From: Chthoniobacterales bacterium | GTDB lineage: Bacteria; Verrucomicrobiota; Verrucomicrobiia; Chthoniobacterales; Chthoniobacteraceae | Assembly (NCBI GenBank): GCA_041743065.1 | Contig: JBGTNO010000018.1 | Coordinates: 1-48,483 of the forward strand | DNA length: 48,483 nucleotides | Direction: 5' to 3' | Shown: piece after piece, positions 1-48,483 of the stretch | How the letters are laid out: every line of letters starts with the position of its first letter | Position numbering within the stretch: position 1 is the stretch's first letter | Notes under the pieces: generated by a model | What the model saw: only the letters and a program-made list of their open reading frames with translations | What the model was told of the DNA's origin: nothing | The model's database searches: none | Program-made: the position numbers and the translations under genes

Positions 1-376
1 GGCTAATATCTCGAATTTCTCGCCTTTCGGCTCCGGGAACCATTTCAAGACCCTGGGAAACTCGAGCTCTCCAACGAGATCCTCGCGCCATTTCCGCAAT
101 GTCTAGCCATTCTGATTTATCTGGAGATCCAACACCGTTGGGTGAGGTGTGTCAATAGCTGACCGCCAGCCTCCTCCTCTTGTTCAGAGCGATCAAGTCC
201 CACGCCCAAGCTTTCAATAGACCAAGGGCTTCGTGGGAGGTGTGCCTGAAACACCGAAATATCCGCCGTGAAATATCCTGCGGGTGTGACGCTTCAACGT
301 GCGTGGCTGCGGTGTTCGTTCTTTTTTGTCATATAGAGCGGCGCAGGCAATCTATGTAAGACCTGCGCCGCCATTT

Positions 377-450
377 CGCGGTCATCGTTCAAGAGCAGGA
401 TGCCTGGTTGCCAATCAGGCGATGCCGGTGCAATTCCGGCTGACCGCACC
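377..450 (+). tRNA. tRNA-Gly(GCC), non-canonical T-loop
   Basis: Acceptor GCGGTCA/TGACCGC; anticodon arm CCTGG-TTGCCAA-TCAGG; T arm GCCGG-TGCAATT-CCGGC; A73-CCA encoded. D-loop AAGAGCA lacks GG. Confidence 0.75.
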
Positions 451-473
451 ATTTTTCACTCATCATTATACCA

Positions 474-547
474 TACGGCGGGCGCCAGCTTGCGCAGCTC
501 GGTCTCCAAAACCAAGTGGGCTCGGGGCAGCACCGAGACGCCGTGCC
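474..547 (+). tRNA. tRNA-Trp(CCA), non-canonical T-loop
   Basis: Acceptor ACGGCGG/ACGCCGT (7:66 G.A); anticodon loop CTCCAAA; T arm CTCGG-GGCAGCA-CCGAG; G73-CCA. D region is irregular. Confidence 0.6.
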
Positions 548-559
548 ACTATTCAAAAA

Positions 560-632
560 TCGCGGGGGAGCCAGATGGGAAGGCAGCGGCCTCATAAGCC
601 GTCAACGAGCGGGTTCGATTCCCGCCCCCGCC
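560..632 (+). tRNA. tRNA-Met-type (CAU), canonical T-loop
   Basis: Anticodon arm GCGGC-CTCATAA-GCCGT; canonical T arm GCGGG-TTCGATT-CCCGC; D-loop with GGG. C1xC72 mismatch followed by 6 bp (initiator-like). A73 is followed by TCA, not CCA. Confidence 0.6.
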
Positions 633-643
633 ATCAATTTTAA

Positions 644-718
644 AGGGCCGCTAGATTAGTCAGGAAATCAGCCGGTTTGCACCCGGCAGTGCGGGGAGCA
701 TAGCCCCGGCGGTCCACC
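644..718 (+). tRNA. tRNA-Ala(UGC), non-canonical T-loop
   Basis: Acceptor GGGCCGC/GCGGTCC with G3.U70; D arm GATT-AGTCAGGA-AATC; anticodon arm GCCGG-TTTGCAC-CCGGC; T arm CGGGG-AGCATAG-CCCCG; A73-CCA. Confidence 0.8.
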
Positions 719-728
719 ATTTTTGTTA

Positions 729-840
729 AATCGCGGGAAGGTTGAGAACCCGACGCAACTGCGCCTTCGATGGACGCGGAGCGCATTCTGCGTAGCCGCC
801 GGAGCGGCAAAACCCGGGGAGTTTGGCTCCCGCCGATGCC
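729..840 (+). ncRNA. oversized tRNA-like unit, fold ambiguous
   Basis: 112 nt ending GCCGATG-CCA. Contains D arm GCGG-AGCGCATT-CTGC (775-790) and hairpin GCCGC-CGGA-GCGGC (794-807), homologous to unit 1796-1869. Acceptor pairing only 5/7; no 7-nt anticodon loop found. Confidence 0.3.
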
Positions 841-853
841 ATAGCGTTTCCCT

Positions 854-926
854 CTGTGAAGGGATGCGCTATCGCGCAGGCGTTCATAAGCTCTCTTATC
901 GTGGTGCGACTCCACGTCCCGCAACC
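854..926 (+). tRNA. degenerate tRNA-like unit with CAU loop
   Basis: T arm CGTGG-TGCGACT-CCACG; A73-CCA; loop TTCATAA. The anticodon stem has 2 mismatches and the acceptor needs a 2-nt bulge. Confidence 0.35.
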
Positions 927-934
927 ATTTCAGA

Positions 935-1022
935 TGCGGCGGTAGATCGCTAAAGACGCGAACCGGTCTGTAAAACCGGAGTCCTATCGGGCCGGTCGGG
1001 AGCGTTACCCGGACGCCGCACC
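935..1022 (+). tRNA. tRNA-Tyr(GUA), class II
   Basis: Acceptor GCGGCGG/ACGCCGC (7:66 G.A); anticodon arm CCGGT-CTGTAAA-ACCGG; 16-nt variable arm; T arm TCGGG-AGCGTTA-CCCGG; A73-CCA. Confidence 0.7.
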
Positions 1023-1023
1023 A

Positions 1024-1099
1024 CGGTCGTGGAGAGGATCAGCAGACTCGCCTGCCCGTCAAGCAGGAGACAGCGGGGGCAGCACCCGTCACGACCGCC
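1024..1099 (+). tRNA. tRNA-Asp(GUC), C33
   Basis: Acceptor GGTCGTG/CACGACC; anticodon arm CCTGC-CCGTCAA-GCAGG; T arm GCGGG-GGCAGCA-CCCGT; G73-CCA. Confidence 0.8.
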
Positions 1100-1108
1100 A
1101 TTTTCAGA

Positions 1109-1183
1109 CTTCCCCGTAGCTCAGCAGAAGAGCGCCGCTCTGCGAAGGCGGAGGCCGCTGGTGCGACTCCAGCCGGGGAAACC
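1109..1183 (+). tRNA. tRNA-Arg(GCG)
   Basis: Acceptor TTCCCCG/CGGGGAA; D arm GCTC-AGCAGAA-GAGC; anticodon arm CCGCT-CTGCGAA-GGCGG; T arm GCTGG-TGCGACT-CCAGC; A73-CCA. Confidence 0.8.
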
Positions 1184-1188
1184 ATTTA

Positions 1189-1263
1189 TCGGGCACGAGG
1201 AAGATAGCAATCCGCGCCGCTTGGGACGGCGAGACACCCGGAGCGTAACCGGGGTGCCCGACC
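1189..1263 (+). tRNA. tRNA-Pro(UGG)
   Basis: Acceptor CGGGCAC/GTGCCCG; anticodon arm CGCCG-CTTGGGA-CGGCG; T arm CCCGG-AGCGTAA-CCGGG; A73-CCA. Confidence 0.8.
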
Positions 1264-1272
1264 ATTTTCATT

Positions 1273-1337
1273 TGCTCCCGTGGCCGAGCAGAACAGAGGC
1301 ATCCGTCTTCTAAACGGAACAACGCAGGTGCAATTGC
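1273..1337 (+). pseudogene. 3'-truncated tRNA-Arg(UCU)-like unit
   Basis: 5' acceptor strand GCTCCCG; D arm GCC-(12 nt)-GGC; anticodon arm TCCGT-CTTCTAA-ACGGA; T-like hairpin CGCAG-GTGCAA-TTGCG. No complementary 3' strand before the next unit. Confidence 0.4.
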
Positions 1338-1416
1338 GGCTCCAGCCGCTATGCAATTTCCGCTCCGCGCCATGAGGGGGTGTGCTATCGCACCGGGCGT
1401 TCCTGCCGGGAGTGCC
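1338..1416 (+). pseudogene. degenerate tRNA-like unit, anticodon not assignable
   Basis: 3' end CGGGAGT-G-CCA pairs 6/7 with GCTCCAG (1338-1344) and 7/7 with GCTCCCG (1273-1279). Internal arms are poorly formed. Confidence 0.3.
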
Positions 1417-1431
1417 ATTTCAAAATTCCAA

Positions 1432-1506
1432 TTCCTCTCAATGCACAAAGTGTGCAGCCCGCCTGTTAAGCGGTGTGAGCCTGGTGCGATTCCAGGGGGA
1501 GGAGCC
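1432..1506 (+). tRNA. tRNA-Asn(GUU)
   Basis: Acceptor TCCTCTC/GGGAGGA; D arm TGCA-CAAAGTG-TGCA; anticodon loop CTGTTAA; T arm CCTGG-TGCGATT-CCAGG; G73-CCA. Confidence 0.8.
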
Positions 1507-1510
1507 ATTT

Positions 1511-1598
1511 TGGACAGTCAACCGGACCAGCGTGCCGGCGCCGGCCTGAACCCGGATGGAGCCGCAAGGCTTGAGGAGCATGTCCTCGGCTGTCCGCC
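1511..1598 (+). tRNA. tRNA-Ser(UGA), class II, C33
   Basis: Acceptor GGACAGT/GCTGTCC; anticodon stem CCGG/CCGG with loop CCTGAAC; variable arm AGCC-GCAA-GGCT; T arm TGAGG-AGCATGT-CCTCG. G73 is followed by CCC, not CCA. Confidence 0.65.
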
Positions 1599-1601
1599 CT
1601 T

Positions 1602-1725
1602 TTCCCGCGGTGTAACAGGCACACCTCGCGATTTCATAAATCGCAGATCTGGGTGCGATTGCCGCTTTAGGTTCGAAAGTAATTCAGGGGGGCTAACTCG
1701 CGTTGGCCGGTTCCCGGCGGGATCC
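1602..1725 (+). ncRNA. oversized (124 nt) tRNA-like unit with CAU anticodon arm
   Basis: Anticodon arm GCGAT-TTCATAA-ATCGC; T-like arm around TGCGATT with a G.G closing pair. 3' end GGCGGGA-T-CCA (1715-1725) pairs 6/7 with TCCCGCG (1602-1608). Confidence 0.35.
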
Positions 1726-1732
1726 AATTTCT

Positions 1733-1795
1733 CGCCCGCATGGTGCAAAAGCAGCACGTCTGGTTCTCAGCCAGAATGCTATGCGCGGAAGCGCT
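1733..1795 (+). pseudogene. tRNA-Glu(CUC)-like 5' body without own 3' acceptor strand
   Basis: GCCCGCA; D arm GTGC-AAAAGCA-GCAC; anticodon arm TCTGG-TTCTCAG-CCAGA; then GCGC-GGAA-GCGC hairpin in place of a T arm. Confidence 0.4.
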
Positions 1796-1869
1796 CACCT
1801 GCAACGCGGAGCGGTGACTGCATGGCGGCAGGAGCCGCAACACTCGGAGCATTACCAGGTGCGGGTGCC
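1796..1869 (+). ncRNA. anticodon-less tRNA-like RNA
   Basis: Acceptor ACCTGCA/TGCGGGT (7 bp); D arm GCGG-AGCGGTGA-CTGC; T arm CTCGG-AGCATTA-CCAGG; G73-CCC. The anticodon position holds GCGGC-AGGA-GCCGC (5 bp plus tetraloop). Confidence 0.45.
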
Positions 1870-1874
1870 CCTTT

Positions 1875-1948
1875 CCCCTCCATAGCTCAAAAGCAGAGCA
1901 CCCGGCCGATAACCGGGCGACCGGGGAGCATTACCTCGTGGAGGGACC
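1875..1948 (+). tRNA. tRNA-Ile(GAU), C33
   Basis: Acceptor CCCTCCA/TGGAGGG; D arm GCTC-AAAAGCA-GAGC; anticodon arm CCCGG-CCGATAA-CCGGG; T arm CGGGG-AGCATTA-CCTCG; A73-CCA. Confidence 0.8.
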
Positions 1949-1952
1949 ACTC

Positions 1953-2027
1953 TGGCTGCGTAGCTGAGAGAGATTAGCGCCTCGCTGAAGACGAGGAGAG
2001 TCCGGCGCGATACCGGACGCAGCCACC
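1953..2027 (+). tRNA. tRNA-Phe(GAA)
   Basis: Acceptor GGCTGCG/CGCAGCC; anticodon arm CCTCG-CTGAAGA-CGAGG; T arm TCCGG-CGCGATA-CCGGA; A73-CCA. Confidence 0.8.
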
Positions 2028-2036
2028 ATTTTTCAT

Positions 2037-2111
2037 CGCGTCATTGGTGTAACAGCAAGCACGGCGGTCTTCCAAACCGCGGGCGTCGGGGCAGCACCGG
2101 CATGGCGCACC
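2037..2111 (+). tRNA. tRNA-Gly(UCC)
   Basis: Acceptor GCGTCAT/ATGGCGC; D arm GTGT-AACAGCAA-GCAC; anticodon arm GCGGT-CTTCCAA-ACCGC; T arm GTCGG-GGCAGCA-CCGGC; A73-CCA. Confidence 0.8.
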
Positions 2112-2120
2112 ATTTTTCGA

Positions 2121-2197
2121 TTCCTCCGTGGCAGAGGTCAGCAATGCACTCCTCTCGTACAGGAGATCATGCCGGGGCAGCGCCGGCCGGAGGATCC
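2121..2197 (+). tRNA. tRNA-Thr(CGU)
   Basis: Acceptor TCCTCCG/CGGAGGA; anticodon arm CTCCT-CTCGTAC-AGGAG; T arm GCCGG-GGCAGCG-CCGGC; U73-CCA. Confidence 0.8.
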
Positions 2198-2204
2198 ATT
2201 TTAG

Positions 2205-2280
2205 TGGAGGTCGTGATGTAACAGCCAGCATTCGATCCTGTGAAGATCGCTGAGCGGGGGCAGCACCCGTCGACCTCCCC
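2205..2280 (+). tRNA. tRNA-His(GUG) with encoded G-1
   Basis: G-1 (2205) lies opposite C73 (2277). Acceptor GAGGTCG/CGACCTC; D arm ATGT-AACAGCCA-GCAT; anticodon arm CGATC-CTGTGAA-GATCG; T arm GCGGG-GGCAGCA-CCCGT; CCA. Confidence 0.8.
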
Positions 2281-2290
2281 ACTTTCATAA

Positions 2291-2366
2291 GCGCGCACAA
2301 GGCAAAGTCGTCGAACCGGCGGTCTGCAAAACCGCTTTACCCGGTGCGAGTCCGGGGTGCGCGTCC
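2291..2366 (+). tRNA. tRNA-Cys(GCA)
   Basis: Acceptor CGCGCAC/GTGCGCG; anticodon arm GCGGT-CTGCAAA-ACCGC; T arm CCCGG-TGCGAGT-CCGGG; U73-CCA. Confidence 0.75.
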
Positions 2367-2371
2367 ACTTT

Positions 2372-2442
2372 TGGGGCCATCACTGAAGAGCAGGATGGCG
2401 CATTCGCATTGCGTTGATCGGGGTGCAATTCCCCGTGGCTCC
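2372..2442 (+). tRNA. tRNA-Ala(CGC)
   Basis: Acceptor GGGGCCA/TGGCTCC with G3.U70; anticodon arm GCGCA-TTCGCAT-TGCGT; T arm CGGGG-TGCAATT-CCCCG; A73; no CCA. D stem is weak. Confidence 0.65.
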
Positions 2443-2451
2443 AGTTTTTTA

Positions 2452-2526
2452 TCGGGCACGAGGAAGACAGCAATCCGCGCCGTTCGGATCGGCGAGACAC
2501 TCGGGGCAGCACCGAGGTGCCCGACC
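2452..2526 (+). tRNA. tRNA-Pro(CGG)
   Basis: Acceptor CGGGCAC/GTGCCCG (same as 1189-1263); anticodon arm CGCCG-TTCGGAT-CGGCG; T arm CTCGG-GGCAGCA-CCGAG; A73-CCA. Confidence 0.8.
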
Positions 2527-2538
2527 ACTTTTCGAAAA

Positions 2539-2610
2539 CTCCGCCAAAGCGTAGGCAGCGACGCACCCGGTCGGTAACCGGGAGAGGCCGGTGCATGCCC
2601 GGCTGGCGGA
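2539..2610 (+). tRNA. tRNA-Thr(GGU), C33
   Basis: Acceptor TCCGCCA/TGGCGGA; D arm GCGT-AGGCAGCG-ACGC; anticodon arm CCCGG-TCGGTAA-CCGGG; T arm GCCGG-TGCATGC-CCGGC. U73 is followed by CGC. Confidence 0.7.
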
Positions 2611-2623
2611 TCGCTTTTCAGAA

Positions 2624-2761
2624 TCCCGGGGAAGAGCACCGGTCGCTCGTCAGCCTCAGAAGCTGGAGGCAGTTGGTTCGATTGCCAGCGTCTTCCGACG
2701 CTGCCCTTTGGGCTGTGCTGTCGCACAGGCTGTCTCGCCACTCGCTCCAACCCCCGGAACC
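2624..2761 (+). ncRNA. oversized (138 nt) tRNA-like unit with CAG anticodon arm
   Basis: D arm GAGC-ACCGGTC-GCTC; anticodon arm TCAGC-CTCAGAA-GCTGG; T arm GTTGG-TTCGATTG-CCAGC; then hairpins GCGTC-TTCC-GACGC and TGTGC-TGTC-GCACA. 3' end CCCCGGA-A-CCA pairs 6/7 with CCCGGGG (2624-2630). Confidence 0.35.
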
Positions 2762-2767
2762 ACTTTT

Positions 2768-2843
2768 ACGCTCCGTAGCATAACGAGCAGTGCGGCGGTC
2801 TCATAAGCCGTCAGGTGCTGGTGCGATTCCAGCCGGAGCGACC
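2768..2843 (+). tRNA. tRNA-Met/Ile2-type (CAU)
   Basis: Acceptor CGCTCCG/CGGAGCG; D arm GCAT-AACGAGCA-GTGC; anticodon arm GCGGT-CTCATAA-GCCGT; T arm GCTGG-TGCGATT-CCAGC; A73-CCA. Confidence 0.8.
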
Positions 2844-2849
2844 ATCTTT

Positions 2850-2941
2850 GGGAAGTTAAAGCGGACAAGCGAGCCGCCGCCGGTTGGAAGCCGGACAGAC
2901 CTCGACTTCGAGGTTGTGGAGCATGCCCACTGACTTCCGCC
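2850..2941 (+). tRNA. tRNA-Ser(GGA), class II
   Basis: Acceptor GGAAGTT/GACTTCC; D arm GCGG-(9 nt)-CCGC; anticodon loop TTGGAAG; variable arm ACCTCG-ACTT-CGAGGT; T arm GTGG-AGCATGC-CCAC; G73-CCA. Confidence 0.75.
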
Positions 2942-2946
2942 ATTCT

Positions 2947-3088
2947 TGGGTCGCAAGCATTGCAGTGATGCAGCGGTTTGACGCTCCGGCGTCCATGCTG
3001 TCAGTGCTCCGCGCCTTTGGAGAGGGGCGCTGCGCGCGCCCTGCATTCTTAAACCGCAGAGCGCGGGGCAGCACCGTGGCGACCCACC
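2947..3088 (+). ncRNA. oversized (142 nt) tRNA-like unit, no clean anticodon loop
   Basis: GGGTCGC (2947-2953) pairs with GCGACCC-A-CCA (3078-3088). D arm GCAT-TGCAGTG-ATGC; T arm CGCGG-GGCAGCA-CCGTG (3061-3077). The interior holds hairpins GACGC-TCCG-GCGTC and GCGCC-(10 nt)-GGCGC. Confidence 0.3.
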
Positions 3089-3093
3089 ATTCT

Positions 3094-3236
3094 TGGAAGC
3101 TGAACCGGACAGCCGAGCGCAGCGAGACAGCCAGCCTAACTTCCTTTCAAAACAATGCGGGCAACCGTGCCGGGACTGTTTCGAAAACAGATCGTTCCGC
3201 CTTGCGGAATGGGGAGCATGCCCTCCGGCTTCCGCC
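3094..3236 (+). tRNA. oversized unit containing a class II tRNA-Ser(CGA)-like body
   Basis: From ~3155: D arm CGG-(9 nt)-CCG; anticodon stem CTGT/ACAG with loop TTCGAAA; variable arm TTCCG-CCTTG-CGGAA; T arm GGGG-AGCATGC-CCTC; G73-CCA. The only complementary 5' strand (GGAAGCT) sits 54 nt upstream at 3094-3100. Confidence 0.45.
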
Positions 3237-3244
3237 ACTTTTTT

Positions 3245-3321
3245 CGCCAGCGTGGATGGACAAGAAATCTCACCGCTTTTGTAAAGCGGAGGATGCGGGA
3301 GCGTTACCCGCCGCTGGCTCC
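3245..3321 (+). tRNA. tRNA-Thr(UGU)
   Basis: Acceptor GCCAGCG/CGCTGGC; anticodon arm CCGCT-TTTGTAA-AGCGG; T arm GCGGG-AGCGTTA-CCCGC; U73-CCA. Confidence 0.75.
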
Positions 3322-3329
3322 ACTTCCAA

Positions 3330-3403
3330 TTGCCCCGTGATGTAACAGCAGCATAACCGGCTCTGACCCGGTTCGCGTTGGTGCGAATCCAGCCGGGGCA
3401 GCC
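3330..3403 (+). tRNA. tRNA-Gln(CUG)
   Basis: Acceptor TGCCCCG/CGGGGCA; D arm ATGT-AACAGCA-GCAT; anticodon arm ACCGG-CTCTGAC-CCGGT; T arm GTTGG-TGCGAAT-CCAGC; G73-CCA. Confidence 0.8.
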
Positions 3404-3417
3404 ATTTCTCCAATTCC

Positions 3418-3501
3418 TGCGCCGGTAGATCATCAGCAGATCGCCGCACCGATCCGCCGCGGCGGACGGAGGCAGGCGGGGCAGCACCGCCCCGGCGCAC
3501 C
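3418..3501 (+). ncRNA. anticodon-less tRNA-like RNA with extended central helix
   Basis: Acceptor GCGCCGG/CCGGCGC; D arm GATC-ATCAGCA-GATC; T arm GGCGG-GGCAGCA-CCGCC; A73-CCA. The central arm is a long helix (3448-3468, one bulge) capped by tetraloop CGCG; there is no 7-nt loop. Confidence 0.45.
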
Positions 3502-3509
3502 ATCTTCAA

Positions 3510-3585
3510 CGCTCCCGTAGCTCAACGTATAGAGCACCGCGCTTCGAACGCGGAGGTTGCAGGCGAAATTCCTGCCGGGAGTGCC
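3510..3585 (+). tRNA. tRNA-Arg(UCG)
   Basis: Acceptor GCTCCCG/CGGGAGT; D arm GCTC-AACGTATA-GAGC; anticodon arm CCGCG-CTTCGAA-CGCGG; T arm GCAGG-CGAAATT-CCTGC; G73-CCA. Confidence 0.8.
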
Positions 3586-3592
3586 ACCCTTC

Positions 3593-3667
3593 TCCCGGCG
3601 TAGCCCAATGCAGAGACAACGAGTTCAGACCTCGTTCAGTGCGGGTGCAAGTCCTGCCGCCGGGACC
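3593..3667 (+). tRNA. tRNA with Leu anticodon CAG, class I architecture
   Basis: Acceptor CCCGGCG/CGCCGGG; anticodon arm ACGAG-TTCAGAC-CTCGT; 5-nt variable loop; T arm GCGGG-TGCAAGT-CCTGC; A73-CCA. Confidence 0.7.
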
Positions 3668-3672
3668 ATTTT

Positions 3673-3747
3673 CGCTCCCGTAGCCCAACGCAGCAGAGGC
3701 AGCCGGCTTAAACCCGGCCAAGTGTCGGTGCGAATCCGACCGGGAGC
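3673..3747 (+). tRNA. tRNA with Leu anticodon UAA, class I architecture
   Basis: Acceptor GCTCCCG/CGGGAGC; anticodon arm GCCGG-CTTAAAC-CCGGC; 5-nt variable loop; T arm GTCGG-TGCGAAT-CCGAC; A73; no CCA. Confidence 0.7.
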
Positions 3748-3755
3748 ACGAGTTA

Positions 3756-3830
3756 AGCCCGCGTAGTCCAACGCAGAGACATCCGCCTCAAAAACGGACC
3801 AGTGCAGGTGCAAGTCCTGCCGCGGGCACC
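3756..3830 (+). tRNA. tRNA with Leu anticodon CAA, class I architecture
   Basis: Acceptor GCCCGCG/CGCGGGC; D arm GTC-(8 nt)-GAC; loop CTCAAAA on stem TCCG/CGGA; T arm GCAGG-TGCAAGT-CCTGC; A73-CCA. Confidence 0.7.
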
Positions 3831-3832
3831 AA

Positions 3833-3923
3833 AGGAACGTGAACCGGACAAGCGAGCCGGGATTCTTTGCTAAGGAAATCGATCCGCGCTGCGGATTGGG
3901 GAGCATGCCCTCCGCGTTCCGCC
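3833..3923 (+). tRNA. tRNA-Ser(GCU), class II
   Basis: Acceptor GGAACGT/GCGTTCC; D arm CCGG-(9 nt)-CCGG; anticodon loop TTGCTAA; variable arm ATCCG-CGCTG-CGGAT; T arm GGGG-AGCATGC-CCTC; G73-CCA. Confidence 0.75.
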
Positions 3924-3936
3924 ATTTTCTCCGTAA

Positions 3937-4017
3937 CGACCTCTCGTGGTGTAAAGCAGCACGAACGTCCTATGCCCGTTGAACCTGAGACGCGGGTACG
4001 AGTCCTGGCGGGAGGTC
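3937..4017 (+). tRNA. atypical tRNA-like unit, possible UAU anticodon, C33
   Basis: 10-bp terminal helix GACCTCTCGT/GCGGGAGGTC; D arm GTGT-AAAGCA-GCAC; stem AACG/CGTT with loop CCTATGC; 12-nt variable region; T arm CGGG-TACGAGT-CCTG; no CCA. Confidence 0.4.
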
Positions 4018-4028
4018 TTTTCCTTTAC

Positions 4029-4104
4029 TGCCCGTGAATGCAAAGAGCCGAGCGCCTCGCCTTTCAAGTGAGACCTAGCCGGTGCGAGTCCGGCCACGGG
4101 TGCC
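4029..4104 (+). tRNA. tRNA-Glu(UUC)
   Basis: Acceptor GCCCGTG/CACGGGT; anticodon arm CTCGC-CTTTCAA-GTGAG; T arm GCCGG-TGCGAGT-CCGGC; G73-CCA. Confidence 0.75.
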
Positions 4105-4111
4105 ATTTTCA

Positions 4112-4187
4112 TGCTCGCGTAGCCCAACAGTAGAGGCACTGCGTCGAGAGCGCAGCCAGTGCGGGTGCGAATCCTGCCGCGAGCACC
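4112..4187 (+). tRNA. tRNA with Leu anticodon GAG, class I architecture, C33
   Basis: Acceptor GCTCGCG/CGCGAGC; anticodon arm CTGCG-TCGAGAG-CGCAG; 5-nt variable loop; T arm GCGGG-TGCGAAT-CCTGC; A73-CCA. Confidence 0.75.
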
Positions 4188-4194
4188 ATTTGAA

Positions 4195-4268
4195 GGGGCC
4201 GAAAGCATTAAAGTGATGCAACGGACTTTTAATCCGTCGAACGGGGAGCATTACCCCGGCGGCCCACC
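4195..4268 (+). tRNA. tRNA-Lys(UUU)
   Basis: Acceptor GGGCCGA/GCGGCCC (7:66 A.G); D arm GCAT-TAAAGTG-ATGC; anticodon arm ACGGA-CTTTTAA-TCCGT; T arm CGGGG-AGCATTA-CCCCG. A73 is followed by CCT. Confidence 0.7.
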
Positions 4269-4269
4269 T

Positions 4270-4343
4270 TTCCCGAGTCGTCTAATAGGAGGACGCCTGG
4301 CCTACACCCAGGAGTCGGGGGAGCATAACCTCCACGGGCGACC
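4270..4343 (+). tRNA. tRNA-Val(UAC)-like, C33, weak acceptor
   Basis: D arm GTC-(9 nt)-GAC; anticodon arm CCTGG-CCTACAC-CCAGG; T arm GGGGG-AGCATAA-CCTCC; A73-CCA. The 5' acceptor strand pairs only 4 bp. Confidence 0.55.
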
Positions 4344-4598
4344 ATCTTTCCACTGGACTCAGTTCCAGCAGCCGACCGGCATCGCCGGATCCGGTTCTGC
4401 ATATCGGGAGTCCAGTGTCTGGCAAATCGGCGCAAGCCGACTGGGTTCGACTCCCATCATACGGGTCCGTGACGGTGACCAGCCCGGACCCAGTCGGGGC
4501 AGCCGCGACGCAGCCTGCGCGGGAGAGCCATTGCACTTTCGCCCGTTGCCGAGCCGCGGTCGCCGTCACGGGCCACAACTTTCAACCAAGGAGGAAAC
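4344..4598 (+). other. structured non-coding leader between the array and the first CDS
   Basis: 9-bp helix ACTGGACTC (4351-4359)/GAGTCCAGT (4407-4415) enclosing two hairpins. TCGGC-GCAA-GCCGA hairpin, then a canonical T-arm-like TGGG-TTCGACT-CCCA (4441-4455). GGGTCC/GGACCC helix (4462-4490). The ...GGGAGAG-CCA motif ends at 4529. RBS AAGGAGG at 4587-4593. Confidence 0.4.
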
Positions 4599-5405
4599 AT
4601 GAACATCGAATACATCATCGGCGGCATCATGGTCGCCATTGCCATCGCAGTGGCGGTTCGCACCGTGCGTGCCCGCTACCGTCACGAATACGTCGTCGCC
4701 GAAGGTTCCGTCGCGCTGATCTACCACGAGGGCAAACTCGCCGGTCGATGGGACGCGGGCCGCCACGTCCGCTGGGGCCGCCATTACCGCGTCGATCTAA
4801 TCGACGTGCGTAAGACGCTGCTCCAGGTCCAGGGTCAGGATGTCCTCAGCGCCGACAATGTCGGCGTGAAGGTCAGCCTCGTGCTCACGACTCAGATCGT
4901 CGATCCAGTCAAGAACGTGCAGAGCGTGGACAACTACGTTCTGCATCTCTACAGCGCCGCGCAGTCGGCGGTTCGCGCCGTCGTTGCGGGCGTCGCGATG
5001 GACTCGCTGCTCAACCAGCGGGTCGCCATCAGCGGCCAGCTTCTCGAACTGCTGGCACCCCAGGCCGAGGAAATCGGCGTGAAGGTGCACGCAGTCGAAG
5101 TCCGCGACGTAATGCTGCCGGGCGACCTACGCCGCGCCTTCTCCGAAGTGCTGAAGGCGAAGCAGGAGGGCCAGGCAGCGCTGGAACGTGCCCGTGGCGA
5201 GTCGGCCGCACTCCGCAACCTTGCAAATGCGGCGCGTCTCATCGAGAGCCAGCCGGGCGTGGCAACGCTGCGCTTCCTGCAGACGCTCTCCGGCAACGAC
5301 GCAAAGCAGATGGTTGTGATGAGCGACATGTCTGCTTTCGCGCCAGTGTTCAAGGGCCGCTCCGGAAGTCGGTCGGCAACTGAAACCGAGTCGGAGGAAA
5401 CCTAA
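4599..5405 (+). CDS. SPFH/band-7 (slipin-like) membrane protein
   Basis: N-terminal hydrophobic helix, then an SPFH core (VDLIDVRK...QDVLSADNV...AVEVRDVMLP...KAKQEG). ATG preceded by AAGGAGG. Confidence 0.8.
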   Translation: MNIEYIIGGIMVAIAIAVAVRTVRARYRHEYVVAEGSVALIYHEGKLAGRWDAGRHVRWGRHYRVDLIDVRKTLLQVQGQDVLSADNVGVKVSLVLTTQIVDPVKNVQSVDNYVLHLYSAAQSAVRAVVAGVAMDSLLNQRVAISGQLLELLAPQAEEIGVKVHAVEVRDVMLPGDLRRAFSEVLKAKQEGQAALERARGESAALRNLANAARLIESQPGVATLRFLQTLSGNDAKQMVVMSDMSAFAPVFKGRSGSRSATETESEET

Positions 5406-5509
5406 GATGCGAGGGAGGAAGGCACGCCCCGGCGGGGATTCGTCTCCGCCGGGGTGATGCGGCCCCCAAGCAATCAACCCCAATCACCAACATAGAAAGG
5501 AGGTTCCCC

Positions 5510-6286
5510 ATGCATGGGAACGAAGTCCTCAAGCGCGTCCGCCACGCGCTCGCTCAGGTCGAGGCCGAGCGGAACGTGCGCGTGCTTTTCGCGTGCGAGA
5601 GCGGCAGTCGGGCGTGGGGCTTTGCCTCGCGTGACAGCGACTACGACGTGCGCTTCCTCTACGTCCACCGGCGAGACTGGTATCTTTCAGTCGAGGATCG
5701 GCGCGACGTCATCGAACAGCCCATCGCCGATGATCTCGACGTGAGCGGCTGGGAGCTGCGCAAGGCGCTGCGGCTGCTCCGCAAGAGCAATCCGCCGTTG
5801 CTTGAGTGGCTGAAGTCACCGGTCGTGTATCGTCACGATCCGGTCTTCGCCGCCGAGTTCGGCGCGCTGGCGGCGGAGTTCTATTCGCCACGGCGCTGCT
5901 TCGCGCATTACCTGCACATGGCCTTCGGCAACTGGCGCGACTATCTGCGCGGTCGCGAGGAAGTGAGTCTGAAGAAGTATCTCTACGTCTTCCGTCCGCT
6001 GCTCGCGTGCCGCTGGATCGAGCGTCAGCTCGGTCAGGTGCCGATGCTCTTCGCGCAACTCGTGGAGAGCGTGCTCGACGAAGCCGACGTGCGCGCCGCC
6101 CTCGCGGAACTCGTCGCGCGCAAGCAGGCCGGCGAGGAGCTGGCTATCGCGCCTTCGGTCGAAGCGCTTTCGCGTTTCATCGAGGACGAGCTGCCAAGGC
6201 TCGAGGCGCTCAACGAGCCAGACGATGCCAAGGGCGAAGTGGAGGAGCTGAACGGCTTCTTCCGCCGCTACGCGCTCGCGGCTTGA
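5510..6286 (+). CDS. Pol-beta-fold nucleotidyltransferase, RlaP/COG3541-like
   Basis: N-terminal motif LFACESGSRAWGFASRDSDYDVRFLY is typical of the RNA-ligase-associated Pol-beta NTase family. Good RBS (AAAGGAGG). Confidence 0.65.
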   Translation: MHGNEVLKRVRHALAQVEAERNVRVLFACESGSRAWGFASRDSDYDVRFLYVHRRDWYLSVEDRRDVIEQPIADDLDVSGWELRKALRLLRKSNPPLLEWLKSPVVYRHDPVFAAEFGALAAEFYSPRRCFAHYLHMAFGNWRDYLRGREEVSLKKYLYVFRPLLACRWIERQLGQVPMLFAQLVESVLDEADVRAALAELVARKQAGEELAIAPSVEALSRFIEDELPRLEALNEPDDAKGEVEELNGFFRRYALAA

Positions 6287-6500
6287 CCACGCAACTGACG
6301 CCGTCCGGAGCCATCCGTTCCGGGCGGCGTCCTCATTTTCCACGAATCCAAACCTCAACCCATCCACATCAATGCAATCACATAAATCCATCTCCAAGCC
6401 GGGAGTCTCGCTGAGGCTCTCGAACCAAACTCAATCAGTCCGCGACGACATCCGCTCCGGCTTTCTGCCGGTGCCACGCGCGCGGTCAAAAACATAAAGT

Positions 6501-7307
6501 ATGAACTCAAAAACGATTGCGAATCAGTTCGCCCGCATGGACGCACGGTTCCGTGTCGTTCGTCCAGATGACCTGCCGCGGCGGCGTCAGCGCACCGACT
6601 ACGCGCTCGATATTGTCACCGATAAGCAGGGCCAACTTTTCGAGATGCAGCTTAGCGCTGAACGCGAGGCACAGCTCGAAATCGACGTGCTTCAATGCGA
6701 GCATCACGACCGGCATTTGCTCCTGCTTGTGAAAACGCCGGAGGCGAAGGATCGCTTCCTGTGCGGACACGACGAGCGGGAGTGGTTTGTCGCCGCGGTG
6801 CCCGGCGGTGCGTCAAGCGTGGTGCAGGCGAAGGTCGCTCTGCAACCAAGTGGAGCACGAGCCGCCGCCGATAGCGCCGGGCTAAACCTGCGTCAGCGCA
6901 CCCGCCGGCACAACCGAGCCTTCATCCGTCAGGGTGAATGGTTCTTCGTGCCCGTGCCGGAACTGCGCGTGGATGAAAAGTTCATCCTGCGCAACGAGCC
7001 GATCAGTCGCGGCGGCGGAAAGCCGCACCTCGTCGCTGAGCTTCACCGCTCCGGTGGCGAGAAGGTGTGGGTCTGCTCGCGTTATCCGAACGGTCTGACC
7101 GAATCGGACTACAAGCGGACGCTCGCGGACAACCGCGAGGCGAAGCGCTGGGGCTGGCAGCAGCGCGTCCGCAATGCGGGCGTGTTTGCGCGCGGTACCG
7201 TGCGTCACCGCGACCACGCGACGATCACGCTGCACAAGTGGCACCAGGTCTGGATGAACACCGAGAACACGACTCGTCAAATGGCGAACGTCGCATTCCT
7301 CGACTGA
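6501..7307 (+). CDS. hypothetical protein, no recognisable domain
   Basis: 268-aa ORF with coding-like composition, located between the NTase and rtcB on the same strand. Confidence 0.55.
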   Translation: MNSKTIANQFARMDARFRVVRPDDLPRRRQRTDYALDIVTDKQGQLFEMQLSAEREAQLEIDVLQCEHHDRHLLLLVKTPEAKDRFLCGHDEREWFVAAVPGGASSVVQAKVALQPSGARAAADSAGLNLRQRTRRHNRAFIRQGEWFFVPVPELRVDEKFILRNEPISRGGGKPHLVAELHRSGGEKVWVCSRYPNGLTESDYKRTLADNREAKRWGWQQRVRNAGVFARGTVRHRDHATITLHKWHQVWMNTENTTRQMANVAFLD

Positions 7308-7443
7308 GGAATGGCTTCAACGCAGCCGGGGAGGGTGACAAGCCTTCCCCGGCTGCATCTTTTCGACATAAAGAACAGACACCGCTGCGCACTCGGAGTG
7401 TGTCCGCACACCGCGCTCCTACTTTTCAATACGAACCACATCC

Positions 7444-8838
7444 ATGAACAACCAAGACCTCATCCGTCTCGGCGTGCCGCAGGGCGACGCCTTGAAACTG
7501 TCTCACGAACACATGCGCCGCCTGTTTGCTGGTGGACTCGATCGCGAGCAGGTCGAGGCCGAGATCTGCGACATCGTCGCAGATCCGCCGGCTTTCTTCG
7601 CCGACGAACTGCGTGCACCGCTGGCTCGTGCCCTCTACCGGCCGGCTTTTACGCCGCGCGCGGAACTCGCGCCGTGGCGTCAGTGGGGCGAGGGCCTTGA
7701 AGCCGAGGCGGTGAAGCAGATGGCGAATGCATGTGCGCTGCCGGTCGCGGTGGCGGGCGCGCTCATGCCGGATGCGCACGTCGGCTACGGCCTGCCGATC
7801 GGCGGCGTGCTCGCGACGGATAACGCGGTGATTCCTTACGCCGTCGGCGTGGACATCGGCTGCCGTATGAAAATGACCGTCTTCGATCGGAAGGTGAACA
7901 CGATTTCCGGGCAGAAGGATCGTCTCGCGAACATCATCGAGAGCGAGACGCGCTTTGGCGTGGGCTGTGAGTTCAAGCAGCGCCGCGAGCATGACGTCAT
8001 GGATGAAGACTGGGGCGTTTCCCCGGTCACACAGCGTCTCCGTGACAAGGCTTGGGCTCAGCTCGGAACGAGCGGAAGCGGCAATCACTTTGTGGAATTC
8101 GGAACTTTCACGGTGTCGGAGCCGGTGCTTGGACTGGATCCTGGAGAATACGTGGCGCTGCTCTCGCACAGCGGGTCCCGCGGCACCGGCGCTCAGGTTT
8201 GCCAGCATTACAGCCGCCTCGCTATGGATCGTCACGCGGATCTGCCAAAAGAGCTGAAGCATCTCGCGTGGCTCTCGCTCGATGAAGCCGCTGGCCAGGA
8301 ATACTGGGCCGCAATGAATCTGATGGGGCTCTACGCCGCGGCGAACCACGCGCTCATCCACAGGCACATCGCACGCAAACTCGGCGCGCATGTGGTCCTC
8401 GACATCGAGAACCACCACAACTTTGCGTGGAAAGAGCGCCATGAAATCGCCGGCGTGGAACGTGAAGTGATCGTCCACCGCAAAGGCGCGACCCCGGCGG
8501 GCGCTGGAGTGCTGGGTATCATCCCTGGCTCGATGGCGTCGCCCGGCTACGTCGTACGCGGCAAAGGCGAGCCGGAATCGCTGACCAGCGCTTCCCACGG
8601 AGCCGGCCGCGTGATGAGTCGGACGAAGGCGATGCAGTCCTTCACGTGGAGTGCCGTAAAGAAACTCCTCTCCGAGCGCGACGTGACGCTGCTCTCCGCG
8701 GGCCTCGATGAAGTGCCCGGCGTTGACAAGGACCTCGCACCAGTGATGGCCGCGCAAACCGACTTGGTCGAAGTGCTCGGTCGATTCGACCCGCGCCTGG
8801 TGAAAATGTGCCCGAGCGGCGAACGTGCGGAGGACTGA
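7444..8838 (+). CDS. rtcB: RNA 3'-phosphate/2',3'-cyclic phosphate ligase RtcB
   Basis: Motifs GSGNHFVEFG, HSGSRGTG, NHHNFAWKE, HRKGATPA, SASHGAGR. Confidence 0.9.
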   Translation: MNNQDLIRLGVPQGDALKLSHEHMRRLFAGGLDREQVEAEICDIVADPPAFFADELRAPLARALYRPAFTPRAELAPWRQWGEGLEAEAVKQMANACALPVAVAGALMPDAHVGYGLPIGGVLATDNAVIPYAVGVDIGCRMKMTVFDRKVNTISGQKDRLANIIESETRFGVGCEFKQRREHDVMDEDWGVSPVTQRLRDKAWAQLGTSGSGNHFVEFGTFTVSEPVLGLDPGEYVALLSHSGSRGTGAQVCQHYSRLAMDRHADLPKELKHLAWLSLDEAAGQEYWAAMNLMGLYAAANHALIHRHIARKLGAHVVLDIENHHNFAWKERHEIAGVEREVIVHRKGATPAGAGVLGIIPGSMASPGYVVRGKGEPESLTSASHGAGRVMSRTKAMQSFTWSAVKKLLSERDVTLLSAGLDEVPGVDKDLAPVMAAQTDLVEVLGRFDPRLVKMCPSGERAED

Positions 8839-9426
8839 ATGATGAGTGACGTACTGAACAAAACCACAGTGCTGGTGCTGAATCGAAACTGGCAGGCGAT
8901 CCACGTCAAAACGCCAACCCAGGCATTTTGCATGATGGCCGCCGATGTGGCGACCGCCCTCGACATCGAGGACACCGGCGGCATGCGTCCAGTGAAGTGG
9001 ACCGAGTGGCTCACTCTGCCGGTGCGCGCGGACGATAACTCCGTGCGCACCGTGCATGGGGCCGTGCGTGTTCCCACGGTCCTCGTGCTGGCGAACTACG
9101 CGAAGGTGCCGAAGCGGCGCCCGAAGTTCTCCGCGAAGAACATCTGGCAGCGGGACGGTGCGACCTGCCAGTACACGGGGCGCAAACTCGCGCCCCACGA
9201 AGGCAACATCGATCACGTAGTGCCTCGTTCACGCGGCGGTAGAACCGCTTGGGAGAACTGCGTTCTCGCCCACCGCGAGATCAACTCGCGAAAGGCAGAC
9301 AGGTTGCCCGAAGAAATCGGCCTGCGTCTGCGTCGGCAACCCGCCGCGCCACGAGAACTGCCTGCCACCATGCATATTCGCAATGCGCACAGCGTACGCG
9401 ACTGGGAGCATTTTCTGAAGTCGTGA
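8839..9426 (+). CDS. HNH endonuclease
   Basis: CQYTG...IDHVVPRSRGG...NCVLAHREINSRK (HNH/His-Me finger). The start abuts the rtcB stop codon. Confidence 0.8.
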   Translation: MMSDVLNKTTVLVLNRNWQAIHVKTPTQAFCMMAADVATALDIEDTGGMRPVKWTEWLTLPVRADDNSVRTVHGAVRVPTVLVLANYAKVPKRRPKFSAKNIWQRDGATCQYTGRKLAPHEGNIDHVVPRSRGGRTAWENCVLAHREINSRKADRLPEEIGLRLRRQPAAPRELPATMHIRNAHSVRDWEHFLKS

Positions 9427-9674
9427 TCCGGAGAAGCTTGCGCCCAGACCTGCGCAAATCGCCGAAGTTCAATAATTGTGGCGATATAAGAGGAAAAGGA
9501 ATAGTCCTTCTGAATCTGTGAAACGACTGTAGGGGTTGGGGGAGAAGCTGCGATCTGCGGCATATACTGAACGGACCCTAACCCGAGAAGCCTTCCCAGG
9601 CTTGTCGCTTGTGCCGGATCTCTCAACGATGCACGCTCGTTCCGACAGTGATGATAATCCGATCAATTCGCGTA

Positions 9675-10945
9675 ATGGAACGTCTGGCCCTCGCTGCTTT
9701 GATGCTCTTTGCCGTGATGCCTGATGCGGCCGTTGCCGAAACGAGAATCGCGGTAGCAGCGATCAACGAGCTGGGCCTCGAACTCCAACGGAACCTTCCG
9801 GGCGGGAACGAAAATCTGTGCGTTTCCCCGTACTCGATCCAGAATGCTTTGGCCATGACGTATGCCGGGGCGGATGGCGAGACCCGCACTGAGATGGGGA
9901 AGGTCCTTCACTTCCCAGAGGAGGAGGCTGCGCTGCACGATTCTTTCGACGCCTTGCGAGGTGAGATCGAGAAATCATCGGCTGAAACGGTCAAGCTGGC
10001 GCAGAAGTCGAAGAAATGGGGGGGGCCAGCAGTCCTATCGAGATCCATCTGGCCAACGCACTTTTTGGGCAGACCGGTTACGATTTCCGGGAATCCTTTC
10101 TAGAGCTTGTGAAGGAACACTATGGCGCGGGGTTGGGAAGACTCGACTTTGCGGGTGATGGTGGCAAGGCGGCGTCGGAGCGGATCAATCGATGGGTCGA
10201 ATTGCAGACCAAGGGGCGCATTGCCAACCTCCTTGAGGATTTGGACCCGCAAAACCGCCTGATTCTGGTCAATGCGATCTATTTCAAAGGACCGTGGGCC
10301 AGTGAGTTCCCCGCCACGGCCACGAAACCGGCGCCGTTTCACGTGGATGGCGGAACGCCGGTGAATGTGCCGACGATGAAGCTCCAAAGTCAGTACGGTT
10401 ACGCGAAGCGGGATGGTTACGTGGCGCTGAGCATCCCTTACGTCGGCGACGAATTGCATTTTCTGATTCTCTTGCCCGATGACCTCAAGGGACTCCCTGC
10501 CCTGGAGGCGCGGCTCACCGCGGAGATCGTGGCCGATTGTGCCGAGTTGGAAGCGGCAGAAGTGGAGGTATGGCTCCCGCGTTTCAAGCTCGAGCCGCCG
10601 ACGCTGGATTTGAAACAGTTCCTACAGGAAATCGGGATGAAAGCAGCGTTTGATCAGCCACCTGGCAGCGCCAACTTTGATCGGCTCGCCCCGCGGCGGG
10701 CCGACGATTACCTTTTCATTTCGGAAGTTTCGCACAAGACGTTCATTGCGGTAGACGAGCGTGGCACCGAAGCGGCGGCCGCGACTGCCGTTCGCATGCT
10801 GGCGTTCGGAGCGCCGCCCGAGCCACCCAGACCCATCGTCGTGAGGATCAATCGTCCTTTTTACTACGCCATTCAGCACCGACCCACCGGAGCCTGCCTC
10901 TTCATGGGGAGAGTGGTGGATCCGCGGCCGCCATCAACGCACTGA
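9675..10945 (+). CDS. secreted serpin, reading frame interrupted at a G8 tract
   Basis: Signal peptide MERLALAALMLFAVM; SPYSIQNALAMTYAGA; FKGPWASEF; C-terminal NRPFYYAIQH...FMGRVVDP. Frame changes at G8 (10018-10025); one extra G restores a single ORF. Confidence 0.8.
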
Positions 10946-10949
10946 TGCG

Positions 10950-13208
10950 ATGATGAACGTGCCTCGGGAGCTTTTAATTGTGTGTGCCTGCGCTGCTCTG
11001 TGCAGTGTCAGCGTAGCAGGGGCTGAGTCAGAGTCCGATCTTAGGGAGTGGGTACGGAAGGCCGTGGCTGACCCTCGCGTGTTCGTAATGAATCCGCCCG
11101 CGGAACTCGGCGCATACGCCGGGCTTTCGCCGGAACAGTTGCAGCAACGGATGACAGGTATTTTCCGTGATGGGAGCGTCCTGATGCTCTACCCGAACGG
11201 GCTTCCGTTTCAGTTCGAGTCCCGTTCCGACCATAAGGCCGATGGTCCGCGGAAAGTCTGGCATCCAAGCGGACAAATTGCGGTGGATGAAACCTGGAAT
11301 TCGGAAAAACTGGTGACGGGAAAATACTTCGACGCGGATGGGAAACTGCTCGCCGAAGTTCAGAACGGAAGCGGCACGAGGATCGACTTCTCTCCGGAGA
11401 GCGTGGAGAGCGGGCTCGTCCTTCAAGGCAAGGCGGAATACGCACACGGAGTGAAACACGGACGCGAGATCCGATTTCGCGATCACGTTCGTGGCGAGAT
11501 CGACTCGGAAACATTTTTCGAGCAGGGGCAGAAGCACGGAACGGAAAAGCGATGGATGCCAAATGGCCAGTTGAACTTCCAGATCGTCTGGTCCGATGGG
11601 CAGAAAAACGGCGAAGAGCTTTACTGGCACTCCAATGGTCTTCTCCAGTCGCTGGCGCACCACGAGAATGGGAAGCAGGTTGGAGTCAGTTGCCGATTCT
11701 ACCAAAATGGGCAGAAGTCCGAGGAAATCTTTCGGGAGGGCGAACGCTGGCGCTCAGAGTCCAGGTGGTATCCGGAAGGTGCCTGGATGCTTTACAAGGA
11801 GTTTGCTGCCGACTCCGGAAGGACGGCTCGCGCGTGGAGTTTCGATCGTGACGGGAAGGGAAATGGCCGGATAGAGAACGGCGCGGGCAGTCTCGTCGTG
11901 CTCGCGGAACCGATGGATGATTTTCGCCCCGCGGAGGAGTATCGGCTGGAGACTTACGAAGAGGGCCGGACGAAGCAGGGAGCGGCATTCCCAACTTTGA
12001 AGTGGACTTCGATGGCAGGTAAGGGTTCCGCGCGAAAAGTTGAATTCACGACGGCCGTGGCGGGTCCGCCATGGAAGAGCGTAACGGCCGAGATCCAACT
12101 GCCGGAGGGATTCCACTCGGATGGCCCCCTGAGATTCGAGTCGGAGGATCTTTCGACCGACCGTCCGAAATTCGGGCCGGTGGACATTACCTTTCCCGGC
12201 GGCGATTCGTGGACCGGCGTCCTTTACGCGATCACCACGGCAGCAACGGATGGAGGATCCTATCACATTAAACAGATCCTCCTGGAGAGCCGTCCAAAAC
12301 GAGAACGTTCGGAGCCGAAGTCCACGCCGAAGTCTAAACCCGAACCGCGTGAGTCCCGCTCATGGAATCGCGACAAGCGCTCGATCGAAGTGGGCGGACA
12401 GGAGCTGCGGCGCCGCGACGCCATAACCGGTTGGCACTTGAGCAAACAGGAATGGCTACTCTTTCGCGCCCCGCCTCTCCTCGTGCATCAACGCGGTCCG
12501 GAAGAGCCGTGGCGTGTCGTTCGCGAGATACCGTTTGGGCCCGCAGGAATGGCGATTCTCCCAGACAAATCGTTGATTTTGTGGGGCACCGAGCCGACGG
12601 GAACACCCGAAGACGGAATCCCCTACCATGTCGAGCGATCCGTGGACAGCGGGGGCACCTGGAAACCGTTCGATATTCCGAAGATGGACTATCTACTAGG
12701 CATCGCCTGCCCAAACCGCGTTCTGGTCGTCACTGGTGTGCGCTTGCCCAAAGACGGTGTGCCGGAGGGGAAGGACTGGTTCCAGCTCCCACGCTCGTTT
12801 TTCATATCGAGCGACGACGGAAAGCATTTCGTCGAGCAGGTGGGTCCCAGCTTCGTGGCGATCGGGACGATCGAATCGCGCTCGATCGCACCCGACGGCC
12901 GCCGGCGCGCCTACATCGAGGTCGCGAGCTGGCTCGATACGTCCTACGCCGTTTATGTGGCGGACGGACCGGACGAGATCCCCCGCGTCGTGCAGAGCAC
13001 CGGAGTTCAGCCCGCAGTAGTCTGGTCGGGGAACTCGCGAATCCTGGCGCTCCAAGCGAACGGGAGATATTTCGCCAGCTACGATTTTCAGACTGGCCAA
13101 TTCGAGGAGTTTACCCAAGGGTCCGCGTCCCCGACTTTGGGAAAGGAACGGGAGGCGGCGGACGCGGTGCATGAGAAGATTGCCGCGCTGCTCGAAACCA
13201 ACCGGTAG
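10950..13208 (+). CDS. secreted MORN-variant repeat protein with C-terminal BNR/beta-propeller-like region
   Basis: Signal peptide; repeated W.PNGQ/W.SNG...G motifs (YwqK/MORN_2-like); Asp-box SVDSGGTW. Confidence 0.6.
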   Translation: MMNVPRELLIVCACAALCSVSVAGAESESDLREWVRKAVADPRVFVMNPPAELGAYAGLSPEQLQQRMTGIFRDGSVLMLYPNGLPFQFESRSDHKADGPRKVWHPSGQIAVDETWNSEKLVTGKYFDADGKLLAEVQNGSGTRIDFSPESVESGLVLQGKAEYAHGVKHGREIRFRDHVRGEIDSETFFEQGQKHGTEKRWMPNGQLNFQIVWSDGQKNGEELYWHSNGLLQSLAHHENGKQVGVSCRFYQNGQKSEEIFREGERWRSESRWYPEGAWMLYKEFAADSGRTARAWSFDRDGKGNGRIENGAGSLVVLAEPMDDFRPAEEYRLETYEEGRTKQGAAFPTLKWTSMAGKGSARKVEFTTAVAGPPWKSVTAEIQLPEGFHSDGPLRFESEDLSTDRPKFGPVDITFPGGDSWTGVLYAITTAATDGGSYHIKQILLESRPKRERSEPKSTPKSKPEPRESRSWNRDKRSIEVGGQELRRRDAITGWHLSKQEWLLFRAPPLLVHQRGPEEPWRVVREIPFGPAGMAILPDKSLILWGTEPTGTPEDGIPYHVERSVDSGGTWKPFDIPKMDYLLGIACPNRVLVVTGVRLPKDGVPEGKDWFQLPRSFFISSDDGKHFVEQVGPSFVAIGTIESRSIAPDGRRRAYIEVASWLDTSYAVYVADGPDEIPRVVQSTGVQPAVVWSGNSRILALQANGRYFASYDFQTGQFEEFTQGSASPTLGKEREAADAVHEKIAALLETNR

Positions 13209-13216
13209 CACTTCCG

Positions 13217-13921
13217 ATGTTCACGGTCGTGCGCGGCGCGACGTGCCCCGCAATGTTGCCTTTCGCCATCTGGTGCGCGAGCTTTGCCGCGAGCATATAT
13301 ATGAGGTTCCATCCAATACTCCTTCTGCTGGCGATCACCGTATTGCCGCACACTCGCGCCGTGGGTCGCGAGTCGGTGAACGTGAACTACATGCTACGAG
13401 GCTACTGCTTCGCCGGAAGCCGTCCGGATAAGGACGCATTTGGTGGCTACGGTGGATCCGATAATCTACCCAGAAAACTCAGCGACCTGACTGTGGGAAG
13501 GGAAGGAAAGCTTTCCCTCATCGCGCTGCCGGACGAGGTTGTTCCCTTCGGCAAGTCCCACCAAGGATTTCGACTCATCCTTGTCAATCGCACCGATGGG
13601 GAAGCTCAGTTTGCGGCTTCTGACTCGCGACTTCCGATCGTCATGGAAGCGATGGATCGCGATGGGCGGTGGCGTCCGATCGAATACCTGCCCTCAAGCG
13701 GGTGTGGCAATAGCTATCATCGTGTATTTCTACCGCACAATCATTCCTGGGAGTTTATTGCGCCGAAATTTGAAGGTCGCTGGGATACGAAGTTGCGCTT
13801 CGTCCTCCAAGGGGAGAAGCCGATCTACTCGAATACATTCGAGGGGAGCATCAATCCCGGGCAGTTCACGGTAAAGCAGGGCTACGAGCCGACCGGTTTA
13901 ATGGACCCATACAACGACTAA
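13217..13921 (+). CDS. hypothetical exported protein
   Basis: N-terminal hydrophobic segment; no recognisable motif. Confidence 0.5.
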   Translation: MFTVVRGATCPAMLPFAIWCASFAASIYMRFHPILLLLAITVLPHTRAVGRESVNVNYMLRGYCFAGSRPDKDAFGGYGGSDNLPRKLSDLTVGREGKLSLIALPDEVVPFGKSHQGFRLILVNRTDGEAQFAASDSRLPIVMEAMDRDGRWRPIEYLPSSGCGNSYHRVFLPHNHSWEFIAPKFEGRWDTKLRFVLQGEKPIYSNTFEGSINPGQFTVKQGYEPTGLMDPYND

Positions 13922-13979
13922 GTATGGGCCACTGGCAGTCATGCTCCTGGCAGCGTCAACGCGTTTCAGGTAAATCGAA

Positions 13980-14651
13980 GTGAATCACGATTTCGATCAC
14001 GACGGATTTGCGATTGTCCCTGGCGTGATGGAGGCCGGATTGCGGCAGGAGGTGCTGGACACTCTCGGGCCCGCGGACGGCGCGGGTCGGCGTGGCCTCC
14101 TGAACCTTCCAGTTGTGGCCGGGTTCGCTCGTCTTAAGCGAGTCCTCGATCTCGTCCGTCCGCATGTGCGGGAAGAGCCTTTCCCGGTCCGCGCGATCTA
14201 CTTCGACAAGTCGCCTGGGAAAAACTGGCTGGTCTCGTGGCATCAGGATCTGACGCTGTCGGTTCGGGATCGCGCCGAGGTTCCGGGCTTTGGTCCGTGG
14301 AGCAATAAGGACGGCATTCCTCATGTTCAGCCACCAGTCGAGTTTCTCGAGCGAATGCTCACTGTCCGGCTTCATTTGGATGATGCCGGTGAGGAGAATG
14401 GCGCGCTGCGCGTCGTACCCGGTTCACACCGTCTTGGACGTCTTTCCGCCAAGCAGATAGAGGAGGTGCGGGCGCGAGAGCCGGATGTTCTTTGCGCCGC
14501 TTCTGCGGACGACGTGCTGCTCATGCGGCCGTTGCTTCTTCATGCGTCGAGTCGTTCGACAAGCTCCCGCCATCGCCGCGTTCTGCACATCGAGTATGCC
14601 GACTTCAACCTTCCGTCCGGTCTCATGTGGCATGAAGCCGTGCGGGGATAA
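13980..14651 (+). CDS. phytanoyl-CoA dioxygenase (PhyH) family Fe(II)/2OG oxygenase
   Basis: WHQDLT...VRLHLDD...LRVVPGSHRLG...LLHAS. GTG start. Confidence 0.75.
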   Translation: MNHDFDHDGFAIVPGVMEAGLRQEVLDTLGPADGAGRRGLLNLPVVAGFARLKRVLDLVRPHVREEPFPVRAIYFDKSPGKNWLVSWHQDLTLSVRDRAEVPGFGPWSNKDGIPHVQPPVEFLERMLTVRLHLDDAGEENGALRVVPGSHRLGRLSAKQIEEVRAREPDVLCAASADDVLLMRPLLLHASSRSTSSRHRRVLHIEYADFNLPSGLMWHEAVRG

Positions 14652-14727
14652 GCGCTCTTCTTCTGTCACGCCATGCTCTTTCCCGCGCTATTCATGTAAC
14701 GGGGCGGTCTAATTCTGAACCTGTGCC

Positions 14728-14982
14728 CTACGACTTCTCTTGCTCTTCATCGGCCCCGTCGTTGCCAATGGATTCAGTCGGGCACGAAAGACGCGCTTCC
14801 TCGGCTTTTGCAATCTCCTCCTCGGTCCTCGGTTGGCGGTGAACGTAAGTATATCCCTCGTCTTCAAATCGGACGAAGAATTCGGGCGCTTCGGAGCGGC
14901 AGAGATCACAATCGATGCACGTGTCATCGACGTAGTAGCGTCCGGGGACATTCTGTTCTGCAATGTTGTTTAGATCAGCCAT
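14728..14982 (-). CDS. ferredoxin (4Fe-4S type)
   Basis: YYVDDTCIDCDLCRSEAPEFF...LSCP cysteine pattern. Confidence 0.8.
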   Translation of the reverse strand: MADLNNIAEQNVPGRYYVDDTCIDCDLCRSEAPEFFVRFEDEGYTYVHRQPRTEEEIAKAEEARLSCPTESIGNDGADEEQEKS

Positions 14983-15020
14983 GCCATGAATCTAGTGGCT
15001 TGCCAAAAATGATGGAAATT

Positions 15021-15041
15021 CATTAGTCGTATATCTTAATG
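15021..15041. promoter_or_regulatory. candidate LysR-type binding site in divergent intergenic region
   Basis: Inverted repeat CATTA-N11-TAATG in the AT-rich spacer between the ferredoxin gene and the LysR gene. Confidence 0.35.
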
Positions 15042-15051
15042 TATTTTATGA

Positions 15052-15966
15052 ATGAATTATCTGGCGACTACTCCATTTGATATTTACGAGCTGCACCTCT
15101 TTCGGTTGGTCGCCCAGCATGAGAGTTTTACGAAAGCAGCGGAGGTGGCTGGCCTCACGCAAAGCGCCATCACCCGCCAGATTCAAGGCATGGAACAGAG
15201 CCTTGGTGTTCGATTGCTGGAACGCACCACCCGCAGCGTCCGGATGACTCCTGCCGGCGAGTTCCTGTTCAGCGAAGCCACCAGGTTGACTGGCGATGTG
15301 GAGCGCTCGCTACGGCAGTTCCGAGAGGATTTTGCGGGGGCTCGTCGGGAGGTTCGATTTGGCGTTTCACGGAGTATCGGCCTCGCCTATTTGCCCGGAT
15401 TCTTCCACGCCAACCTCCGGAATGAGCCTCAGGTGGCCTGTCGCGTGTCCTGTCAAAACAGCGTCGAAATTCTCGCGGCACTTGAAGCTGGTGACTTGGA
15501 TCTCGGTGTACTTTGCCCGCCAAAGCGGCTTCCGCGCACGCTGGGGATCACGCATACATTCGAAGATGCGTTCACGTTGATTGCTCCCGCCGAGGCGGCG
15601 AGGACGTATCGGTTCTCGTCGAAGTCGGGCAAGGGGCGAGAGGAATGGATTGCGGGGCAAAGTTGGCTGTTGCTCGACGAGTCTTCAAACACAGGGCAGA
15701 AGCTTCACCAATGGATGACCGCGAACGGATGGGCCGTCGCGCCTACGATGCAACTCGACAGCTTTGATTTGATCATCAATCTCGTCGCTCTCGGCATGGG
15801 CGTGAGTTTCGTGCCGATTCGAGCGTTGGCGCTGTACGGCAGGAAGAAGCAGATCCAAAGGCTCGAAACGAAAGGACGGTTTACTCGAGAACTCGTAGTC
15901 CTGATGCGTCGCCAGCGGAACATCCCGGAACATCTGGCGAGTTTCATTTCGAACGTCCTGTTCTAA
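15052..15966 (+). CDS. LysR-family transcriptional regulator
   Basis: N-terminal HTH LFRLVAQHESFTKAAEVAGLTQSAITRQIQGMEQSLGVRLLERTTR plus a substrate-binding domain. Confidence 0.85.
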   Translation: MNYLATTPFDIYELHLFRLVAQHESFTKAAEVAGLTQSAITRQIQGMEQSLGVRLLERTTRSVRMTPAGEFLFSEATRLTGDVERSLRQFREDFAGARREVRFGVSRSIGLAYLPGFFHANLRNEPQVACRVSCQNSVEILAALEAGDLDLGVLCPPKRLPRTLGITHTFEDAFTLIAPAEAARTYRFSSKSGKGREEWIAGQSWLLLDESSNTGQKLHQWMTANGWAVAPTMQLDSFDLIINLVALGMGVSFVPIRALALYGRKKQIQRLETKGRFTRELVVLMRRQRNIPEHLASFISNVLF

Positions 15967-16010
15967 ATCCAGCGCATCACTCGCGGAAAAAGTAGCCGCG
16001 TTCGACTCCG

Positions 16011-16224
16011 TCAAAAGCAGCCTGACTTCATGCAGCAATGCTTGAATTTGCGCATCGAACCACATGGGCACGGATCAATGCGGCCGAGTTTCTCGACCAG
16101 TTCTTTGTTGCCGCCGACGATACGCACGCCCTTCTTGACGCGCGTTTCCGATGGGAACCCTTTACGACGCTTGCTCGTGCGTTCGAAAAGAGGGGCCTTC
16201 CGCGTGGATGTCGATATTTGCCAT
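16011..16224 (-). CDS. small SEC-C motif protein, frameshifted (not in the ORF track)
   Basis: ATG at 16224 preceded by AAGGAGG ([11 protein letters not shown]...). The +1 frame continues ...[53 protein letters not shown]. The frames join at the C4/T4 run near 16173-16182. Confidence 0.55.
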
Positions 16225-16381
16225 ATTCGCCTCCTTGTTCGTCTGCCGAAGAAAAACTGGCGAGGATGCAGCAGTCAAGTCACGGCCCGTCGAGCCAGCG
16301 GTTCCGTTGTTCTTGAGGGAGCAGGGATCGTTCTGTGCGAAATATATCGGATGGAAAAAGCAAGGGGGGCTTCCGTAATTT

Positions 16382-17839
16382 CTACCAGACGGTGATCTGC
16401 CATTTTCGAGTGTCCTCATCCTCGCTGACCGCAATGACGATCCTTCCATGCGCAGTGAGGATTACATGACGAGGGAAATGCAATGTGGATCCTTCCCCCC
16501 GTGGTTGTGGGCGTTTCCCTGTTCCGGCTTCAACTGTATCGTTTTGCCAGAGCGTTCGCCATGGAGCGACCTTCTTGTGCCCCTCCATGTCTCGAAGAAT
16601 CAAGGCAATGCCGTTCCGCTTGGACGGGCCGGGCAGGACCGCGTTGATGCGCTCGTCGCGGCGCCCGAGCCAATCCTTGCTCTGAATTTTTCCGTTCACT
16701 CCCGAGATGGTTACACACAGCGGTCTTTCAAATCGGATTACCTCGCGCTCGGGAAACCACATGCCTTCCTCATAGTGCCAGCGCCACCAACGAGTGATGA
16801 CTTCCTCATCGGCGTGGCGTCCCCACAACTGGATCGTATTCGAACCTCCCAATGTCATCTCGGTCAATCCGCCGTTGTACATCCCTGCAAATGACTCCGA
16901 CGAGCGCCAGCGCTCTTTTCCGTCGGTCAGGTCAAAGGAAACCACCTCAATTTCCATCCGCCCTCGTGACACGGTGCTCCAGAACACCACGATCTGCCGA
17001 TTCTCCTCGTCCACGATCCATCGAAGGATTGGAAGACCACGTTCGTTTTCACGAAGGACGCGGCGCTCCCAGATCACACGACCATCGGTTGCCACAAAGC
17101 GTTGTATTAGCCACGGAAAACTCCGTTCTCCGCTTCGGGGTGCAGCGATCACTGCCGCATCGCCGCCCTCGAGCGGATGGATCGAAGCCCTTCGATCATT
17201 CGCATCCTCAGCCTCATTCACACTCACATTCCAGATGGATGAGCCATCAGAGGATGTGAGCAGGGCGATAAAACGTTGATACTGATCGCCAGAGATCTTG
17301 CGTATCCCGGAAATCCATATTCGGCCCTGTTTATCAGGGACCGGTTCGGCGACCAGTCCTGACTGATTGCCTCCCGACAATGTGGTCCAACGCCAAAGCG
17401 GGCGTCCGTCGCTCCCAGCAAGCTTTTCGATGACCGGGTGGCTGCCGCTTCCGACTGCCCAGTAGTCCCATCCGACGAACACATCCCCCGTCGTATCCAC
17501 TGCGAGCAGCGGCGACTTGCTCATGTTCGGAAGCGCCCTGTCATACCGCTCCTCCCAAAGTCGCTTACCATCCTCGGATCTTAAACTTACTATGCAGAGA
17601 TCGCGACCGGAACCATCCTTTCGATAATATCCGCCCGCGACGACGAACTCTGGCCCTCCCGGAGCACGGCCTGAGGCCAACGCCAGGACTGCACCATCCC
17701 CCTCCTGCTCATCGACCCAAATGAATTCGTGTGAGCCTCGCGTGCTGAGACGCCATAGACCTATCGACGCAATCAGTGCGATGGCCATGCAGACCAACAG
17801 GCTCCGATCACGCCTCTGAGCCACAAGCGATTTACTCAT
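16382..17839 (-). CDS. membrane-anchored PQQ-like beta-propeller repeat protein
   Basis: N-terminal TM helix; repeated G(K/R)xxW motifs (GKRLWEE, GRPLWRW, GSSIWNV, GRVIWER, GKERWRS). Confidence 0.6.
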   Translation of the reverse strand: MSKSLVAQRRDRSLLVCMAIALIASIGLWRLSTRGSHEFIWVDEQEGDGAVLALASGRAPGGPEFVVAGGYYRKDGSGRDLCIVSLRSEDGKRLWEERYDRALPNMSKSPLLAVDTTGDVFVGWDYWAVGSGSHPVIEKLAGSDGRPLWRWTTLSGGNQSGLVAEPVPDKQGRIWISGIRKISGDQYQRFIALLTSSDGSSIWNVSVNEAEDANDRRASIHPLEGGDAAVIAAPRSGERSFPWLIQRFVATDGRVIWERRVLRENERGLPILRWIVDEENRQIVVFWSTVSRGRMEIEVVSFDLTDGKERWRSSESFAGMYNGGLTEMTLGGSNTIQLWGRHADEEVITRWWRWHYEEGMWFPEREVIRFERPLCVTISGVNGKIQSKDWLGRRDERINAVLPGPSKRNGIALILRDMEGHKKVAPWRTLWQNDTVEAGTGKRPQPRGEGSTLHFPRHVILTAHGRIVIAVSEDEDTRKWQITVW

Positions 17840-18867
17840 CTGAAGGCCCCGCGAATGTAGGCGCGATCATCGTGTCCGTAATCTAGTTCGCCTGATTGCG
17901 TTCGCGTTGCACCGAAAAGACCGCATTGGAGTTCGATGACATTCTCCACAGCGCCGAAACCGTGCCATGCACGATAGACCTCGCGCACCTCATACGTCGG
18001 TCCCAACCCCTCATTGAATACCGCGTTCTCCAATATCCACCATCCTGTCTCGATGGTCTTACGCTCTCCCTTGGTTTCGGCTGCGACGCTTTTGAATGGA
18101 GTTGCGATCCGGTAGTAGAAGCCGGGCGGCGAGTTGTGCGTGAACTCATAGACCGGAAGCGCGACTTCCAATTCGTACGATGGAGTGATCTCGTCCGGGG
18201 CCGAGGCGAGGTATGCGCGACGCGGATTTCGGCCCCTATAAATCAAATGGAGCGGGCCGGTAACCCTGGCCCCTGCGTTTTCGGCGGCGCGCCGGATCTC
18301 AGCCGCGAAATGGTTGGCGAACTCGGACGCTGTCCGGTCGTTCACGAGGCGCGACACGCATAGGAGATGCATGGGGGGAACTTCGCGGAGGATCGTATCG
18401 TCGATGGCGCCGTGGCTTTCCAATAGCTCTCGAAGATCCGATGCGAGATTCATTCTGGCGAGGGGGTGACCGGCGGCGTTGGCATTAGCTCCGCGGTTCA
18501 GCAGCATTTCGGCTGTCGCGATATAGCCTCGCCCGATCGCGAGTGCGAGCGGACTGCGGATGTCGCTTTCACCAGTTTCAATGTCCGCTCCATGATCGAG
18601 TAGGTAGGCTGCAACCGCCGTATGCCCCTCGATCACGGCTGAATTGATGGCTGACATTCCGAAGGCATGGTCGCCCCGCTTTGGCCATGCGTCCGCTCGG
18701 GCTCCGCGATGTTCGACCAGTCGGCGAACTTCCGCCAAATCGCCTCGCTGAGCCGCGGCGCTTAGGTCCCACTGAACCTGTTCCGCCGCCGCAGTTCGCC
18801 ACCACAGAGCCCCGCCAGCCCCGAGCAGGCAGACACCGAGAACGATCAAGATCCTTCGGCTTCGCAT
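17836..18867 (-). CDS. ankyrin-repeat protein with C-terminal GyrI-like domain
   Basis: Start chosen at MRSRRILIVLG (TM helix). Ankyrin repeats (LLDHGADIE...LLNRGANANA). The upstream ORF extension overlaps the neighbouring gene. Confidence 0.6.
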   Translation of the reverse strand: MRSRRILIVLGVCLLGAGGALWWRTAAAEQVQWDLSAAAQRGDLAEVRRLVEHRGARADAWPKRGDHAFGMSAINSAVIEGHTAVAAYLLDHGADIETGESDIRSPLALAIGRGYIATAEMLLNRGANANAAGHPLARMNLASDLRELLESHGAIDDTILREVPPMHLLCVSRLVNDRTASEFANHFAAEIRRAAENAGARVTGPLHLIYRGRNPRRAYLASAPDEITPSYELEVALPVYEFTHNSPPGFYYRIATPFKSVAAETKGERKTIETGWWILENAVFNEGLGPTYEVREVYRAWHGFGAVENVIELQCGLFGATRTQSGELDYGHDDRAYIRGAFR

Positions 18868-18868
18868 T

Positions 18869-19639
18869 CTACGTCTCAACTTCCTGAGTATTTCCCGTTT
18901 TGCAGCAGGGCTCGCCCAGCGCGAAGTCCGGCACCGCGTGCCACTCGTGTGGAATGTTTCGCATGAGCAGCGCACAATCGAACTGAACGCTGCCTTTGGG
19001 AAACAGGGTCGCGTCGGCGAAGTAGCTCGAATGTATTTCCGTGAGATCCAGCGCTTCCACCTTCCATGCACGAGTGCGAAGCGAGATTCCGTCGAGTCGA
19101 TTCGAACCGCGCGTGACAGAATAGCCTAGCGAACCGCTCTCGAAGAATGCCGATGCTTCGGCCAGTGATCCGAAGCCTGAAGCAGAAGGCAGAACCGAGG
19201 CTGATCTGCCTTTGACTTTCACGGCCACCTTCCCGTCCCGCGATTTCATTTCGAGGTCTACCGAATCGTCGTCACCTTTAACGACGAAATCTGCGAGGTG
19301 ATGCTCTCCGGGGAAAAGACGCCCGCCCGCTAGATGGTTCAGCCAGGAGCCGGTGTCCCGCCTCGGGATGAAAACGCCTTCATGTTCGGCACCGTCGGAG
19401 TCGGTCCATCGTACCGCGATCCGATGCGCGGCGTTCTCGCTGCTGACGCCAAGAAAGGCTGGCGCGAGCTTCGGCCGAATCTGTTCGAGACGGATCAGGC
19501 AGATGCCGGCAATAGCTGACCCGGCATGAAGCTTCGGCTCGAATCCGGGCGGCAGGTGCCTCCTCATCACATCCGAATCAACCCGGAAATTCGCCAGGAT
19601 ACGTCGGTGGATGATGCCCTTGATGATCGGCAGTTTCAT
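18869..19639 (-). CDS. DUF2071-like protein
   Basis: Start chosen at MKLPIIKGIIHRRILANFRVD; family assignment is from memory only. Confidence 0.45.
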   Translation of the reverse strand: MKLPIIKGIIHRRILANFRVDSDVMRRHLPPGFEPKLHAGSAIAGICLIRLEQIRPKLAPAFLGVSSENAAHRIAVRWTDSDGAEHEGVFIPRRDTGSWLNHLAGGRLFPGEHHLADFVVKGDDDSVDLEMKSRDGKVAVKVKGRSASVLPSASGFGSLAEASAFFESGSLGYSVTRGSNRLDGISLRTRAWKVEALDLTEIHSSYFADATLFPKGSVQFDCALLMRNIPHEWHAVPDFALGEPCCKTGNTQEVET

Positions 19640-19736
19640 GGCTGGGAAGGAAATCCTGGCGTCGAGCGAGAGCCGTCTCTTCGTCCTCATCGAACTCGCC
19701 CGACAGCGATTTCTTTGTCTATGATGCCCCGCCAAA

Positions 19737-21137
19737 ATGCTTCTGACAATCGCCACCACACACCAACCGGCAACGGATCTCGGGCATCTGCTGCGAAAGA
19801 ATCCAGCGCGGATGCAGAGCTTCCAGCTCAGTTTCGGCCAGGCCCACGTATTCTATCCGGAGGCAACGGAAGGGAGTTGCAAGGCTGCGCTGCTTCTGGA
19901 AATTGATCCGGTTGGGCTTGTTCGGGGGCGTCACGGACCAGCGGGGGAAGGCCGCTCGCTCGAGCATTACGTAAATGACCGTCCGTATGTGGCTTCATCA
20001 TTTCTGAGCGTCGCGATCGCCGAAGTCTTCGGGAGTGCGTTGTCGGGTAGAAGCAAAGAGCGTCCTGAACTGGTCAACTCGCCACTGCCGCTCGCGGCTT
20101 CTATCGCGGCTTTGCCTTGCCGGGGTGGCGAAGCGTTCCTGCGCCGGCTGTTCGAGCCGCTCGGCTACCGGTTAAGCGTTACAGGGCATCCGTTGGATGA
20201 AAATTTTCCAGACTGGGGCGAGAGCCCGTATTTCACAGTGACGCTCGACGCGACCCTGCCGCTGCGCGTGCTGCTCTCGCACCTTTACGTGCTCATTCCG
20301 GTGCTGGATAACGACAAGCACTACTGGGTCGGCGATGATGAGGTGGACAAACTTCTGCGCCATGGCGAAGGCTGGCACGGCACGCATCCAGAGCGCGACT
20401 TGATCACTCGCCGCTATCTCAAGCACCGGCGAAGTCTGGTTGACGACGTTCTGAGCCGACTGACTGAAGAGGACAACCCCGATCCCGATAGTGCCGAACA
20501 GATTCATTCGCAGGAAGAGGCGCAGTTCGAGGAGAAGATCAGTCTGAATGAACAGCGGCTCGGCGCGGTGCTCGCGGAGTTGAAACGCAGCGGCGCCAAA
20601 CGGGTGCTCGACCTCGGCTGCGGCGAGGGTCGGCTCGTGCGTGCGTTGCTCAAGGAAAAGCAGTTCGAGGAAATCGTCGGAATGGATGTTTCGTACCGCG
20701 CCCTCGAAATCGGTCGCGAACGGCTTGATCGCCTTCCGCCGATGCAGCAGAATCGCATCCGGCTAATTCACGGCTCACTGATCTATAGGGACATACGACT
20801 TGCTGGCTATGATGCGGCCGCCGTCGTGGAAGTGATCGAGCATCTCGATCCGCCACGGCTCGCGGCGTTCGAGCGCGTGCTATTCGAATGCGCGAAACCC
20901 GCGACGGTCGTTCTCACGACCCCCAACGCGGAATACAACGTGAAGTGGGAATCGCTGCCAGCAGGGAAGTTCCGGCACAAGGATCACCGGTTCGAGTGGA
21001 CGCGCGAGCAGTTTCAAGTTTGGGCGAAAGGCGTGGCCGGACGCTTTGGCTACACTGCCAAGTTTTTACCTGTCGGACCGGAAGACGCCACCGTCGGCGC
21101 GCCGACTCAAATGTCTGTGTTCGTGCGATCAGACTAA
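19737..21137 (+). CDS. hen1: RNA 3'-terminal 2'-O-methyltransferase Hen1 (bacterial type)
   Basis: N-terminal MLLTIATTHQPATDLGHLLRKNP...FGQAHVFYPE; C-terminal SAM methyltransferase VLDLGCGEGRL...VVEVIEHLD. Confidence 0.85.
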   Translation: MLLTIATTHQPATDLGHLLRKNPARMQSFQLSFGQAHVFYPEATEGSCKAALLLEIDPVGLVRGRHGPAGEGRSLEHYVNDRPYVASSFLSVAIAEVFGSALSGRSKERPELVNSPLPLAASIAALPCRGGEAFLRRLFEPLGYRLSVTGHPLDENFPDWGESPYFTVTLDATLPLRVLLSHLYVLIPVLDNDKHYWVGDDEVDKLLRHGEGWHGTHPERDLITRRYLKHRRSLVDDVLSRLTEEDNPDPDSAEQIHSQEEAQFEEKISLNEQRLGAVLAELKRSGAKRVLDLGCGEGRLVRALLKEKQFEEIVGMDVSYRALEIGRERLDRLPPMQQNRIRLIHGSLIYRDIRLAGYDAAAVVEVIEHLDPPRLAAFERVLFECAKPATVVLTTPNAEYNVKWESLPAGKFRHKDHRFEWTREQFQVWAKGVAGRFGYTAKFLPVGPEDATVGAPTQMSVFVRSD

Positions 21138-22756
21138 TGAATATCCGAAACGCAATTGTCAGGATGTGCTGGCCATGGCGGCACCGCGCCGCGAGCGGAG
21201 CGGTTGATCGTGCGGCGCAGGTCTCGACTATCAAACAGCTTGGCGAGGCCGGCACGCCTTCCAGTCTCTGGCATCTTCTCGAATACCTCTCGTCGTCAGA
21301 TTCATCGGTTAGAGAAGCCGCCGGATCTTCGATCGCGCAGCAACTCGATCTGGTGCCTCCTGCGCACCTATCGAAACTTGATGAGAGTCTCCGGGCAGCA
21401 ACTGCCTCGAACTGGAATCTGGACGGATGGCGGCGCCTTACGCCAGAGCAGGTAGGTGCTTTCGCCGACGATGCAAACGCATGGGCAATGCTGGGGGTGT
21501 CCAGCTTCCATCCGAATGGATATGTCCGGGAAAAATCGGTGCGCATTCTTGGCGCCATGCGCGACCGGAAGATTCTTGGTTTTCTACTCCTTCGGGTAAA
21601 CGACTGGGTGGCTCCCATCCGTTCGATGGCGCAGAGCGAGGTGCTCGCCCGCCTGACTCAGGAGAACTCCATGATGTGGATTCAGAATCTTCCGCTTGTA
21701 ACACGCCTGGAGTCATGCGGGCGTGGAATGCATGAGACAATCGTCGAAGCTGTGTATGGCCTTCTGGTAAACTCCGAGTGCCGAGATGCCTTGGTCAACG
21801 GTATCACTTCCGGTGACCGTGACATTCGCAGAGCCTGCTTTCGGGTGGTGGAAAGAATGCCCGAAATCCAAACGCGCCCTTTGCTTGAGGCTGCCATCGA
21901 AACTCAAGATCCCATTCTCCGCTTTCGCGCCTCGCAGCGCCTTCTCCGCCAAGTTCATATCGCGGATCTCGATCGGCTCTGCGAACGCTTTTTGAGCGAT
22001 CATTTCATGCCGGTTCGTCGCGCGGCGCTTGAGAGCGCGGTTGATCGAGGCTCAGGGAAGTTGGTGGCTTTTCTGCTCGAGGCGCTCGTTGATCGACATG
22101 CCAGCATTCGGGAACTGGCCCGCTTTCACCTGGTTCGGCGACACAATATTGACGTTCGGGCTGAGTATATTCAATTGCTCAAGACTTCTCGCGGCAAGAG
22201 ATTGGCGGCGACGATCCTCGGCTTGGGCGAGATCGGCGCCCAAGAGGATTTCGACTTAATCAAACCCTACCTGCAATCACACCCAGTTCAGGTGTGTATG
22301 GCAGCAACAGTGGCGGTCGGCCGCCTGGCTCCAACGGAAGCTCTCCCTTTTCTCTTGAAGGCTTTGCAAGGAGACAGCCCCGGCATCTCCCGGCAGGCAG
22401 AGCGGGCGCTTGCCCCCCAGGCGAACTCCGTTCCATACAAGGAACTGGTATCGATATTTCAAGGGAGTCCCAAGCCACACGTGCGAAGAAATACAATTCG
22501 GCTCCTTGTCAGGGGCACTAAATGGGAACGGCTCAGCCCACTCATCAGCGCCTGCGGCGATGATGATCCACAAGTTCGAGAGATTGCGAAGGCTGCTGTT
22601 GAGAAGTGGTTGTATCGATACAACGTCAGCTTCTTGCAGCCAACTCAGCGGCAGGTCGAGTCGGCACAATCAGCGATGGCTGTGGCCGGCGACCAATTGT
22701 CCGCAGCCGTTCGCCAGAACCTTACCACCCTGCTTTGTGATTGGGAGAAACGATGA
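21137..22756 (+). CDS. HEAT-repeat protein
   Basis: Start ATG overlaps the hen1 stop (TAATG). Repeated helical HEAT-like units (VREAAGSSIAQ, VRRAALESA, IRELARFHL, VQVCMAATVAVGRL, VREIAKAAV). Confidence 0.65.
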   Translation: MNIRNAIVRMCWPWRHRAASGAVDRAAQVSTIKQLGEAGTPSSLWHLLEYLSSSDSSVREAAGSSIAQQLDLVPPAHLSKLDESLRAATASNWNLDGWRRLTPEQVGAFADDANAWAMLGVSSFHPNGYVREKSVRILGAMRDRKILGFLLLRVNDWVAPIRSMAQSEVLARLTQENSMMWIQNLPLVTRLESCGRGMHETIVEAVYGLLVNSECRDALVNGITSGDRDIRRACFRVVERMPEIQTRPLLEAAIETQDPILRFRASQRLLRQVHIADLDRLCERFLSDHFMPVRRAALESAVDRGSGKLVAFLLEALVDRHASIRELARFHLVRRHNIDVRAEYIQLLKTSRGKRLAATILGLGEIGAQEDFDLIKPYLQSHPVQVCMAATVAVGRLAPTEALPFLLKALQGDSPGISRQAERALAPQANSVPYKELVSIFQGSPKPHVRRNTIRLLVRGTKWERLSPLISACGDDDPQVREIAKAAVEKWLYRYNVSFLQPTQRQVESAQSAMAVAGDQLSAAVRQNLTTLLCDWEKR

Positions 22757-25308
22757 AGATTACGATTCCAGAGCTAGCGTTTGTGGTTCTTATCGGTCCA
22801 TCCGGATCGGGGAAATCGACGTTTGCCCGCCGTCACTTCAAACCCACGGAAGTGTTGTCCTCGGATCATTGCCGAGGGCTCGTGTGCGATGACGAGAATG
22901 ATCAGGCGGCGACGCCGGATGCGTTTGCCGTTCTGAACTTCATCGCGTCGAAGCGACTCGCCAGCGCGAAGCTGACGGTCGTCGATGCCACAAACGTTCA
23001 GGAGGAATCCCGGAAGCCACTGGTTGCGCTGGCTCGGCAGTATCACTGCCTGCCCGTCGCCATCGTTTTCGATCTCCCGGAGAAGCTGTGTCACGAGAGG
23101 AATCAGAGCCGTCCCGACCGCACGTTTGGGTCGCATGTCGTGCGGCAGCAGACTCAGCAGATGCAGCGCTCACTCCGCAAGTTACAGCGGGAAGGTTTCC
23201 GCCATGTCTTCGTTCTCCGCACTCTTGAAGAAGTCGAGGAGGTCACGATCGAACGGCAGCCGCTGTGGAACAACAAGCGGGATGAGCACGGCCCGTTTGA
23301 CATCATTGGCGATGTGCACGGTTGTTTCGACGAACTTGCCGCACTCCTGGCAGAGCTGGGCTACGAGCCGCAACCGGGCGGAAGCTACGCGCATTCTGAA
23401 GGGCGAAAACTGATCTTCGTCGGTGATCTCGTCGATCGCGGGCCGAAGATTCCCGAGGTTGTACGGCTCGTTATGGAGTCGATCAAAGCCGGGCACGCGT
23501 TCTGTGTTCCAGGTAATCACGACATCAAATTCATGCGCGCGGTGTGGGGCAAGGACGTGCAGATCAAACACGGTCTCGCCGAGTCTCTGGAGCAGTTCAA
23601 GGCGTACGAAGAACATTATCGTGGATTCAGTCGGGTGGCAGCGGAGTTCATCGACTCCCTCGTGAGCCACTACGTTTTTGACGACGGGAGGCTGGTCGTC
23701 GCCCATGCCGGGATGAAAGAGGAGATGCAGGGGCGGGGGTCTGGCCGCGTTCGGGAGTTCGCGCTTTACGGAGAAACGACAGGTGAAAGCGATGAGTTCG
23801 GTCTGCCGGTGCGCTACAACTGGGCGGCAGATTATCGTGGCAAGGCGATGGTTGTTTACGGCCACACTCCGGTGCCCGAGCCCGAGTGGCTCAATCGAAC
23901 CATCAACATCGATACGGGCTGTATTTTTGGAGGAAAACTCACCGCGCTTCGCTATCCGGAGAAGGAAATGGTCTCCGTGCCCGCGGCGCACACCTACTGT
24001 GTGCCCGCGCGTCCTTTCCTTGAGGAAGGCATCGCGGCCCCGGTGTTGAGCGCGCAGCATCAGCTCGATGATCTGCTCGACATGGAGGACGTTCTGGGCA
24101 AGCGGATCATCTCCACCCGCTTGCGTCAGAACGTTACGATCCGCGAAGAGAACGCGATCGCAGCGCTGGAGGTGATGAGCCGATTTGCGGCGAATCCGAA
24201 ATGGCTGATCTACCTGCCGCCGACGATGTCTCCGACGGAGACGACGAAAGAGCCGGGCCTGCTCGAGCATCCCGCCGAGGCATTTGCCTACTATCGGCAC
24301 GAAGGCGTAGCTCGGGTGGTTTGCGAGCAAAAGCACATGGGCTCCCGTGCCGTTATCATCGTCTGCCGAAACAGCGAGGCGGCGCTCAAGCGTTTTGGTG
24401 TCGTGGACGAGTCCGGCATCATCTATACGCGGACCGGAAGGCGATTCTTTGACGATGCGGAGATCGAGGGTGCGCTCCTTTCGAAGATCCGCGCCGCACT
24501 CGACGCGGCGAATTTCTGGGAGGAGTTCACGACAGATTGGGTCTGTCTGGACTGCGAGCTGATGCCATGGTCGGCGAAGGCGCAGGAATTGTTGCGCCAG
24601 CAATACGCCGCTGTCGGCGCCGCTGCCCGCGCATCGCTTTCGTGTGCTATCGATGCGTTGGTGTCCGCCGAGGCGCGAAGACTGGATGTCACCGATATGC
24701 TCGGACGGTCGCGCGCAAGGGACGAGGCGGCAGGCAAATATGTGGACGCTTATCGACGCTACTGCTGGCCCGTCAACTCACTTGCCGATCTCAAAGTCGC
24801 CCCATTTCATCTGCTGGCCACTGAAGGCAAAGTCCACTCGGATCGCGACCACTTTTGGCACATGGCAGCGCTGGCGAAGATCTGCACCGCAGAGCCGGAA
24901 CTTCTCCTCGCGACCGCCCACATGACGGTCGATGTCACAAGCCCTGCCAGCCAGGACGAGGGCATCGCGTGGTGGACGGACATGACGAACGCCGGCGGCG
25001 AGGGAATGGTTGTCAAGCCTCTCGACTTCGTCGCGACCGGCCGCCGGGGCCTGATCCAACCGGCGGTCAAATGCCGGGGCCGGGAATACCTGCGAATCAT
25101 TTACGGCCCGGAATACACCGCGCCGGAGAATCTCGAACGCCTTCGTTCGCGCGGTCTCGGGAGGAAACGCTCGCTCGCTCTGCGAGAGTTCGCCCTCGGT
25201 CTGGAAGCTTTGGAGCGCTTTGTGACTCGTGAGCCGCTGCGTCGCGTCCATGAGTGCGTATTTGGAGTTCTCGCCCTCGAAAGCGAGCCGGTGGATCCTC
25301 GCCTATGA
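22753..25308 (+). CDS. pnkp: polynucleotide kinase-phosphatase/ligase Pnkp
   Basis: P-loop kinase GPSGSGKST; calcineurin-like phosphatase GDVHGC...GDLVDRGP...GNHD; C-terminal adenylyltransferase with the EQKHMGSR lysine motif. The start overlaps the HEAT gene stop (ATGA). Confidence 0.85.
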   Translation: MKITIPELAFVVLIGPSGSGKSTFARRHFKPTEVLSSDHCRGLVCDDENDQAATPDAFAVLNFIASKRLASAKLTVVDATNVQEESRKPLVALARQYHCLPVAIVFDLPEKLCHERNQSRPDRTFGSHVVRQQTQQMQRSLRKLQREGFRHVFVLRTLEEVEEVTIERQPLWNNKRDEHGPFDIIGDVHGCFDELAALLAELGYEPQPGGSYAHSEGRKLIFVGDLVDRGPKIPEVVRLVMESIKAGHAFCVPGNHDIKFMRAVWGKDVQIKHGLAESLEQFKAYEEHYRGFSRVAAEFIDSLVSHYVFDDGRLVVAHAGMKEEMQGRGSGRVREFALYGETTGESDEFGLPVRYNWAADYRGKAMVVYGHTPVPEPEWLNRTINIDTGCIFGGKLTALRYPEKEMVSVPAAHTYCVPARPFLEEGIAAPVLSAQHQLDDLLDMEDVLGKRIISTRLRQNVTIREENAIAALEVMSRFAANPKWLIYLPPTMSPTETTKEPGLLEHPAEAFAYYRHEGVARVVCEQKHMGSRAVIIVCRNSEAALKRFGVVDESGIIYTRTGRRFFDDAEIEGALLSKIRAALDAANFWEEFTTDWVCLDCELMPWSAKAQELLRQQYAAVGAAARASLSCAIDALVSAEARRLDVTDMLGRSRARDEAAGKYVDAYRRYCWPVNSLADLKVAPFHLLATEGKVHSDRDHFWHMAALAKICTAEPELLLATAHMTVDVTSPASQDEGIAWWTDMTNAGGEGMVVKPLDFVATGRRGLIQPAVKCRGREYLRIIYGPEYTAPENLERLRSRGLGRKRSLALREFALGLEALERFVTREPLRRVHECVFGVLALESEPVDPRL

Positions 25309-25382
25309 ATGCTGGCTGTTCGAATAGGGGTCCGAATGAGGAGTGAGTCCTATTATTCTTGCCTACGCCCCGCAGCACCATG

Positions 25383-25470
25383 CTGGCGGAGCGGCGGGGT
25401 TGCCTGGTCACCTGAAATGCTGCGGTCCGATGAGATCCGCTTGGATACGGGAAGCGCTGCTCGCTACTCA
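25383..25470 (+). repeat. direct repeat copy 1 (see 43767-43855)
   Basis: The first 34 nt (CTGGCGGAGCGGCGGGGTTGCCTGGTCACCTGAA) are identical to 43767-43800, followed by about 50 nt of roughly 80% similarity. Confidence 0.8.
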
Positions 25471-25483
25471 TGACGACTGCAGT

Positions 25484-25516
25484 AGAAAATAAAAAAGGAG
25501 CGTCGATCAGGCGTCC
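25484..25516 (-). terminator. intrinsic terminator of the helicase gene
   Basis: On the minus strand: hairpin GGACGCC...GGCGCTCC-like (25497-25516, one bulge), followed by TTTTTTATTTTC. Confidence 0.5.
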
Positions 25517-28500
25517 TTGTAGCCCTTGCGGAGTTTCTCCGCGGTGAGCTTTTCCACTTCGCGTCCAGCGCGTTCGACTGTGTCGAAAGTTTTGGTCTGC
25601 GTCTGACCTTGGGCACCGATGCGGCCGTAGCAGACGGTGACGTTCACGCCGTCGGAGGACACTTCCCAGAATTTGGAGGAACGACCCTCAATCAATTCGA
25701 GACGACGACGTCTCCCAGTCGCGCCAGCGACACTGGGAGGTAGAGTGCTGGTCGGGGCAAGCGGAATTGCAGTCGGCCCGGTATTTCCGGGCACGGGCGG
25801 CGGGAGGTCATAATCGAGTTCGACCGTTGGCTCCACCTCGCCGCGGATCAGCCGTTTGATCCGGTCGAGCACGGCTTGGGGCTCGTGATACCAGTCGCGC
25901 GTCAGGACCAGGGCGACTTGCCAGCCAAAGGCGCGAAGGATGCCAGGTTGCGTGACGGAGCGCTCGGCGACGTTTGGATTTGCGTAGTGCCCGGCGGTGT
26001 CCACGATGATTCCCAGACAGTAGTGCCGGGAGTCACCGGTGCGCACCGCGAGATCGCAGCGGAAGCGCGATTGGCCGACGTGCTCGTCCACGACGAAGCC
26101 AGCCGCACGCAATGCCTCTGCGAGTTGCAGACTGACGGCGTCCTTGCCGTTCGCCGGTGCAAGCTGCTTGCGCGTAAGCGGGTTCAGGCTTTCGAGAACA
26201 CCGCGCGCGAGTCGCAGTTCGCCGCGGGACGAGCACTCGGAGTAGTGGAGGAAGTTCTTCAGCGCCGCTGCGCCGTCGTTGTAGTCGTTTGTGATCGCGT
26301 GATGCCGGATGCTGCTGACCACTGCCCTGTGGTGACGTGCCCGGCTAAAGATCACGTTTAGCCGCTTCTCGCCCCCACGTTGGTTGATCGGCCCGAAGTT
26401 CATTAACATCCGCCCGTTCGGATCCGGCCCATAGCAGATGCTCAGCAGAATGATGTCGCGCTCATCGCCCTGCACGTTCTCCAGGTTCTTCACGAAGAGG
26501 CCGCAAAATTGATCATCCTCCTCACGCGCGTATTCCTCCTCTAGTCGGCCGCCAAACGCCGAGTCCTCCGCGGCCAGTGTTTCGAGGGCGGATTCTATCT
26601 CACCCTGCTGCGCTTCGCTGAACGCGACGATACCGATGCTGAGTTTGGTTTCGCGCCGGAGAAGCTCACGCACGAGCTGGGCGATGTAAGCCGCCTCGCC
26701 CCCATTGCGTCGGCCTTCGTATGGGCTGCGCTCCATGAAATGAAAACTGAGCGGTCGGCCGAGGAGCGACCCGCAATTGATCGAGGCGTCTGCTGGCGCC
26801 CGGACGAGGATCTCAGCTTGCTCCGGGGCCGGTAGAGTGAGGTCAGGAATCGTGTAGAGATTGCCGGCGTAAAAGGCAGCATTACTGAAGCTGATCAGCG
26901 ATTCCGAACGGCTGCGGTAGTGCCAGGCGAGCAAGGTGGCGGACAGATTTTTCGCGCTCTGGGTGAGGAAACTGTCGGCATCGAGCGAGACCGCGACGCG
27001 CTCACCGCCTTCCTCAACTTCGAGAGTATCGTCCTCCACGGCGCGGGCGGCGGAGAAGAAATTGGTCGGCGGGAGCTGCATCTCGTCGCCTACGACAATG
27101 ACCTGCGGTGCGCGATAAAGTGCCGGCACGGCTTCCTCAACGGGAATCTGGCTGGCCTCGTCGAAGATTACCACGTCGAACAAATCAGGTGCGAGCGGCA
27201 GCGTGTCGGAGACGCTAAGCGGACTCATCAACCAGATCGGCTTGAGGTCGCGCACCACCCGTCCTGTGTCCGCGGCGGCCAAATCGCGGATGGATTTGTA
27301 GCGCATCGTTTTCCCGAATTCGTGCTCCAGATCGCGTCGCCCCGCGCTGTAACTTTTTTGAAGAGCTTGCCAGCGGCATCGAGTTGCGTGGCGGAGAGCG
27401 TGGAGACCTGGACGTGCTCGCGGAATCGATGACGGACCTCGGCGCGAATAACCGCGGCGTTCTCCGCGAGCCATTCGCGTTCCGTGGTGCCGATGCGCTC
27501 GGCGCGATGCGCCACCACGCGACCGTCGAAACGTGGGAGCCAGCGTTCGGTCCGATAAACCTGGTCGAGACTGGTGCGTGCGATCGCCGCCTCCATTTGA
27601 TCCGGCGTGAGTGTAAAAGTGCGAAGCGCGTGCGCAAAGGCCGGCGGCGTCTCCGCGAGTTCTCCCAGGAGCGGCAGCAACTCCGGAAGCGCATCCGCTT
27701 CCTCGCGCAGATCGCGAACCGCTTCACCGATTCGCGCAAGATCTTGCCGCCGGAAATCGGCCAGCAGCGTGTCGAGCACGGAGATTAATTCCCCGAGCCG
27801 CGGCGCTAGAGCGTTCAGTCGCTCGACAACGCCCCTGCCTTCCTCGGACTCCAGCAGCAAGTTACGCAACGCCGTGAGCGCTGGCATCCCGAGGTCGGGC
27901 AATTGCAGCGGGGCGATGGACTCCAGCAATTTGACCGGTTCCACGCCATACTCGGCGAAGGCCGCCTGCCGGGATTCGTCGCGGGCGGCGATAGCGGCGT
28001 ATTCCCCTTCCAACTCGGTGAGCACCTGTGAGAGCGCGGGCCGGATGGCGTGCTTGGAAAAGTCGTAGCGCGTCTCGATAGCCTTTTTAAGCTGCCACCA
28101 CGACGGCTTCACGAACCGCAGCAGTGAATTCTCGTTTGCCCGCCCCTGCGCTATGGCTGCTGGTACGTCGCCGGACGGAAGCTTCTCGCGCCAATGCGCC
28201 GTTTTCGCCTGCGCGCGCTCGACGGCCTTGTCGTACTTGCCCAATTCCACCGCGGTTTTCTCCAACGCCCTGGTGAGCTTACTTTTCGACGCGAGCAGCT
28301 CGAGCTGATCGCGCCCGGCCAACTCCGCGACCTGAGTTGCAAAAGCAACCAGCGACTCGATTTCCTCCACTGTGTCCCAGTGCTCCTCGGGCAGCCCGCT
28401 GCTCCCGAGCGCCGATTCCACACCATCGAGCAAAGTCTCAGTGCGATCCGCAAGATCGTTGAGGGTTTCCAGTGGACGCTCGGCGCGGATCACGCCATCG

Positions 28501-30974
28501 CCCAGCCAGCGGAACGGATGCGCCGCCAGGGAAGTCGTATCGGCAACCTCCGTCAACGTCTTGGCGAGGCGACGTGCGATGTCGGCATGCGTGCGCCAGA
28601 CGCCGAAGTTTGGCAGATGCTCGGCGTCGCCGACGGAAAGTTGCGGCTCGTGCTCCCGCAGTTCGACGAGCCGGTGCAGTAACTCGCGCACGGGCCACGC
28701 CACATGTTCCGGAACGCTGCGCATTGCGGCGTCGAAGCGCCGGAGCGAGTCGAGATCGTGTTCCATTTGCCGGAGCAACGCGGTGCGCCGCTCACGCGCG
28801 GCTTCGGCATTATCGGGCTCGGCGAGCCACTTCTCGTAGGTCTGCTTGAGATTCAGGACGAACCCCTTTTTGTCAGTCTGCGAGTCGTGGATGAGGCAGC
28901 AGAGTTCATCGAGCCCTTGCTGGCGCAGGCGGTGGAAGACGACATCGATCGCTGCGCGCTTTTCGCAGACAAAGAGCACCCGTTTTCCGCGCGCCACGTA
29001 GTCGGCAATGAGATTGGTGATCGTCTGTGACTTCCCCGTGCCGGGCGGACCTTGAATGATGTAGCTGCGACCGGTGCGGGCCAGCGCAACCGCGGCGGAC
29101 TGGGTAGCGTCGCCAGGCACCACTGGCCACTCGTCAACCCGCGCGAGTGCGGCAGCGCCTTCGTCATCGAGAGGGCGCGGATCGAGCGAGAAGACGCGAT
29201 CAAACGCCTCGCTCGTCAGTTCGTCATCGAGCAGTGCGCCGTAGTCCCGCACGAGCGACATCTTCCGATAGTTGAAGTTACCAACAGTGAGTGAACAGAG
29301 GTCGAAGTCCCATGAGTAGGGATTGCCGGGTCGATCTTCACGCAAAGCAAACGTCTGCCGCTCCGTCTCCACGACGGGCTCGGAGGGCAGCACAGGCGCG
29401 ACCATGTGGGGCAGACGCGCTTCCGACAGTCCACCCGCCGCGGCCCGCTGCGGCAGCGGCGCCGGCAGCACCTTTTCCCGGAAGAGCTGGAGGCCGAGCG
29501 GCCGGAAGTTCTCGCGATCGTAGCTGTAGCTGAAGCTTGCTTTGGTGCGCTTCGCCGGTGCGCGGAGCTTTTGTTTGCGCTGGAACTGAGCGAGCCGCTG
29601 GCGGGCCCGCTCGTGAATAAGTTGGATCTCGGGCTTGTCCACGAGCCGGAGCGTGACACCAGGTTCACTCGCGCGAATTTGCGCTTTGAGTTCACTATGA
29701 AATTGCTCCAGGGGCGTCTCGCGCAGATCAATGGATTCGGGCAGGCGCAGTCCGTAGAGCTGATGCAGATGATGACGCAGCGCGGGATTCACCTCTGCCT
29801 CGCTCGACGTGGGATCGAGCAGGTATTGATCGCGTACGCCCTTCTTCTTTGACAGCTCGACTGGGAGCAGCAGGAGCGGCGAGACGATGCGTTCCTGCGG
29901 CGTCTCCTTGAGGTTGTGCCAATGCAGGAACGCAATCACGAGCCGGAGCTGTGCGAAGCCATACTCGGCGCGGTCGCGGCGCGCGTCGGAGATCAGCTTG
30001 TCGAGCGCGCTGGGCAGATACGGCTGGTCCTCGAAGCGCAGCCACCGTCCGAGACTCATGGCTTTTCCGTCAATGACTTCTGCCGCCAACGCCGGATGCC
30101 AGACAAAGAGCTGCTCCAGCCGCACGCTCGCCAGATTCATAACCATCGGCACGCTTGCCACGGTGAAGTTGAGCGACGCCTGCGAGGGTTTGAAATATAG
30201 CAGCCGATTGCGGCGGGTGATTTCAAACAGCCGGTCGCGCAGATGAGTCTGCACCAGTTTGCGCCGCCCATTTAGGCCGGCCTCGGCAAAGCCGGGCAAC
30301 TTCGCCACGTCGATGTCGGGCATCTGCTCCCGGTAGTTTTCCAATCGGCGAATGAGCGACGGCAGGTCTGGCGCTCGACGATGGCGGTTAAGCTCCGTCA
30401 TTTCGACGATGACGGAGGCAAGCACCGGATGGAGCCGCGCGTTCACGCCGAATAGATTGGCTCGATGCGAAACGAATATGCTGAGGTCGTCCGCATCCGT
30501 AAAATCGAGACCGAGCGCAATGCTGGCGAGAATCTGGCCAAGCGCGAAGATGTCCGTGAACGCGTCGTGATGACCGACCAGTTCCTCCCACGTCCGATAC
30601 CCGGTGATGTAGGCAGGATGCTTCATCTCCACCTCGCCATCCGTGACCTCGAGATCGGTGTATTCTATGCCAGCTTCATCGTCGGAGGTCACGCGGGCGT
30701 GGCCAATCACGTTGAGCGCGCTGGCGACCGGTTTTTGAAGCTCGTCGATGCGCGCGAGGTTTGCGGCCGGCGCGATGGCGGTGCCATCGCAACGCAACGC
30801 TCCAGGCTCATCGACCGCAAGGGTCGCGAGGCCATGCAACGGAGCAACGAGCGACTGCTCGTGCCAGGCGGCCACCTGCCGGAAAAGTGGCAGCACCGCG
30901 GCCAGCACGTCGTCGGTCTGGAAGCCCACGCCCTCGCCGCGCTGCAGGAGTTGAAGAAACGGGGTGACGCTCAT
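25507..30974 (-). CDS. giant Upf1/DNA2-like SF1 helicase with REase-like and WGR domains, frameshifted
   Basis: Walker A IIQGPPGTGKSQT; VIFDEASQ; VVGDEMQLPP; NVQGDERDIIL; REase-like RFRCDLAV...IIVDT; C-terminal WGR (FWEV...CYGRIGAQG). The two ORFs (27228-30974 and 25507-27474) join if the A6 run (T6 at 27352-27357) is A7. Confidence 0.75.
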
Positions 30975-32239
30975 GCCTTGGCCTCCGCTTTCGCCAGCAT
31001 GGCCGTTGCTCCCTTCTTGAGCTTGTTGAACTGTCGCTTCCCGATCCCGAGTTCCTTGAGCGCCACCTTTTCAAACTGCTCCGCGATCTCCAAGCGCTCG
31101 CTCCAGTCCAGCGCGGCTGCGAGCGGAACATCCTCCAGGTCCCGGTCGATCACCGCAAAATCAAGCAGTAAGTAGCAGAGGTAATCGCGCATCGCCGCAT
31201 CGACGGTGCGCAGTTCGGTGGCGAGAGATTCATCGGGCGTGGACGCCGCCGCGAAGTCTGGAAAGAACGCCCGCGCGTGAGCGAGCACCGGGGGGCTTTG
31301 AAACCATTTCGGTCGGAGCACCTCGCCAAGAAATCGGCGCGTAAGCTTTGCCATGCGCTGCTGGCCGGCGAGATCGAGATCATCGAGGCCGAGTGGCCCT
31401 TCGATGGTGGCAGTGAGCCAAGCGTCGAGGTTGGCGTCGTTTTCTGCCCAAAGCCGCAACGCCCGCGCTCGAATAAACGTCTCGGGATGCTCCAACCCCT
31501 TGGTGGTGGCGTCTTCACGTGAGAAAATCTCGTCGGCCTGTCGCAGGTAACTCGCAGCGCTCACCTCCGGCAGCCCGGTTTCCGTTTTCACCAGCGCCGC
31601 GACCGTCGCCTCCAACTGGCCGCAGCCAACGAACGATCCGCGATCGGCAAACACCTCCGTGTAGAGGCGAAAGCGCCGCGCCGTCTGCGCATGGCTCGCC
31701 GCTGCACGCGGATCATTAGCCGCTGCCATGAGCAGGCGATCCGCGACCAAAAAATCACCGCCTTCCATTTCCCAAAGGCGAAAGTGCGCCAATTCATGGG
31801 CGAGCACCGCATCCAGCTCCGCGCCTTTCAACGTTGCGAGAATCGGCCCTGTGAAAACGATGTGCGCTTCGCCAGGAAGATGGCAAAGCATTGCGTTCAG
31901 TCCGAATCCCCCGCTCGCCTGATAAAGCGTCACCGGAGCCGTCACGCCCAACCGCTCTGCGACTACAACACAACGCTCGGCCAGGTCCGGATGCGCGTCC
32001 GCATCCAGCCGATAGTTCGCCTTCAACAACCCGGTGCGCATCTCGCCGGCAAATTCTCCGCGCACTTTCGCCGAAGATCCCCACTGCCACAGCTCCGGCT
32101 CGGTTGATTTCAGATAGGCCACGACCTCCCGCTGATAAGGAAGAGGGATAAGCCGGATCGGTACTGGTGGATCAACATTGGTCACGGAGCGCAGATTAAC
32201 TATCAGGGGAATCCGCTCTTTGGAAGCTGCCCATCGCAT
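30971..32239 (-). CDS. M48-like zinc metallopeptidase (soluble)
   Basis: HELAH motif in LAHELAHFRLWEMEG. The stop overlaps the helicase start (ATGA). Confidence 0.6.
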   Translation of the reverse strand: MRWAASKERIPLIVNLRSVTNVDPPVPIRLIPLPYQREVVAYLKSTEPELWQWGSSAKVRGEFAGEMRTGLLKANYRLDADAHPDLAERCVVVAERLGVTAPVTLYQASGGFGLNAMLCHLPGEAHIVFTGPILATLKGAELDAVLAHELAHFRLWEMEGGDFLVADRLLMAAANDPRAAASHAQTARRFRLYTEVFADRGSFVGCGQLEATVAALVKTETGLPEVSAASYLRQADEIFSREDATTKGLEHPETFIRARALRLWAENDANLDAWLTATIEGPLGLDDLDLAGQQRMAKLTRRFLGEVLRPKWFQSPPVLAHARAFFPDFAAASTPDESLATELRTVDAAMRDYLCYLLLDFAVIDRDLEDVPLAAALDWSERLEIAEQFEKVALKELGIGKRQFNKLKKGATAMLAKAEAKA

Positions 32240-32325
32240 CCGCGGGTCGCTTTATCGACTCTAGCTCGGCGATTTGTTGGAGAGTAGGACTGACATTTGC
32301 AGGCTGAAGCCGCAATCTGCCGACC

Positions 32326-32622
32326 ATGTGGCTCTTCACCAAGCGCGGTTTCTACAGCATCGTTCAGAAGAAGAAGGGCGAGTTCCACATCCGCGCCCGG
32401 GTGAAGCCCGACCTCGGGAATCTGAAGGATCTTGCCGGAATCAAAGAGAAGATCGTCACAACACGGGATGCGGATTACCGCTACCGCCTGGTGGTCGGAC
32501 CCGAGGAGATCGGCTGGGTCATGGAGCGCCTGGGGCAGGACATCGATTACGCGAACTTCAAATCCAAGGTCGCCTCGGATCCCGAACAACGAGACAAGCT
32601 CGGCGCCTATCATGAGATTTGA
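32326..32622 (+). CDS. hypothetical small protein
   Basis: 98-aa ORF with lysine-rich, coding-like composition; no recognisable motif. Confidence 0.45.
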   Translation: MWLFTKRGFYSIVQKKKGEFHIRARVKPDLGNLKDLAGIKEKIVTTRDADYRYRLVVGPEEIGWVMERLGQDIDYANFKSKVASDPEQRDKLGAYHEI

Positions 32623-32869
32623 GGCGCAATGTACGGGGTGCAGCGAAGAGCGGAGGCGAGTTGAGGAGTAGAACTCAGGTTCAGCCGCGGCGTGAACGCG
32701 AAAAGATCGAAGCTCGGCCTCCCAAAAATCTGGACGACGACATCCCCGGCACGGGCGGTGCCGGAGAAGAGGCGCGATGGGTAGCTTCCTGGGAACGAAA
32801 ATCACAAAGTATCGACTGGTGCCAACACTTTCTGTCGGGTGCCTGCCGCCATAAGGTCGGGCCTGAGAG

Positions 32870-33758
32870 ATGACGCTGATTGCTATACGGTGGATACGAA
32901 GCCTCCTGGCTGTCGCGGCTTTGTGTTTTCTCGGAGGAATCGGATTCATGCTCTACGTAGGTCATCAGCTTGTTGCGCCAGTGCCCCGGGTCATCGGCCC
33001 TCCCCCCACCTACTTGGGCGGAGAGACCGTCCGGTTCCAAAGCGAGACTGGGAGTCAGGTCGCGGGTTGGCTCACGGAGAGAGAGGGCGCCTCTTGGCGC
33101 GATTCTCCTTTTGCATGCGATCCGGGCTGACCGGCGGAGCATGGCGGACCGAGCCAGGTTTCTACGTGATCAGGGCTACCACACACTCTGCATCGATCTC
33201 CAAGCCCATGGAGAGAGCGCAGGTGAGCACATCACGCTGGGGCATCTTGAGTCGATGGATGCGGCGGCCGGAGTGGCGTATCTGCGGGGTCGCTATTCGC
33301 TGCCAGTAGCCGTCATCGGGACCTCGCTTGGAGCAGCCGCGGCTCTCATGGCCGACTACGATCGGCCACCTGAGGCAATGGTCGTGGAAGCTGTGTTTGC
33401 CGATGCCGAAACGGCTGTCGGCAATCGACTCGAAATGCGTTTCGGTCGCTATGGACGCCTCTTATCACCCATGCTCACGTGGCAGATCAGATTGTTCCTG
33501 GGCATCGACGAAGACAGGTTGAATACCGTTCGAGCTGCGGAGAAGGTCGATCAGCCGATCTTTGTCCTCTATGGCAGCGAGGATCGGCACGCCCGGCCCG
33601 TCGAGGCCAAGGCCATATACGCGGGTGTCAGAGGGCCGAAAAAGATTTGGGAGGTCTTGGGTGCCGCCCACGTCGATCTCTATCGATTCGCTGGCGAAGA
33701 TTACGAGAAGCGCGTGGGCGAGTTTATCGCCACCTACCTCCGACCCGGATATGAATGA
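32870..33758 (+). CDS. alpha/beta hydrolase, reading frame interrupted
   Basis: TM helix plus ...VAGWLTEREGA in one frame. GAILLLHAIRADR...GHGESAG...IGTSLGAAAA (nucleophile elbow)...GSEDRH...AAH in another. Frames join near 33075-33095. Confidence 0.65.
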
Positions 33759-33882
33759 CGAGTCTTCCATTCTGTCGCTCGCCCCACCCATAATTCCATC
33801 CGTCATGATCGCTCCAACCTCAACCCTCATTCAATGCCTCGCTTACGCTCAGGCGTAAGTTGACTCGACGTTCGGCAAAAAA

Positions 33883-34449
33883 ATGAGCCATCACCGCAAA
33901 CTTTGGAGTATCTTGGCAGCGTTCATCGTTGGGGCGCTCGTCTCGTGTGATCCTCCATCTTCGGCGGAACCCGAGACAAATGAACAGGCTGGTTCGACAC
34001 CCGATCTTGAGCAGATCGCGAAACTCCAAGGCGATGTCACGTTCACCTTGGAAAATGGTGAAGATCTAAACCGTGAACACCCGGACACGTTCTGGATTCC
34101 TCCGAAAGAGCGTCGGGAGAATCTCGTCAAAGATGATCTGGTGAAACTGGTCTTCAGCTTAACCGATGGAGAACAGACACAGGGAGAACGGATGTGGGTC
34201 ATCGTGAAAAGTGGTGATGAATCAGCTTATACAGGGACTCTCGACAACGACCCCTACTCTACGGACCAGATTAAGGCAGGGCACGAGGTCTCATTCGAGC
34301 CGCGGCACGTGATTGAAATATTCGAGGACGGGAGCGCGAATACCCAAAATGCCGAACTAAACGGCGCTGACCAACTCGCCGACTCTCCTGAGTCGAGGTC
34401 GGAGGCCGGTCAAGACCGGGATCTCCCATCGGAGGGCCGCCCCCAATAG
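33883..34449 (+). CDS. DUF2314-like lipoprotein
   Basis: Signal/lipobox-like N-terminus (...GALVSC); FWIPPKERRENL...GERMWVIV...YTGTLDNDPY. Confidence 0.55.
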   Translation: MSHHRKLWSILAAFIVGALVSCDPPSSAEPETNEQAGSTPDLEQIAKLQGDVTFTLENGEDLNREHPDTFWIPPKERRENLVKDDLVKLVFSLTDGEQTQGERMWVIVKSGDESAYTGTLDNDPYSTDQIKAGHEVSFEPRHVIEIFEDGSANTQNAELNGADQLADSPESRSEAGQDRDLPSEGRPQ

Positions 34450-34501
34450 CGAACGGCAGTTCTCGGACATTGGCAATGACTCATGACACGAGGGACTATC
34501 C

Positions 34502-35215
34502 ATGATGCACGAGGCATCACGAGTCTGTAGACTTGACCGCGCATGGCTCGCCTTTCTGGTGGTTTCAGGCGGCTTGTTGAGCGCGTGTCTTGCAGCAACC
34601 GTTTTCGACGCGACCGTCTTCCTTTCTGGCATTCTTTGCGTCGGTCTAATGGCGATTGGTCGACGTGAAGGGTATCTCATTGGACTCTACAACAGTCTCT
34701 CCTATTCCATCCTGGCCTACGGCAACGGACTCTACGGAGAAGTCTATCTCAATCTCCTTTTCTTTGTCCCAACCAGCCTCATCGGTTACGTAATATGGTA
34801 TCGGCACACGAGACAGGACAGAACAGTGGAGATGAGGCAGCTTGGCTGGCCGGCTCGGTTCACAGTCGCAGCCATCTGCATTGCCTGCACAGTGGGACTT
34901 GGGCTTCTTCTGGGTCTGAATCCTCGCCAGAACACGCCTTTCATTGACGCAACCACCAACGTACTTTCCGTGGTGGCTACTTTCCTGATGATGTGGCGCT
35001 ACAAGGAGCAGTGGCTGCTTTACATTCTGCTCAACATCGTCACGATCGGAATGTGGTTCCTTCGCTTCAGAGCCGGGGGAGCGGCGGCAGACTTGATGAT
35101 TCTGATGTGGTCTCTGTTTCTCTTGAACGCTCTGTTTGGGTATTGGCGGTGGCACGTGGGAACGAAGAGAGTAGGTGTAACGAACACTGAGGCGGGGACA
35201 TGCAACGTGGTTTAA
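34502..35215 (+). CDS. pnuC: nicotinamide riboside transporter PnuC
   Basis: Multi-TM protein with PnuC-like motifs (GREGYLIGL...YGEVYLN...W.RH...QNTPFIDATT...WRYKEQW). Confidence 0.75.
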   Translation: MMHEASRVCRLDRAWLAFLVVSGGLLSACLAATVFDATVFLSGILCVGLMAIGRREGYLIGLYNSLSYSILAYGNGLYGEVYLNLLFFVPTSLIGYVIWYRHTRQDRTVEMRQLGWPARFTVAAICIACTVGLGLLLGLNPRQNTPFIDATTNVLSVVATFLMMWRYKEQWLLYILLNIVTIGMWFLRFRAGGAAADLMILMWSLFLLNALFGYWRWHVGTKRVGVTNTEAGTCNVV

Positions 35216-36258
35216 CCCTGGGCAAGTTCGCCCCTTTCCATCGGGGGCACCAGATGCTTATAGAAGCCGCGCTGTCCGAGGTGGATGAGTTGGTCGTCAT
35301 AGTCTATGCCACGGACCTGATCGATGTGCCTCTCCAGGTCCGCGCCGGGTGGATACAAGAGCTGTACCCGACGGTCCGAGTAATTGAGGCATGGGACGGT
35401 CCGGACGGTTACGGTGACACCCCGGAGATCTGTCGCGAGCAGGAAACCTACATTCTCAAGAAGCTCAACGGGCTTCGCATCACTCATTTCTACTCCAGTG
35501 AATTTTACGGTGACCATGTCAGCCGGTCTCTGGGTGCGGTAGACCGGAGGATCGACGAGGCACGCACGGTCGTTCCAATCAGTGGGACGGCTCTCCGCGA
35601 GGACTACTTTGCCGGGCGACAATACATTGCCCCGATGGTGTACGCTGACCTGATTACCAAAGTCTGCTTCATGGGCGCGCCCTCGACTGGCAAGACAACC
35701 CTCACCCAAACCCTGGCCGAGCAGCACAGTACGGTGTGGATGCCAGAATACGGCGCGGAGTACTGGCTTGAGCACCATGTTGACCGGCGAATCACGCTGG
35801 AACAGTTTGAGGAAATCGCGCCAGAGCACAACAGCAGGGAGGATGCGCTGGTGCGAGAGTCCCGCCGGTATCTCTTTTGTGATACGAACCCGATCACAAC
35901 GTACGTTTTTGCCAAGGACTACCATGGCCGGGTCGGGCCGGTTTTGACCCGCTTGGCAATAGAGGCAGAAAAGCGATACGACTTGCTCTTCGTGTGCGGC
36001 ACCGAAATCCCTTACGCCGACACATGGGATCGTAGTGGAGATCAGAAGAGGAAGTGGTTTCAGGACCAAATCTTCGGTGATCTGGCGGAAAGGCGGTTGC
36101 CTTTCTTCAGAGTCAGCGGAACACTGGAGGAACGAGTATCGCAGGTGGACGAAGTCCTTCGACAGCACCGGAAGTTCGGCAATGTGCTTGATATTCAGAA
36201 AGCGACCGAGCTTCGCGGCCGTGAAGCGGGCGTGAGCGTCCCGCCGAGCGCCTCTTGA
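35200..36258 (+). CDS. nadR: NadR-type NMN adenylyltransferase / ribosylnicotinamide kinase
   Basis: GKFAPFHRGHQ (HxGH) in the N-terminal domain; P-loop GAPSTGKTT in the C-terminal domain. Overlaps the pnuC end. Confidence 0.75.
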   Translation: MQRGLTLGKFAPFHRGHQMLIEAALSEVDELVVIVYATDLIDVPLQVRAGWIQELYPTVRVIEAWDGPDGYGDTPEICREQETYILKKLNGLRITHFYSSEFYGDHVSRSLGAVDRRIDEARTVVPISGTALREDYFAGRQYIAPMVYADLITKVCFMGAPSTGKTTLTQTLAEQHSTVWMPEYGAEYWLEHHVDRRITLEQFEEIAPEHNSREDALVRESRRYLFCDTNPITTYVFAKDYHGRVGPVLTRLAIEAEKRYDLLFVCGTEIPYADTWDRSGDQKRKWFQDQIFGDLAERRLPFFRVSGTLEERVSQVDEVLRQHRKFGNVLDIQKATELRGREAGVSVPPSAS

Positions 36259-36477
36259 CGTGCGAAGGGGGGTAGCCTCTTCCAGACACACCATAGTCCG
36301 GGGAGCGATAAAACTGCATCAATGATTCCGGCGTAAGAGAGTCCTGGTGCTGCCGTCCACCGGCGTTGAATTGAAGGGACTGGCGCTCACGCGCCATCGA
36401 TGTTGTGATCCAGGGCCAGCAGCCGCTGCGAGAGGCTGCTGCAAACGGATTTCGCCCTAATCTTGCTTTTCCCGACG

Positions 36478-37737
36478 ATGAAAAATTACGACACGCCAAT
36501 CATCGAGAGCCTGGCAGACCAGGATCTCTACAAGTTCACCATGGCGCAGGCGGCCCTGCATCACTGTCCCAGTTTGCAGGTCGAGTTCGCTTATCGATGT
36601 CGCACGCCGGGGATCGATCTGCGCCATCTGGCCGACGAAATTCGCGAGCAGGTGAGGCATGTGGCGACGCTGCAATTCACTCCGGATGAGATGGAATTTC
36701 TCAGCCATCTCACCTACGTCTCGTCCGATTTCATCGATTTCCTCCGGATATTCCGGCTCAACGCCGATGCGGTTCAGATTGGCGAACGAAATGGATCTCT
36801 CGACATACGGATCACGGGCTCCCAGGTCCACGTATCGTGGTGGGAAATTTACCTCCTCTCGATCATCAGCGAACTGCACGCCCGCCGGGCGTATCCGAAC
36901 ATCGACGAAAACGAAGGACATCGCCGGCTAACGGAAAAGATTTGCGCGGCAAAGGACTGGCAGAGCGTCCAGGGTTCGGATGGAAGGAAGTTCCGCCTGA
37001 TTGAATTTGGCACTCGCCGTCGTTACTCCCGAGCATGGCAGGAGAAGGTTCTCGACCGGCTCCGCACGGACCTGGCCGAATGCCTGGTGGGCACCTCCAA
37101 CGTTAAACTCGCGAAAGACTACGGTCTCCCAGCCTTCGGAACCTTCGCGCACGAATGGTTCCAGATCTGGCAGGCGACCGATGTCCGCCTGATCGAGAGC
37201 CAGAGGCGGGCGATGGACGTGTGGGCTCGTGAGTTCCGCGGCCAGCTCGGGATTGCCCTCACCGACATCATCACGATGGACGCTTTCCTCCGCGACTTCG
37301 ACCTCTACTTCGCGAAACTCTTCGACGGGTGCCGCCACGATTCCGGCGATCCCCGGGGTTGGACCGAGAAACTGATCGCACATTATCGGCGGCTCAATAT
37401 CGATCCCCGTTTGAAATGGGCCGTCTTTTCCGACGGCCTGAACATTCCGAAAGCACTCGCTTTGTGCGAAGAGTTCGAGGGTCAGATCATGACCAGCTTC
37501 GGCATCGGGACCGACCTCACGAACGACCTCGGCGTACCAGCGTTGAGTCAGGTGATCAAGATGACCAGGTGCAACGGCCAGCCGACGGCGAAAATTTCAG
37601 ACGCGCCGGGAAAGAGCATGTGCGAGGACGCCGGATACGTGGCGTATTTAAAGCAGGTCTTCGACGTTCGAGAAAGCGAGCCGCTCCCGTCAGCACCGAT
37701 GAAGGAAGTGGGTTCCGCCAAACGCGGCGGCCTCTGA
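36478..37737 (+). CDS. pncB: nicotinate phosphoribosyltransferase
   Basis: IIESLADQDLYKFTMAQA...EFGTRRR...GTFAHEW...RHDSGDP...FGIGT. The ATG at 36478 is preferred over the upstream TTG. Confidence 0.8.
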   Translation: MKNYDTPIIESLADQDLYKFTMAQAALHHCPSLQVEFAYRCRTPGIDLRHLADEIREQVRHVATLQFTPDEMEFLSHLTYVSSDFIDFLRIFRLNADAVQIGERNGSLDIRITGSQVHVSWWEIYLLSIISELHARRAYPNIDENEGHRRLTEKICAAKDWQSVQGSDGRKFRLIEFGTRRRYSRAWQEKVLDRLRTDLAECLVGTSNVKLAKDYGLPAFGTFAHEWFQIWQATDVRLIESQRRAMDVWAREFRGQLGIALTDIITMDAFLRDFDLYFAKLFDGCRHDSGDPRGWTEKLIAHYRRLNIDPRLKWAVFSDGLNIPKALALCEEFEGQIMTSFGIGTDLTNDLGVPALSQVIKMTRCNGQPTAKISDAPGKSMCEDAGYVAYLKQVFDVRESEPLPSAPMKEVGSAKRGGL

Positions 37738-37748
37738 AACTCCCTGCT

Positions 37749-38675
37749 ATGATGACCATCTACACTTCCGCCTACGAGTATTTGCGGGAACGCGGCACCA
37801 TTGGCGGCGATCCGGCCACGGAGTGTTCCGTCAGCGTCGAACGCTTCCCGGATGGCGAGCGAGGACTTCGGCTGCGCGACGATGTATCAGGTCGGGACGT
37901 TGTGCTGATCGGCGGGACGGAGAGTGATTCCTCGACTCTGGAGCTATATGATCTGGCCTGTGCGGCGACCAAGTACGGGGCCCGCCGGCTGACGATCGTC
38001 GTCCCCTACTTCGGCTGCTCCACCCAGGAACGCGCAGTCAAAGCGGGCGATGTGGTGACGGCAAAGACGCGCGCCCGGTTGCTGTCATCTATCCCGCGAG
38101 CGGCACAGGGCAATCGCATTATCCTTTTCGACCTGCACTCGGAAGGTATCCCCTATTATTTCGAAGGATCCATCCTGGCATTTCACATGTACGGCAAGGA
38201 GTTTGTCCTGCAGGCAGCTCGCGCAATCACCGGGGGCGAAAGATTCGTCCTCGGGGCAACTGATGCGGGCCGGGCCAAGTGGGTTGAATCCCTTGCCAAA
38301 GATGCGGGCGTGGATCCGGCATTCGTTTACAAACGGCGCACAAGCGGCGCTAAGACCGAGGTGATCGGGGTCAACGCCGATGTCGAGGACACGATTGTCG
38401 TCATCTACGACGATATGATTCGCTCTGGCTCAAGTCTCGTTGGTGCCGCGGAGGCATACCTCGCGGCGGGTGCCCGCGAGATCTGGGCGATTGCTACGCA
38501 CGGTGTCTTCCCCGGAGATCAGCCCGCTTCCGCGATCCGTTCGAGCTGCATCAAAGGCATTGCAGTCACCGATTCCCATCCCAATGCTTTGCGTGCCGAG
38601 CGCATTTCGGACGGCTTCGTGCGTGTCTATCCTCTAATTCCTATCCTCAACAAAAAGCTCCTGGAACTGGGCTGA
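37749..38675 (+). CDS. prs: ribose-phosphate pyrophosphokinase-like protein
   Basis: Start at MMTIY after the pncB stop. PRPP-synthetase fold motifs (VVPYFGCSTQER, DLHS, VIYDDMIRSGSS). Confidence 0.7.
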   Translation: MMTIYTSAYEYLRERGTIGGDPATECSVSVERFPDGERGLRLRDDVSGRDVVLIGGTESDSSTLELYDLACAATKYGARRLTIVVPYFGCSTQERAVKAGDVVTAKTRARLLSSIPRAAQGNRIILFDLHSEGIPYYFEGSILAFHMYGKEFVLQAARAITGGERFVLGATDAGRAKWVESLAKDAGVDPAFVYKRRTSGAKTEVIGVNADVEDTIVVIYDDMIRSGSSLVGAAEAYLAAGAREIWAIATHGVFPGDQPASAIRSSCIKGIAVTDSHPNALRAERISDGFVRVYPLIPILNKKLLELG

Positions 38676-38884
38676 AATGCGGCCACATCCGATCGGGGCT
38701 GACGAGAGCCGCTTTAGGATGCAACCCCGTTATGGCAGGGGCCCGTGTTGATGGAAGATCCAGAGCGGCGCGCCGCTTTTTCCGAGGATGTATCCCGTGG
38801 GGGATTGGCGGCAGTCTGGCTTTCCACTGCATGCCGATAGGAGCCTGAATCAGATGAACTCACAATCTAGGAAAAGCTGCTTGA

Positions 38885-38907
38885 CTTAGTGTTTGTTAAA
38901 CACTAAG
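38885..38907. promoter_or_regulatory. perfect palindromic operator upstream of pncA (candidate NrtR site)
   Basis: CTTAGTGTTT-GTT-AAACACTAAG, 10-bp perfect arms. It lies between a TTGACT box (38881-38886) and the pncA start. Confidence 0.5.
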
Positions 38908-38921
38908 TATTCTCCCGAACC

Positions 38922-39569
38922 ATGACCGCTCTCATCCTCGTCGATATTCAGAACGATTTTATTCCCGGGGGCGCCCTGGCCGTTCCGGAAGGGGATCGAA
39001 TCGTGCCTGTCGTCAATCGCCTCCAACCGTGCTTCAACCTCGTTGTCGCCACCCAGGACTGGCACCCCGCCGATCATGGGAGCTTCGCTTCGAATCATAC
39101 CGGGCGGAGCCCTGGCGAGGTGATCGAGTTGGGGGGACTTCCGCAGATCCTCTGGCCTGCGCACTGTGTGCAGGGCACCCCGGGTGCCGCTTTTGTTCCA
39201 GGACTGGACCGACAGCGGTGGGACCACGTCTTTGTGAAAGGCACTGATCCCCTCATCGACAGCTACAGCGGGTTCTATGATAACGGCCATCGGCAGGCGA
39301 CAGGACTGGCGGACTACCTTCTCCAGCGAGGGGTGACCAATGTGTGGATCGCCGGACTCGCCACCGATTATTGCGTTAAGTTCACCGCGCTCGACGCCGT
39401 TAAACTCGGCTTCAAAACTCACCTCATTGAGGACGCCTGCCGCGGCGTCGATCTTAAGCCGGACGATGTGCCCAGGGCCATCGAGGAAATGAAAGCCGCA
39501 GGAGTCGAGATCGTCCTCTCGCAGGAAGTGCTAAACCTACACAGCCCCCGTCGCGGTGCGGGAACGTGA
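38922..39569 (+). CDS. pncA: nicotinamidase/pyrazinamidase
   Basis: ALILVDIQNDF...QDWHP.DH.SF...HCV.GT...GLATDYCV isochorismatase-fold motifs. Confidence 0.85.
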   Translation: MTALILVDIQNDFIPGGALAVPEGDRIVPVVNRLQPCFNLVVATQDWHPADHGSFASNHTGRSPGEVIELGGLPQILWPAHCVQGTPGAAFVPGLDRQRWDHVFVKGTDPLIDSYSGFYDNGHRQATGLADYLLQRGVTNVWIAGLATDYCVKFTALDAVKLGFKTHLIEDACRGVDLKPDDVPRAIEEMKAAGVEIVLSQEVLNLHSPRRGAGT

Positions 39570-39596
39570 CGATCTGGGATTGAAGGTCTGTTTCAA

Positions 39597-39965
39597 ATGA
39601 CAACCACCACGCTATTTCGGCCGGTAGGGCCACAGGAACTCGATCTGATTGCCGCGAGCGCGTACCGTGGATTTCCGCCGCGTTTGCCGGAGCAGCCAAT
39701 CTTCTACCCGGTGCTCAATGAAGATTACGCCCGGCAGATCGCACGGGATTGGAACGTCAGCGCTTCCGGTGCCGGCTATGTGACACGTTTCAACGTCAGC
39801 AGCGAGTTTCTGAGACATTATCCAGAGCAGACAGTCGGCGCTGGCATTCACCGTGAGCTTTGGATTCCGGCCGACGACTTGCCTGAATTCAACCGTCACA
39901 TCGTCGGAGTCATTGAAGTGATCGCGGAATACTTGCCCGAGCAGCCACAAAAGCTCTCGAACTGA
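39597..39965 (+). CDS. conserved hypothetical protein
   Basis: 122-aa ORF inside the NAD cluster; no motif I can name. Confidence 0.5.
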   Translation: MTTTTLFRPVGPQELDLIAASAYRGFPPRLPEQPIFYPVLNEDYARQIARDWNVSASGAGYVTRFNVSSEFLRHYPEQTVGAGIHRELWIPADDLPEFNRHIVGVIEVIAEYLPEQPQKLSN

Positions 39966-39971
39966 CCAACC

Positions 39972-40661
39972 ATGCCACATACCTACGAATTTCCACGAGC
40001 GGCCCTCACCGTGGATTGTGTCGTCTTCGGCTTCGACGAAACGGACCTGAAGGTCCTGCTCATTCGACGCGGCCTGGAGCCCTTCATGGGAAGGTGGGCG
40101 TTACCCGGCGGATTTGTACGGGTGGATGAACCGATCGAGGAAGCAGCCCGCCGCGAGCTGTCAGAGGAAACGGGACTCGAGAACGTTTTTCTCGAGCAAC
40201 TCTACACATTCGGCGCGGTAGATCGCGATCCGCGTGAACGCGTCGTCAGCGTTGCCTACTACGCCCTCGTCAAGCTGGCCGTACACCCGGCTGCCGCCGC
40301 CACCGACGCGACCGACGCCGGGTGGTTCCCTGTTGCCCGCCTCCCGAAACTTGCCTTTGACCACTCTGACATTCTGAAAACTGCACTGCACCGCTTACGC
40401 GCCAAGGTCCGGTATGAACCGATCGGGTTCGAGTTGCTGCCGGAAAGGTTTACGCTTTCCCAGCTTCAGCACCTCTATGAAGTCGTGCTGCAGGCAGAAC
40501 TCGATAAGCGCAATTTTCGCAAGAGAATCCTCGGGATGGACTTGCTGGTCGCGCTTGAAGAGCACGCGCGAACAGGCGCTCACCGACCGGCCCAACTATT
40601 TCGGTTCGATGCCAGGAAATATGCCGCGCTCAAGAAACAGGGGTTCAATTTCGAGCTATGA
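39972..40661 (+). CDS. nrtR: Nudix-domain transcriptional regulator, NrtR-like
   Basis: Nudix fold with box [24 protein letters not shown], plus a C-terminal winged-helix-like region ([14 protein letters not shown]...NFRKR). Confidence 0.7.
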
Positions 40662-41758
40662 ACATAGCGAGAGACGCCACCGCAAATACGGCATTGCCAA
40701 CAATGTCGCTGCGGATCCGTGAAGCCCTTGCCGGAGTCCTCATTGGCACCGCGGTGGGTGACTCGTTGGGATTGCCGATGGAAGGGATGTCGGCTTGCCG
40801 CCAACAGAAGCTTTTTCGGCCGCCATTAAGGCAACGTCTGGTGGGATCGTTTGGGCTGATTAGCGACGACACTGAGCACACGTTTATGCTTGCGCAGGCA
40901 TTGCTCGAAGCCGGCGATGATGTCGCAGCATTCCAGCGAGAACTTGCCCGCCGGCTCAGATGGTGGCTCGCAAGTCTGCCCGCCGGCGTCGGCTTCGCAA
41001 CTCTGCGTGCCATTCTCAAACTCTGGATCGGCATCCCGCCCGTCCGCAGCGGCGTGTGGTCTGCCGGCAATGGGGCCGCGATGCGTAGTGCTTTGCTGGG
41101 AGTCTATTTTATGAACCGCGAAGAGAAGCGGCACGAGTTCGTGCATGCGAGCACGCAGATTACCCATCGAGATCCTCGCGCTGAAATCGCCGCCCTCGCG
41201 GTCGCCGATACGGCGGCGTGGATGACAGAACCGGGAGAGGACTGGGACATCTTGCTGCAATCGCTTGCGAAGATCTCGGAGCTATCAGAATGGACCGTTC
41301 TGGTAGAGAGAATCCGCTCGGGTTTGGCCGGCGATCAAACGGTTGCGGGCTTCGCTTCCGACTTGGGAGCGGCCGGTCGCGTGTCGGGGTACGCGTTCCA
41401 CAGTGTTCCTGTCGCGATATACGCCGCGCTACGCCATCGAGAGGATTTTGAATCTGCGGTGACTGAAGCCCTGGCGTGTGGAGGCGACACCGACACGGTC
41501 GGGGCAATCGCGGGAGCGCTTGTGGCCGCGCGAGTGGGGGTGGAGGGAATCCCGCATCGCTGGCGCAGCCGCGTGATCGAATGGCCCTGTTCCATTGATC
41601 TTCTGCGACGCGTCAGTGAAAGGCTGGGCCGGCAAATGGAAAGGCGGCACCCGCTTGGCCCAATACCTTACTGCTGGCCTGCCATCCCCGTGCGCAATCT
41701 TCTTTTTCTCGCTGTAATCATGGCGCACGGAATGCGGCGCCTCTTCCCACCCTACTAA
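40658..41758 (+). CDS. ADP-ribosylglycohydrolase family protein
   Basis: [35 protein letters not shown]. The start overlaps the nrtR stop (ATGA). Confidence 0.8.
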
Positions 41759-41820
41759 CCACCACAAACGATTCATCGCACTAGAGCAATCAGTCGCCCA
41801 CAGCCTCAAGACCAATAGCC

Positions 41821-42846
41821 ATGTTTGGAATTCGCTTCATCAAAACACCGCCCACGACCTACCTGCTGCAGTTTCGCAACGGAAAAATCATCCGCGAAGG
41901 AACGGGCCTGTCATTCTTCTATTACGCACCGACCACGTCGCTGATCGCCATTCCCGTCGGAAGCGACGACGAACCGTTCATCTTCGAGGAAATGACGGCG
42001 GATCATCAGACGATCACCCTCCAGGGCCAGGTTACCTACCGGGTCGCAGATCCAAAGAAACTCGCCGGGCTCATGGACTTCACGCTGGCGCCGAACGGGC
42101 ACAGCTATGTTTCCGAAGATCCGGAAAAGTTGCCGCAGCGTGTGATCAATCTCGTTCATGTGTTCGCGCGGGCGGAGTTGGAAAAACTCCCGCTGCGCGA
42201 CGCCCTGCGTGCGGCCAGGGGCATCGTAATCAACGTCCGAAACGAGATAGCCACGTCGCCCGAGATCAGCGCGCTCGGAATCGAAGTCATCGGCCTATCG
42301 ATTCTCGCGATCAAGCCGACGCCGGAGACCGCCCGGGCCCTGGAAGCCGAGACGCGCGAACAGCTTCTGCGCGGAGCCGACGAGGCGATCTTCCTGCGCC
42401 GCAACGCCGCCGTGGAGCAGGAGCGCGCGATCAAGGAGAACGAACTCAATACGGAAGTCGCCGTGGAGAACAAGAAGCGCCAGATTCGAGAGGCTCAGAT
42501 GGACGCAGAGCGAGCCGTGCAGGAGAAGAAGCATCTGCTGGAGGACGCTGCGCTGGAAGCCGGGATCGCTCTGGAGGATAAGCGCAAAGGGCTCGTGACG
42601 CTCGCCGCGGACAACGCGAAAGCCGAGGCGGACGCCCGCGCTTATGGTGTTTCGGCGACGATGCAGGCGCTTGGCAGCGCCGACCCTCGCATCCTCCAGG
42701 CGCTCGCCAACAACGGCATGAAACCCGAACAGTTGATTGCCGTGGCGTTCCAGGAGATCGCGGCCAACGTGGATAAGATCGGGCAACTCAACATCTCGCC
42801 CGACCTTCTGCGCGAGTTGCTGCACGCCAGTGACCGCGCCGAATGA
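41821..42846 (+). CDS. SPFH/band-7 family protein (second copy in the window)
   Basis: SPFH core followed by a long Ala/Glu-rich coiled-coil tail. Confidence 0.7.
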   Translation: MFGIRFIKTPPTTYLLQFRNGKIIREGTGLSFFYYAPTTSLIAIPVGSDDEPFIFEEMTADHQTITLQGQVTYRVADPKKLAGLMDFTLAPNGHSYVSEDPEKLPQRVINLVHVFARAELEKLPLRDALRAARGIVINVRNEIATSPEISALGIEVIGLSILAIKPTPETARALEAETREQLLRGADEAIFLRRNAAVEQERAIKENELNTEVAVENKKRQIREAQMDAERAVQEKKHLLEDAALEAGIALEDKRKGLVTLAADNAKAEADARAYGVSATMQALGSADPRILQALANNGMKPEQLIAVAFQEIAANVDKIGQLNISPDLLRELLHASDRAE

Positions 42847-43799
42847 ACCGTCTGACCGACAATAAGATTGTTCTCGTTGTCCGGGCAACCCGGCTCGCCG
42901 ACCTGCGCGCACGCTTTGCGACGAAGCAGCAGGCGAAGTTCTACGTCAATCGGCTTGGCGGGGACTTCTCCGACTACGAAAGCGAAGACGGTGCATACCA
43001 GCAGGCCATCCGCCAGGCGCAGCAGACATTGTCTGAGATCGGCCGCGTCCAGACGGTGCAACGCGCAATGCTTCCAAATTTTATTTTTGGTCCGGAGGAC
43101 ATTGTCGTGGTTTTGGGCCAGGACGGCCTGGTCGCGAATACATTGAAGTATCTGGATGGCCAGCCGCTGATCGGAGTGAATCCCGATCCGAAACGGTTCG
43201 ATGGCCAGCTCCTGCCGTTTCGAGTGCAGCATCTGCGCAAGATTCTTCCCGAGGTATTTGCCCGCCGACGCGAGATCCGCCATGTGAGCATGGCGGTGGC
43301 GAAACTCAACACGGGCCTTGCGCTGTACGCGGTGAACGATCTGTTTATCGGACCGCGCAGCCACGGATCCGCCCGATATGTGATCCGCCTGGGGAAAAGA
43401 AATGAAACCCATTCCAGCAGCGGCGTGATCGTCTCTACCGGCCTCGGCTCGACCGGCTGGCTGAAGAGCCTGATTACCGGAGCTACGGGAGTGGCTCAAC
43501 TTTACGAGGCGGAGAGGGGGCGACCCGACTCTTCGACGCCAGCAGTCGTCGACCCGTCGTTCGCTTGGGATGCGCGGCATCTCATATTCACCGTGCGAGA
43601 GCCCTTCCCGACGCGCGCGACAAGCGCCACACTCCTCTTCGGACGGCTGACCGACGAGCGCCCGCTGACCATCGAAAGTCAAATGAGCGAGAACGGAGTG
43701 ATCTTCAGCGATGGGATCGAGAGCGATTTCCTCGACTTCAATTCCGGCACCCGCGCCACGATCACTCTGGCGGAGCGGCGGGGTTGCCTGGTCACCTGA
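42843..43799 (+). CDS. NAD-kinase-fold protein (GQDG variant of the GGDG motif)
   Basis: VVVLGQDGLVANT, NDLFIG and STGLGSTGW resemble NAD kinase motifs. The start overlaps the SPFH stop (ATGA). Confidence 0.6.
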   Translation: MNRLTDNKIVLVVRATRLADLRARFATKQQAKFYVNRLGGDFSDYESEDGAYQQAIRQAQQTLSEIGRVQTVQRAMLPNFIFGPEDIVVVLGQDGLVANTLKYLDGQPLIGVNPDPKRFDGQLLPFRVQHLRKILPEVFARRREIRHVSMAVAKLNTGLALYAVNDLFIGPRSHGSARYVIRLGKRNETHSSSGVIVSTGLGSTGWLKSLITGATGVAQLYEAERGRPDSSTPAVVDPSFAWDARHLIFTVREPFPTRATSATLLFGRLTDERPLTIESQMSENGVIFSDGIESDFLDFNSGTRATITLAERRGCLVT

Positions 43800-43855
43800 A
43801 TGCTGCGGTCTGATGAGATCCGCGGGATACGGAAAACACTGCTTGACTAGTCGAT
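43767..43855 (+). repeat. direct repeat copy 2 (see 25383-25470)
   Basis: Covers the last 11 codons of the NAD-kinase-like gene plus about 55 nt downstream. Confidence 0.8.
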
Positions 43856-43890
43856 ATAAGTATCTGATTACAAGTTGATTATAGAAAACT

Positions 43891-43953
43891 GTTTCATATT
43901 TCGGAGCCTAAAACGTTTCATATTTTCGGCGTTTGCCCGTTTCAATCATTCGG
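43891..43953 (+). repeat. three direct repeats phased at 24 bp
   Basis: GTTTCATATTTCGG (43891), GTTTCATATTTTCGG (43915) and GTTTCAATCATTCGG (43939), in an AT-rich stretch. Confidence 0.7.
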
Positions 43954-44519
43954 TCCTCCCACACATGGGTAATACCTAAAGTAATACACCGTCCGCCTTC
44001 GTCCGGGCAGAACTCAACTACGGGGCAGTGCGCAGCTGCAGCTCCTGAAACACACCATCCGGGAAAAAGCGCCTTGCGCAATCCGAGCTTGTTTTCGACG
44101 CAGCGGTTCCGATTCTCGAATTGCTGATCTCGTCGGAGATATCATTGGAGAGGCCCAGGCGGCTGACGACCGCATCTCACAGCAGTGAGAACTTCAAAAG
44201 ATCTCAGACCAGACCTTCAGAAACAGCGGGACATTGCCGAGCAGGCACTTGCGGCCATTCATTCCTCTTCCAACACCAAAATCAAGATGCTCCAGCGGCC
44301 GTATCAAGAACTTGAAAAGAGTGTGACTGGGGCGTGACGAATCAAAGGCTGGGAGAGAACAGAAAAAATCTCTCCTGAGCCTCATTTGTCCCGTGCGTCG
44401 GGATGCCGCTGATGTAAGCAAGAGTCATGTCGGGGCCGGAGCAAAACCGGACAGAGACGGAGCAAAGGTGGATTTCGTGGGCCGCAGCCTCGCCGGAGGC
44501 CGGAGCGTAGCGCGTCCTG

Positions 44520-45320
44520 ACCGACTTCAATGCGGGCTCGCTCGATGCGGCCACCGCCGCCTCGCATCTGGGCGTGAGCCGCTCCCGACTCTACGAGTTG
44601 CGGACGGCTTTGCTCCGCGAACGCGACGGCTTCGCGCCAAAGGCCAGCGGCGGCGACCGGCGTGGCGACTGGCCACCAGAGGACCATCGCTTCCTCCTCG
44701 AGTTCCTACCGCTCCAAAACCCGCCCAACTACCAGCTCGTCGCCGACGAGCTCCATCCACCAGGGGTGGCCCGCCGCCGCCAAGCTGACCCTCCTGCTCA
44801 CCGTCGATGACCATTCCGGCCTGAGCCTCTTCGGCCCCAGTTCCAGCCACGATCACAGCGATCCGAAAAGCGAGTTCCAACGCGCCCTGCGCGGCCTCGG
44901 CGTCGCCCATCTCGTCGCTCCCACCCCGCAGGCCAAGGGGAAAATCGAACGCCGCTTTGGCACCTTTCAGCGCCGCCTGGTGAATCTGCTCGCTCATGCC
45001 CGCGCCCAAACATGGCCCCCAAGCCGATGAGGTCCTCCAGATGGAGATCGCCCGCCAAAACCGCACCGTGAACCGCACCCTCGGCAAGGTTCCCCTCGAA
45101 ATCTGGGAGGCCTAATCGTGGCGCGGGGAGGGCCGCATGCGTCCCAGCCCACCCGCCGCCCTGCTCGATCTGCACTTCTCCCTGCGCTGCTCCCGTCGCG
45201 TCAACAACGACCACACCATCGACTTCGAGGGCCACAACTTCGAAGTCGCCTCCACTCTCCGCAAGACTGTCACCCTCGTCCATCATCCCCGCCGCCAATT
45301 CTGGGTCCTCGAACATCCTC
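44520..45320 (+). pseudogene. degraded transposase (HTH + rve integrase core + C-terminal domain) spread over three frames
   Basis: HLGVSRSRLYELR (HTH); ...FQRALRGLGVAHLVAPTPQAKGKIERRFGTFQRRL (rve core end); ...RRVNNDHTIDFEGHNFEV. These pieces lie in different frames with stops between them. Confidence 0.6.
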
Positions 45321-45495
45321 CAATGTCAGGAGCGAAGGTCTGCAGGAGCGAGTGCAGGAGCGAGGGTCAGAGCTTACTATTGACACTTTTCTCCCTCCTG
45401 GACAAGGGGGAGGGGTCAGTGCATACGCGCAGAATCGGCCGGAGGTCCGTGGCTTTCGCAGCGGAAAATGCGCCGATAATCGCAACTTTCGCAGT

Positions 45496-45673
45496 GGCGA
45501 GTATTTGAAGTCACGAGGATACAATTGTGCGTCACGCAGATGGCGGCGATGAGGAGATCATTTGGCCCAATGAGTTCGCCCTTCAATTCCAATTCATGCC
45601 GGATCGCGGCATAGTGCTCCGCGGCTGGATCGTCGAAGGGCAGAGATACGTAAAGCGCTAGTGTCTTTTGCAC
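45496..45673 (-). pseudogene. PIN-domain (VapC-like) toxin remnant
   Basis: ...AEHYAAIRHELELKGELIGPNDLLIAAICVTHNCILVTSN matches the C-terminal half of VapC. The N-terminal acidic motif is absent. Confidence 0.5.
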
Positions 45674-46234
45674 CAGCCGTCCGGCGATGCGGGTCGGCGC
45701 GGGAGTTCAATGGCGTCATGGGCGATTTCGTCCAAGGCTTTGGGCATAATGTGGGGAGGGGTCGGTCCGTGCAAATGTGGGGAGGGGTCGGTCCGTGCAT
45801 ACGTGCAGGGGAAAGGGGTCGATTATTCTTCACTGCAAAGCCGAAGAAACGGGGCAGGTTCATGCTACCGCCAGCACTTCATCGCGGTCGAGATGCAAGC
45901 AAACCACGGACGGCTTGAGGGGGAGAGCGCTCTCGTAGCCCCAAGCGCTTCGGCCACAAGCGCTGCTGTGGCGGTGGCAAAATCTCCAGCCGTGGTTTCA
46001 CGCCGGGATTGCCCTCTGTGGCAACGGTGGGACGGGCAGCAAACCGAGACGGTGATGCCAGTAATGCCAGGAACGCGGATCGAACAATCCCGGGGGAGCG
46101 TTTTGTATCGCTGCCGACATGGCCTTCTCGCCGTAAGTCGCGAGCACGAGACACACATCGTCCCAGGTTCCGAGGAAATATTTCGTTGGTTGCGCTTTCA
46201 CGGGCAAACGCATATTTATTCAGTAAAACTGAAC

Positions 46235-46846
46235 ATGCGTGCGCCTCCAGCCAACCCAGATCGCGAGCAACTCTTCGAGATCGCGGAGAGTCAGCAGGGC
46301 TATTTCACCGCGGCACAGGCGGCGGAGTGTGGCTTTGCCAGGAGCACCCACAGCTATCATGTTCAAAATGGCAACTGGGTGCGCGAGCATCGTGGCATCT
46401 ACCGGCTAAAACGATTTCCGCAAAGCGATCATGGTCAGCTCGTCCTTTGGTCACTCTGGTCGCGTGATCGCAACGGTGTTCCCAAGGGTGTCTATTCTCA
46501 CCTGACAGCACTGAGCACTAAAGAGCTATCGGATGCGAATCCTGCGAAGCTCCACATGACTGTGCCGCCCGATTTCCGGCGAAGCGGTGAGCCGCCGCCG
46601 GTTCTGATCCTGCCCAAGGCGCGGCTGTCGCCCGAGGAAATCCTGCACGAGCGCGGCTTCGATGTTACGACTCCGATGAAGGCCATCATCGACGCTGCAG
46701 CATCCGGGGACGCGAGCCGGGACATCATTCAGCAAGCGATTAGCGCGGGAAAAAGTAGGGGGCTGATTACCCGGCGTGAAATTTCCGCCGCACTTGGGGC
46801 GCCCGACCTCGATCTCTGGCTACGAAAACTCCTTCAAGCTGCTTGA
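46235..46846 (+). CDS. AbiEi-family type IV antitoxin
   Basis: QQGYFTAAQAAECGFARSTHSYHVQNGNWVREHRGIYRL. The start is taken at an internal ATG of the longer ORF. Confidence 0.65.
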   Translation: MRAPPANPDREQLFEIAESQQGYFTAAQAAECGFARSTHSYHVQNGNWVREHRGIYRLKRFPQSDHGQLVLWSLWSRDRNGVPKGVYSHLTALSTKELSDANPAKLHMTVPPDFRRSGEPPPVLILPKARLSPEEILHERGFDVTTPMKAIIDAAASGDASRDIIQQAISAGKSRGLITRREISAALGAPDLDLWLRKLLQAA

Positions 46847-47552
46847 AAGGCCAAAGCTACAGACCGCCTCGGCGTTTCGGCGCGCGCTCGAAGATCGACT
46901 GGCCGCAATCGCCCGTCGTGAGTATGTGGACCTGCAACGCATCCGCCGCCAGGTTGCTTTCGATCGGCTCCTCGCCCGGCTTTTTGCCGAGGGAAATCCG
47001 CCCTGGATTCTGAAGGGCGCATACTCTCTCGAACTGAAGCTGAACGCCGCTCGGACCACGAAAGATATCGATCTTGGTCTTGAACGCCCGCCCGTTTCGG
47101 GGGATCCGAGCCGAAGTGCCGACGCGCTTCTGGAGATTTTGCAGTCTGCGGCAGCGCGCGACCTGGGGGATTTCTTTGTTTTCAACATCGGTGAGCCGAC
47201 GATGGATCTGGATGCTCCGCCCTATGGCGGAACTCGTCACCCGGTGGACTCGTTGCTCGATGGCCGTACATTCGCGCGATTCCATTTGGATGTCGCACTC
47301 GGCGATGTGCAACGCGATCCAGCCGAAATTGTCGAGCCGCGCGACTGGCTTGGATTCGCCCGGATCCCCGCGCCGTCCATCCCGTCGATTTCGAGGGAGG
47401 AACATTTCGCTCAGAAACTCCACGCTTACACGCTGCCGCGCGAGGGGCAACCGAACTCTCGCGTCAAGGATCTGATCGATCTCGTGCTGCTGATGGATAG
47501 CGGCAGTCTCGATCCAGGGCGTCTGCAAACCGCCATTCGCGAAGTAGAGTAG
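46776..47552 (+). CDS. AbiEii/AbiGii-family nucleotidyltransferase toxin
   Basis: ILKGAYSLELKLNAARTTKDIDL...KLHAY...RVKDLIDLVLL. The start codon is uncertain; the GTG at 46776 overlaps AbiEi. Confidence 0.65.
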   Translation: MKFPPHLGRPTSISGYENSFKLLERPKLQTASAFRRALEDRLAAIARREYVDLQRIRRQVAFDRLLARLFAEGNPPWILKGAYSLELKLNAARTTKDIDLGLERPPVSGDPSRSADALLEILQSAAARDLGDFFVFNIGEPTMDLDAPPYGGTRHPVDSLLDGRTFARFHLDVALGDVQRDPAEIVEPRDWLGFARIPAPSIPSISREEHFAQKLHAYTLPREGQPNSRVKDLIDLVLLMDSGSLDPGRLQTAIREVE

Positions 47553-47665
47553 GACAGAGATTGGGAGGGCTCCAGGCTTCTGTGACATCGTAGTTTCCAG
47601 GTTTCCCTTTGCGTCTATTTCACAGCCGGCCATACCCGTTCGTCAATCTCAAGTCCCCCTCATCA

Positions 47666-47696
47666 AACCGTGCAGGCGGTTTTCCCGCACACGGCT
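47666..47696 (-). ncRNA. group II intron domain V
   Basis: Minus strand AGCCGUGUGCGG-GAAAA-CCGC(CU)GCACGGUU: AGC triad at the base and a 2-nt bulge, about 45 nt after the RT stop codon. Confidence 0.55.
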
Positions 47697-47738
47697 TTCC
47701 GAGTCCCATTCGTCGCTTCGCCTTTGGCTTCGCCTCTC

Positions 47739-48483
47739 TCATGCCTTCTTCCAGCCTGCCGTGGTCGGCAGGCTCCAGAGTCCGTATTGCTGGTGCAGCA
47801 TCGTGTTGTCGTAGTGACTGTGCAGGGCGCGGCGGCAGTTATGTTTCCTCCAGACCCACCGGCGCATCCGGTTGTCGATCCAGTATTGCATCCTTTCAAA
47901 CACGCGCACGCTGTTGCCATAGTGAAAGTAGGCGCTCCATCCGCGCACCACGGCGTTGACGTCCCGAACCACGCTGTCAATGGGTTGCCATTGCGTGCTG
48001 TGGTTTAGGATGTCCCGGAGATTCCCCCGCAGTGCGGCGCAGCTTTGCGCCGCTGGCTCCACATGTGGATAAAAGCGGCCGTTCTTATTCTTCCGGCCGC
48101 TCACCGTGAAGCCGAGGAACCTGATCCCCTCCTCCCGCACATCCACCAACCGGGTCTTGGTCTCGTTGAGAGTCAAGCCCCGGTCTTCCATCCACCGGGT
48201 GATCTGTTCCTTTACCTGCCGCCCTCGCCCTTTGGGACACAGAACGACGAAGTCGTCCGCGTAACGCTCCATTCTCACTGTCCTGCTTTCATTGATCTCG
48301 TGATCCAGCGGGTTGAGGTAGATATTAGCCAGAAGCGGCGATATGACTCCGCCCTGGGGCGTGCCCTGTCGGTTCGGCGTGATCTTCCTTTTACCCGCCT
48401 CCTCTTCCACCACCGGTGCCCGCAACCATGCACGGATCAGCGCCAGGATGCTCCCGTCACTGACCCGCCTCGCCACTTCTCTC
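47739..48483 (-). CDS. group II intron reverse transcriptase/maturase (N-terminus outside the window)
   Basis: GTPQGGVISPLLANIYL, YADDFVVLC, and a C-terminal maturase X domain (VVRGWSAYFHYGNS). Confidence 0.85.
   Translation of the reverse strand, partial: REVARRVSDGSILALIRAWLRAPVVEEEAGKRKITPNRQGTPQGGVISPLLANIYLNPLDHEINESRTVRMERYADDFVVLCPKGRGRQVKEQITRWMEDRGLTLNETKTRLVDVREEGIRFLGFTVSGRKNKNGRFYPHVEPAAQSCAALRGNLRDILNHSTQWQPIDSVVRDVNAVVRGWSAYFHYGNSVRVFERMQYWIDNRMRRWVWRKHNCRRALHSHYDNTMLHQQYGLWSLPTTAGWKKA

Follow-up and report, generated by a model that had tools for sequence, protein, structure and literature searches.

A dense head-to-tail series of tRNA genes lies on a single strand of a Chthoniobacterales (Verrucomicrobiota) genome, at 378-4343 (+) of the window, by which we mean the whole 48,483-nucleotide stretch of DNA analysed. 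We count 41 units covering all 20 amino acids. In nearly all of these tRNAs the T-loop has G instead of U at position 55 and the D-loop has A instead of G at position 18. The units are listed with their support from ARAGORN, Rfam, our own simple cloverleaf scan, folding, orthologues in related loci (L numbers), and R1, a covariance model trained on 24 array units and restricted to class I.

378..451, +: unit 1, tRNA-Gly(GCC); ARAGORN; Rfam 51.6 bits; R1 65.1 bits; T-loop TGCAATT, D-loop AAGAGCA (A18/G55)
474..548, +: unit 2, tRNA-Trp(CCA); cloverleaf fold; R1 just 16.4 bits (E 0.077); T-loop GGCAGCA, G73, one acceptor mismatch
561..636, +: unit 3, tRNA-Met(CAT), initiator-like (C1 x C72); ARAGORN; Rfam 48 bits; cloverleaf scan; tail TCA
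645..719, +: unit 4, tRNA-Ala(TGC); ARAGORN; cloverleaf scan; R1 55.9 bits; G3:U70, T-loop AGCATAG
731..927, +: unit 5, CAT tRNA (C1 x A72), interrupted; uninterrupted orthologues L008 and L002; repeat similarity
936..1023, +: unit 6, tRNA-Tyr(GTA); ARAGORN relaxed; R1 24.1 bits; fold; long variable arm, T-loop AGCGTTA
1025..1100, +: unit 7, tRNA-Asp(GTC); cloverleaf scan; R1 62.4 bits; G73, T-loop GGCAGCA
1110..1184, +: unit 8, tRNA-Arg(GCG); ARAGORN; Rfam 61.7 bits; R1 75.8 bits; T-loop TGCGACT
1190..1264, +: unit 9, tRNA-Pro(TGG); cloverleaf scan; R1 64.2 bits; C1:G72, A73, T-loop AGCGTAA
1274..1417, +: unit 10, tRNA-Arg(TCT), interrupted; uninterrupted orthologues L014 and L002; repeat alignment; R1 partial match, 27.9 bits
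1433..1507, +: unit 11, tRNA-Asn(GTT); cloverleaf scan; R1 56.5 bits; G73, D-loop CAAAGTG, T-loop TGCGATT
1512..1599, +: unit 12, tRNA-Ser(TGA); fold; R1 not significant (class-I-only model); long arm, tail CCC
1603..1726, +: unit 13, CAT tRNA, degenerate; sequence and fold; imperfect stems
1734..1873, +: unit 14, tRNA-Glu(CTC), interrupted; uninterrupted L008 orthologue (about 4273-4341) matches both flanks; repeat copies elsewhere; tail CCC
1876..1949, +: unit 15, tRNA-Ile(GAT); Rfam 45.6 bits; R1 73.5 bits; T-loop AGCATTA
1954..2028, +: unit 16, tRNA-Phe(GAA); Rfam 45.7 bits; R1 65.4 bits; T-loop CGCGATA
2038..2112, +: unit 17, tRNA-Gly(TCC); Rfam 41.3 bits; R1 62.0 bits; T-loop GGCAGCA
2122..2198, +: unit 18, tRNA-Thr(CGT); cloverleaf scan; R1 60.9 bits; U73, T-loop GGCAGCG
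2206..2281, +: unit 19, tRNA-His(GTG); sequence; cloverleaf scan; R1 56.5 bits; G-1 opposite C73
2292..2367, +: unit 20, tRNA-Cys(GCA); R1 50.9 bits (outside training set); fold; U73, T-loop TGCGAGT
2373..2443, +: unit 21, tRNA-Ala(CGC); ARAGORN; Rfam 34.3 bits; R1 48.5 bits (outside training set); G3:U70, no encoded CCA
2453..2527, +: unit 22, tRNA-Pro(CGG); cloverleaf scan; R1 61.2 bits; C1:G72, A73
2540..2614, +: unit 23, tRNA-Thr(GGT); cloverleaf scan; R1 67.1 bits; U73, tail CGC
2625..2762, +: unit 24, decayed initiator-like tRNA (C1 x A72, canonical TTCGATT); intact orthologue in L047, tRNA-Met(CAT)
2769..2844, +: unit 25, tRNA-Met/Ile2(CAT); ARAGORN; Rfam 57.2 bits; R1 75.4 bits; T-loop TGCGATT
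2851..2942, +: unit 26, tRNA-Ser(GGA); ARAGORN relaxed; conserved in L002, L008 and L047; long arm
2948..3089, +: unit 27, tRNA-Lys(CTT), interrupted; uninterrupted orthologues L002, L008 and L047; repeat alignment
3095..3237, +: unit 28, tRNA-Ser(CGA), with insert; L002, L008 and L047 orthologues without insert; L043 has a similar long form
3246..3322, +: unit 29, tRNA-Thr(TGT); ARAGORN; Rfam 36.4 bits; R1 65.1 bits; U73
3331..3404, +: unit 30, tRNA-Gln(CTG); ARAGORN; Rfam 48.9 bits; R1 67.1 bits; U1:A72, G73
3419..3502, +: unit 31, tRNA-like; R1 47.6 bits; fold; L008 and L005 orthologues
3511..3586, +: unit 32, tRNA-Arg(TCG); Rfam 59.6 bits; R1 66.8 bits
3594..3668, +: unit 33, tRNA-Leu(CAG); ARAGORN; Rfam 38.7 bits; R1 61.3 bits; short (5-nt) variable loop, A73
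3674..3751, +: unit 34, tRNA-Leu(TAA); ARAGORN, Rfam, R1; short variable loop, tail CGA
3757..3831, +: unit 35, tRNA-Leu(CAA); ARAGORN, Rfam, R1; short variable loop
3834..3924, +: unit 36, tRNA-Ser(GCT); ARAGORN relaxed; fold; long arm
3940..4019, +: unit 37, atypical; cloverleaf scan; R1 15.9 bits; anticodon loop CCTATGC, no CCA
4030..4105, +: unit 38, tRNA-Glu(TTC); cloverleaf scan; R1 50.6 bits; G73
4113..4188, +: unit 39, tRNA-Leu(GAG); ARAGORN; Rfam 45.4 bits; R1 68.1 bits; short variable loop
4196..4269, +: unit 40, tRNA-Lys(TTT); Rfam 35.8 bits; R1 63.6 bits; tail CCT
4271..4343, +: unit 41, Val(TAC)-like; Rfam 23.7 bits (below threshold); R1 37.8 bits; fold; weak acceptor and D-arm

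Standard gene finders overlook most of the array. At default settings ARAGORN reported 12 tRNAs, every one on the + strand, and Rfam RF00005 at its gathering score gave 14 matches in the whole window and 16 in 1-5200 alone, numbers this low because the units are systematically non-canonical. Our cloverleaf scan returned ~25 clean class-I cloverleaves and R1 33 matches at E<0.01, all on the + strand within 378-4340; a search of the full 48 kb with R1 found none outside that interval. The count of 41 includes the long-arm units (Tyr and four Ser) as well as interrupted units resolved against uninterrupted orthologues. About 30 units appear intact, and these alone represent all 20 amino acids. 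An earlier note on this DNA had described ~45 tRNA or tRNA-like units, all on the + strand and with every amino acid represented; all four search methods recover the array, the strand and the coverage are borne out, and the number comes down to 41. ARAGORN and RF00005, which it had named as checks, both detect units of the array. Its anticodon list was incomplete, lacking Lys-CUU (interrupted) and additional Leu-CAG-type units. In most units an encoded N73-CCA precedes a T run, and CCA is encoded in 365 of 443 units (82%) across related arrays; the variant tails noted before are all present (TCA at 633, CCC at 1597 and 1868, CGC at 2611, CCT at 4266).

The A18/G55 elbow and synthetase identity elements

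The contact between G18 and U55 (pseudouridine-55) is a near-universal tertiary interaction of tRNA. The array tRNAs replace both partners and retain G19:C56 and the 54-58 pair; unit 3 is the sole uninterrupted unit with a canonical T-loop (TTCGATT) and a GG D-loop, and unit 32 belongs to a G55/A56 class (T-loop CGAAATT, D-loop AACGTATA). Across ~40 related Verrucomicrobiota arrays, G occupies position 55 in 401 of 443 units (90%). Every U55C56 unit there (33/33) has a GG D-loop, compared with just 26 of the 379 G55C56 units, 282 of which carry AG[C/T]. An unsupervised mutual-information scan paired 55 with 18, 56 with 19 and 54 with 58 as best partners. The loops of unit 11 (Asn; CAAAGTG/TGCGATT) differ from those of its homologue in Caulobacter phage CcrRogue (CAAGGTG/TTCGATT) solely at 18 and 55, and the Leu-TAA unit shows the identical two changes relative to its homologues on the Mycolicibacterium plasmid and in Streptomyces phages.

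Stems and identity elements are well kept. In a set of 141 distinct units, standard pairs fill 94.7% of stem cells, with a stem covariation score of 0.937 (0.20 when shuffled and 0.10-0.15 with partners slid). In the 443 units of related arrays, G3:U70 occurs in all 20 Ala units and in 0 of 423 others; Pro units have C1:G72 and A73 (22/22), Cys and Thr units U73 (16/16 and 24/24) and Leu units A73 (73/73). This retention of anticodon-specific synthetase identity elements argues, at the level of sequence, that the array tRNAs are under selection as chargeable tRNAs.

Interrupted and degenerate units

Seven of the 41 units are interrupted, four of them by inserts that hold a copy of a ~68-nt repeat, which is dispersed and occurs in both orientations. 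The interruptions are not introns. In unit 5, a probable pseudogene, 751-883 substitutes for 9 nt of the orthologue and includes a forward repeat copy. Reverse copies break unit 10 after the T-loop (1336-1401) and unit 27 within the anticodon loop (2978-3045), and unit 14 is broken in its variable region by the reference copy (1776-1843). The inserts located 3' of the T-loop in units 13 (~50 nt, about 1661-1710) and 24 (63 nt, 2684-2746) showed no relation to the 68-nt repeat; unit 24 has also changed its anticodon from CAT to CAG. Unit 28 holds a ~50-nt insert in its D-arm (about 3120-3170). Another 3-4 units are degenerate or atypical. Unit 31 has a rearranged anticodon arm that forms a long hairpin, whereas its orthologues have the anticodon loop CCGACAT (GAC, Val). 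Unit 37 was not found in relatives, whose alignments skip 3928-4029. Together, the disrupted and degenerate units suggest that selection has relaxed for part of the array in this genome, where small insertions, four of them copies of a ~68-nt putatively mobile repeat, would have inactivated seven units. The earlier note had seen the atypical units and missed two specific causes, the systematic A18/G55 elbow and the small-repeat insertions; it also left out the conserved leader and the link to Band-7, RlaP and RtcB described below.

Flanking elements, kinship and a proposed function

The array is flanked by the following features.

235..328, +: conserved leader 5' of the array
337..372, +: GC-rich hairpin between leader and first tRNA, seen in the sequence
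4344..4598, +: conserved structured non-coding RNA; 63 predicted pairs, 18 with compensatory changes, 6 sequences
4599..5405, +: SPFH/Band-7 protein; Pfam PF01145, E 2e-28
5510..6286, +: RlaP, an RNA-repair-pathway Pol-beta-family nucleotidyltransferase; Pfam PF10127, E 4e-92; phrog_14344
6501..7307, +: conserved operon protein, no family assigned; syntenic among relatives
7444..8838, +: RtcB RNA ligase; Pfam PF01139, E 1e-81
8839..9426, +: HNH endonuclease; Pfam
19737..25308, +: second RNA-repair module; Hen1 (19737-21137), HEAT-repeat protein (20888-22756), Pnkp (22741-25308); Pfam

The leader precedes arrays in 23 sequences (the window and 22 loci) from two orders, and its elements run GGGAGGTGTGCC..AAACACCGAAA..CCGCCGTGAAA..CCUGCGGGUG, a variable hairpin, and UGGCAGCGGUGUUYGUUCUUUU. 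It had no match in Rfam, and a search within it for a sigma-70 consensus or promoter-like site found none. The leader may be a regulatory RNA or operator. The variable hairpin has 6-8 compensatory changes per pair; the remaining predicted helices are invariant, and given this invariance outside one hairpin the leader could be a DNA operator instead of an RNA. The hairpin at 337-372, which the earlier note had pointed out, is real: it is kept through compensatory changes in L002, L005, L008 and L047, and Prosthecobacter loci have a different hairpin in its place.

Downstream, the 4344-4598 RNA contains a canonical T-arm (GGGTTCGACTCCC) and a stem capped by GCAA; its only match in Rfam was a weak, non-significant one to Y-RNA. 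[quoted passage not shown] Synteny of array and repair genes extends over at least 40 loci. A TROVE/Ro protein takes the place of Band-7 in Prosthecobacter, and some relatives, such as L002, have no Band-7 between array and RlaP. The 6501-7307 protein had zero matches in Pfam, NCBIfam, PHROGs and PDB.

Judged by sequence, the array is homologous to the long 'L-arrays', a horizontally spread lineage. Its four-unit run Arg-Leu-Leu-Leu aligns to a Mycolicibacterium alvei plasmid array, the HNH protein is 43% identical to that beside the Anabaena L-array (77-residue HNH region, E 3e-20), and short-variable-loop Leu tRNAs are common to the window and to the Anabaena and Mycolicibacterium arrays, observations that agree with the kinship to large arrays of phages, ICEs and cyanobacterial plasmids suggested earlier. 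Unit 34 is 83% identical to a tRNA-Leu of Streptomyces phages. The Anabaena and Mycolicibacterium arrays have canonical elbows, whereas the window array is A18/G55. Related contigs yielded seven stand-alone tRNAs that are not part of an array, all canonical (one a long-arm tRNA-Leu), and the array was not found in the close relatives L001, L019 and L038; both results support a supernumerary set over the housekeeping set, the alternative that the earlier note had raised.

Lying directly upstream of RNA-repair genes, the array looks like an emergency tRNA set, and we hold it about evenly balanced whether it is in fact a backup set linked to RNA repair. Counted against this reading are the absence of Band-7 in some relatives, the partial decay of the array and the lack of an identified promoter. 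In Anabaena, translational stress induces the L-array together with rtcB (PMC8421152). The 41 units are probably co-transcribed here, and transcription would run from the structured leader through the array and T-arm RNA to Band-7, RlaP, the unassigned-family protein, RtcB and HNH. The trigger may be attack on or stalling of translation by tRNA-cleaving toxins of phages or competitors or by ribosome-targeting antibiotics, with the locus switched on via the leader; its output would be a full spare tRNA pool, with RtcB re-sealing and RlaP rebuilding broken tRNAs.

A18/G55 tRNAs would be unusable by anything requiring U55 or G18, putatively excluding TruB, TrmH and nucleases for which a canonical T-loop is the recognition or cleavage site. 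The G19:C56 stacking face, which RNase P and the ribosome use, would stay intact. Any resistance that the elbow might give against nucleases or modification enzymes is entirely conjectural on our part; to our knowledge, these hosts encode no toxin directed at the elbow, and none is known for them. The change is not required for array function, since known L-arrays work with canonical elbows. A18/G55 tRNAs are present in many uncultivated phage arrays too.

A same-strand tRNA array with interrupted units

The earlier note had described a large same-strand array of about 45 tRNA units; the array is real, and the number becomes 41 once long-arm and interrupted units are resolved.

378-4343, + strand: array of 41 head-to-tail tRNA and tRNA-like units

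ARAGORN with default settings placed 12 tRNAs in the window, from 378 to 4188 and exclusively on the + strand, and the Rfam tRNA model RF00005 reported 14 units at or above its gathering score when the whole window was searched and 16 (of the 41) when positions 1-5200 were searched alone. Our own stem-counting scan gave ~25 clean class-I cloverleaves. A covariance model trained on 24 array units of the window (R1) returned 33 matches with E<0.01 from the whole window, all on the + strand between 378 and 4340, and none in the remaining 44 kb; four of the strong matches, the units at 2292, 2373, 3419 and 4271, were absent from the training set. The figure of 41 combines the model matches with the Tyr and Ser units that have a long arm and with those units that are interrupted. 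Together these cover all 20 amino acids, as had been noted from the sequence, and each of the variant 3' tails listed at that time is present.

At 41 units in 3.97 kb (~10 per kb), neighbouring units lie only a few bases apart, with spacers of 1-25 nt, and all are on the + strand; a shared orientation and spacing tight enough for co-transcription are what is expected of a long tRNA array (L-array; Santamaria-Gomez et al., 2021). By a published definition, an array unit has no fewer than 20 tRNA genes and 2 or more of them per kb (Tran et al., 2016, PMC4758250), values that are exceeded here by the 33 units significant with the family model R1. In routine annotation the array would fall short of this definition, because standard tools alone find 12-16 units. 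No convincing terminator was found inside the array; terminator matches are at chance level, and the sole + strand match consists of a tRNA arm and a spacer.

The cloverleaf stems are 94.7% paired, with a covariation score of 0.937 (versus 0.20 for shuffled and 0.10-0.15 for slid partners) that is somewhat inflated by the fitting of the alignment to the model. More tellingly, the synthetase identity elements go with the anticodon. The G3:U70 pair is found in 20/20 Ala units and in 0/423 other units; Pro units combine C1:G72 with A73 (22/22); U73 marks the Cys (16/16) and Thr (24/24) units and A73 the Leu units (73/73); every Asp, Asn, Glu and Trp unit has G73; and the His unit of the window has G-1 facing C73. 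Among the related arrays, CCA is encoded in 82% of units. Judged from sequence conservation, these stems and identity elements bear the mark of tRNAs selected to be charged and to decode, and not that of pseudogenes.

Seven units are interrupted, each measuring 124-197 nt, by inserts of 50-130 nt. RtcB, the ligase that archaea and animals use in tRNA splicing, is encoded 3 kb downstream, and the long units might be read as intron-containing tRNA genes whose exons are joined by this adjacent ligase. We consider this very improbable and rejected it: the orthologues in the close relatives L002, L008, L014 and L047 are ordinary, uninterrupted units, and insert sites vary between the D-arm, the anticodon loop, the variable region and a position after the T-loop. 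Four inserts (1776-1843, part of 751-883, 1336-1401 and 2978-3045) are copies of a single GC-rich repeat of ~68 nt, two in each orientation, and the other three are unrelated to this repeat and to each other. The conserved position, conservation among orthologues and strand specificity that would mark introns are thus missing. One interrupted unit (2625-2762), a former initiator-type tRNA-Met, has a mutated anticodon as well. On these comparisons, the seven inserts are insertional knock-outs and not introns. Decay or an atypical form is seen as well in the units at 3419, 3940 and 4271, and the weakly scoring Trp unit at 474 contains a single mismatch in its acceptor.

Elsewhere, the ~68-nt repeat lies between genes and inside the RlaP genes of other loci, and it behaves like a miniature mobile element that enters tRNA genes and spacers either way round. 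Copies were seen in the related loci L012 (9625-9692 and 10087-10154), L050, L007, L008, L017, L047 and L048; in L012, and probably also in L050, the repeat is inside or beside the RlaP coding sequence, and an over-long RlaP match in L053 may reflect another such insertion.

The A18/G55 elbow and its occurrence

Few nucleotides in biology are as conserved as G18 and U55. Array units have the cloverleaf, the 7-nt anticodon loop and the acceptor and identity elements of a canonical tRNA, but not its G18G19 and T54-U55-C56: about 90% of units carry A18 and G55. In nearly every unit the T-loop has the form N-G-C-R-N-N-N (TGCGATT, GGCAGCA, AGCATTA) instead of T-T-C-R-A-N-N, and the D-loop has A-G-C/T (e.g. 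AACAGCA) in place of G-G. It is because both loops are non-canonical in nearly every unit that standard tools miss most of them.

A protein search with RlaP, which is encoded downstream of the array, yielded 80 loci, the closest of which belong to Chthoniobacterales and Verrucomicrobiales (Verrucomicrobiota), and in most of these loci an array of this type precedes RlaP in the same orientation. Among 443 distinct array units from the related loci, position 55 is G in 401/443 and U in 36/443, position 56 is C in 94%, and positions 54 and 58 covary (T-A 250, G-G 83, C-A 42, A-T 33). The D-loop follows the T-loop closely: GG is found in 33/33 units with U55C56 and in only 26/379 units with G55C56, 282/379 of which have AG(C/T), and in a small class with G55A56, 20/20 D-loops are of the GTATA type. 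When all columns of a model-based alignment of 141 distinct units were scanned for mutual information, the best partner of 55 was 18, that of 56 was 19, and that of 54 was 58. These are the classical tertiary pairs, and therefore the contacts of the L-shape are preserved, with G18-U55 now A18-G55 in a D-loop numbering that derives from alignment to canonical loops and from covariation rather than from a structure. Stand-alone tRNAs outside the arrays of the same contig set have TTCRA and GG in 7/7 cases, one of them being a normal long-arm tRNA-Leu.

The same elbow is found in viral contigs. A pattern scan of IMG/VR that required two adjacent TGCRA T-arms matched at least 120 contigs, and by this requirement it is biased toward G55 arrays and speaks to existence in viral contigs and not to frequency. 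There were 876 units among the matches listed; 433 are G55C56, 88% of them without a D-loop GG, and 372 are U55C56, 97% of them with GG. Some of the listed viral arrays are wholly G55 and others are mixed, and their GC content ranges from 0.30 to 0.69. The elbow variant therefore extends beyond Verrucomicrobiota.

We rejected the notion that A18/G55 is a general trait of known L-arrays or cultured phage arrays, since those of Anabaena, the Mycolicibacterium alvei plasmid, the Streptomyces phage CeilingFan, Tunturi_5 and CcrRogue are canonical. The change is apparent in paired units: the D-loop and T-loop of tRNA-Asn are CAAGGTG/TTCGATT in CcrRogue and CAAAGTG/TGCGATT in the window, and those of the Leu-TAA unit are AACCAGGTAG with TTCGAAT in M. 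alvei and AACGCAGCAG with TGCGAAT in the window. Two unannotated units came to light in published records, a tRNA-Asn(GTT) of CcrRogue (L206:5003-5076) and a G55-type Ile(GAT)-like unit (T-loop GGCAGTA) at the end of the Anabaena trn array on Nostoc PCC 7120 plasmid delta (L082, reverse strand 5508-5578).

A long variable arm is universal in bacterial tRNA-Leu and is present in the housekeeping tRNA-Leu of the related locus L038. Leu tRNAs of the window at 3594-3831 and 4113-4188 have instead a short variable loop of 5 nt, as have 70/73 Leu units here and the Leu tRNAs of the Anabaena and M. alvei plasmid arrays, L082 and L083 being among the records that show it. The Arg-Leu-Leu-Leu run at 3511-3832 aligns with 68% identity to the M. 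alvei plasmid array (pJCM12272), the Leu-TAA unit is 83% identical to tRNA-Leu of Streptomyces phages, and matches of single units are to Streptomyces and Caulobacter phage tRNAs. An old transfer is implied by the homologues that plasmids and phages of Actinomycetota carry. The M. alvei neighbourhood also includes HNH, HEAT-repeat and WGR genes, and a Streptomyces BE-cluster phage has Ro-like and nucleotidyltransferase genes nearby. Mycobacterial plasmid and actinophage arrays differ, however, in having canonical elbows, in being plasmid- or phage-borne, and in having no Band-7/RlaP/RtcB operon directly downstream (Morgado and Vicente, 2018, PMC5966550).

Conserved leader, T-arm RNA and repair operon

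Conservation with relatives begins abruptly at position 235 of the window, and the array is flanked by the following features (L-numbers are related loci, L027 being from Prosthecobacter).

235-372: conserved leader and second hairpin; also L002:6216-6311, L027:1115-1230 and 20 other loci
4344-4598: structured non-coding RNA of ~250 nt; also L006:7611-7872, L010:961-1215 and L048:928-1192
4599-5405, + strand: Band-7
5510-6286, + strand: RlaP
6501-7307, + strand: protein of unassigned family
7444-8838, + strand: RtcB
8839-9426, + strand: HNH

The leader occupies 95-115 nt upstream of the arrays in 23 sequences (22 loci and the window) from both orders. It consists of long invariant stretches, a hairpin whose length varies and whose pairs show 6-8 compensatory changes each, and an end rich in U; no Rfam family matches it. 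The hairpin at 337-372, already remarked on in the earlier note, is a second hairpin that comes after the leader, its structure conserved in relatives. No promoter had been seen then, and a scan for the sigma-70 consensus likewise found none. We take the leader as a candidate regulatory element, either an RNA or an operator, of the array together with the repair operon.

Between the last unit and Band-7, the RNA at 4344-4598 has compensatory changes in 18 of 63 predicted pairs (six sequences); its features include a canonical T-arm and a stem capped by GCAA. Unlike the Burkholderia RNA, it has no simple cloverleaf fold, and its sole Rfam match is a weak one to Deinococcus Y-RNA (20.7 bits). 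Pfam matches give the order Band-7, RlaP, the unassigned protein, RtcB and HNH on its 3' side, and those spanning 4599-8838 place Band-7, RlaP and RtcB in one operon; the protein at 6501-7307 had no match in Pfam, NCBIfam, PHROGs or PDB.

The RlaP operons of Burkholderia and Xanthomonas have a single tRNA-like RNA with an anticodon stem that ends in a GNRA tetraloop. [quoted passage not shown] As cited in these two sources, Band-7 (or Ro/TROVE)-RlaP-RtcB systems with b7a-tRNA or YrlA agree with the window in protein set and gene order and in having a structured RNA with a tRNA-type T-arm immediately upstream of Band-7, but in the Burkholderia and Xanthomonas systems the tetraloop-capped RNA stands alone whereas a decoding set of ~41 tRNAs precedes the operon here. 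We rejected the idea that the array is an amplified b7a-tRNA, since the loops of the Burkholderia RNA are canonical and it lacks an anticodon, and since a separate T-arm RNA fills its slot in the window, a slot which in other bacteria may also hold RNAs of the YrlA type. Band-7 and TROVE/Ro scaffold types appear to be interchangeable in the repair operon.

The locus is syntenic across Chthoniobacterales and Verrucomicrobiales, with presence/absence variation. In the Prosthecobacter locus, a TROVE/Ro60-type protein lies between the array and RlaP (L027:8482-9909), replacing Band-7. The cultured type strain Chthoniobacter flavus Ellin428 has only a lone G55-type Lys unit without CCA (L019:2615-2685) and one weak model match upstream of its Band-7/RlaP/RtcB operon, which suggests loss of the array. 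A GOLLD RNA (Rfam RF02032, 160 bits) is present at L020:8291-8719, inside the tRNA array of an uncultured Verrucomicrobiaceae genome.

A close published parallel is the Anabaena L-array, with dozens of same-strand, tightly spaced tRNA genes with encoded CCA (Santamaria-Gomez et al., 2021, PMC8421152). The window array is probably likewise supernumerary to a housekeeping set, to judge by the canonical stand-alone tRNAs in the contigs of relatives and by its absence from some relatives; the neighbouring HNH protein of the trn array is 43% identical to the window HNH over the 77-residue HNH region, and the Anabaena neighbourhood and regulon are tied to rtcB and hen1-pnkp. The four-unit M. alvei synteny, the HNH identity and the short-arm Leu tRNAs point to common descent with L-arrays. 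However, T-loops (TTCRA) and D-loops (GG) are canonical in all but one unannotated unit of Anabaena, whereas 90% of units here are A18/G55; the window joins its array physically to the repair operon, with a conserved leader in front; and the sporadic scatter of L-arrays contrasts with synteny kept across two orders. Long tRNA arrays, their occurrence in Verrucomicrobia and their association with rtcB have already been published. A literature search, with many subscription papers beyond its reach, turned up no earlier account of the A18/G55 elbow or the leader, nor one of a full array joined to a Band-7/Ro-RlaP-RtcB operon.

Possible functions of the locus

These comparisons show a complete, selected and non-canonical tRNA set in apparent operonic continuity, as read from sequence, with RNA-repair genes behind a conserved leader. 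Our leading reading, which we hold about as likely as not, is that the locus would act as a stress- or attack-induced pool of spare tRNAs combined with a repair kit. The L-array of Anabaena stays silent unless translation is impaired; it is then induced with rtcB, as is hen1-pnkp, and aids survival (PMC8421152), and RlaP has been proposed to rebuild trimmed RNA ends (PMC6514570). G55 would not be convertible to pseudouridine by TruB, nor would A18 be methylatable as G18 is by TrmH, and nucleases that read or cut the canonical T-loop would fail to recognise the array tRNAs; one class of T-loop-cutting toxin, Burkholderia E479 CdiA-CT, reportedly cuts between positions 54 and 55. The G19:C56 face, which is used by RNase P, the ribosome and T-boxes, is retained. 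In phage T5, tRNAs reportedly evade host anticodon nucleases via anticodon-loop changes; the likeness is one of concept, a mobile or spare set functional in translation and altered at a nuclease-recognised site, but the altered site here is the elbow (18/55) and not the anticodon loop. We know of no cognate nuclease for elbow-altered tRNAs.

The array could also be an ordinary L-array, left by a phage, plasmid or ICE remnant and adding tRNA copies, whose elbow is a neutral or historical phage heirloom and whose repair genes share only the island. This seems unlikely to us, although A18/G55 tRNAs occur in at least 120 uncultivated viral contigs and several of those arrays are wholly G55, phages carry close families of RlaP and HNH, the L047 array has a phage-type DUF5131 gene upstream, and GOLLD RNA, which lies within the L020 array, is known from phages. 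The array-leader-RlaP synteny is maintained across two orders while RlaP identity ranges from 97% to 63%, drift is an improbable source of the same double change in ~40 tRNAs per array with tight 18-55 covariation, and the gene content of the window includes neither phage structural genes nor an integrase, the latter in agreement with the earlier note.

We hold it decidedly unlikely that the array RNAs are mainly non-translational, whether as toxin decoys or as cofactors or substrates of Band-7/Ro-RlaP-RtcB in the manner of b7a-tRNA or YrlA. Such a role would fit the anticodon-less RNA of the Burkholderia/Xanthomonas counterpart operon, the sponge role proposed for the Anabaena array (PMC8421152), and unit 31 and the RNA at 4344-4598, which are tRNA-like without a usable anticodon; it would require neither a complete, non-redundant anticodon set nor strict synthetase identity elements with encoded CCA, and the cofactor-like RNA at 4344-4598 is separate and canonical in its T-arm. 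Hardly credible is a graveyard of tRNA pseudogenes, or the only (housekeeping) tRNA set of the organism: most units are indeed rejected by standard tools and several are clearly broken, but the covariation and identity-element statistics argue for purifying selection, canonical stand-alone tRNAs exist in related genomes, and some close relatives lack the array.

A bolder reading, less likely than not, is that A18-G55 marks a separate and widespread lineage of 'stealth' tRNAs in phages and bacterial defence or repair islands, competent for decoding and invisible to enzymes and toxins that read the G18/pseudouridine-55 elbow, and that Verrucomicrobia domesticated one set under a sensor-leader together with RNA repair. 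If the stealth reading is true, tRNA arrays would be weapons and shields in a conflict over the tRNA elbow. Stealth tRNAs would be largely invisible to annotation software, A18/G55 being a blind spot from which standard tools recover only 12-16 of 41 units. A full A18-G55 decoding set would be a natural experiment in tRNA architecture, one that recurs in hundreds of Verrucomicrobiota tRNAs and many phage arrays. As for the role of L-arrays, this locus joins an array to RtcB, RlaP and Band-7/Ro repair genes in one apparent operon with a conserved leader. Since a cultured carrier exists, Prosthecobacter fluviatilis KACC 12649 (locus L036), the idea of spare tRNAs plus repair is directly testable.

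Elsewhere the window carries Hen1/HEAT/Pnkp and helicase/WGR genes, a cluster for NAD salvage accompanied by an ADP-ribosylglycohydrolase, and a group II intron. The NAD-salvage cluster (33883-43799) comprises a PnuC-type transporter, NadR-like, NAPRTase, PRPP-synthetase-like and isochorismatase-family (nicotinamidase-type) proteins and NrtR, and adjoins another Band-7 gene, the second of the window, as well as the ADP-ribosylglycohydrolase; taken with the two RNA-repair modules, it looks like an island of damage-reversal functions. A serpin gene (9609-10945) is split into overlapping frames (9609-10103 and 10016-10945) by a frameshift or a sequencing error. At the right edge, the group II intron (47544-48476, - strand) retains a domain V/VI RNA (Rfam, 46.6 bits) and a truncated reverse-transcriptase/maturase ORF.

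Follow-up and report, generated by a model that had tools for sequence, protein, structure and literature searches.

The window analysed here, 48,483 nucleotides of a contig from a Chthoniobacterales bacterium (JBGTNO010000018.1, assembly GCA_041743065.1), begins with a block of tRNA-like sequences in which most T-loops carry a guanosine at the position of the near-universal U55. Is this an altered tRNA elbow, an ordinary elbow read in the wrong register, or decay? Using a cloverleaf parser and hand reading, we identified 41 head-to-tail tRNA units between positions 378 and 4341, all on the forward strand. ARAGORN reports 12 tRNAs in the array, and 16 units score above the gathering threshold of Rfam RF00005. 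A covariance model trained solely on G55 tRNAs of other loci and then run on the window recovers 35 units at E<=1e-3, of which 27 reach E<1e-8, with no matches outside positions 1–5000.

The tRNAs adopt the usual 7/5 cloverleaf fold, and 38 of the 41 units combine a well-formed T arm with G at position 55. The T-loop begins T54-G55-C56-R in 16 units, A54-G55-C56-R-T in 12, G54-G55-C56-A-G in eight and C54-G55 (CGNR) in two. U55 occurs in two units: unit 3 (561–633, tRNA-Met CAT, with canonical TTCGATT and D-loop agatGGgaa, a 1-72 mismatch and no CCA; ARAGORN, Rfam and parser) and the degenerate unit 24. The single A55 unit is unit 37 (3940–4016, anticodon TAT, long variable region, T-loop TACGAGT, no CCA; parser and G55-trained model), whose relative at 5064–5151 of locus L106 has TGCGAGT. 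An earlier sequence-only reading had described three T-loop classes of about 15, 8 and 12 units, all with G at position 55; our recount (16 TGCR, 8 GGCAGCR, 12 AGCR) agrees, but its T-loop coordinates are each one base low, the correct positions being 614–620 and 2677–2683 for TTCGATT, 4446–4452 for TTCGACT and 429–435 for TGCAATT. The D-loops do lack G18G19, as that reading stated for many of them, but the fixed AGCA motif it proposed does not hold. The actual partner is A18-G19; position 20 is mostly C in the window and C, T or A across related arrays, and the AGCA appearance arises because A18-G19 usually precedes C20 here.

ARAGORN, Rfam, the parser and the G55-trained model all recover unit 1 (378–448, tRNA-Gly GCC, T-loop TGCAATT, D-loop aagAGca, CCA encoded), unit 8 (1110–1181, tRNA-Arg GCG, TGCGACT, D-loop agcAGaa), unit 25 (2769–2841, tRNA-Met CAT, TGCGATT, D-loop aacgAGca), unit 29 (3246–3319, tRNA-Thr TGT, AGCGTTA), unit 30 (3331–3401, tRNA-Gln CTG, TGCGAAT, D-loop aacAGca), unit 34 (3674–3748, tRNA-Leu TAA, TGCGAAT, no CCA) and unit 35 (3757–3828, tRNA-Leu CAA, TGCAAGT); unit 33 (3594–3665, tRNA-Leu CAG, TGCAAGT) is found by ARAGORN, Rfam and the model. 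Rfam, the parser and the model identify unit 15 (1876–1946, tRNA-Ile GAT, AGCATTA, C33), unit 16 (1954–2025, tRNA-Phe GAA, CGCGATA, D-loop agagAGat), unit 17 (2038–2109, tRNA-Gly TCC, GGCAGCA, D-loop aacAGcaa) and unit 40 (4196–4266, tRNA-Lys TTT, AGCATTA, D-loop taaAGtg). Found by the parser and the model are unit 7 (1025–1097, tRNA-Asp GTC, GGCAGCA, C33), unit 9 (1190–1261, tRNA-Pro TGG, AGCGTAA), unit 11 (1433–1504, tRNA-Asn GTT, TGCGATT, D-loop caaAGtg), unit 18 (2122–2195, tRNA-Thr CGT, GGCAGCG), unit 22 (2453–2524, tRNA-Pro CGG, GGCAGCA), unit 23 (2540–2611, tRNA-Thr GGT, TGCATGC, no CCA, 72 bits with the model) and unit 38 (4030–4102, tRNA-Glu TTC, TGCGAGT). Hand parsing resolved the long variable arms of unit 6 (936–1020, tRNA-Tyr GTA, AGCGTTA, D-loop taaAGac; also the model) and, together with the parser, of unit 12 (1512–1596, tRNA-Ser TGA-like, AGCATGT, 3' CCC), unit 26 (2851–2939, tRNA-Ser GGA, AGCATGC) and unit 36 (3834–3921, tRNA-Ser GCT, AGCATGC). 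Less regular are unit 2 (475–545, tRNA-Trp CCA-like, GGCAGCA, irregular D arm; 17.7 bits with the model, and hand parse) and unit 41 (4271–4341, Val TAC-like, AGCATAA, weak acceptor stem; 23.7 bits with Rfam, 32.5 with the model).

Chance does not account for G55, which is present in 38 of 41 units here compared with 7 G55 to 469 U55 (about 1% G55) in control phage arrays whose tRNAs were selected by a canonical T arm. Nor does any register restore U55, a test that had been set beforehand: T stems of 5 bp that include G53:C61, together with 7-nt loops, allow a single register, the G54 and A54 classes contain no U at loop positions 1–4, and cmscan puts the G in the U55 column at the highest posterior probability. 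Covariation between positions 19 and 56 fixes the register independently.

We examined covariation in 958 unique cloverleaves from the window, viral contigs and bacterial genomes. In this set G18-G19 partners U55-C56 in 355 of 375 cases and A18-G19 partners G55-C56 in 456 of 520 (Fisher p ~1e-191 for positions 18 and 55). When the tRNAs are clustered at 80% identity or above, at least 25 clusters hold both states and so represent independent coupled switches, for example L012 734 versus L024 9673, and L032 4050 versus window 4113. The latter is unit 39 (4113–4185, tRNA-Leu GAG; ARAGORN, Rfam and parser), which has T-loop TGCGAAT and D-loop caacAGtaga, whereas its counterpart at the syntenic position of L032 has the canonical loops TTCAAAT and ctGGaaga. 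The coordinated D-loop and T-loop change suspected from the array alone is supported: a co-varying A18-G55 pair replaces the near-universal G18-U55 contact between the two loops. The G19:C56 pair is preserved or co-varies as a Watson-Crick pair, as 44 of the 57 tRNAs without C56 have the predicted D-loop dinucleotide (18.6 +/- 3.2 in permutations). In unit 32 (3511–3583, tRNA-Arg TCG; Rfam and parser), T-loop CGAAATT (G55, A56) and D-loop aacGTata give a U19-A56 pair. The 54/58 pair within the T-loop alternates between U-A (252), G-G (124), A-U (74) and C-A (38); R57 is found in 99%, and no T-loop class has G53:C61 in less than 97% of its members.

The flat face formed by G19:C56 is the stacking surface for the ribosome, RNase P and T-boxes (elbow review). 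Since this pair is preserved, the change is internal to the elbow and leaves its outer face unaltered. The earlier reading had pointed to elbow readers in general; the effect is chiefly the loss of the bases targeted by U54-, U55- and G18-specific enzymes. Two reviews on the elbow and the T-loop present G18 and U55 as invariably conserved, universal bases, and we found no mention of A18 together with G55 in tRNA in the papers searched. The variant is undescribed in that literature, as the sequence-only reading supposed, but it is not unique to the window, and long tRNA arrays themselves are already known.

A search of further genomes and viral contigs found A18/G55 in Verrucomicrobiota and phage tRNA arrays. 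The Verrucomicrobiota arrays contain 223 G55 to 13 U55, and the genome scan yielded G55-rich arrays in Verrucomicrobiota only, at about 90% G55. Carriers in culture include Luteolibacter yonseiensis and Nibricoccus sp. IMCC34717. The signature marks a mobile tRNA-array family of Verrucomicrobiota and related phage contigs, and is sporadic beyond these, including two units of an Anabaena array. If the elbow were a trait of the clade, housekeeping tRNAs would share it. However, both stand-alone tRNAs examined have canonical loops: a tRNA-Ser beside an integrase gene in L202 (Verrucomicrobiaceae) and a tRNA-Leu in L399, a locus of unconfirmed taxon that has the RlaP-X-RtcB operon. On the comparison of these two genes, the G55 elbow looks like an array trait.

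Further universal positions drift (C33 occurs in 12.5% of G55 tRNAs, A8 in 22%), which could reflect relaxed constraint. The stems are under purifying selection: compared with the orthologous arrays of four loci (L032, L100, L122, L106), the window shows 22–33 double compensatory changes against 3–6 broken pairs each time. Identity marks of the Ala, His and Cys tRNAs are also present. G3:U70 is retained in both Ala units, unit 4 (645–716, TGC, T-loop AGCATAG; ARAGORN, parser and model) and unit 21 (2373–2443, CGC, TGCAATT, no CCA; ARAGORN, Rfam, parser and model). Unit 19 (2207–2278, tRNA-His GTG, GGCAGCA; parser and model) keeps G-1 (at 2206) and C73, and unit 20 (2292–2364, tRNA-Cys GCA, TGCGAGT; Rfam, parser and model) keeps U73. 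Together these features indicate genes under selection.

Part of the array may nevertheless be dead, because 50–130-nt insertions or degenerate stems affect about 10 of the 41 units. The earlier argument for selection on intact paralogues thus holds for selection but not for uniformly intact stems. Unit 5 (732–924, Met CAT-like, C1xA72, T-loop TGCGACT; model) carries an insertion of about 130 nt (754–883) relative to L032. In unit 10 (1274–1414, tRNA-Arg TCT, TGCAATT; model), 66 nt (1336–1401) separate the T-loop from the 3' strand of the T stem, and in unit 13 (1603–1723, anticodon CAT; hand parse) TGCGATT is followed by a 52-nt insertion (1661–1712) and the acceptor stem is shortened. Unit 14 (1734–1867, tRNA-Glu CTC, AGCATTA; parser) has a 67-nt variable-region insertion (1776–1842) that does not occur in L032 1912–1982. 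Unit 24 (2625–2759; Rfam and parser) joins its canonical TTCGATT to an inserted two-hairpin segment. Unit 27 (2948–3086, tRNA-Lys CTT, GGCAGCA; parser) has an anticodon-loop insertion of about 68 nt (2979–3046) compared with L032 3078–3148, and unit 28 (3095–3234, tRNA-Ser CGA, AGCATGC; parser) a D-region insertion of about 52 nt (3118–3169). Unit 31 (3419–3499, GGCAGCA; parser and model), derived from Val GAC, has a longer hairpin in place of the anticodon loop.

The array lies directly upstream of an RNA-repair cluster on the same strand. A structured spacer (4345–4598, fold z-score -4.8), conserved in L105 and L100, contains a canonical T-arm-like sequence, GGGTTCGACTCCC, and a long hairpin; a weak Y-RNA match was its only hit in Rfam. 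It is followed by genes for an SPFH/Band 7 protein (4599–5405; PF01145, 2e-28), also adjoining the L105 array; an RlaP nucleotidyltransferase of RNA repair (5510–6286; PF10127, 4e-92), with homologues labelled Chthoniobacterales; protein X (6501–7307); an RtcB RNA ligase (7444–8838; PF01139, 1e-81), syntenic with arrays in L105, L106, L146, L214 and L398; and an HNH endonuclease (8839–9426; Pfam HNH_4/HNH), which adjoins arrays in L106, L202, L226, L398 and an Anabaena plasmid. Protein X is conserved (more than 5000 homologues) and matches no Pfam or NCBIfam family; its AF2 model (pLDDT 87.5) matched nothing in the PDB. RtcB accompanies 8 of 41 G55-rich arrays versus 1 of 80 others, a comparison confounded by shared ancestry.

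L-arrays, long tRNA gene arrays, were defined in a study that also describes an HNH neighbour and co-regulation with rtcB (PMC8421152), and with RtcB and an HNH endonuclease adjacent, the block fits a horizontally spread L-array. We put a probability of roughly 0.72 on the joint reading, in which such an array beside RNA repair encodes, through the A18-G55 elbow, a supernumerary tRNA pool with a factor-independent elbow. A18 would stack between bases 57 and 58 and bond to G55, as G18 does to U55. The tRNAs would undergo processing and charging and then serve, alongside RNA repair, as a supernumerary pool that is probably stress-induced. As the reason for the elbow change, we infer that it may make the tRNAs independent of, or invisible to, readers of the invariant GTTCGA box at the RNA or DNA level, with modification enzymes, T-loop nucleases and homing endonucleases as candidates. 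Against an advantage of this kind, the Anabaena array is mostly canonical, unlike the mostly G55 array described here, yet also has an HNH neighbour. Its tRNA-Ile GAU combines T-loop GGCAGTA with an AG D-loop; the published study of that array found this operonic tRNA to be aminoacylated in vivo and to run aberrantly on acid gels.

Directly 5' of unit 1 on the same strand, we read a 10-bp hairpin ending in CCA (338–373), in which 338–347 pairs with 362–371. In its L032 orthologue an A-T pair is exchanged for G-C, which leaves the stem intact.

We identified a block of head-to-tail tRNA-like units on the forward strand at 378–4341, most of which end in N-CCA followed by TTT. A simple cloverleaf parser, together with hand reading of the gaps, recovered 41 co-oriented units within 3.97 kb; those with long arms or interruptions were parsed by hand. 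Approximately 31 are clean cloverleaves with 7-bp acceptor stems, 5-bp T stems and 7-nt anticodon loops, and about ten are interrupted or irregular. More than 35 different anticodons representing all 20 amino acids are arranged in a non-periodic order without repeats. ARAGORN calls only 12 of the 41 units, and the Rfam tRNA model RF00005 places 16 above its gathering score and the remainder below 29 bits. A covariance model trained on 44 tRNAs with G at position 55, all from loci outside the window, matches 35 units of the array at E≤1e-3, of which 27 reach E<1e-8, and gives no matches in the rest of the 48 kb. ARAGORN also overlooks a tRNA-Ile (GAU) in an Anabaena array. As standard finders under-call array tRNAs, the tRNA genes of Verrucomicrobiota and phage contigs have probably been undercounted. 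A scan for promoters and terminators gave nothing above background.

The units depart from the canonical tRNA elbow, in which G18 contacts U55 (as Psi55) and G19 pairs with C56. Position 55 is G in 38 of the 41 units (93%), and only 16 of those 38 have U54. The T-loops are of the classes T-G-C-R (16 units), A-G-C-R-T (12 units), G-G-C-A-G-C-R (8 units) and C-G-N-R (2 units). The canonical TTCGATT loop occurs in two units, at 561–633 and in a degenerate unit at 2625–2759, and a TACGAGT loop with A55 occurs in one (3940–4016). An earlier sequence-only reading had counted the T-loop classes correctly, with coordinates that were each one base too low. The D-loops carry A18-G19 where canonical tRNAs have G18-G19. 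That reading had described the D-loop motif as AGCA. Its A-G at positions 18–19 stands; the fixed four-base motif does not, since related arrays have C, T or A at position 20, and AGCA was perceived because this base is usually C in the window. The T arms cannot be re-registered to restore U55, as they have 5-bp stems closed by G53:C61 and 7-nt loops. The G54 and A54 classes have no U at loop positions 1–4, and in the cmscan alignment the G falls in the U55 column with the highest posterior probability. Judged against RF00005 elongators, the units lack G18-G19 and U54-U55-C56 and retain G53:C61 and R57.

The bases at positions 18 and 55 change together. In 958 unique cloverleaves pooled for this comparison, the D-loop has GG in 355 of the 375 tRNAs with U55-C56 and AG in 456 of the 520 with G55-C56 (Fisher p ~1e-191, a value inflated by related sequences). 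Because of this inflation we instead counted clusters holding both elbow states, defined by the same anticodon and at least 80% identity in the stems, and found at least 25. The tRNAs at 734–815 of locus L012 (D-loop taattGGcagc, T-loop TTCAAGT) and at 9673–9753 of locus L024 (taatAGaagc, TGCAAGT) are 95% identical elsewhere. Likewise, a syntenic Leu-GAG gene has the canonical elbow in one orthologous array (L032) and the variant in the window and in another (L100). Positions 18 and 55 show true tertiary covariation that is not confined to the window.

The neighboring pair behaves similarly. For 57 tRNAs lacking C56, the D-loop dinucleotide was predicted by taking A18 with G55, G18 with U55, and base 19 as the complement of base 56. 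The prediction holds in 44 of the 57, compared with 18.6 ± 3.2 in permutations, and this covariation confirms the register of the T arm. The 19:56 pair takes all Watson-Crick forms (U19-A56, A19-U56, C19-G56) whatever the 18/55 state. Examples are found at L019 4355, L026 5263, L038 6111 and L108 855, and in the window at 3511–3583, where the T-loop CGAAATT accompanies the D-loop aacGTata. Positions 54 and 58 of G55 tRNAs also vary by rule (U-A 252, G-G 124, A-U 74, C-A 38, C-C 13). R57 is present in 99% of G55 tRNAs and G53:C61 in at least 97% of every T-loop class. All T-loop elements are intact except for the identities of positions 18, 55, 54 and 58, which change in pairs. Two further positions differ with the elbow state in the pooled arrays. 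C33 replaces U33 in 12.5% of G55 compared with 3.6% of U55 tRNAs, mostly with GAT, GAG, GAC and TAC anticodons (window units at 1025, 1876, 4113 and 4271), and A8 replaces U8 in 22% compared with 5%.

The distribution of the variant was surveyed with the pattern GGGGCAGCACC-N11-CCAYYY in viral contigs and in one genome per species. At least 120 viral loci match, and about 80 of the 120 listed have three or more same-strand cloverleaves and are tRNA arrays; one related array on a viral contig has a portal gene nearby (L106). Among the 120 genome matches listed there are 19 array-bearing loci, of which 18 are named Verrucomicrobiota, including Verrucomicrobiaceae, Prosthecobacter, Opitutus, Akkermansiaceae and Chthoniobacter. 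The complete genome of Nibricoccus sp. IMCC34717 (NZ_CP119759.1, array at about 731.1–732.9 kb) is among the carriers. The other 101 listed matches are chance occurrences in GC-rich genomes. The Verrucomicrobiota arrays contain 223 G55, 13 U55 and 13 other tRNAs (~90% G55), whereas control viral loci picked by a canonical T arm contain 469 U55 and 7 G55 (~1.4%). The tRNA clusters of three isolated phages found by BLAST (phiCbK, Streptomyces Karimacvirus CeilingFan and Tunturiibacter phage Tunturi_5) resemble the array in being dense, in encoding CCA and in a weak sequence similarity to window units. Their elbows are exclusively canonical (GG with TTCRA), so that no cultured phage with the variant was found among these three.

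The sequence-only reading had raised the possibility that housekeeping tRNAs of the lineage share the altered loops, which would make them a clade trait. Two stand-alone tRNA genes are canonical rather than G55. One is a tRNA-Ser (CGA) in a Verrucomicrobiaceae genome (L202), beside an integrase gene and 4.7 kb from the array. The other is a tRNA-Leu (CAG) surrounded by housekeeping genes; its genome (L399) measures 6.4 Mb, is of unconfirmed taxon and has no array. Judging from these two genes, the variant elbow would be a trait of the arrays.

Downstream of the array are genes encoding an SPFH/Band 7 protein (4599–5405), RlaP (5510–6286), a conserved protein of unknown fold that we call protein X (6501–7307), RtcB (7444–8838) and an HNH endonuclease (8839–9426). 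The rtcB gene lies 3 kb downstream of the array, and the synteny is conserved. An array followed by genes for Band 7 and/or RtcB and/or HNH proteins recurs in seven further loci (L105, L100, L146, L122, L214, L213 and L130) and in the cultured bacterium Luteolibacter yonseiensis (L398, array at 9014–9906). In the metagenomic phage contig L106, which also encodes a portal and a protease, RtcB, a G55 array and HNH follow in sequence. The HNH gene adjoins arrays in L106, L202, L226, L398 and an Anabaena plasmid as well. In the loci sampled here, RtcB is linked to 8 of 41 G55-rich arrays compared with 1 of 80 others, and HNH more weakly (10 of 41 compared with 9 of 80); both associations are confounded by shared ancestry. 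The probable taxon of the contig follows from homologues of RlaP and protein X that are 80–95% identical and carry the names Chthoniobacterales or Chthoniobacteraceae. Protein X has more than 5000 homologues and an AlphaFold model with a pLDDT of 87.5, and it gave no match to Pfam, NCBIfam, PDB sequences or PDB folds. It is found in the same operon in L. yonseiensis and in the array-less L399 genome, which has the RlaP-X-RtcB operon. A second RNA-repair system lies at 19737–25308 and consists of Hen1 (19737–21137), a HEAT-repeat protein (20888–22756) and Pnkp, which combines kinase, phosphatase and ligase domains (22741–25308).

This arrangement is that of the L-arrays (Santamaria-Gomez et al. 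2021, PMC8421152; Tran et al. 2016, PMC4758250), which are long non-periodic tRNA arrays that spread horizontally and lie next to an HNH gene. Under translational stress they are regulated together with rtcB, and the phyla carrying them include Verrucomicrobia (PMC8421152). The block described here belongs to this kind and has most of the defining features. It consists of dozens of co-oriented genes at about 10 per kb, where L-arrays have at least 20 co-oriented genes at two or more per kb; it is non-periodic with many isoacceptors; and it has a homing-type HNH neighbor (8839–9426). The nearby rtcB gene and a patchy distribution that extends to phages are shared as well; in L-arrays rtcB is adjacent or co-regulated, with hen1-pnkP in the same stress response, and the block here may be regulated likewise. 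Neither of the two papers mentions the T-loop, the D-loop, G18 or U55. In our own scan the Anabaena plasmid array is mostly canonical, with G55/A18 in 2 of ~24 units compared with 93% G55 in the window. These two are tRNA-Ile GAU (T-loop GGCAGTA, D-loop gaaaAGtga) and tRNA-Glu CUC (T-loop TGCAACT, D-loop aaataAGataa). The operonic tRNA-Ile GAU is reported to be detected and aminoacylated in vivo, with aberrant migration in gels (PMC8421152). This offers an indirect hint that the array units may be charged and used on the ribosome.

Other non-canonical tRNAs provide partial parallels. The allo-tRNAs of soil Acidobacteria are likewise polycistronic, missed by standard finders and located near conflict systems (Mukai et al. 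2017, PMC5389517). However, they have 8/4 or 9/3 acceptor/T stems and long variable arms, and the elbow is not the feature described for them. An assignment to allo-tRNAs was rejected, as all parsed units in the window have 7-bp acceptor and 5-bp T stems. The A55 unit at 3940–4016, which has a relative with T-loop TGCGAGT at 5064–5151 of L106, has a TAT anticodon, C33 and a long variable region; it recalls the abundant allo-tRNA-UAU group of Acidobacteria, but its stems are 7/5. Like the array units, tRNA-Pyl and many animal mitochondrial tRNAs are natural tRNAs without canonical elbow sequences (PMC7609411). In those, the contact of the D-loop with the T-loop is lost or replaced and the loops are shrunken, whereas the array units keep the loop sizes, G19:C56, R57 and G53:C61 and swap one tertiary pair in a covarying manner.

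The contact between G18 and Psi55 is regarded as among the most invariant in tRNA, and Psi55 as the most conserved RNA modification. The array tRNAs provide a natural alternative to this textbook invariant, in the form of hundreds of tRNAs under selection with A18-G55. Two reviews treat U55 and G18 as universal (one is PMC4810234), and no link between A18 and G55 in tRNA was found in the literature searched, the coverage of which was incomplete. In canonical tRNA, G18 lies stacked between base 57 and base 58 with one hydrogen bond to Psi55, and the G19:C56 pair forms the exposed face that the ribosome, RNase P and T-boxes make use of (PMC4810234). In the array tRNAs A18 would take the place of G18 and bond to G55, leaving this outer face unchanged. 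A structural precedent comes from the T-loop motif, a five-residue loop with a 1–5 reverse-Hoogsteen closure, in which a base from outside the loop stacks in between residue 4 and residue 5. Where two such loops interdigitate, as in RNase P, the T-box Stem I and the L1 stalk, the inserted base is residue 5 of the partner, typically the A that closes the partner loop with U, and its contact is residue 2 of the receiving loop (PMC4810234). Those RNAs dock onto tRNA, so the parallel with A18 and G55 is a structural inference only.

What the exchange would remove is the set of bases targeted by U54-, U55- and G18-specific enzymes and, in the DNA, the invariant GTTCGA box. The array itself is probably a supernumerary tRNA pool, induced under stress and tied to RNA repair. 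A bolder reading, to which we assign a probability of roughly one in four, is that A18-G55 tRNAs form a distinct mobile lineage that is orthogonal at the elbow. Such tRNAs would keep the G19:C56 face, be free of TruB, TrmA and TrmH, and escape either nucleases cleaving in the T-loop or DNA endonucleases homing on the box, of which the neighboring HNH protein may be one. Arrays and phages would deploy them together with RtcB and RlaP so that translation continues while canonical tRNAs are attacked. Possible threats include T-loop nucleases, the loss of modification enzymes, and homing endonucleases such as the adjacent HNH protein. One nuclease of this general type is the Burkholderia toxin CdiA-CT E479, which cleaves between positions 54 and 55. 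If the protective reading is true, the HNH enzyme might be selective for the canonical form (GGTTCGAATCC versus GGTGCGAATCC DNA). The rule-bound variation at 54/58 and 19/56 constitutes a natural mutagenesis map of the elbow. It raises the questions of which partners need U54, U55 or G18 and whether the elbow serves as protection in RNA-damage conflicts. The variant tRNAs are also ready scaffolds for engineered tRNAs that evade host modification enzymes.

The changed elbow may protect, or it may be neutral and have become fixed by descent. A neutral origin is a serious but minority possibility: A18-G55 would be a tolerated equivalent that became nearly universal through a founder array and its duplication, with no benefit. 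It accounts for the low background of G55 in unrelated phage arrays (~1.4%) and in Anabaena (2 of ~24 units), and for the retention of T-loop class by orthologous genes across syntenic arrays, as inheritance predicts. Other supposedly universal positions (U33, U8 and C56) also vary in these arrays. However, the coupled switch has occurred separately at least 25 times among close relatives, and 90% in one array family against ~1% elsewhere is a large skew for drift, one that shared descent could still explain. The neutral account concerns the spread of the change and leaves its structure uncontested.

We consider it unlikely that the units are something other than substrates of translation, namely decoys or sponges for tRNA nucleases, or substrates or signals for RtcB and RlaP, with an elbow that avoids the ribosome. 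The close linkage of the array to two RNA-repair systems would suit such a role, and a sponge function for operonic tRNAs has been suggested (PMC8421152); irregular acidobacterial tRNAs are charged yet unused in E. coli translation (PMC5389517). However, the array encodes distinct anticodons for all 20 amino acids and retains synthetase identity marks, G19:C56 and the overall cloverleaf dimensions, and the operonic tRNAs of Anabaena are present in polysome fractions (PMC8421152).

Far less probable is a decaying pseudogene array whose loops differ through lost constraint. The ten or so units with insertions of 50–130 nt or degenerate stems and the mere 12 ARAGORN calls are what decay would leave, and 3 of the 26 genes of the Anabaena array are pseudogenes (PMC8421152). 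For most units decay is already contradicted. In comparisons with L032, L100, L122 and L106, the orthologous arrays, 22–33 compensatory double stem changes were found per comparison, far exceeding the 3–6 broken pairs. Three tertiary pairs covary, G53:C61 and R57 are nearly invariant, and decay is not expected to settle on one base at position 55 in 38 units. The array genes are under selection: G3:U70 is found in both Ala units, G-1 and C73 in the His unit and U73 in the Cys unit. Uncompensated loss of stem pairing and of conserved tertiary positions, the mark of a tRNA pseudogene cluster, fits a minority of units and not the array overall. Stem-pair counts on our own alignment were given no weight, since the sequences were chosen for pairing and the test is circular. 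Finally, misregistered T arms hiding a true U55 can be dismissed, as the stems and 7-nt loops are unambiguous, two classes offer no U to move, cmscan and the 19:56 covariation agree on the register, and no point in support was found.

At least six units are interrupted, at differing sites: in two cases past T-loop base 60, and in the others in the D region, the anticodon stem, the anticodon loop and the variable loop. The insertions lie at 754–883, 1336–1401, 1661–1712, 1776–1842, 2979–3046 and 3118–3169. Several share a two-hairpin design of about 66 nt (GCGGC-TCCA-GCCGC, then a G-run, a 5-bp hairpin and GGCGTT), and in L032 this element (1587–1654) immediately follows the 3' end of an intact tRNA-Arg (TCT). 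Possible explanations are a small mobile element, a scar left by recombination or, in view of the adjacent RtcB, a sequence removed from the RNA. No insertion has an Rfam intron match, and they were not assigned to known introns; the one group II match below threshold (4076–4226) lies away from the insertions. At 50–130 nt the insertions are shorter than any group I intron known to us.

An acceptor mismatch at 1–72 is a hallmark of bacterial initiator tRNA. C1xC72 or C1xA72 is found in the units at 561–633, 732–924 and 2625–2759, two of which have a CAT anticodon and two a canonical T-loop. Directly 5' of the first tRNA is a 10-bp hairpin with a CCA-TTT end (338–373). It persists in L032, where a compensatory change has turned an A-T pair into G-C, and may serve as a leader, as a processing signal or as a minihelix.

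Several features of the remaining window were also recorded. A serpin gene is apparently split into ORFs at 9609–10103 and 10016–10945, which may reflect a frameshift or a sequencing error. The region at 25507–32239, possibly a defence module, encodes an M48/SprT-like peptidase and a pair of large helicase-type proteins, one combining DUF4011 and AAA_11 and the other AAA_12, an MTES_1575 nuclease domain and WGR. An NAD salvage cluster at 34502–41758 (PnuC-like transporter, NadR-like protein, NAPRTase, Prs-like protein, nicotinamidase-like isochorismatase-family protein, NrtR and ADP-ribosylglycohydrolase) is followed by a second Band 7 protein (41821–42846). Further on are an AbiEi/AbiEii toxin-antitoxin pair (45668–47552) and, at the window edge, a group II intron (Rfam match 47544–47699) with a reverse transcriptase ORF (47739–48476).

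The spacer between the array and the Band 7 gene (4345–4598) folds strongly (z-score −4.8) and is conserved in L105 and L100. It holds a canonical T-arm-like sequence, GGGTTCGACTCCC (4442–4456), and a long hairpin. An assignment to Y RNA was rejected, as the only Rfam match is to the Deinococcus Y-RNA at 20.7 bits (4388–4493) against a threshold of 80 bits, and the window ORFs that were searched against Pfam include no TROVE (Ro) protein. Elsewhere, a TROVE (Ro-like) fragment lies beside the Verrucomicrobiaceae array (L202 5260–5886, reverse strand) and Streptomyces phage CeilingFan encodes a Ro-like protein next to its tRNA cluster (L243 8797–10075), which hints at a broader association of tRNA arrays with genes for RNA quality control.

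Follow-up and report, generated by a model that had tools for sequence, protein, structure and literature searches.

This locus raises the question of whether a 25-kb stretch (377-25308) of a Chthoniobacterales genome is one island for resilience against RNA damage. The first-pass annotation had proposed this from three elements, namely a diverged tRNA array, an RtcB-type ligase module and a Pnkp/Hen1 module. All three were found where it had placed them, within 25 kb. The window, i.e. the whole stretch of DNA that was analysed, is the entire contig (48,483 nt). The hard unit, however, spans ~9.2 kb (224-9426), not 25 kb, and lies at the left end of the window. It consists, in this order and all on the + strand, of a leader, ~40 tRNA units and the genes for a Band-7/SPFH protein, RlaP, a 268-aa protein, RtcB and an HNH endonuclease. 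DNA homology to relatives extends from 224/235 (in the leader) to ~9417, i.e. to the HNH stop codon.

Homologues of the Band-7 protein (46-73% identical) were found in 71 verrucomicrobial loci, inside or adjoining arrays. The cassette, traced by its array, was found again in 49 of these. HNH accompanies it in 32/49 and RtcB in 26/49, both always on the array strand. Composition varies between loci, some low gene counts being due in part to truncated contigs. The flanks differ in every chromosome compared, and the cassette moves as a block between the chromosomes of many Verrucomicrobia and some of their phages. Chthoniobacter flavus Ellin428 is among the carriers (locus L015). Together, the tRNA array and the RtcB module form a conserved unit whose parts are co-oriented and co-migrate.

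The tRNA array (378-4344, + strand) comprises ~40 tandem units and was delineated with ARAGORN, Rfam and a covariance model of our own. ARAGORN called just 12 tRNAs in the window and Rfam 14-18. The covariance model, which was trained on the window's own units, gave 42 matches in the window (counted at E<=1), of which 41 are on the + strand within 340-4344. The remaining 44 kb contain a single marginal match (E=0.99). Clean cloverleaves are formed by ~28-30 units (at least 28 are well formed), while ~10, about a quarter of the array, are degenerate, truncated or long-arm, including T-arm-less ones. In the Val(TAC) unit (4270-4344), the acceptor stem is imperfect, and tRNA-Leu is of the short-arm type. 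In most units, CCA is encoded and a T-run comes next. Mean column identity among the window units is just 54%, so they are not recent duplicates. The array had been annotated as a full, structurally diverged tRNA complement. It is indeed diverged, with N-G-C in place of the T-loop T-T-C and no GG in the D-loop. "Full" holds for the anticodons, which cover all 20 amino acids, but some codon boxes have no decoder.

G18-psi55 is the universal tRNA elbow contact. In nearly every array tRNA, it is systematically replaced by A18-G55, and 19:56 covaries. At E<=1e-6, the model has 561 matches in 28 loci, and among the 300 matches listed, all 300 are on the Band-7 strand. G55 is present in 97% of 443 high-confidence units (the opposite-strand background amounts to 9 matches) and in 149/150 sequences of the model alignment. 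Only 10% of the high-confidence array units have GG in the D-loop, compared to 91% of the U55 tRNAs from the same loci. The D-loop dinucleotide A-N follows N56: a C goes with AG (98%), a G with AC (69%) and an A with AT (83%). Compensatory changes are seen at 19:56 and at 54:58. The 19:56 pair is compatible with an L-shape, and aminoacylation identity elements are kept in the gene sequences. Ala units have G3:U70 (12/12, as opposed to 1/437 other units), His units C73 (13/14) and G-1 (11/14), Cys units U73 (25/25) and Leu units A73 (48/48); Gln, Asn and Ser units carry G73. CCA is encoded in 405/443 high-confidence units. Apparently, the array tRNAs can be charged.

These features have to be weighed against a role other than decoding, with the units acting as decoys or sponges for tRNA-targeting toxins or serving a Band-7 ribonucleoprotein as RNA cofactors. 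The elbow is non-canonical, standard tRNA finders miss half of the units, and many units are degenerate, some having lost the T-arm. A sponge role has been raised for the operonic tRNAs of Anabaena, and Burroughs and Aravind (2016) reportedly associated Band-7 with a "novel tRNA-like molecule". A decoy, however, needs the toxin target site alone, yet identity elements, discriminator bases and encoded CCA are maintained in >40 species and all 20 specificities are retained. We consider a role other than decoding unlikely.

The array is preceded by a conserved structured leader RNA (224-377, + strand), which was recognized by conservation in 40 loci and by covariation. It occurs once per locus, on the array strand every time, while controls gave 0 hits. 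Its core is invariant (GAGGTGTGCC / AAACACCGAAA / GGTGTTCGTTCTTT) and is accompanied by two variable hairpins and a GC-rich terminal hairpin (340-373) that abuts the first tRNA. At minimum free energy, it folds into a three-way junction with an additional hairpin. Covariation analysis revealed 12 compensatory pairs, compared to 6.5±1.4 in shuffled alignments (0/500) and 2-5 in slid controls. No family matched in an Rfam search. The hairpin from one relative (L016) scores as an intrinsic terminator; that of the window, in which the loop measures 14 nt and the tail is just CATTTC, fails the terminator scan. No convincing sigma-70 promoter was found in the window or in L016. The hairpin is a putative control element of the array, and its conditional read-through is a conjecture, because no candidate for an antiterminator pairing with it was identified.

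The leader core also bears on whether the array is merely selfish, being spread by a homing endonuclease (HNH) while its units decay and the carrier gains nothing. An HNH gene at the boundary, a patchy distribution and the ~10 degenerate units would fit. We regard this as very improbable: core DNA identity is 84-88% in loci where Band-7 is just 46-55% identical to that of the window, repair enzymes are constantly linked, elbow positions change in a compensatory manner and identity elements are preserved. Such patterns suggest purifying selection on the unit sequences.

Pfam confirmed the annotated RtcB-type ligase module, with Band_7, RlaP and RtcB on the + strand, as are all cassette genes. 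The marker gene of the cassette (4599-5405; PF01145, E 2e-28) codes for a Band-7/SPFH protein (slipin) with an N-terminal hydrophobic helix. It is followed by rlaP (5510-6286), coding for an RNA-ligase-associated Pol-beta nucleotidyltransferase (PF10127, E 4e-92, full length). Enzymes of this family extend damaged RNA 3' ends by 1-2 nucleotides, and the charging of over-damaged repaired tRNA was restored only with RlaP (PMC12776372). The next gene (6501-7307) codes for a conserved 268-aa protein with no assigned family. It has no match in Pfam, NCBIfam, PHROGs, PADLOC or PDB sequences, and none of its 5269 homologues is named. Its AlphaFold2 model (pLDDT 88, pTM 0.80) has no Foldseek match in PDB and BFVD. 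RlaP and the 268-aa protein were each found in 10/49 array loci, some of the contigs being truncated. RtcB (7444-8838; PF01139, E 1e-81) is a 3'-phosphate/2',3'-cyclic-phosphate RNA ligase. Orthologues (at least 55% identity) occur in 17/49 array loci, and 9 further loci have a paralogous RtcB. The HNH endonuclease (8839-9426; HNH_4/HNH) forms the 3' boundary. Its homologues on the plasmids pNsp_d (Nostoc) and pCBMA213_1 (Mycolicibacterium), which share 30-35% identity with it, also border tRNA arrays, and large tRNA-rich phages often carry HNH homologues.

We favour the reading that 224-9426 is one self-contained, horizontally mobile operon which combines a long tRNA array (L-array) with RNA repair and represents a lineage typical of Verrucomicrobiota, and we consider this reasonably probable. 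Its proposed function draws on the Anabaena trn operon as an analogue and on the known enzymology of the protein families. The operon would stay silent as long as translation and the tRNA pool are intact. Once either is impaired, the leader hairpin would be read through, giving a polycistronic precursor and, from it, a replacement tRNA set. RtcB may reseal tRNAs that were cut to 2',3'-cyclic-phosphate/5'-OH ends, and RlaP may put back nucleotides nibbled 3' of the break. The membrane-anchored Band-7 protein might serve as a scaffold and HNH as a mobility or maintenance endonuclease. The idea of a spare tRNA supply together with tRNA repair, already put forward in the first-pass annotation, agrees with the Anabaena L-array (PMC8421152) and may apply here.

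Some copies are found in phages. In one locus (L165), the cassette is located between the genes for large terminase and portal; in two others, L164 (terminase identical to that of L165) and L170 (terminase 80% identical), the terminase gene is just upstream of leader or array. The cassette might thus primarily be a counter-defence payload by which phages or mobile elements sustain translation while the host or a competing element destroys tRNAs in the course of an infection, with chromosomal copies being stranded or domesticated cargo. Its position in the head-packaging region of this phage lineage, the HNH homologues of tRNA-rich phages and the ever-changing chromosomal flanks are consistent with this, T4 Pnk/Rnl1 against PrrC being the classical precedent. 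Mycobacterial tRNA arrays have already been discussed as anti-defence systems (PMC12803027). However, the leader is present in just 4 of 2.9 million IMG/VR contigs as opposed to tens of bacterial species, and no phage structural genes were found in the window. Leader, elbow and identity elements are long conserved in chromosomes, which argues for host-level selection. A primary phage role is possible, though not probable, and we retain the reading as a bacterial operon for replacement and repair of tRNAs.

The third element, the Pnkp/Hen1 module (19737-25308, + strand), is authentic, both proteins scoring above the equivalog cutoffs. Hen1 (19737-21137; TIGR04074 score 716 bits, cutoff 340) is an RNA 3'-terminal 2'-O-methyltransferase with Hen1_L and methyltransferase domains, and its gene opens a separate operon. 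It is followed by a HEAT-repeat protein (21137-22756; HEAT_2, E 2e-26) and by Pnkp (22741-25308; TIGR04075 score 1447 bits, cutoff 750), a polynucleotide kinase-phosphatase-ligase in which AAA_33 kinase, Metallophos phosphatase and PNKP_ligase domains were recognized. The HEAT gene overlaps both neighbours, sharing TAATG with the Hen1 stop at its start and running into the predicted start of Pnkp at the end of its ORF. In relatives, the slot between Hen1 and Pnkp is taken by HEAT, by RlaP-like genes (several loci) or by other genes.

That the whole of 377-25308 is one selected island, with its modules kept together and co-regulated for layered protection, is improbable. The modules are intact and lie within 25 kb. 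HEAT homologues (31-33% identity) are found in the Hen1-Pnkp slot of L093 and L103, as in the window, and also beside HNH/RtcB in the array cassettes of L053 and L054, and RlaP-like genes enter the same slot. Tight clusters exist elsewhere: Band7-Hen1-x-Pnkp in L062, Band7-RtcB-Hen1-Pnkp in L091, and an array of 9-11 tRNAs directly upstream of Hen1-Pnkp in L161. These rare fusions exceed random adjacency, which makes the modules members of a single shuffling toolkit. Burroughs and Aravind (2016) are said to have proposed such a toolkit for RNA-repair systems generally. However, Hen1/Pnkp is within 10 kb of the array in 0/49 array loci, a limit at which an arrangement like that of the window (10.3 kb gap) could escape in a few loci. 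Among 80 loci with close Hen1 relatives, Band-7 and RtcB are adjacent in only one (L091; absent nearby in 79/80), and any upstream tRNA occurs in ~5 (none in ~75/80). None of the window genes at 9.5-19.7 kb recurs beside the cassette in related loci, the one exception being a LysR homologue that was found in L024 and L031 (64-65% identity). Upstream of Hen1-HEAT-Pnkp lies a divergent region of its own, with neither a leader copy nor an operator shared with the cassette. The co-occurrence across relatives that had been proposed as a check was thus found for array and RtcB, while Pnkp/Hen1 is separately distributed, and of the 25-kb island only the former pair stands. Hen1-HEAT-Pnkp is a second heal-seal-and-methylate system, a neighbour that is probably transcribed independently and is not a fixed part of the cassette. 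Like the cassette, it is cargo of a variable region that is rich in defence genes.

The intervening genes (serpin, MORN and others) are as first described. An AbiE "remnant" proved to be an intact AbiEi/AbiEii pair (45668-47552), and the ORFs scanned yielded no VapC/PIN domain, where a VapC remnant had been reported. Besides AbiE, the defence genes of the region include a split PDC-S37/Hhe-like helicase-nuclease.

The kind of cassette is already known, from L-arrays with HNH and rtcB and from Band-7/RlaP/RtcB systems. Two features appear to be undescribed: the A18-G55 elbow in nearly every array tRNA and the ~150-nt leader with a terminator-like hairpin. The L-array of Anabaena PCC 7120 is induced by translational stress (ribosome-targeting antibiotics), 23/26 of its tRNAs are charged, and its neighbours HNH and rtcB are co-induced (Santamaria-Gomez et al. 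2021, PMC8421152). TrcR is the repeat-binding repressor of this array (PMC10272220). Both arrays consist of dozens of co-oriented, non-periodic tRNA genes for most amino acids, have spread horizontally, and have rtcB nearby and a homologous HNH at the edge. In the Nostoc plasmid, HNH (30% identity to that of the window) is directly upstream of 24 tRNAs, which also include short-arm tRNA-Leu and tRNA-Ile(UAU). The cyanobacterial and mycobacterial arrays have, however, the canonical TTC/GG (1/24 G55 units in Nostoc), whereas nearly all units of the verrucomicrobial lineage have G55 and lack G18. Unlike in PCC 7120, RtcB, RlaP and Band-7 are inside the operon of the window, and control would seem to involve the leader hairpin, instead of or besides TrcR.

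Burroughs and Aravind (2016) reportedly described Band-7/SPFH-RlaP-RtcB repair systems with a cognate tRNA-like RNA. These share the protein trio in an operon with tRNA-like RNA genes; the RNA in the window differs in being a ~40-unit array with 20 specificities and intact identity elements. Bacterial Pnkp/Hen1 repair and protection is of the Clostridium thermocellum/Anabaena variabilis type (Martins and Shuman; Chan et al. 2009). The window has the same full-length equivalogs in one operon, with kinase, phosphatase, ligase, Hen1 ligase-activating and methyltransferase domains, but Hen1 comes first and an overlapping HEAT-repeat gene is inserted. In phage counter-defence, T4 Pnk/Rnl1 counteracts PrrC, and the tRNAs of T5-like phages escape anticodon nucleases. 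The phage copies (L165, L170) likewise join tRNA supply and RNA ligase in a replace/repair logic. The escape feature would, however, lie in the elbow (18/55) rather than in the anticodon loop, RtcB serves as ligase, and copies are mostly chromosomal. In the proteobacterial RtcBA/RtcR operon, RtcB acts on damaged tRNA and rRNA (PMC7790460, PMC9650030), joined by RlaP in Pseudomonas. The RtcB ligase for damaged RNA is shared with the window, which differs by having neither RtcA nor RtcR/sigma-54 control and by tying its ligase to a tRNA array and Band-7.

In the window, ARAGORN detects 12 tRNAs, all on the forward strand (378-4188), and the Rfam tRNA model reports 14 at its gathering score and 18 at E<=1. 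Many further units, which end in ...CCA-TTT, are visible by eye in the sequence, and a cloverleaf scan that is blind to loop sequence returns about 30 clean units. A covariance model was trained on 27 of the window's clean units and the whole window was searched with filters off. This gave 42 matches, 41 of them on the forward strand (340-4344), and the remaining 44 kb contain a single marginal match (E=0.99). With 41 model matches in 4 kb, about 28-30 of which are clean, the co-oriented and closely spaced units have the size of a long tRNA gene array (L-array; at least 20 tRNA genes and at least two per kb). The isoacceptors are varied and the anticodon order is non-periodic, without repetition, as is also characteristic of L-arrays. 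Mean column identity across 27 aligned units is 54%, so the units are not recent duplicates.

Well-formed units are present for Gly (anticodons GCC and TCC), Trp (CCA), Met (CAT, two units), Ala (TGC, CGC), Tyr (GTA), Asp (GTC), Arg (GCG, TCG), Pro (TGG, CGG), Asn (GTT), Ile (GAT), Phe (GAA), Thr (CGT, GGT, TGT), His (GTG), Cys (GCA), Gln (CTG), Leu (CAG, TAA, CAA, GAG), Glu (TTC) and Lys (TTT). Ser is represented by long-arm units (TGA, GGA) and Val by a unit with an imperfect acceptor stem (TAC). About 10 additional units are degenerate or truncated. The "full tRNA complement" of the first-pass annotation is correct for the 20 amino acids but not for the codon boxes, some of which are uncovered. 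The unit at 561-636, a tRNA-Met (CAT), carries the only canonical TTCGATT T-loop of the array; its first acceptor pair is mismatched and it ends in TCA, not CCA. It may be an initiator-type tRNA. Among the aberrant units, one is devoid of a T-arm (1737-1785), an Arg unit (TCT) has a T-loop insertion (1279-1348), one is devoid of an acceptor stem and has a canonical T-loop (2633-2689) and one has an oversized anticodon arm (3419-3502). T-arm-like fragments are also found in the 250-nt spacer (4345-4598) ahead of the adjacent Band-7 gene.

In elongator tRNAs, the D-loop universally has G18 and G19 and the T-loop has T54-psi55-C56 (PMC7609411); the D-loop/T-loop contact at positions 18, 19, 55 and 56 forms the elbow. 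The array units have a canonical cloverleaf, with stems of 7 bp (acceptor) and 5 bp (T) and with T and anticodon loops of 7 nt each, and lack this universal loop signature. The set of high-confidence units, for which loop sequence was not scored, comprises 443 units on the array strand versus 9 on the opposite strand (about 2% false positives). G55 is found in 97% of the 443 units and in 149 of 150 units in a model-based alignment. The D-loop GG is present in 10% of the array units, compared to 91% of the few U55 tRNAs from the same loci. In the D-loop A-N dinucleotide, N follows T-loop position 56: C56 occurs with AG in 98% and A56 with AT in 83%, while G56 occurs with AC in 69% (versus about 31% elsewhere). 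G19:C56 is either kept or compensated, and positions 54 and 58 co-vary (T:A, A:T, G:G). The T-loop fold is therefore maintained, as is the outer Watson-Crick pair of the elbow (19:56). In nearly all array units, A18-G55 takes the place of the universal G18-psi55 contact. Canonical U55/GG tRNAs are present in the flanks of five related cassettes (L013, L018, L021, L026 and L066).

The units could be junk or pure decoys, a reading that is countered by the co-varying elbow and by the retention of synthetase identity elements. G3:U70 is found in all 12 Ala units and in only one of the 437 others. His units have C73 (13 of 14) and G-1 (11 of 14), U73 is present in 25/25 Cys units and A73 in 48/48 Leu units, and G73 is found in Gln (23/24), Asn (13/13) and Ser (6/7) units. 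CCA is encoded in 405 of the 443 units. Long arms are kept by the Ser and Tyr units, which measure 85-87 nt. None of the 48 Leu units (71-75 nt) has a long variable arm, although long-arm Leu units could have escaped the scan. Arg anticodons are GCG/TCG instead of ACG, and Ile is UAU in many arrays. The identity-element and elbow patterns resemble those that purifying selection on chargeable tRNAs would leave. The altered elbow is a lineage trait rather than a general property of L-arrays, because the plasmid-borne L-arrays of Nostoc (24 tRNAs) and Mycolicibacterium (29 tRNAs), which lie beside homologous HNH genes, have canonical T and D loops, with one G55 unit in Nostoc.

The array is followed by five genes on the forward strand. 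Profile searches identified Band-7/SPFH (4599-5405), RlaP (5510-6286), RtcB (7444-8838) and HNH (8839-9426), and a 268-aa protein without a family match is encoded at 6501-7307. Thus, PF01145, PF10127 and PF01139 are united in one co-oriented cluster, as is typical for Band-7/RlaP/RtcB systems, and the order is the same in L015 (Chthoniobacter flavus Ellin428), L018 and L166. An exact-protein look-up of RtcB returned no record. The 268-aa protein is conserved in cassettes and has 5269 unnamed homologues and no PDB sequence match. Its AlphaFold2 model, which is confident (pLDDT 88, pTM 0.80), has no structural neighbour in PDB or BFVD at E<0.1. An additional ORF overlapping RtcB (7311-7700, 129 aa) is considered spurious; it has no matches and reads through stops in the RtcB frame.

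Band-7 homologues point to Chthoniobacterales/Verrucomicrobiota. When one genome per species was scanned with Band-7, 80 loci were obtained, 71 of them verrucomicrobial and 9 distant. A same-strand array of the peculiar tRNA units is found in or beside Band-7 in 49 of the 71 verrucomicrobial loci (3-28 units per +-10 kb). These 49 loci contain HNH (32), some RtcB (26), RlaP (10) and the 268-aa protein (10), all co-oriented. The nine distant loci (Chloroflexi, Actinobacteria, Acidobacteria) served as control and have neither an array nor cassette genes. The covariance model has 561 matches at E<=1e-6 in 28 loci, and every one of the 300 matches listed has the orientation of Band-7.

At the DNA level, the window and its closest relatives are similar from 224-235 to approximately 9417, the end of the HNH gene. 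Among the window genes at 9.5-19.7 kb, only the LysR homologue recurs beside the cassettes of related loci (64-65% identity; L024, L031). Because similarity is bounded at these positions and the intervening genes are not shared, the hard unit is a cassette of about 9.2 kb. The LysR homologues of the window gene (15052-15966) are located within two cassettes, on the opposite strand, between leader and Band-7 (L024:7248-8159(-), L031:7943-8845(-)). Distribution is patchy and indicative of horizontal transfer, as in other L-arrays: flanks differ per locus, phage-borne copies exist and the HNH endonuclease is homologous to those of cyanobacterial and mycobacterial arrays. On an IMG/VR contig (L165:772-16662), the cassette is inserted between the genes for the large terminase and a lambda-type portal protein, upstream of that for the major head protein. 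Its near-identical relative L164 has an identical terminase, located just 5' of the leader, and another phage contig (L170:8333-10105) has a terminase with 80% sequence identity in the same position. The flanks of L166 and of the window are chromosomal. The cassette as a whole is thus exchanged between chromosomes and phages. Megablast with window positions 1-25000 as query found nothing similar among plasmids or phages.

The cassette begins with a leader of 150 nt (224-377), the conservation of which exceeds that of the cassette proteins. Its core has 84-88% DNA sequence identity in loci where Band-7 is only 46-55% identical. A strict leader pattern occurs as a single copy in 40 loci, in every case on the array strand (e.g., L016:7850-7997), and is absent from the control loci; the motif is also absent from loci that were found through Hen1 and from L062 and L091 (see below). 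Since the leader persists in the array-less loci L038 and L076, where Band-7 follows directly, it marks the operon start and not tRNAs as such. The alignment contains three invariant blocks (GAGGTGTGCC, AAACACCGAAA and GGTGTTTGTTCTTT), a pair of variable hairpins and a GC-rich terminal hairpin whose end lies 1-8 nt 5' of the first tRNA. RNAalifold and pair counting revealed 12 compensatory pairs (6.5+-1.4 upon shuffling, 0/500; 2-5 when partners are slid), which are concentrated in three helices, namely the two hairpins and the terminal hairpin. In the related locus L016, the latter is a classical intrinsic terminator, with 11 bp and then TTTTAATTTC. The leader thus combines covarying structure with a terminator-like hairpin ahead of the genes, as attenuating leaders do. 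The window's own hairpin has a longer loop and a CATTTC tail in place of a proper T-run, and it fails the terminator scan.

In single-sequence folds, AAACACC:GGTGTTT closes a three-way junction (z = -4.2 in L016 and -1.7 in the window). A switch is conceivable because AAACACC can alternatively pair with an upstream GGTGT; no pairing that competes with the terminator hairpin was found in the folds. Comparison to Rfam 15 yielded only spurious matches (E>0.08) and no family. We consider the leader a candidate cis-regulatory RNA. A sigma-70 promoter scan of the window and L016 retrieved nothing. Two other readings were dropped: a leader peptide, since the ATG seen in a distant group is not conserved in the window group, and a T-box-like UGGN:NCCA pairing, which is not conserved. 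A shared operator was also considered, as the 12-mer CAATAGCTGACC occurs at 153-164 and 19510-19521. It was rejected as a chance match: the second copy is within the DUF2071 coding region, similarity does not extend further and 4 matches were found versus 2.5 expected at 2 mismatches. In the window group, the terminal hairpin (340-373) ends in ...GCGCCGCCA-TTTC and resembles an acceptor-like minihelix with a CCA end and the T-run seen after each tRNA. This minihelix might be processed like a tRNA.

The first-pass annotation had combined the tRNA array, the RtcB module and a Pnkp/Hen1 module into one RNA-damage island (377-25308), and each of the three is indeed present at its assigned position. 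Pnkp/Hen1 heals, 2'-O-methylates and seals RNA, and the junction is then proof against recutting. Hen1 (19737-21137) has a ligase-activating region at its N terminus and a methyltransferase at its C terminus (TIGR04074, 716 bits, cutoff 340), and Pnkp (22741-25308) has AAA_33, Metallophos and PNKP_ligase domains (TIGR04075, 1447 bits, cutoff 750). Both exceed the NCBIfam equivalog cutoffs about twofold and are thus assigned as a bacterial Pnkp/Hen1 pair in the same operon. They are separated by a HEAT-repeat gene (21137-22756) that overlaps both neighbours: its start overlaps the Hen1 stop codon (TAATG), and the end of its ORF the start predicted for Pnkp. The operon has its own upstream region, is divergent from the DUF2071 gene and is devoid of the leader.

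A scan with Hen1 retrieved 80 metagenomic loci (65-75% identity). Pnkp follows Hen1 in nearly all of them, and the slot between the two is occupied by HEAT (L093, L103, window), RlaP-like (L102, L106, L107) or other genes. Only one of the 80 loci has Band-7 and RtcB directly 5' of Hen1-Pnkp (L091:6699-14151; Band7-RtcB-(1.1 kb)-Hen1-Pnkp), and the Band-7 scan returned a further arrangement (L062:7032-13167; Band7-Hen1-(1.4 kb)-Pnkp); both are devoid of tRNA units and leader. tRNAs are located immediately 5' of Hen1 in about 5 of the 80 loci. On short metagenomic contigs, a different tRNA array directly precedes Hen1-Pnkp (L161:9-4800, L160:42-1632), with 9-11 units, mostly canonical TTC T-loops and one G55 tRNA-Cys. 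Neither Hen1 nor Pnkp is encoded within 10 kb of the array in any of the 49 array loci. The two ligase systems are thus distributed separately, and the 25-kb island is not supported; the locus surveys found, for the most part, just the separate distribution of modules that had been named as speaking against it. Given the few tight fusions and the common accessory families (Band-7, RlaP, HEAT), the Hen1-Pnkp and RtcB systems draw on one modular toolkit. This agrees with the "syntax" of RNA-repair systems that Burroughs & Aravind 2016 are said to have described. The HEAT-repeat family (31-33% identity), which is found between Hen1 and Pnkp, also occurs beside HNH/RtcB in array cassettes (L053:12931-14370, L054:13716-15260) and may be an unrecognised RNA-repair accessory.

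Several other genes in the window deserve mention. AbiE had been noted as a toxin-antitoxin remnant but proved to be an intact pair. The antitoxin AbiEi (AbiEi_4, 45668-46846) is followed by the nucleotidyltransferase toxin AbiEii (46776-47552; PF08843, E 2e-28; PADLOC, E 3e-76), as expected for a type IV toxin-antitoxin system. VapC, also named by the first-pass annotation, was not found in the ORFs scanned. Directly adjoining the AbiEii stop codon is a group II intron on the reverse strand that is cut off by the end of the contig; its domain V/VI is located at 47544-47699 and its reverse transcriptase/maturase is encoded at 47739-48476. Two overlapping ORFs at 25507-30974 (reverse strand) match consecutive parts of one PADLOC candidate defence protein (PDC-S37 / Hhe-like: DUF4011, helicase, REase_MTES_1575, WGR). 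They converge on Pnkp and probably derive from a single defence gene that is split or frameshifted. The serpin gene (9609-10945) is likewise divided between two ORFs that overlap (positions 2-87 and 80-370 of the Pfam profile), due to either a frameshift or a sequencing error. A cluster for NAD salvage/regeneration (34502-42846) codes for PnuC, a NadR-like protein, NAPRTase, a PRPP-synthetase-like protein, nicotinamidase, the NrtR regulator and an ADP-ribosylglycohydrolase, with a second Band_7 gene at its end (41821-42846). It resembles NAD-reconstitution counter-defence sets. We did not include it as a fourth "damage-reversal" module, since its layout matches that of an ordinary NrtR regulon.

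RtcB joins 2',3'-cyclic-phosphate or 3'-phosphate ends to 5'-OH ends. RlaP adds 1-2 nt to damaged RNA 3' ends and is required for recharging over-trimmed repaired tRNA (PMC12776372). For the cassette, we propose that the leader hairpin would keep the operon off, that damage to translation or tRNAs would cause the hairpin to be read through and that fresh tRNAs would then be supplied along with repair enzymes, by analogy to the Anabaena L-array. The CDI toxin CdiA-CT E479 cleaves at the conserved T-psi step (PMC9086364), and it is tempting to speculate that the A18/G55 elbow protects the spare set from effectors that recognise the universal T-loop. Equally speculatively, the elbow together with Arg GCG and Ile UAU could free the set from host tRNA-modifying enzymes. 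A doubtful extension would combine all of this into an "orthogonal-elbow" set. It would evade T-loop/elbow-reading tRNases because A18-G55 replaces G18-psi55. It would skip several host modification enzymes, as there is no U54/U55 for TrmA/TruB, Arg GCG is not subject to A34-to-I conversion and Ile UAU needs no lysidine. The leader would switch the set and RtcB/RlaP on upon damage to the tRNA pool, and bacteria and phages would trade the cassette as a translation life-raft.

A natural set for 20 amino acids changes G18-psi55, among the most invariant tertiary contacts of tRNA, with synthetase identity kept. Such a set bears on the real role of the elbow, on toxin and immune evasion and on orthogonal tRNA design. 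The leader, widespread and unclassified, could reveal how damage to the translation apparatus is sensed. tRNA supply and RtcB/RlaP/Band-7 repair are fused in one transcript-sized unit, which is also phage-borne. A cultured carrier exists (C. flavus Ellin428, NZ_ABVL01000011.1:144595-165389), so these questions are directly testable.

Published precedents are L-arrays that have HNH and rtcB as neighbours, Band-7/RlaP/RtcB systems and Pnkp/Hen1. Burroughs & Aravind 2016 reportedly described a Band-7-associated "tRNA-like molecule"; tRNA units abut Band-7 in 49 of the 71 loci, and that molecule could be one of these A18/G55 units. That possibility aside, the literature searched did not mention an A18/G55 elbow shared by almost all members of a complete tRNA set with preserved identity elements, as seen here across more than 40 species, and we found in it neither the conserved leader nor phage-borne copies downstream of packaging genes (between them in L165). 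That tRNA arrays may serve as anti-defence has been suggested before (PMC12803027). Among long tRNA arrays, the Anabaena trn operon is the one experimentally studied case. There, the silent L-array is induced together with rtcB and the HNH gene by ribosome-targeting antibiotics, the tRNAs are charged and survival is aided (PMC8421152). The L-array on plasmid pNsp_d of Nostoc sp. ATCC 53789 (L081:8701-10718) lies directly 3' of its HNH gene. It resembles that of the window in having a short-arm tRNA-Leu (TAA, 75 nt), a tRNA-Ile (TAT) and one G55 tRNA-Glu (CTC), but differs in that its remaining tRNAs are canonical.

Follow-up and report, generated by a model that had tools for sequence, protein, structure and literature searches.

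Seven anticodon loops in a tRNA gene array of a Chthoniobacterales bacterium appear to carry C in place of the usual U at position 33, which raises the question of whether these bases are genuine and what could have put them there. The array lies in the window (the whole stretch that was analyzed, 48,483 nucleotides of contig JBGTNO010000018.1), directly upstream of an RNA-repair operon of Band-7/SPFH, RlaP, RtcB, and HNH genes, and a second RNA-repair system, Pnkp/Hen1, is present 15 kb beyond this first cassette. The features are as follows.

378 to 4344, forward strand: array of about 41 tRNA genes for all 20 amino acids (ARAGORN, Rfam, our own cloverleaf scanner, covariance model R1, and gaps parsed by hand)
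4345 to 4598, forward strand: conserved structured noncoding element of about 225 nt, from the array to the Band-7 start codon (conservation, RNAalifold, Rfam)
4599 to 5405, forward strand: SPFH/Band-7 (slipin-like) protein (Pfam PF01145, E value of 2e-28)
5510 to 6286, forward strand: RlaP nucleotidyltransferase (Pfam PF10127, E value of 4e-92)
6501 to 7307, forward strand: conserved 268-aa protein between RlaP and RtcB (homologs adjoin arrays in 12 loci)
7444 to 8838, forward strand: RtcB 3'-phosphate RNA ligase (Pfam PF01139, E value of 1e-81; PHROG tRNA splicing ligase)
8839 to 9426, forward strand: HNH endonuclease (Pfam HNH families; PHROG HNH)
19737 to 25308, forward strand: Hen1 methyltransferase, HEAT-repeat protein, and Pnkp (Pfam Hen1_L, E value of 3e-112; PNKP_ligase, E value of 2e-189)

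The nearest homologs of the Band-7 protein come from Chthoniobacterales, and an HNH gene stands beside the arrays in most related loci (56 to 72% identity, about 40 loci). RlaP adds a 3' NMP to damaged RNA ahead of ligation, restoring nucleotides lost from damaged tRNA (PMC12776372). The 268-aa protein has no match in Pfam, NCBIfam, PADLOC, PHROGs, or the PDB. No phage structural genes were found in the window, and the contig is bacterial and resembles a defense island.

Within the array, ARAGORN at default settings detects 12 units, Rfam detects 16 at or above the gathering score, and our scanner detects 25 to 28 clean units, while R1, a covariance model trained on units from other genomes only, with the window excluded, gives 42 matches on the forward strand and 3 weak ones on the reverse strand. 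Most units encode N73-CCA at their 3' end, with a T-run behind it, and most have a noncanonical elbow (T-loop N-G55-C56, D-loop A-G); insertions of 50 to 75 nt interrupt about seven units, and several units have insertions or lack CCA. C33 is present in 7 of the approximately 41 units.

1025 to 1100, forward strand: tRNA-Asp(GTC), loop CCGTCAA, C33 at 1057 (scanner, 19.6 of 21 pairs; R1, 56.1 bits)
1512 to 1599, forward strand: tRNA-Ser(TGA) with long variable arm, loop CCTGAAC, C33 at 1546 (ARAGORN at relaxed threshold; register test)
1876 to 1949, forward strand: tRNA-Ile(GAT), loop CCGATAA, C33 at 1907 (Rfam, 45.6 bits; R1, 75.0 bits)
2540 to 2612, forward strand: tRNA-Thr(GGT), loop TCGGTAA, C33 at 2572 (scanner, 21 of 21 pairs; R1, 54.1 bits)
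3940 to 4019, forward strand: deviant unit with TAT anticodon, loop CCTATGC, C33 at 3970 (Rfam, 22.0 bits; R1, 15.0 bits)
4113 to 4188, forward strand: tRNA-Leu(GAG), class I with 5-nt variable loop, loop TCGAGAG, C33 at 4145 (ARAGORN at default settings; Rfam, 45.4 bits; R1, 57.2 bits)
4270 to 4344, forward strand: tRNA-Val(TAC), loop CCTACAC, C33 at 4302 (Rfam, 23.7 bits; R1, 46.7 bits)

All seven loops are present as the earlier note wrote them, but the coordinates given there correspond to loop position 32, C33 lying one base further in each. The good stems claimed beneath these loops hold up: five are perfect 5-bp stems, and the other two contain one mismatch each (G.A at 27:43 in Ser-TGA and U.C at 31:39, adjoining the loop, in the TAT unit). 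Sliding the 7-nt loop from -3 to +3 yields no alternative register that restores U33 with more than three stem pairs, G.U counted. ARAGORN at relaxed thresholds calls Ile-GAT, Thr-GGT, Ser-TGA, Ile-TAT, and Val-TAC with unchanged anticodons, the Rfam tRNA model places C opposite its consensus U33 in Leu-GAG, Val-TAC, and the TAT unit, and the covariance-model check bears out the same register for Ile, Leu-GAG, Asp, Thr-GGT, and Val. Ser-TGA (11.1 bits) and the TAT unit fit R1 poorly; their register rests on ARAGORN and our scanner, joined for the TAT unit by the Rfam alignment. C33 in the window is thus confirmed as genuine.

The seven cases differ in their evolutionary depth. In Ile-GAT, C33 is a family-conserved polymorphism (21 of 35 units, the closest relatives and a phage contig among them), and it is near-fixed in both Leu-GAG (22 of 25 family units, some of which have the canonical TTC T-loop) and Val-TAC (19 of 20 family G55-C56 units). 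In Thr-GGT, which has perfect stems throughout and a TCGC tail without CCA, it is recurrent (4 of 9 family units), the closest relatives having the loop CTGGTAT. The remaining three, in Asp, Ser-TGA, and the TAT unit, are private to the window. The Asp unit has G73 and CCA and is not detected by the Rfam tRNA model; no close ortholog was found by blastn against the related loci, and it is the 1 of 28 family Asp units with C33. Ser-TGA ends in GCCC instead of CCA, and its nearest relatives by blastn against the loci are Ser-GGA units with U33. The TAT unit, with a T-loop of TACGAGT and without CCA, is probably a decaying copy; its ortholog at locus L007 has the loop CTTATAC. Signs of decay thus accompany two of the three private cases, all three of which may be recent mutations of a tolerated kind. 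The Rfam alignment also shows two acceptor mismatches in Val-TAC, whose ortholog at locus L001 has a perfect acceptor stem; since its 5' acceptor strand is poorly paired, the window copy may be damaged.

Arrays of the same kind occur at about 50 related loci, mostly in Verrucomicrobiota, many of them from soil; a few hosts are Acidobacteriota, and at least one is a phage: in one IMG/VR viral contig, a syntenic array lies between the terminase (TerL) and portal genes. The array of Chthoniobacter flavus Ellin428 is locus L015 of this set. Across 80 loci and the window, 728 clean units lie on the plus strand versus 1 on the minus strand. A noncanonical elbow is common to these 728 units, with G55 of the T-loop pairing to A18 of the D-loop and covariation at 19:56: a D-loop A-G accompanies T-loop G55-C56 in 94% of units, GG accompanies TTC in 24 of 26, G55-A56 occurs with A-T, and G55-G56 occurs with A-C or A-T. 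Stems are kept through compensatory changes, and CCA is encoded in 93 to 96% of family units. Synthetase identity elements are likewise retained in Ala (G3:U70, 18/24), His (G-1, 23/26; C73, 26/26), Gln (U1:A72, 40/48; G73, 45/48), Pro (C1:G72, 33/34; A73, 34/34), Cys (U73, 34/35), Gly-GCC (G1:C72, C2:G71, and G3:C70, 26/26), and Ser-CGA (G2:C71, A3:U70, and G73, 21/21).

Position 33 of these 728 units is T in 573, C in 153 (21%), A in 2, and G in none, and, as far as sequence can tell, C33 is inherited in specific tRNA types. Its association with the anticodon (chi-square of 337) exceeds that in within-locus permutations (38 ± 8.5; none of 2,000 as high). Besides the near-fixed Leu-GAG and Val-UAC, C33 is polymorphic in Ile-GAU, Ser-CGA, Ala-UGC, Gly-GCC, His, and Glu, and about ten isoacceptors show repeated C/U exchange between close relatives. 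C33 is absent among family units of Phe, Lys (0/48), Asn (0/35), and Thr-CGU and occurs once each in Arg-GCG (1/44), Gln (1/48), and Asp. U33 is retained in 39 of 39 Phe units although 60 of 77 columns vary and in 37 of 37 Lys-TTT units with 67 of 79 columns varying. The pattern follows no simple physical rule, as Gly-GCC (14/26) and Arg-GCG illustrate. Canonical-type tRNAs from the same set of loci and two cultured phages, the in-array Leu-GAG excepted, have no C33 (0 of about 44), so its frequency in the array exceeds chance, and the few resident at these loci can be told from array tRNAs by position 32, 33, 37, or 38.

Between the array and Band-7, the element at 4345 to 4598 contains an invariant T-arm-like GGGTTCGAcTCCC and is kept in 10 loci, some of them without array units found nearby. 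RNAalifold of ten sequences (the window and nine of the conserved loci) predicts 66 pairs, 23 with compensatory changes, and a weak Rfam match to Y RNA (20.7 bits) makes it a candidate Band-7-associated or Y-RNA-like RNA.

The earlier note explained C33 by nuclease evasion, which is plausible and suits the repair and phage context, but the classical targets Lys and Asn lack C33, and tolerance is at least as likely. We regard evasion as possible but rather doubtful. On this view, tRNases or tRNA-modifying toxins that recognize or cleave positions 32 to 34 and their surroundings would act poorly on particular spare tRNAs because of C33, the G55 elbow, and further changes at 32, 37, and 38, so that the cassette would supply uncleavable tRNAs while RtcB and RlaP mend cleaved ones. 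The array does lead an RNA-repair cassette (Band-7, RlaP, RtcB, HNH) whose RlaP puts back the nucleotides that damaged tRNA has lost (PMC12776372), Pnkp/Hen1 is near, and the same array sits between phage TerL and portal genes. CdiA-CT EC536 cleaves the C32/U33 bond of tRNA-Ile-GAU, leaving the 2',3'-cyclic phosphate and 5'-OH ends of the RtcB type (PMC11724271), and C33 occurs in that isoacceptor; phage tRNAs with altered loops where tRNases act offer a precedent (PMC10264068), and CDI toxins aimed at the T-loop are mentioned in the discussion of PMC13617354. Near-fixation in Leu-GAG and Val-UAC and the loop differences from resident canonical tRNAs point the same way. Nevertheless, the window lies on a bacterial, defense-island-like contig without phage structural genes, and C33 is absent or nearly so in the classical targets (Lys, Asn, Arg-GCG, Gln, and Asp). 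U33C leaves cleavage by the Kluyveromyces lactis gamma-toxin unchanged (PMC2275089), C33 is near-neutral in yeast (PMC13492127), three window C33s are private, two of them in decaying units, and C/U exchange among close relatives is as compatible with near-neutral tolerance as with an arms race.

Other explanations fare less well. C33 might loosen the U-turn and alter wobble at position 34, so that, in a superwobble-like manner, one spare tRNA could decode a larger share of a four-codon box and a compact array could cover the code. C33 is indeed enriched in four-codon boxes (104/326 units versus 49/402 in split boxes) and frequent in U34 family-box tRNAs (Val-UAC, 19/20; Ala-UGC, 11/19; Pro-UGG, 8/26; Ser-UGA, 2/3), but this trend represents about 40 nonindependent isoacceptor lineages with strong exceptions (C33 in Ile-GAU, His-GUG, and Glu-UUC; none in Arg-GCG, Thr-CGU/UGU, or Gly-UCC), arrays usually hold several isoacceptors per box, and C33 does not visibly change tL(GAG) function in yeast (PMC13492127), making such tuning improbable. 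It is similarly unlikely that the units are nondecoding mimics, for which U33 would be dispensable, serving as tRNase decoys (sponges) or, like Y RNA with Ro60, as Band-7/RtcB cofactors or scaffolds ("b7a-tRNA"). A Band-7-associated tRNA-like cofactor was proposed by Burroughs and Aravind (2016), as quoted in bioRxiv 10.1101/312249, and a sponge role has been raised for L-arrays (PMC8421152); most units escape general tRNA detectors, G55 precludes Psi55, and several have insertions or lack CCA. A cofactor, however, would need neither all 20 specificities, nor isoacceptor-specific identity elements, nor Y32-Y33-NNN-R37 loops in which many isoacceptors keep a strict U33, and the separate RNA at 4345 to 4598 is a better candidate for that role. 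Assembly error, or an unconstrained, decaying relic, is very improbable: decay in the Ser-TGA, TAT, and Val units (missing CCA or stem mismatches), the insertions in about seven units, and the private cases favor it, but independent assemblies share the same C33, purines are excluded at position 33, compensatory changes maintain stems, identity elements are conserved, and all but one of the clean units share one strand. Because C33 recurs in independent assemblies (e.g., Leu-GAG in 22 of 25 loci), sequencing error is ruled out for the conserved cases, and the artifact or pseudogene explanation is refuted for the family-conserved C33s; for the private ones in Asp, Ser-TGA, and the TAT unit, a read-level error is still conceivable.

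The seven C33s are very probably genuine, heritable bases in a mobile array of noncanonical but chargeable tRNAs, the RNA component of a Band-7/RlaP/RtcB/HNH tRNA-damage-response cassette distributed over Verrucomicrobiota, a few Acidobacteriota, and one or more phages. Its units would form a normal cloverleaf with a re-engineered elbow, A18.G55 replacing G18.Psi55 and 19:56 covarying. We read them as stand-by decoding tRNAs, predicted to be coexpressed with the repair enzymes upon damage to housekeeping tRNAs, because of the cloverleaf fold, re-engineered elbow, encoded CCA, and retained synthetase identity elements. Such a role, read here from sequence, agrees with findings on the Anabaena L-array; L-arrays are coregulated with rtcB, aminoacylated, and present on polysomes (PMC8421152).

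As for C33 itself, we tentatively favor, with somewhat less than even confidence, context-dependent tolerance. Position 33 would be restricted to pyrimidines, with anticodon context deciding whether C is permitted: fixed in Leu-GAG and Val-UAC, swapping freely with U in about ten isoacceptors, and forbidden in about fifteen. Without U33 the U-turn loses an N3-H contact, but the cost is small and may be bearable for tRNAs that are redundant and seldom used, provided that loop and codon pairing are robust; T-to-C drift in a GC-rich genome could then fix C33. Yeast tRNA-Leu(GAG), like the Leu-GAG of the array, naturally has C33, and its C33U change is almost without effect (PMC13492127). Against tolerance, near-fixation in Leu-GAG and Val-UAC, although the Band-7 proteins are only 45 to 70% identical, and even in Leu-GAG reverted to a canonical T-loop, could reflect positive selection; anti-nuclease loop changes are just what one would expect in a cassette associated with RNA repair and a phage; and diversifying selection would also produce swaps at 32, 33, 37, and 38. 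If tolerance holds, C33 would mark tRNAs that live as spares and would not be a device dedicated to resisting nucleases.

At its start, the window carries a dense series of tRNA-like units along the forward strand (positions 378-4344), most of which end in N-CCA followed by T's. Approximately 41 units are packed into 3.97 kb, with spacers of 8 to 16 nt between most adjacent intact units, and together, with the gaps parsed by hand, they cover all 20 amino acids. At default settings, ARAGORN finds 12 tRNA genes in this array, and 16 units reach the gathering score of the Rfam tRNA model; our own cloverleaf scanner (7-bp acceptor stem, 3- to 4-bp D stem, and 5-bp anticodon and T stems, each closing a 7-nt loop) returns 25 to 28 clean units in the window, which show the acceptor stem, three arms, and 7-nt anticodon loop of a regular cloverleaf. 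Overall, general tRNA finders miss 60 to 70% of array-type tRNA genes. Across the window and the 80 related loci, the scanner, with a T loop of the form N-G-C-R-N-N-N required, identifies 728 clean units on the forward strand versus a single one on the reverse strand. In a set of 93 units taken from other genomes, pairing is seen in 99.5% of stem cells, and double changes occur in 20 of 21 pairs, values that are partly a product of construction because these units were preselected for pairing. A promoter and terminator scan of the array was uninformative. One unit (3419-3502) combines good acceptor, D, and T arms (48.3 bits under R1, a covariance model trained on array units of other genomes, with the window left out) with an "anticodon" loop of 11 nt (ACCGATCCGCC) whose stem is GCCGC/GCGGC.

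U33 and the elbow formed by G18G19 and T-Psi-C are among the most invariant features of tRNAs. The array units constitute a coherent structural family whose elbow is not the canonical one of G18G19 with T54-Psi55-C56: in nearly every array tRNA (window positions 378-4344 and related loci L001 to L083), the U at T-loop position 55 is replaced by G, and the D loop lacks G18G19, with a near-invariant A-G in their place. (T54/A58 is most frequent at positions 54 and 58; A54/T58 and G54/G58 also occur.) T-loop G55-C56 pairs with D-loop A-G in 681 of the 728 units so selected (94%), and variant T loops come with variant D loops, the canonical T-T-C with G-G (24/26), G55-A56 with A-T (most of 45), and G55-G56 with A-C or A-T (most of 44), such that the 19:56 tertiary pair is kept by Watson-Crick covariation (G:C, T:A, and C:G). 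A18.G55 takes the place of G18.Psi55, and this replacement, together with the 19:56 covariation, argues for folding into the L shape, which the array tRNAs have likely retained.

A few members have a canonical TTC T loop and GG D loop, including an initiator-like Met-CAT with C1xC72 (561-635) and one Leu-CAG (2625-2766), and a canonical-elbow Leu-GAG, still with C33, lies within the arrays of five related loci (L005, L006, L008, L014, and the Chthoniobacter flavus locus L015). The tRNA-Leu units are all class I, with a variable loop of 4 to 6 nt (window positions 3594-3831 and 4113-4188, and family-wide), in contrast to the Ser and Tyr units, which retain long variable arms; a Streptomyces phage tRNA-Leu(TAA), 83% identical, is short-armed too. 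Phe-GAA units mostly carry G37 (loop CTGAAGA; window positions 1954-2028), as in archaea and eukaryotes, and the common Asp-GTC loop, TTGTCTG, has T37.

Synthetase identity elements, for which we used the sets established in Escherichia coli, follow the isoacceptor. We found G3:U70 in 18/24 Ala units; G-1 in 23/26 and C73 in 26/26 His units; U1:A72 in 40/48 and G73 in 45/48 Gln units; C1:G72 in 33/34 and A73 in 34/34 Pro units; U73 in 34/35 Cys units; G1:C72, C2:G71, and G3:C70 in 26/26 Gly-GCC units; and G2:C71, A3:U70, and G73 in 21/21 Ser-CGA units. CCA is encoded by 93 to 96% of the family. On the strength of these elements and of the encoded CCA, we infer that the units are chargeable tRNAs rather than mere mimics.

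The earlier note reported that C replaces U33 in at least seven anticodon loops on perfect or near-perfect stems. All seven listed loops are present (7 of approximately 41 window units), the only correction being that the bases it marked are those of position 32, with the true C33 one base farther on. The stems are likewise as described, five being perfect and two having one mismatch each.

C33 bases of the window (forward strand) and their anticodon stems
1057, Asp-GTC, perfect 5-bp stem
1546, Ser-TGA, one G.A mismatch at 27:43
1907, Ile-GAT, perfect 5-bp stem
2572, Thr-GGT, perfect 5-bp stem
3970, deviant TAT-anticodon tRNA-like unit (3940-4019), one U.C mismatch at 31:39
4145, Leu-GAG, perfect 5-bp stem
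4302, Val-TAC, perfect 5-bp stem

Shifting the loop by up to 3 nt in both directions yields no competing register that restores U33, and R1 aligns the Ile (75.0 bits), Leu-GAG (57.2 bits), Asp (56.1 bits), Thr-GGT (54.1 bits), and Val (46.7 bits) loops in the identical register. The same anticodons are obtained from ARAGORN at relaxed thresholds for six of the seven units, and the Rfam alignment places a C opposite the consensus U33 in Leu-GAG (45.4 bits), Val-TAC (23.7 bits), and the TAT unit (22.0 bits). The Asp unit goes undetected by the general Rfam tRNA model, a measure of how far the family departs from ordinary tRNAs. The loops of Ile-GAT (CCGATAA), Leu-GAG (TCGAGAG), and Val-TAC (CCTACAC) are family-typical and common to the closest relatives, and that of Thr-GGT (TCGGTAA) is seen again in more distant loci, the closest relatives having CTGGTAT. 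The C33 of Asp-GTC, Ser-TGA, and the TAT unit is private to the window contig, and the ortholog of the TAT unit in the related locus L007 has the loop CTTATAC. Signs of decay are evident in the TAT and Ser-TGA units, which lack an encoded CCA and bear the stem mismatches; the encoded CCA is also missing from the window Thr-GGT, and in the window Val unit, though not in its L001 ortholog, the 5' acceptor strand is mismatched.

Across the family, C33 is heritable and isoacceptor specific. Of the 728 units, 573 have T at position 33, 153 (21%) have C, 2 have A, and none has G; C33 extends, in arrays of bacteria and phages, to more than 20 isoacceptor types, at very different frequencies.

Frequency of C33 by isoacceptor
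Near-fixed: Leu-GAG 17/19, plus 5/6 copies with a canonical T loop; Val-TAC 19/20
Polymorphic: Ser-CGA 15/21; Ile-GAT 21/35; Ala-TGC 11/19; Gly-GCC 14/26; His-GTG 10/26; Glu-TTC 13/38; Pro-TGG 8/26; Thr-GGT 4/9
Almost never: Arg-GCG 1/44; Asp-GTC 1/28
Never: Phe-GAA 0/38; Lys 0/48; Asn 0/35; Thr-CGT 0/34; Leu-CAA and Leu-TAA 0/47; Gln-TTG 0/25

The association of position 33 with isoacceptor gives a chi-square of 337, as against 38 +/- 8.5 for within-locus shuffles, none of which (0/2000) is as high. Orthologs keep position 33 while diverging elsewhere: the Phe orthologs vary at 60 of 77 columns and have U33 in 39/39, and the Leu-GAG orthologs vary at 41 of 78 columns and have C33 in 22/25, which points to an isoacceptor-specific constraint on this position. 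Polymorphic isoacceptors, for their part, show repeated swaps between C and U among closely related loci. A search for a simple anticodon rule (base 34, 35, or 36, anticodon GC, or family versus split codon box) produced only a weak family-box trend.

A Band-7 gene, the first of an operon of RNA-repair genes to which the array is physically linked, starts 254 nt after the end of the array.

Genes downstream of the array (forward-strand coordinates)
4599-5405, SPFH/Band-7 protein
5510-6286, RlaP nucleotidyltransferase
6501-7307, conserved unknown protein
7444-8838, RtcB RNA ligase
8839-9426, HNH endonuclease
19.7-25.3 kb, Hen1/Pnkp RNA-repair pair

Between the array and the Band-7 gene (4345-4598) lies a conserved, structured, noncoding element of approximately 225 nt with an invariant T-arm-like GGGTTCGAcTCCC. 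It is kept in 10 loci, some with no array units found, shows compensatory changes in 23 of 66 predicted pairs (RNAalifold, ten sequences), and weakly matches the Rfam Y-RNA model (20.7 bits versus a threshold of 80); it is a candidate Band-7-associated RNA cofactor. The 268-aa protein between RlaP and RtcB (6501-7307) has no match in Pfam, NCBIfam, PADLOC, PHROGs, or PDB, and its homologs adjoin arrays in 12 other loci. The HNH endonuclease (195 aa) at the array edge is 56 to 72% identical in approximately 40 loci; cassette mobility and processing are possible roles. The remainder of the contig, the whole 48 kb of which make up the window, encodes NAD-salvage, LysR, and serpin proteins, a PDC-S37/Hhe-like helicase-nuclease (25507-30974, reverse strand, seemingly split into two ORFs), an AbiEi antitoxin-like regulator (45668-46846), the Pnkp/Hen1 pair, and, at the contig end, a group II intron reverse transcriptase (47739-48476). 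We found no phage structural genes, and, outside the array cassette, the window looks like a bacterial defense island and not like a phage.

The nearest relatives of the window Band-7 protein are from Chthoniobacterales, and an exact-sequence look-up of this protein returned no other contig. A scan of one genome per species yielded 80 loci, including that of Chthoniobacter flavus Ellin428, whose array (L015, in NZ_ABVL01000011) has C33 in Leu-GAG, Ile-GAU, and Val-GAC/CAC, and in approximately 50 of them, the same type of array is arranged beside Band-7 as in the window, usually with RtcB, RlaP, and HNH. Arrays occur in many Verrucomicrobiota MAGs, in MAGs labeled "Candidatus Sulfopaludibacter," Terriglobales (both Acidobacteriota), and "Candidatus Aquilonibacter," and in IMG/VR contigs. 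Three of the latter encode Band-7 proteins 67 to 68% identical to that of the window, and their arrays have many isoacceptors in common with it, in similar order. In the single virus represented by L081 and L082 (IMG/VR UViG_3300049595_005447 and UViG_3300035681_000111), the cassette sits between the terminase and the portal, inside the packaging and head gene region, as follows.

Features of the L081/L082 virus
772-2595, large terminase (gpA type)
5676-9051, tRNA array, then Band-7 and RtcB
12501-14102, lambda-type portal

RlaP, RtcB, and HNH each have PHROG relatives, which, together with the IMG/VR phage arrays, shows that the cassette is common to phages and bacterial chromosomes. A blastn search for the G55/A18 elbow in cultured phages and plasmids gave single-unit similarity only, and the matched tRNAs of Streptomyces phage CeilingFan and Tunturiibacter phage Tunturi_5, unlike the window array, have canonical TTC/GG elbows and U33. 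In a Verrucomicrobiia MAG (L063, reverse strand, 7086-7155), a canonical-looking tRNA with the anticodon CTA, which would read UAG, is found close to a Band-7 homolog.

Seven window units (732-927, 1274-1417, 1601-1730, 1735-1873, 2625-2766, 2948-3089, and 3094-3238) contain insertions of 50 to 75 nt. The insertion point was precisely mapped in three units: in Lys-CTT, it falls past position 31 of the anticodon stem and before the loop; in Arg-TCT, it follows position 60 of the T loop; and in Glu-CTC, it is in the variable region. A hairpin, GGGnTGYGCTnTCGCRC, recurs in several insertions and nowhere outside the array, and alignment shows the Lys-CTT and Arg-TCT orthologs of the phage contig to be free of the insertions. 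Minimum free energy folds of the insertion-bearing units have no obvious bulge-helix-bulge motif. The insertions may represent mobile mini-elements or else short introns that are rejoined by the neighboring RtcB, whose proximity raises the possibility of protein-mediated tRNA splicing.

The array most resembles the L-arrays (2021, PMC8421152), which also comprise dozens of same-strand, closely spaced tRNA genes, supernumerary there and presumably here, have a patchy distribution consistent with horizontal transfer, lie in neighborhoods rich in RNA-processing genes, including rtcB, and are proposed to serve as a reserve when translation is stressed or tRNAs are cleaved. L-arrays, which may be silent, are switched on along with rtcB by translational stress and produce tRNAs that are aminoacylated and polysome associated (PMC8421152). 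Unlike them, the present arrays have the G55/A18 elbow in nearly every member, C33 in 21%, and class I tRNA-Leu, are physically joined to an operon of Band-7, RlaP, RtcB, and HNH genes, and are found on a phage contig as well; "U33," "position 33," and "T-loop" are not mentioned in the main text of the L-array paper. In layout, with tRNA-like genes beside Band-7/SPFH and with RtcB and RlaP in one operon, the locus matches the Band-7-associated tRNA-like RNA (b7a-tRNA) predicted by Burroughs and Aravind in 2016 (NAR 44:8525), as quoted in bioRxiv 10.1101/312249. According to that quotation, b7a-tRNA is a single predicted noncoding RNA cofactor, in contrast to the approximately 41 units, 20 specificities, and identity elements found here and to the separate conserved 225-nt RNA beside Band-7; Rfam contains no b7a-tRNA family. 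That conserved element, a structured RNA with a tRNA-like T arm beside RtcB, recalls the operons of Ro60 (Rsr), Y RNA (YrlA), and RtcB, except that the window has Band-7 in place of a Ro60/TROVE gene.

Phage tRNA sets that evade host tRNases through anticodon-loop changes (T4/T5 and mycobacteriophage C1; van den Berg et al. 2023, PMC10264068) offer a further parallel, in that they form a large tRNA complement on a mobile element, depart from canonical tRNAs at loop positions, and can be coencoded with an RNA ligase (T4 Rnl1/Pnkp against PrrC), and one relative of the array lies among phage packaging genes. The window, however, is bacterial, and that paper does not take up changes at position 33, mentioning neither U33 nor C33. 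In the literature covered by our searches, which did not extend to Burroughs and Aravind 2016, we found no paper that describes a G55/A18 elbow or reports C33 as frequent in arrays of bacteria, none combining tRNA arrays with anticodon nucleases, and none naming A18 and G55 together.

Among eukaryotes, C33 is found in many initiator tRNAs. It also occurs in an otherwise functional tRNA of Saccharomyces cerevisiae, tRNA-Leu(GAG), the isoacceptor that is the most consistent C33 carrier in the arrays; there, C33U has almost no effect, and the gene is single copy and nonessential, i.e., redundant, as the array tRNAs presumably are (PMC13492127). These eukaryotic cases are isolated genes, whereas C33 in the arrays occurs within a distinct structural family. 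RlaP adds 3' nucleotides to damaged tRNA (PMC12776372), and the cassette may deliver spare tRNAs together with repair enzymes when tRNAs are attacked. For C33 itself, we tentatively favor a context-dependent tolerance in redundant tRNAs, at something short of an even chance; yeast tRNA-Leu(GAG) is a precedent, and this reading fits the swapping of C and U, the exclusion of purines, the private cases in decaying units, and the absence of C33 from the classical nuclease targets. The nuclease evasion proposed in the earlier note, here extended to toxins, draws on the RNA-repair and phage contexts of the array, on a toxin (CdiA-CT EC536/CysK) that cuts the 32/33 bond of tRNA-Ile-GAU (PMC11724271), and on the near fixation of C33 in Leu-GAG and Val-UAC. 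It is somewhat less probable than tolerance and is weakened by the indifference of gamma-toxin to U33C (PMC2275089); the C33 isoacceptors do not match the target set of PrrC, colicin E5 or D, or gamma-toxin.

That C33 tunes decoding is unlikely, the weak enrichment in four-codon boxes being the point in its favor, and it is just as improbable that the units are nondecoding decoys or cofactors, since identity elements are present and all 20 amino acids are covered. Sequencing error or a pseudogene array, as a general explanation, is ruled out by conservation across assemblies and the exclusion of purines at position 33 and is further countered by the compensatory stem changes and identity elements; artifact, a very improbable source of C33, is possible solely where C33 is private to the contig (Asp-GTC, Ser-TGA, and the TAT unit). 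A more ambitious reading, which we consider rather unlikely in its entirety, would join these observations into a complete, mobile, reengineered decoding set, with an A18.G55 elbow barred from Psi55, a pyrimidine at position 33 with C33 fixed in certain isoacceptors, class I tRNA-Leu, and Phe with G37. Such a set would be a toxin-proof, parallel tRNA system serving both bacteria and phages, and its hairpin-bearing insertions would be short introns rejoined by the coencoded RtcB, in which case they would represent the first protein-catalyzed tRNA splicing in bacteria or phages.

Across bacteria and phages, hundreds of tRNA genes break the U33 and elbow rules in an orderly and heritable manner while keeping their synthetase identity marks, and they do so in linkage with RNA-repair enzymes that mend anticodon-loop cuts. 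As a practical warning, standard finders overlook most such genes, which are possible parts for orthogonal translation systems. The arrays amount to a natural experiment on the actual need for U33 and Psi55, and Chthoniobacter flavus, which is cultured, offers a tractable system in which spare arrays may be studied as toxin-resistant back-ups.
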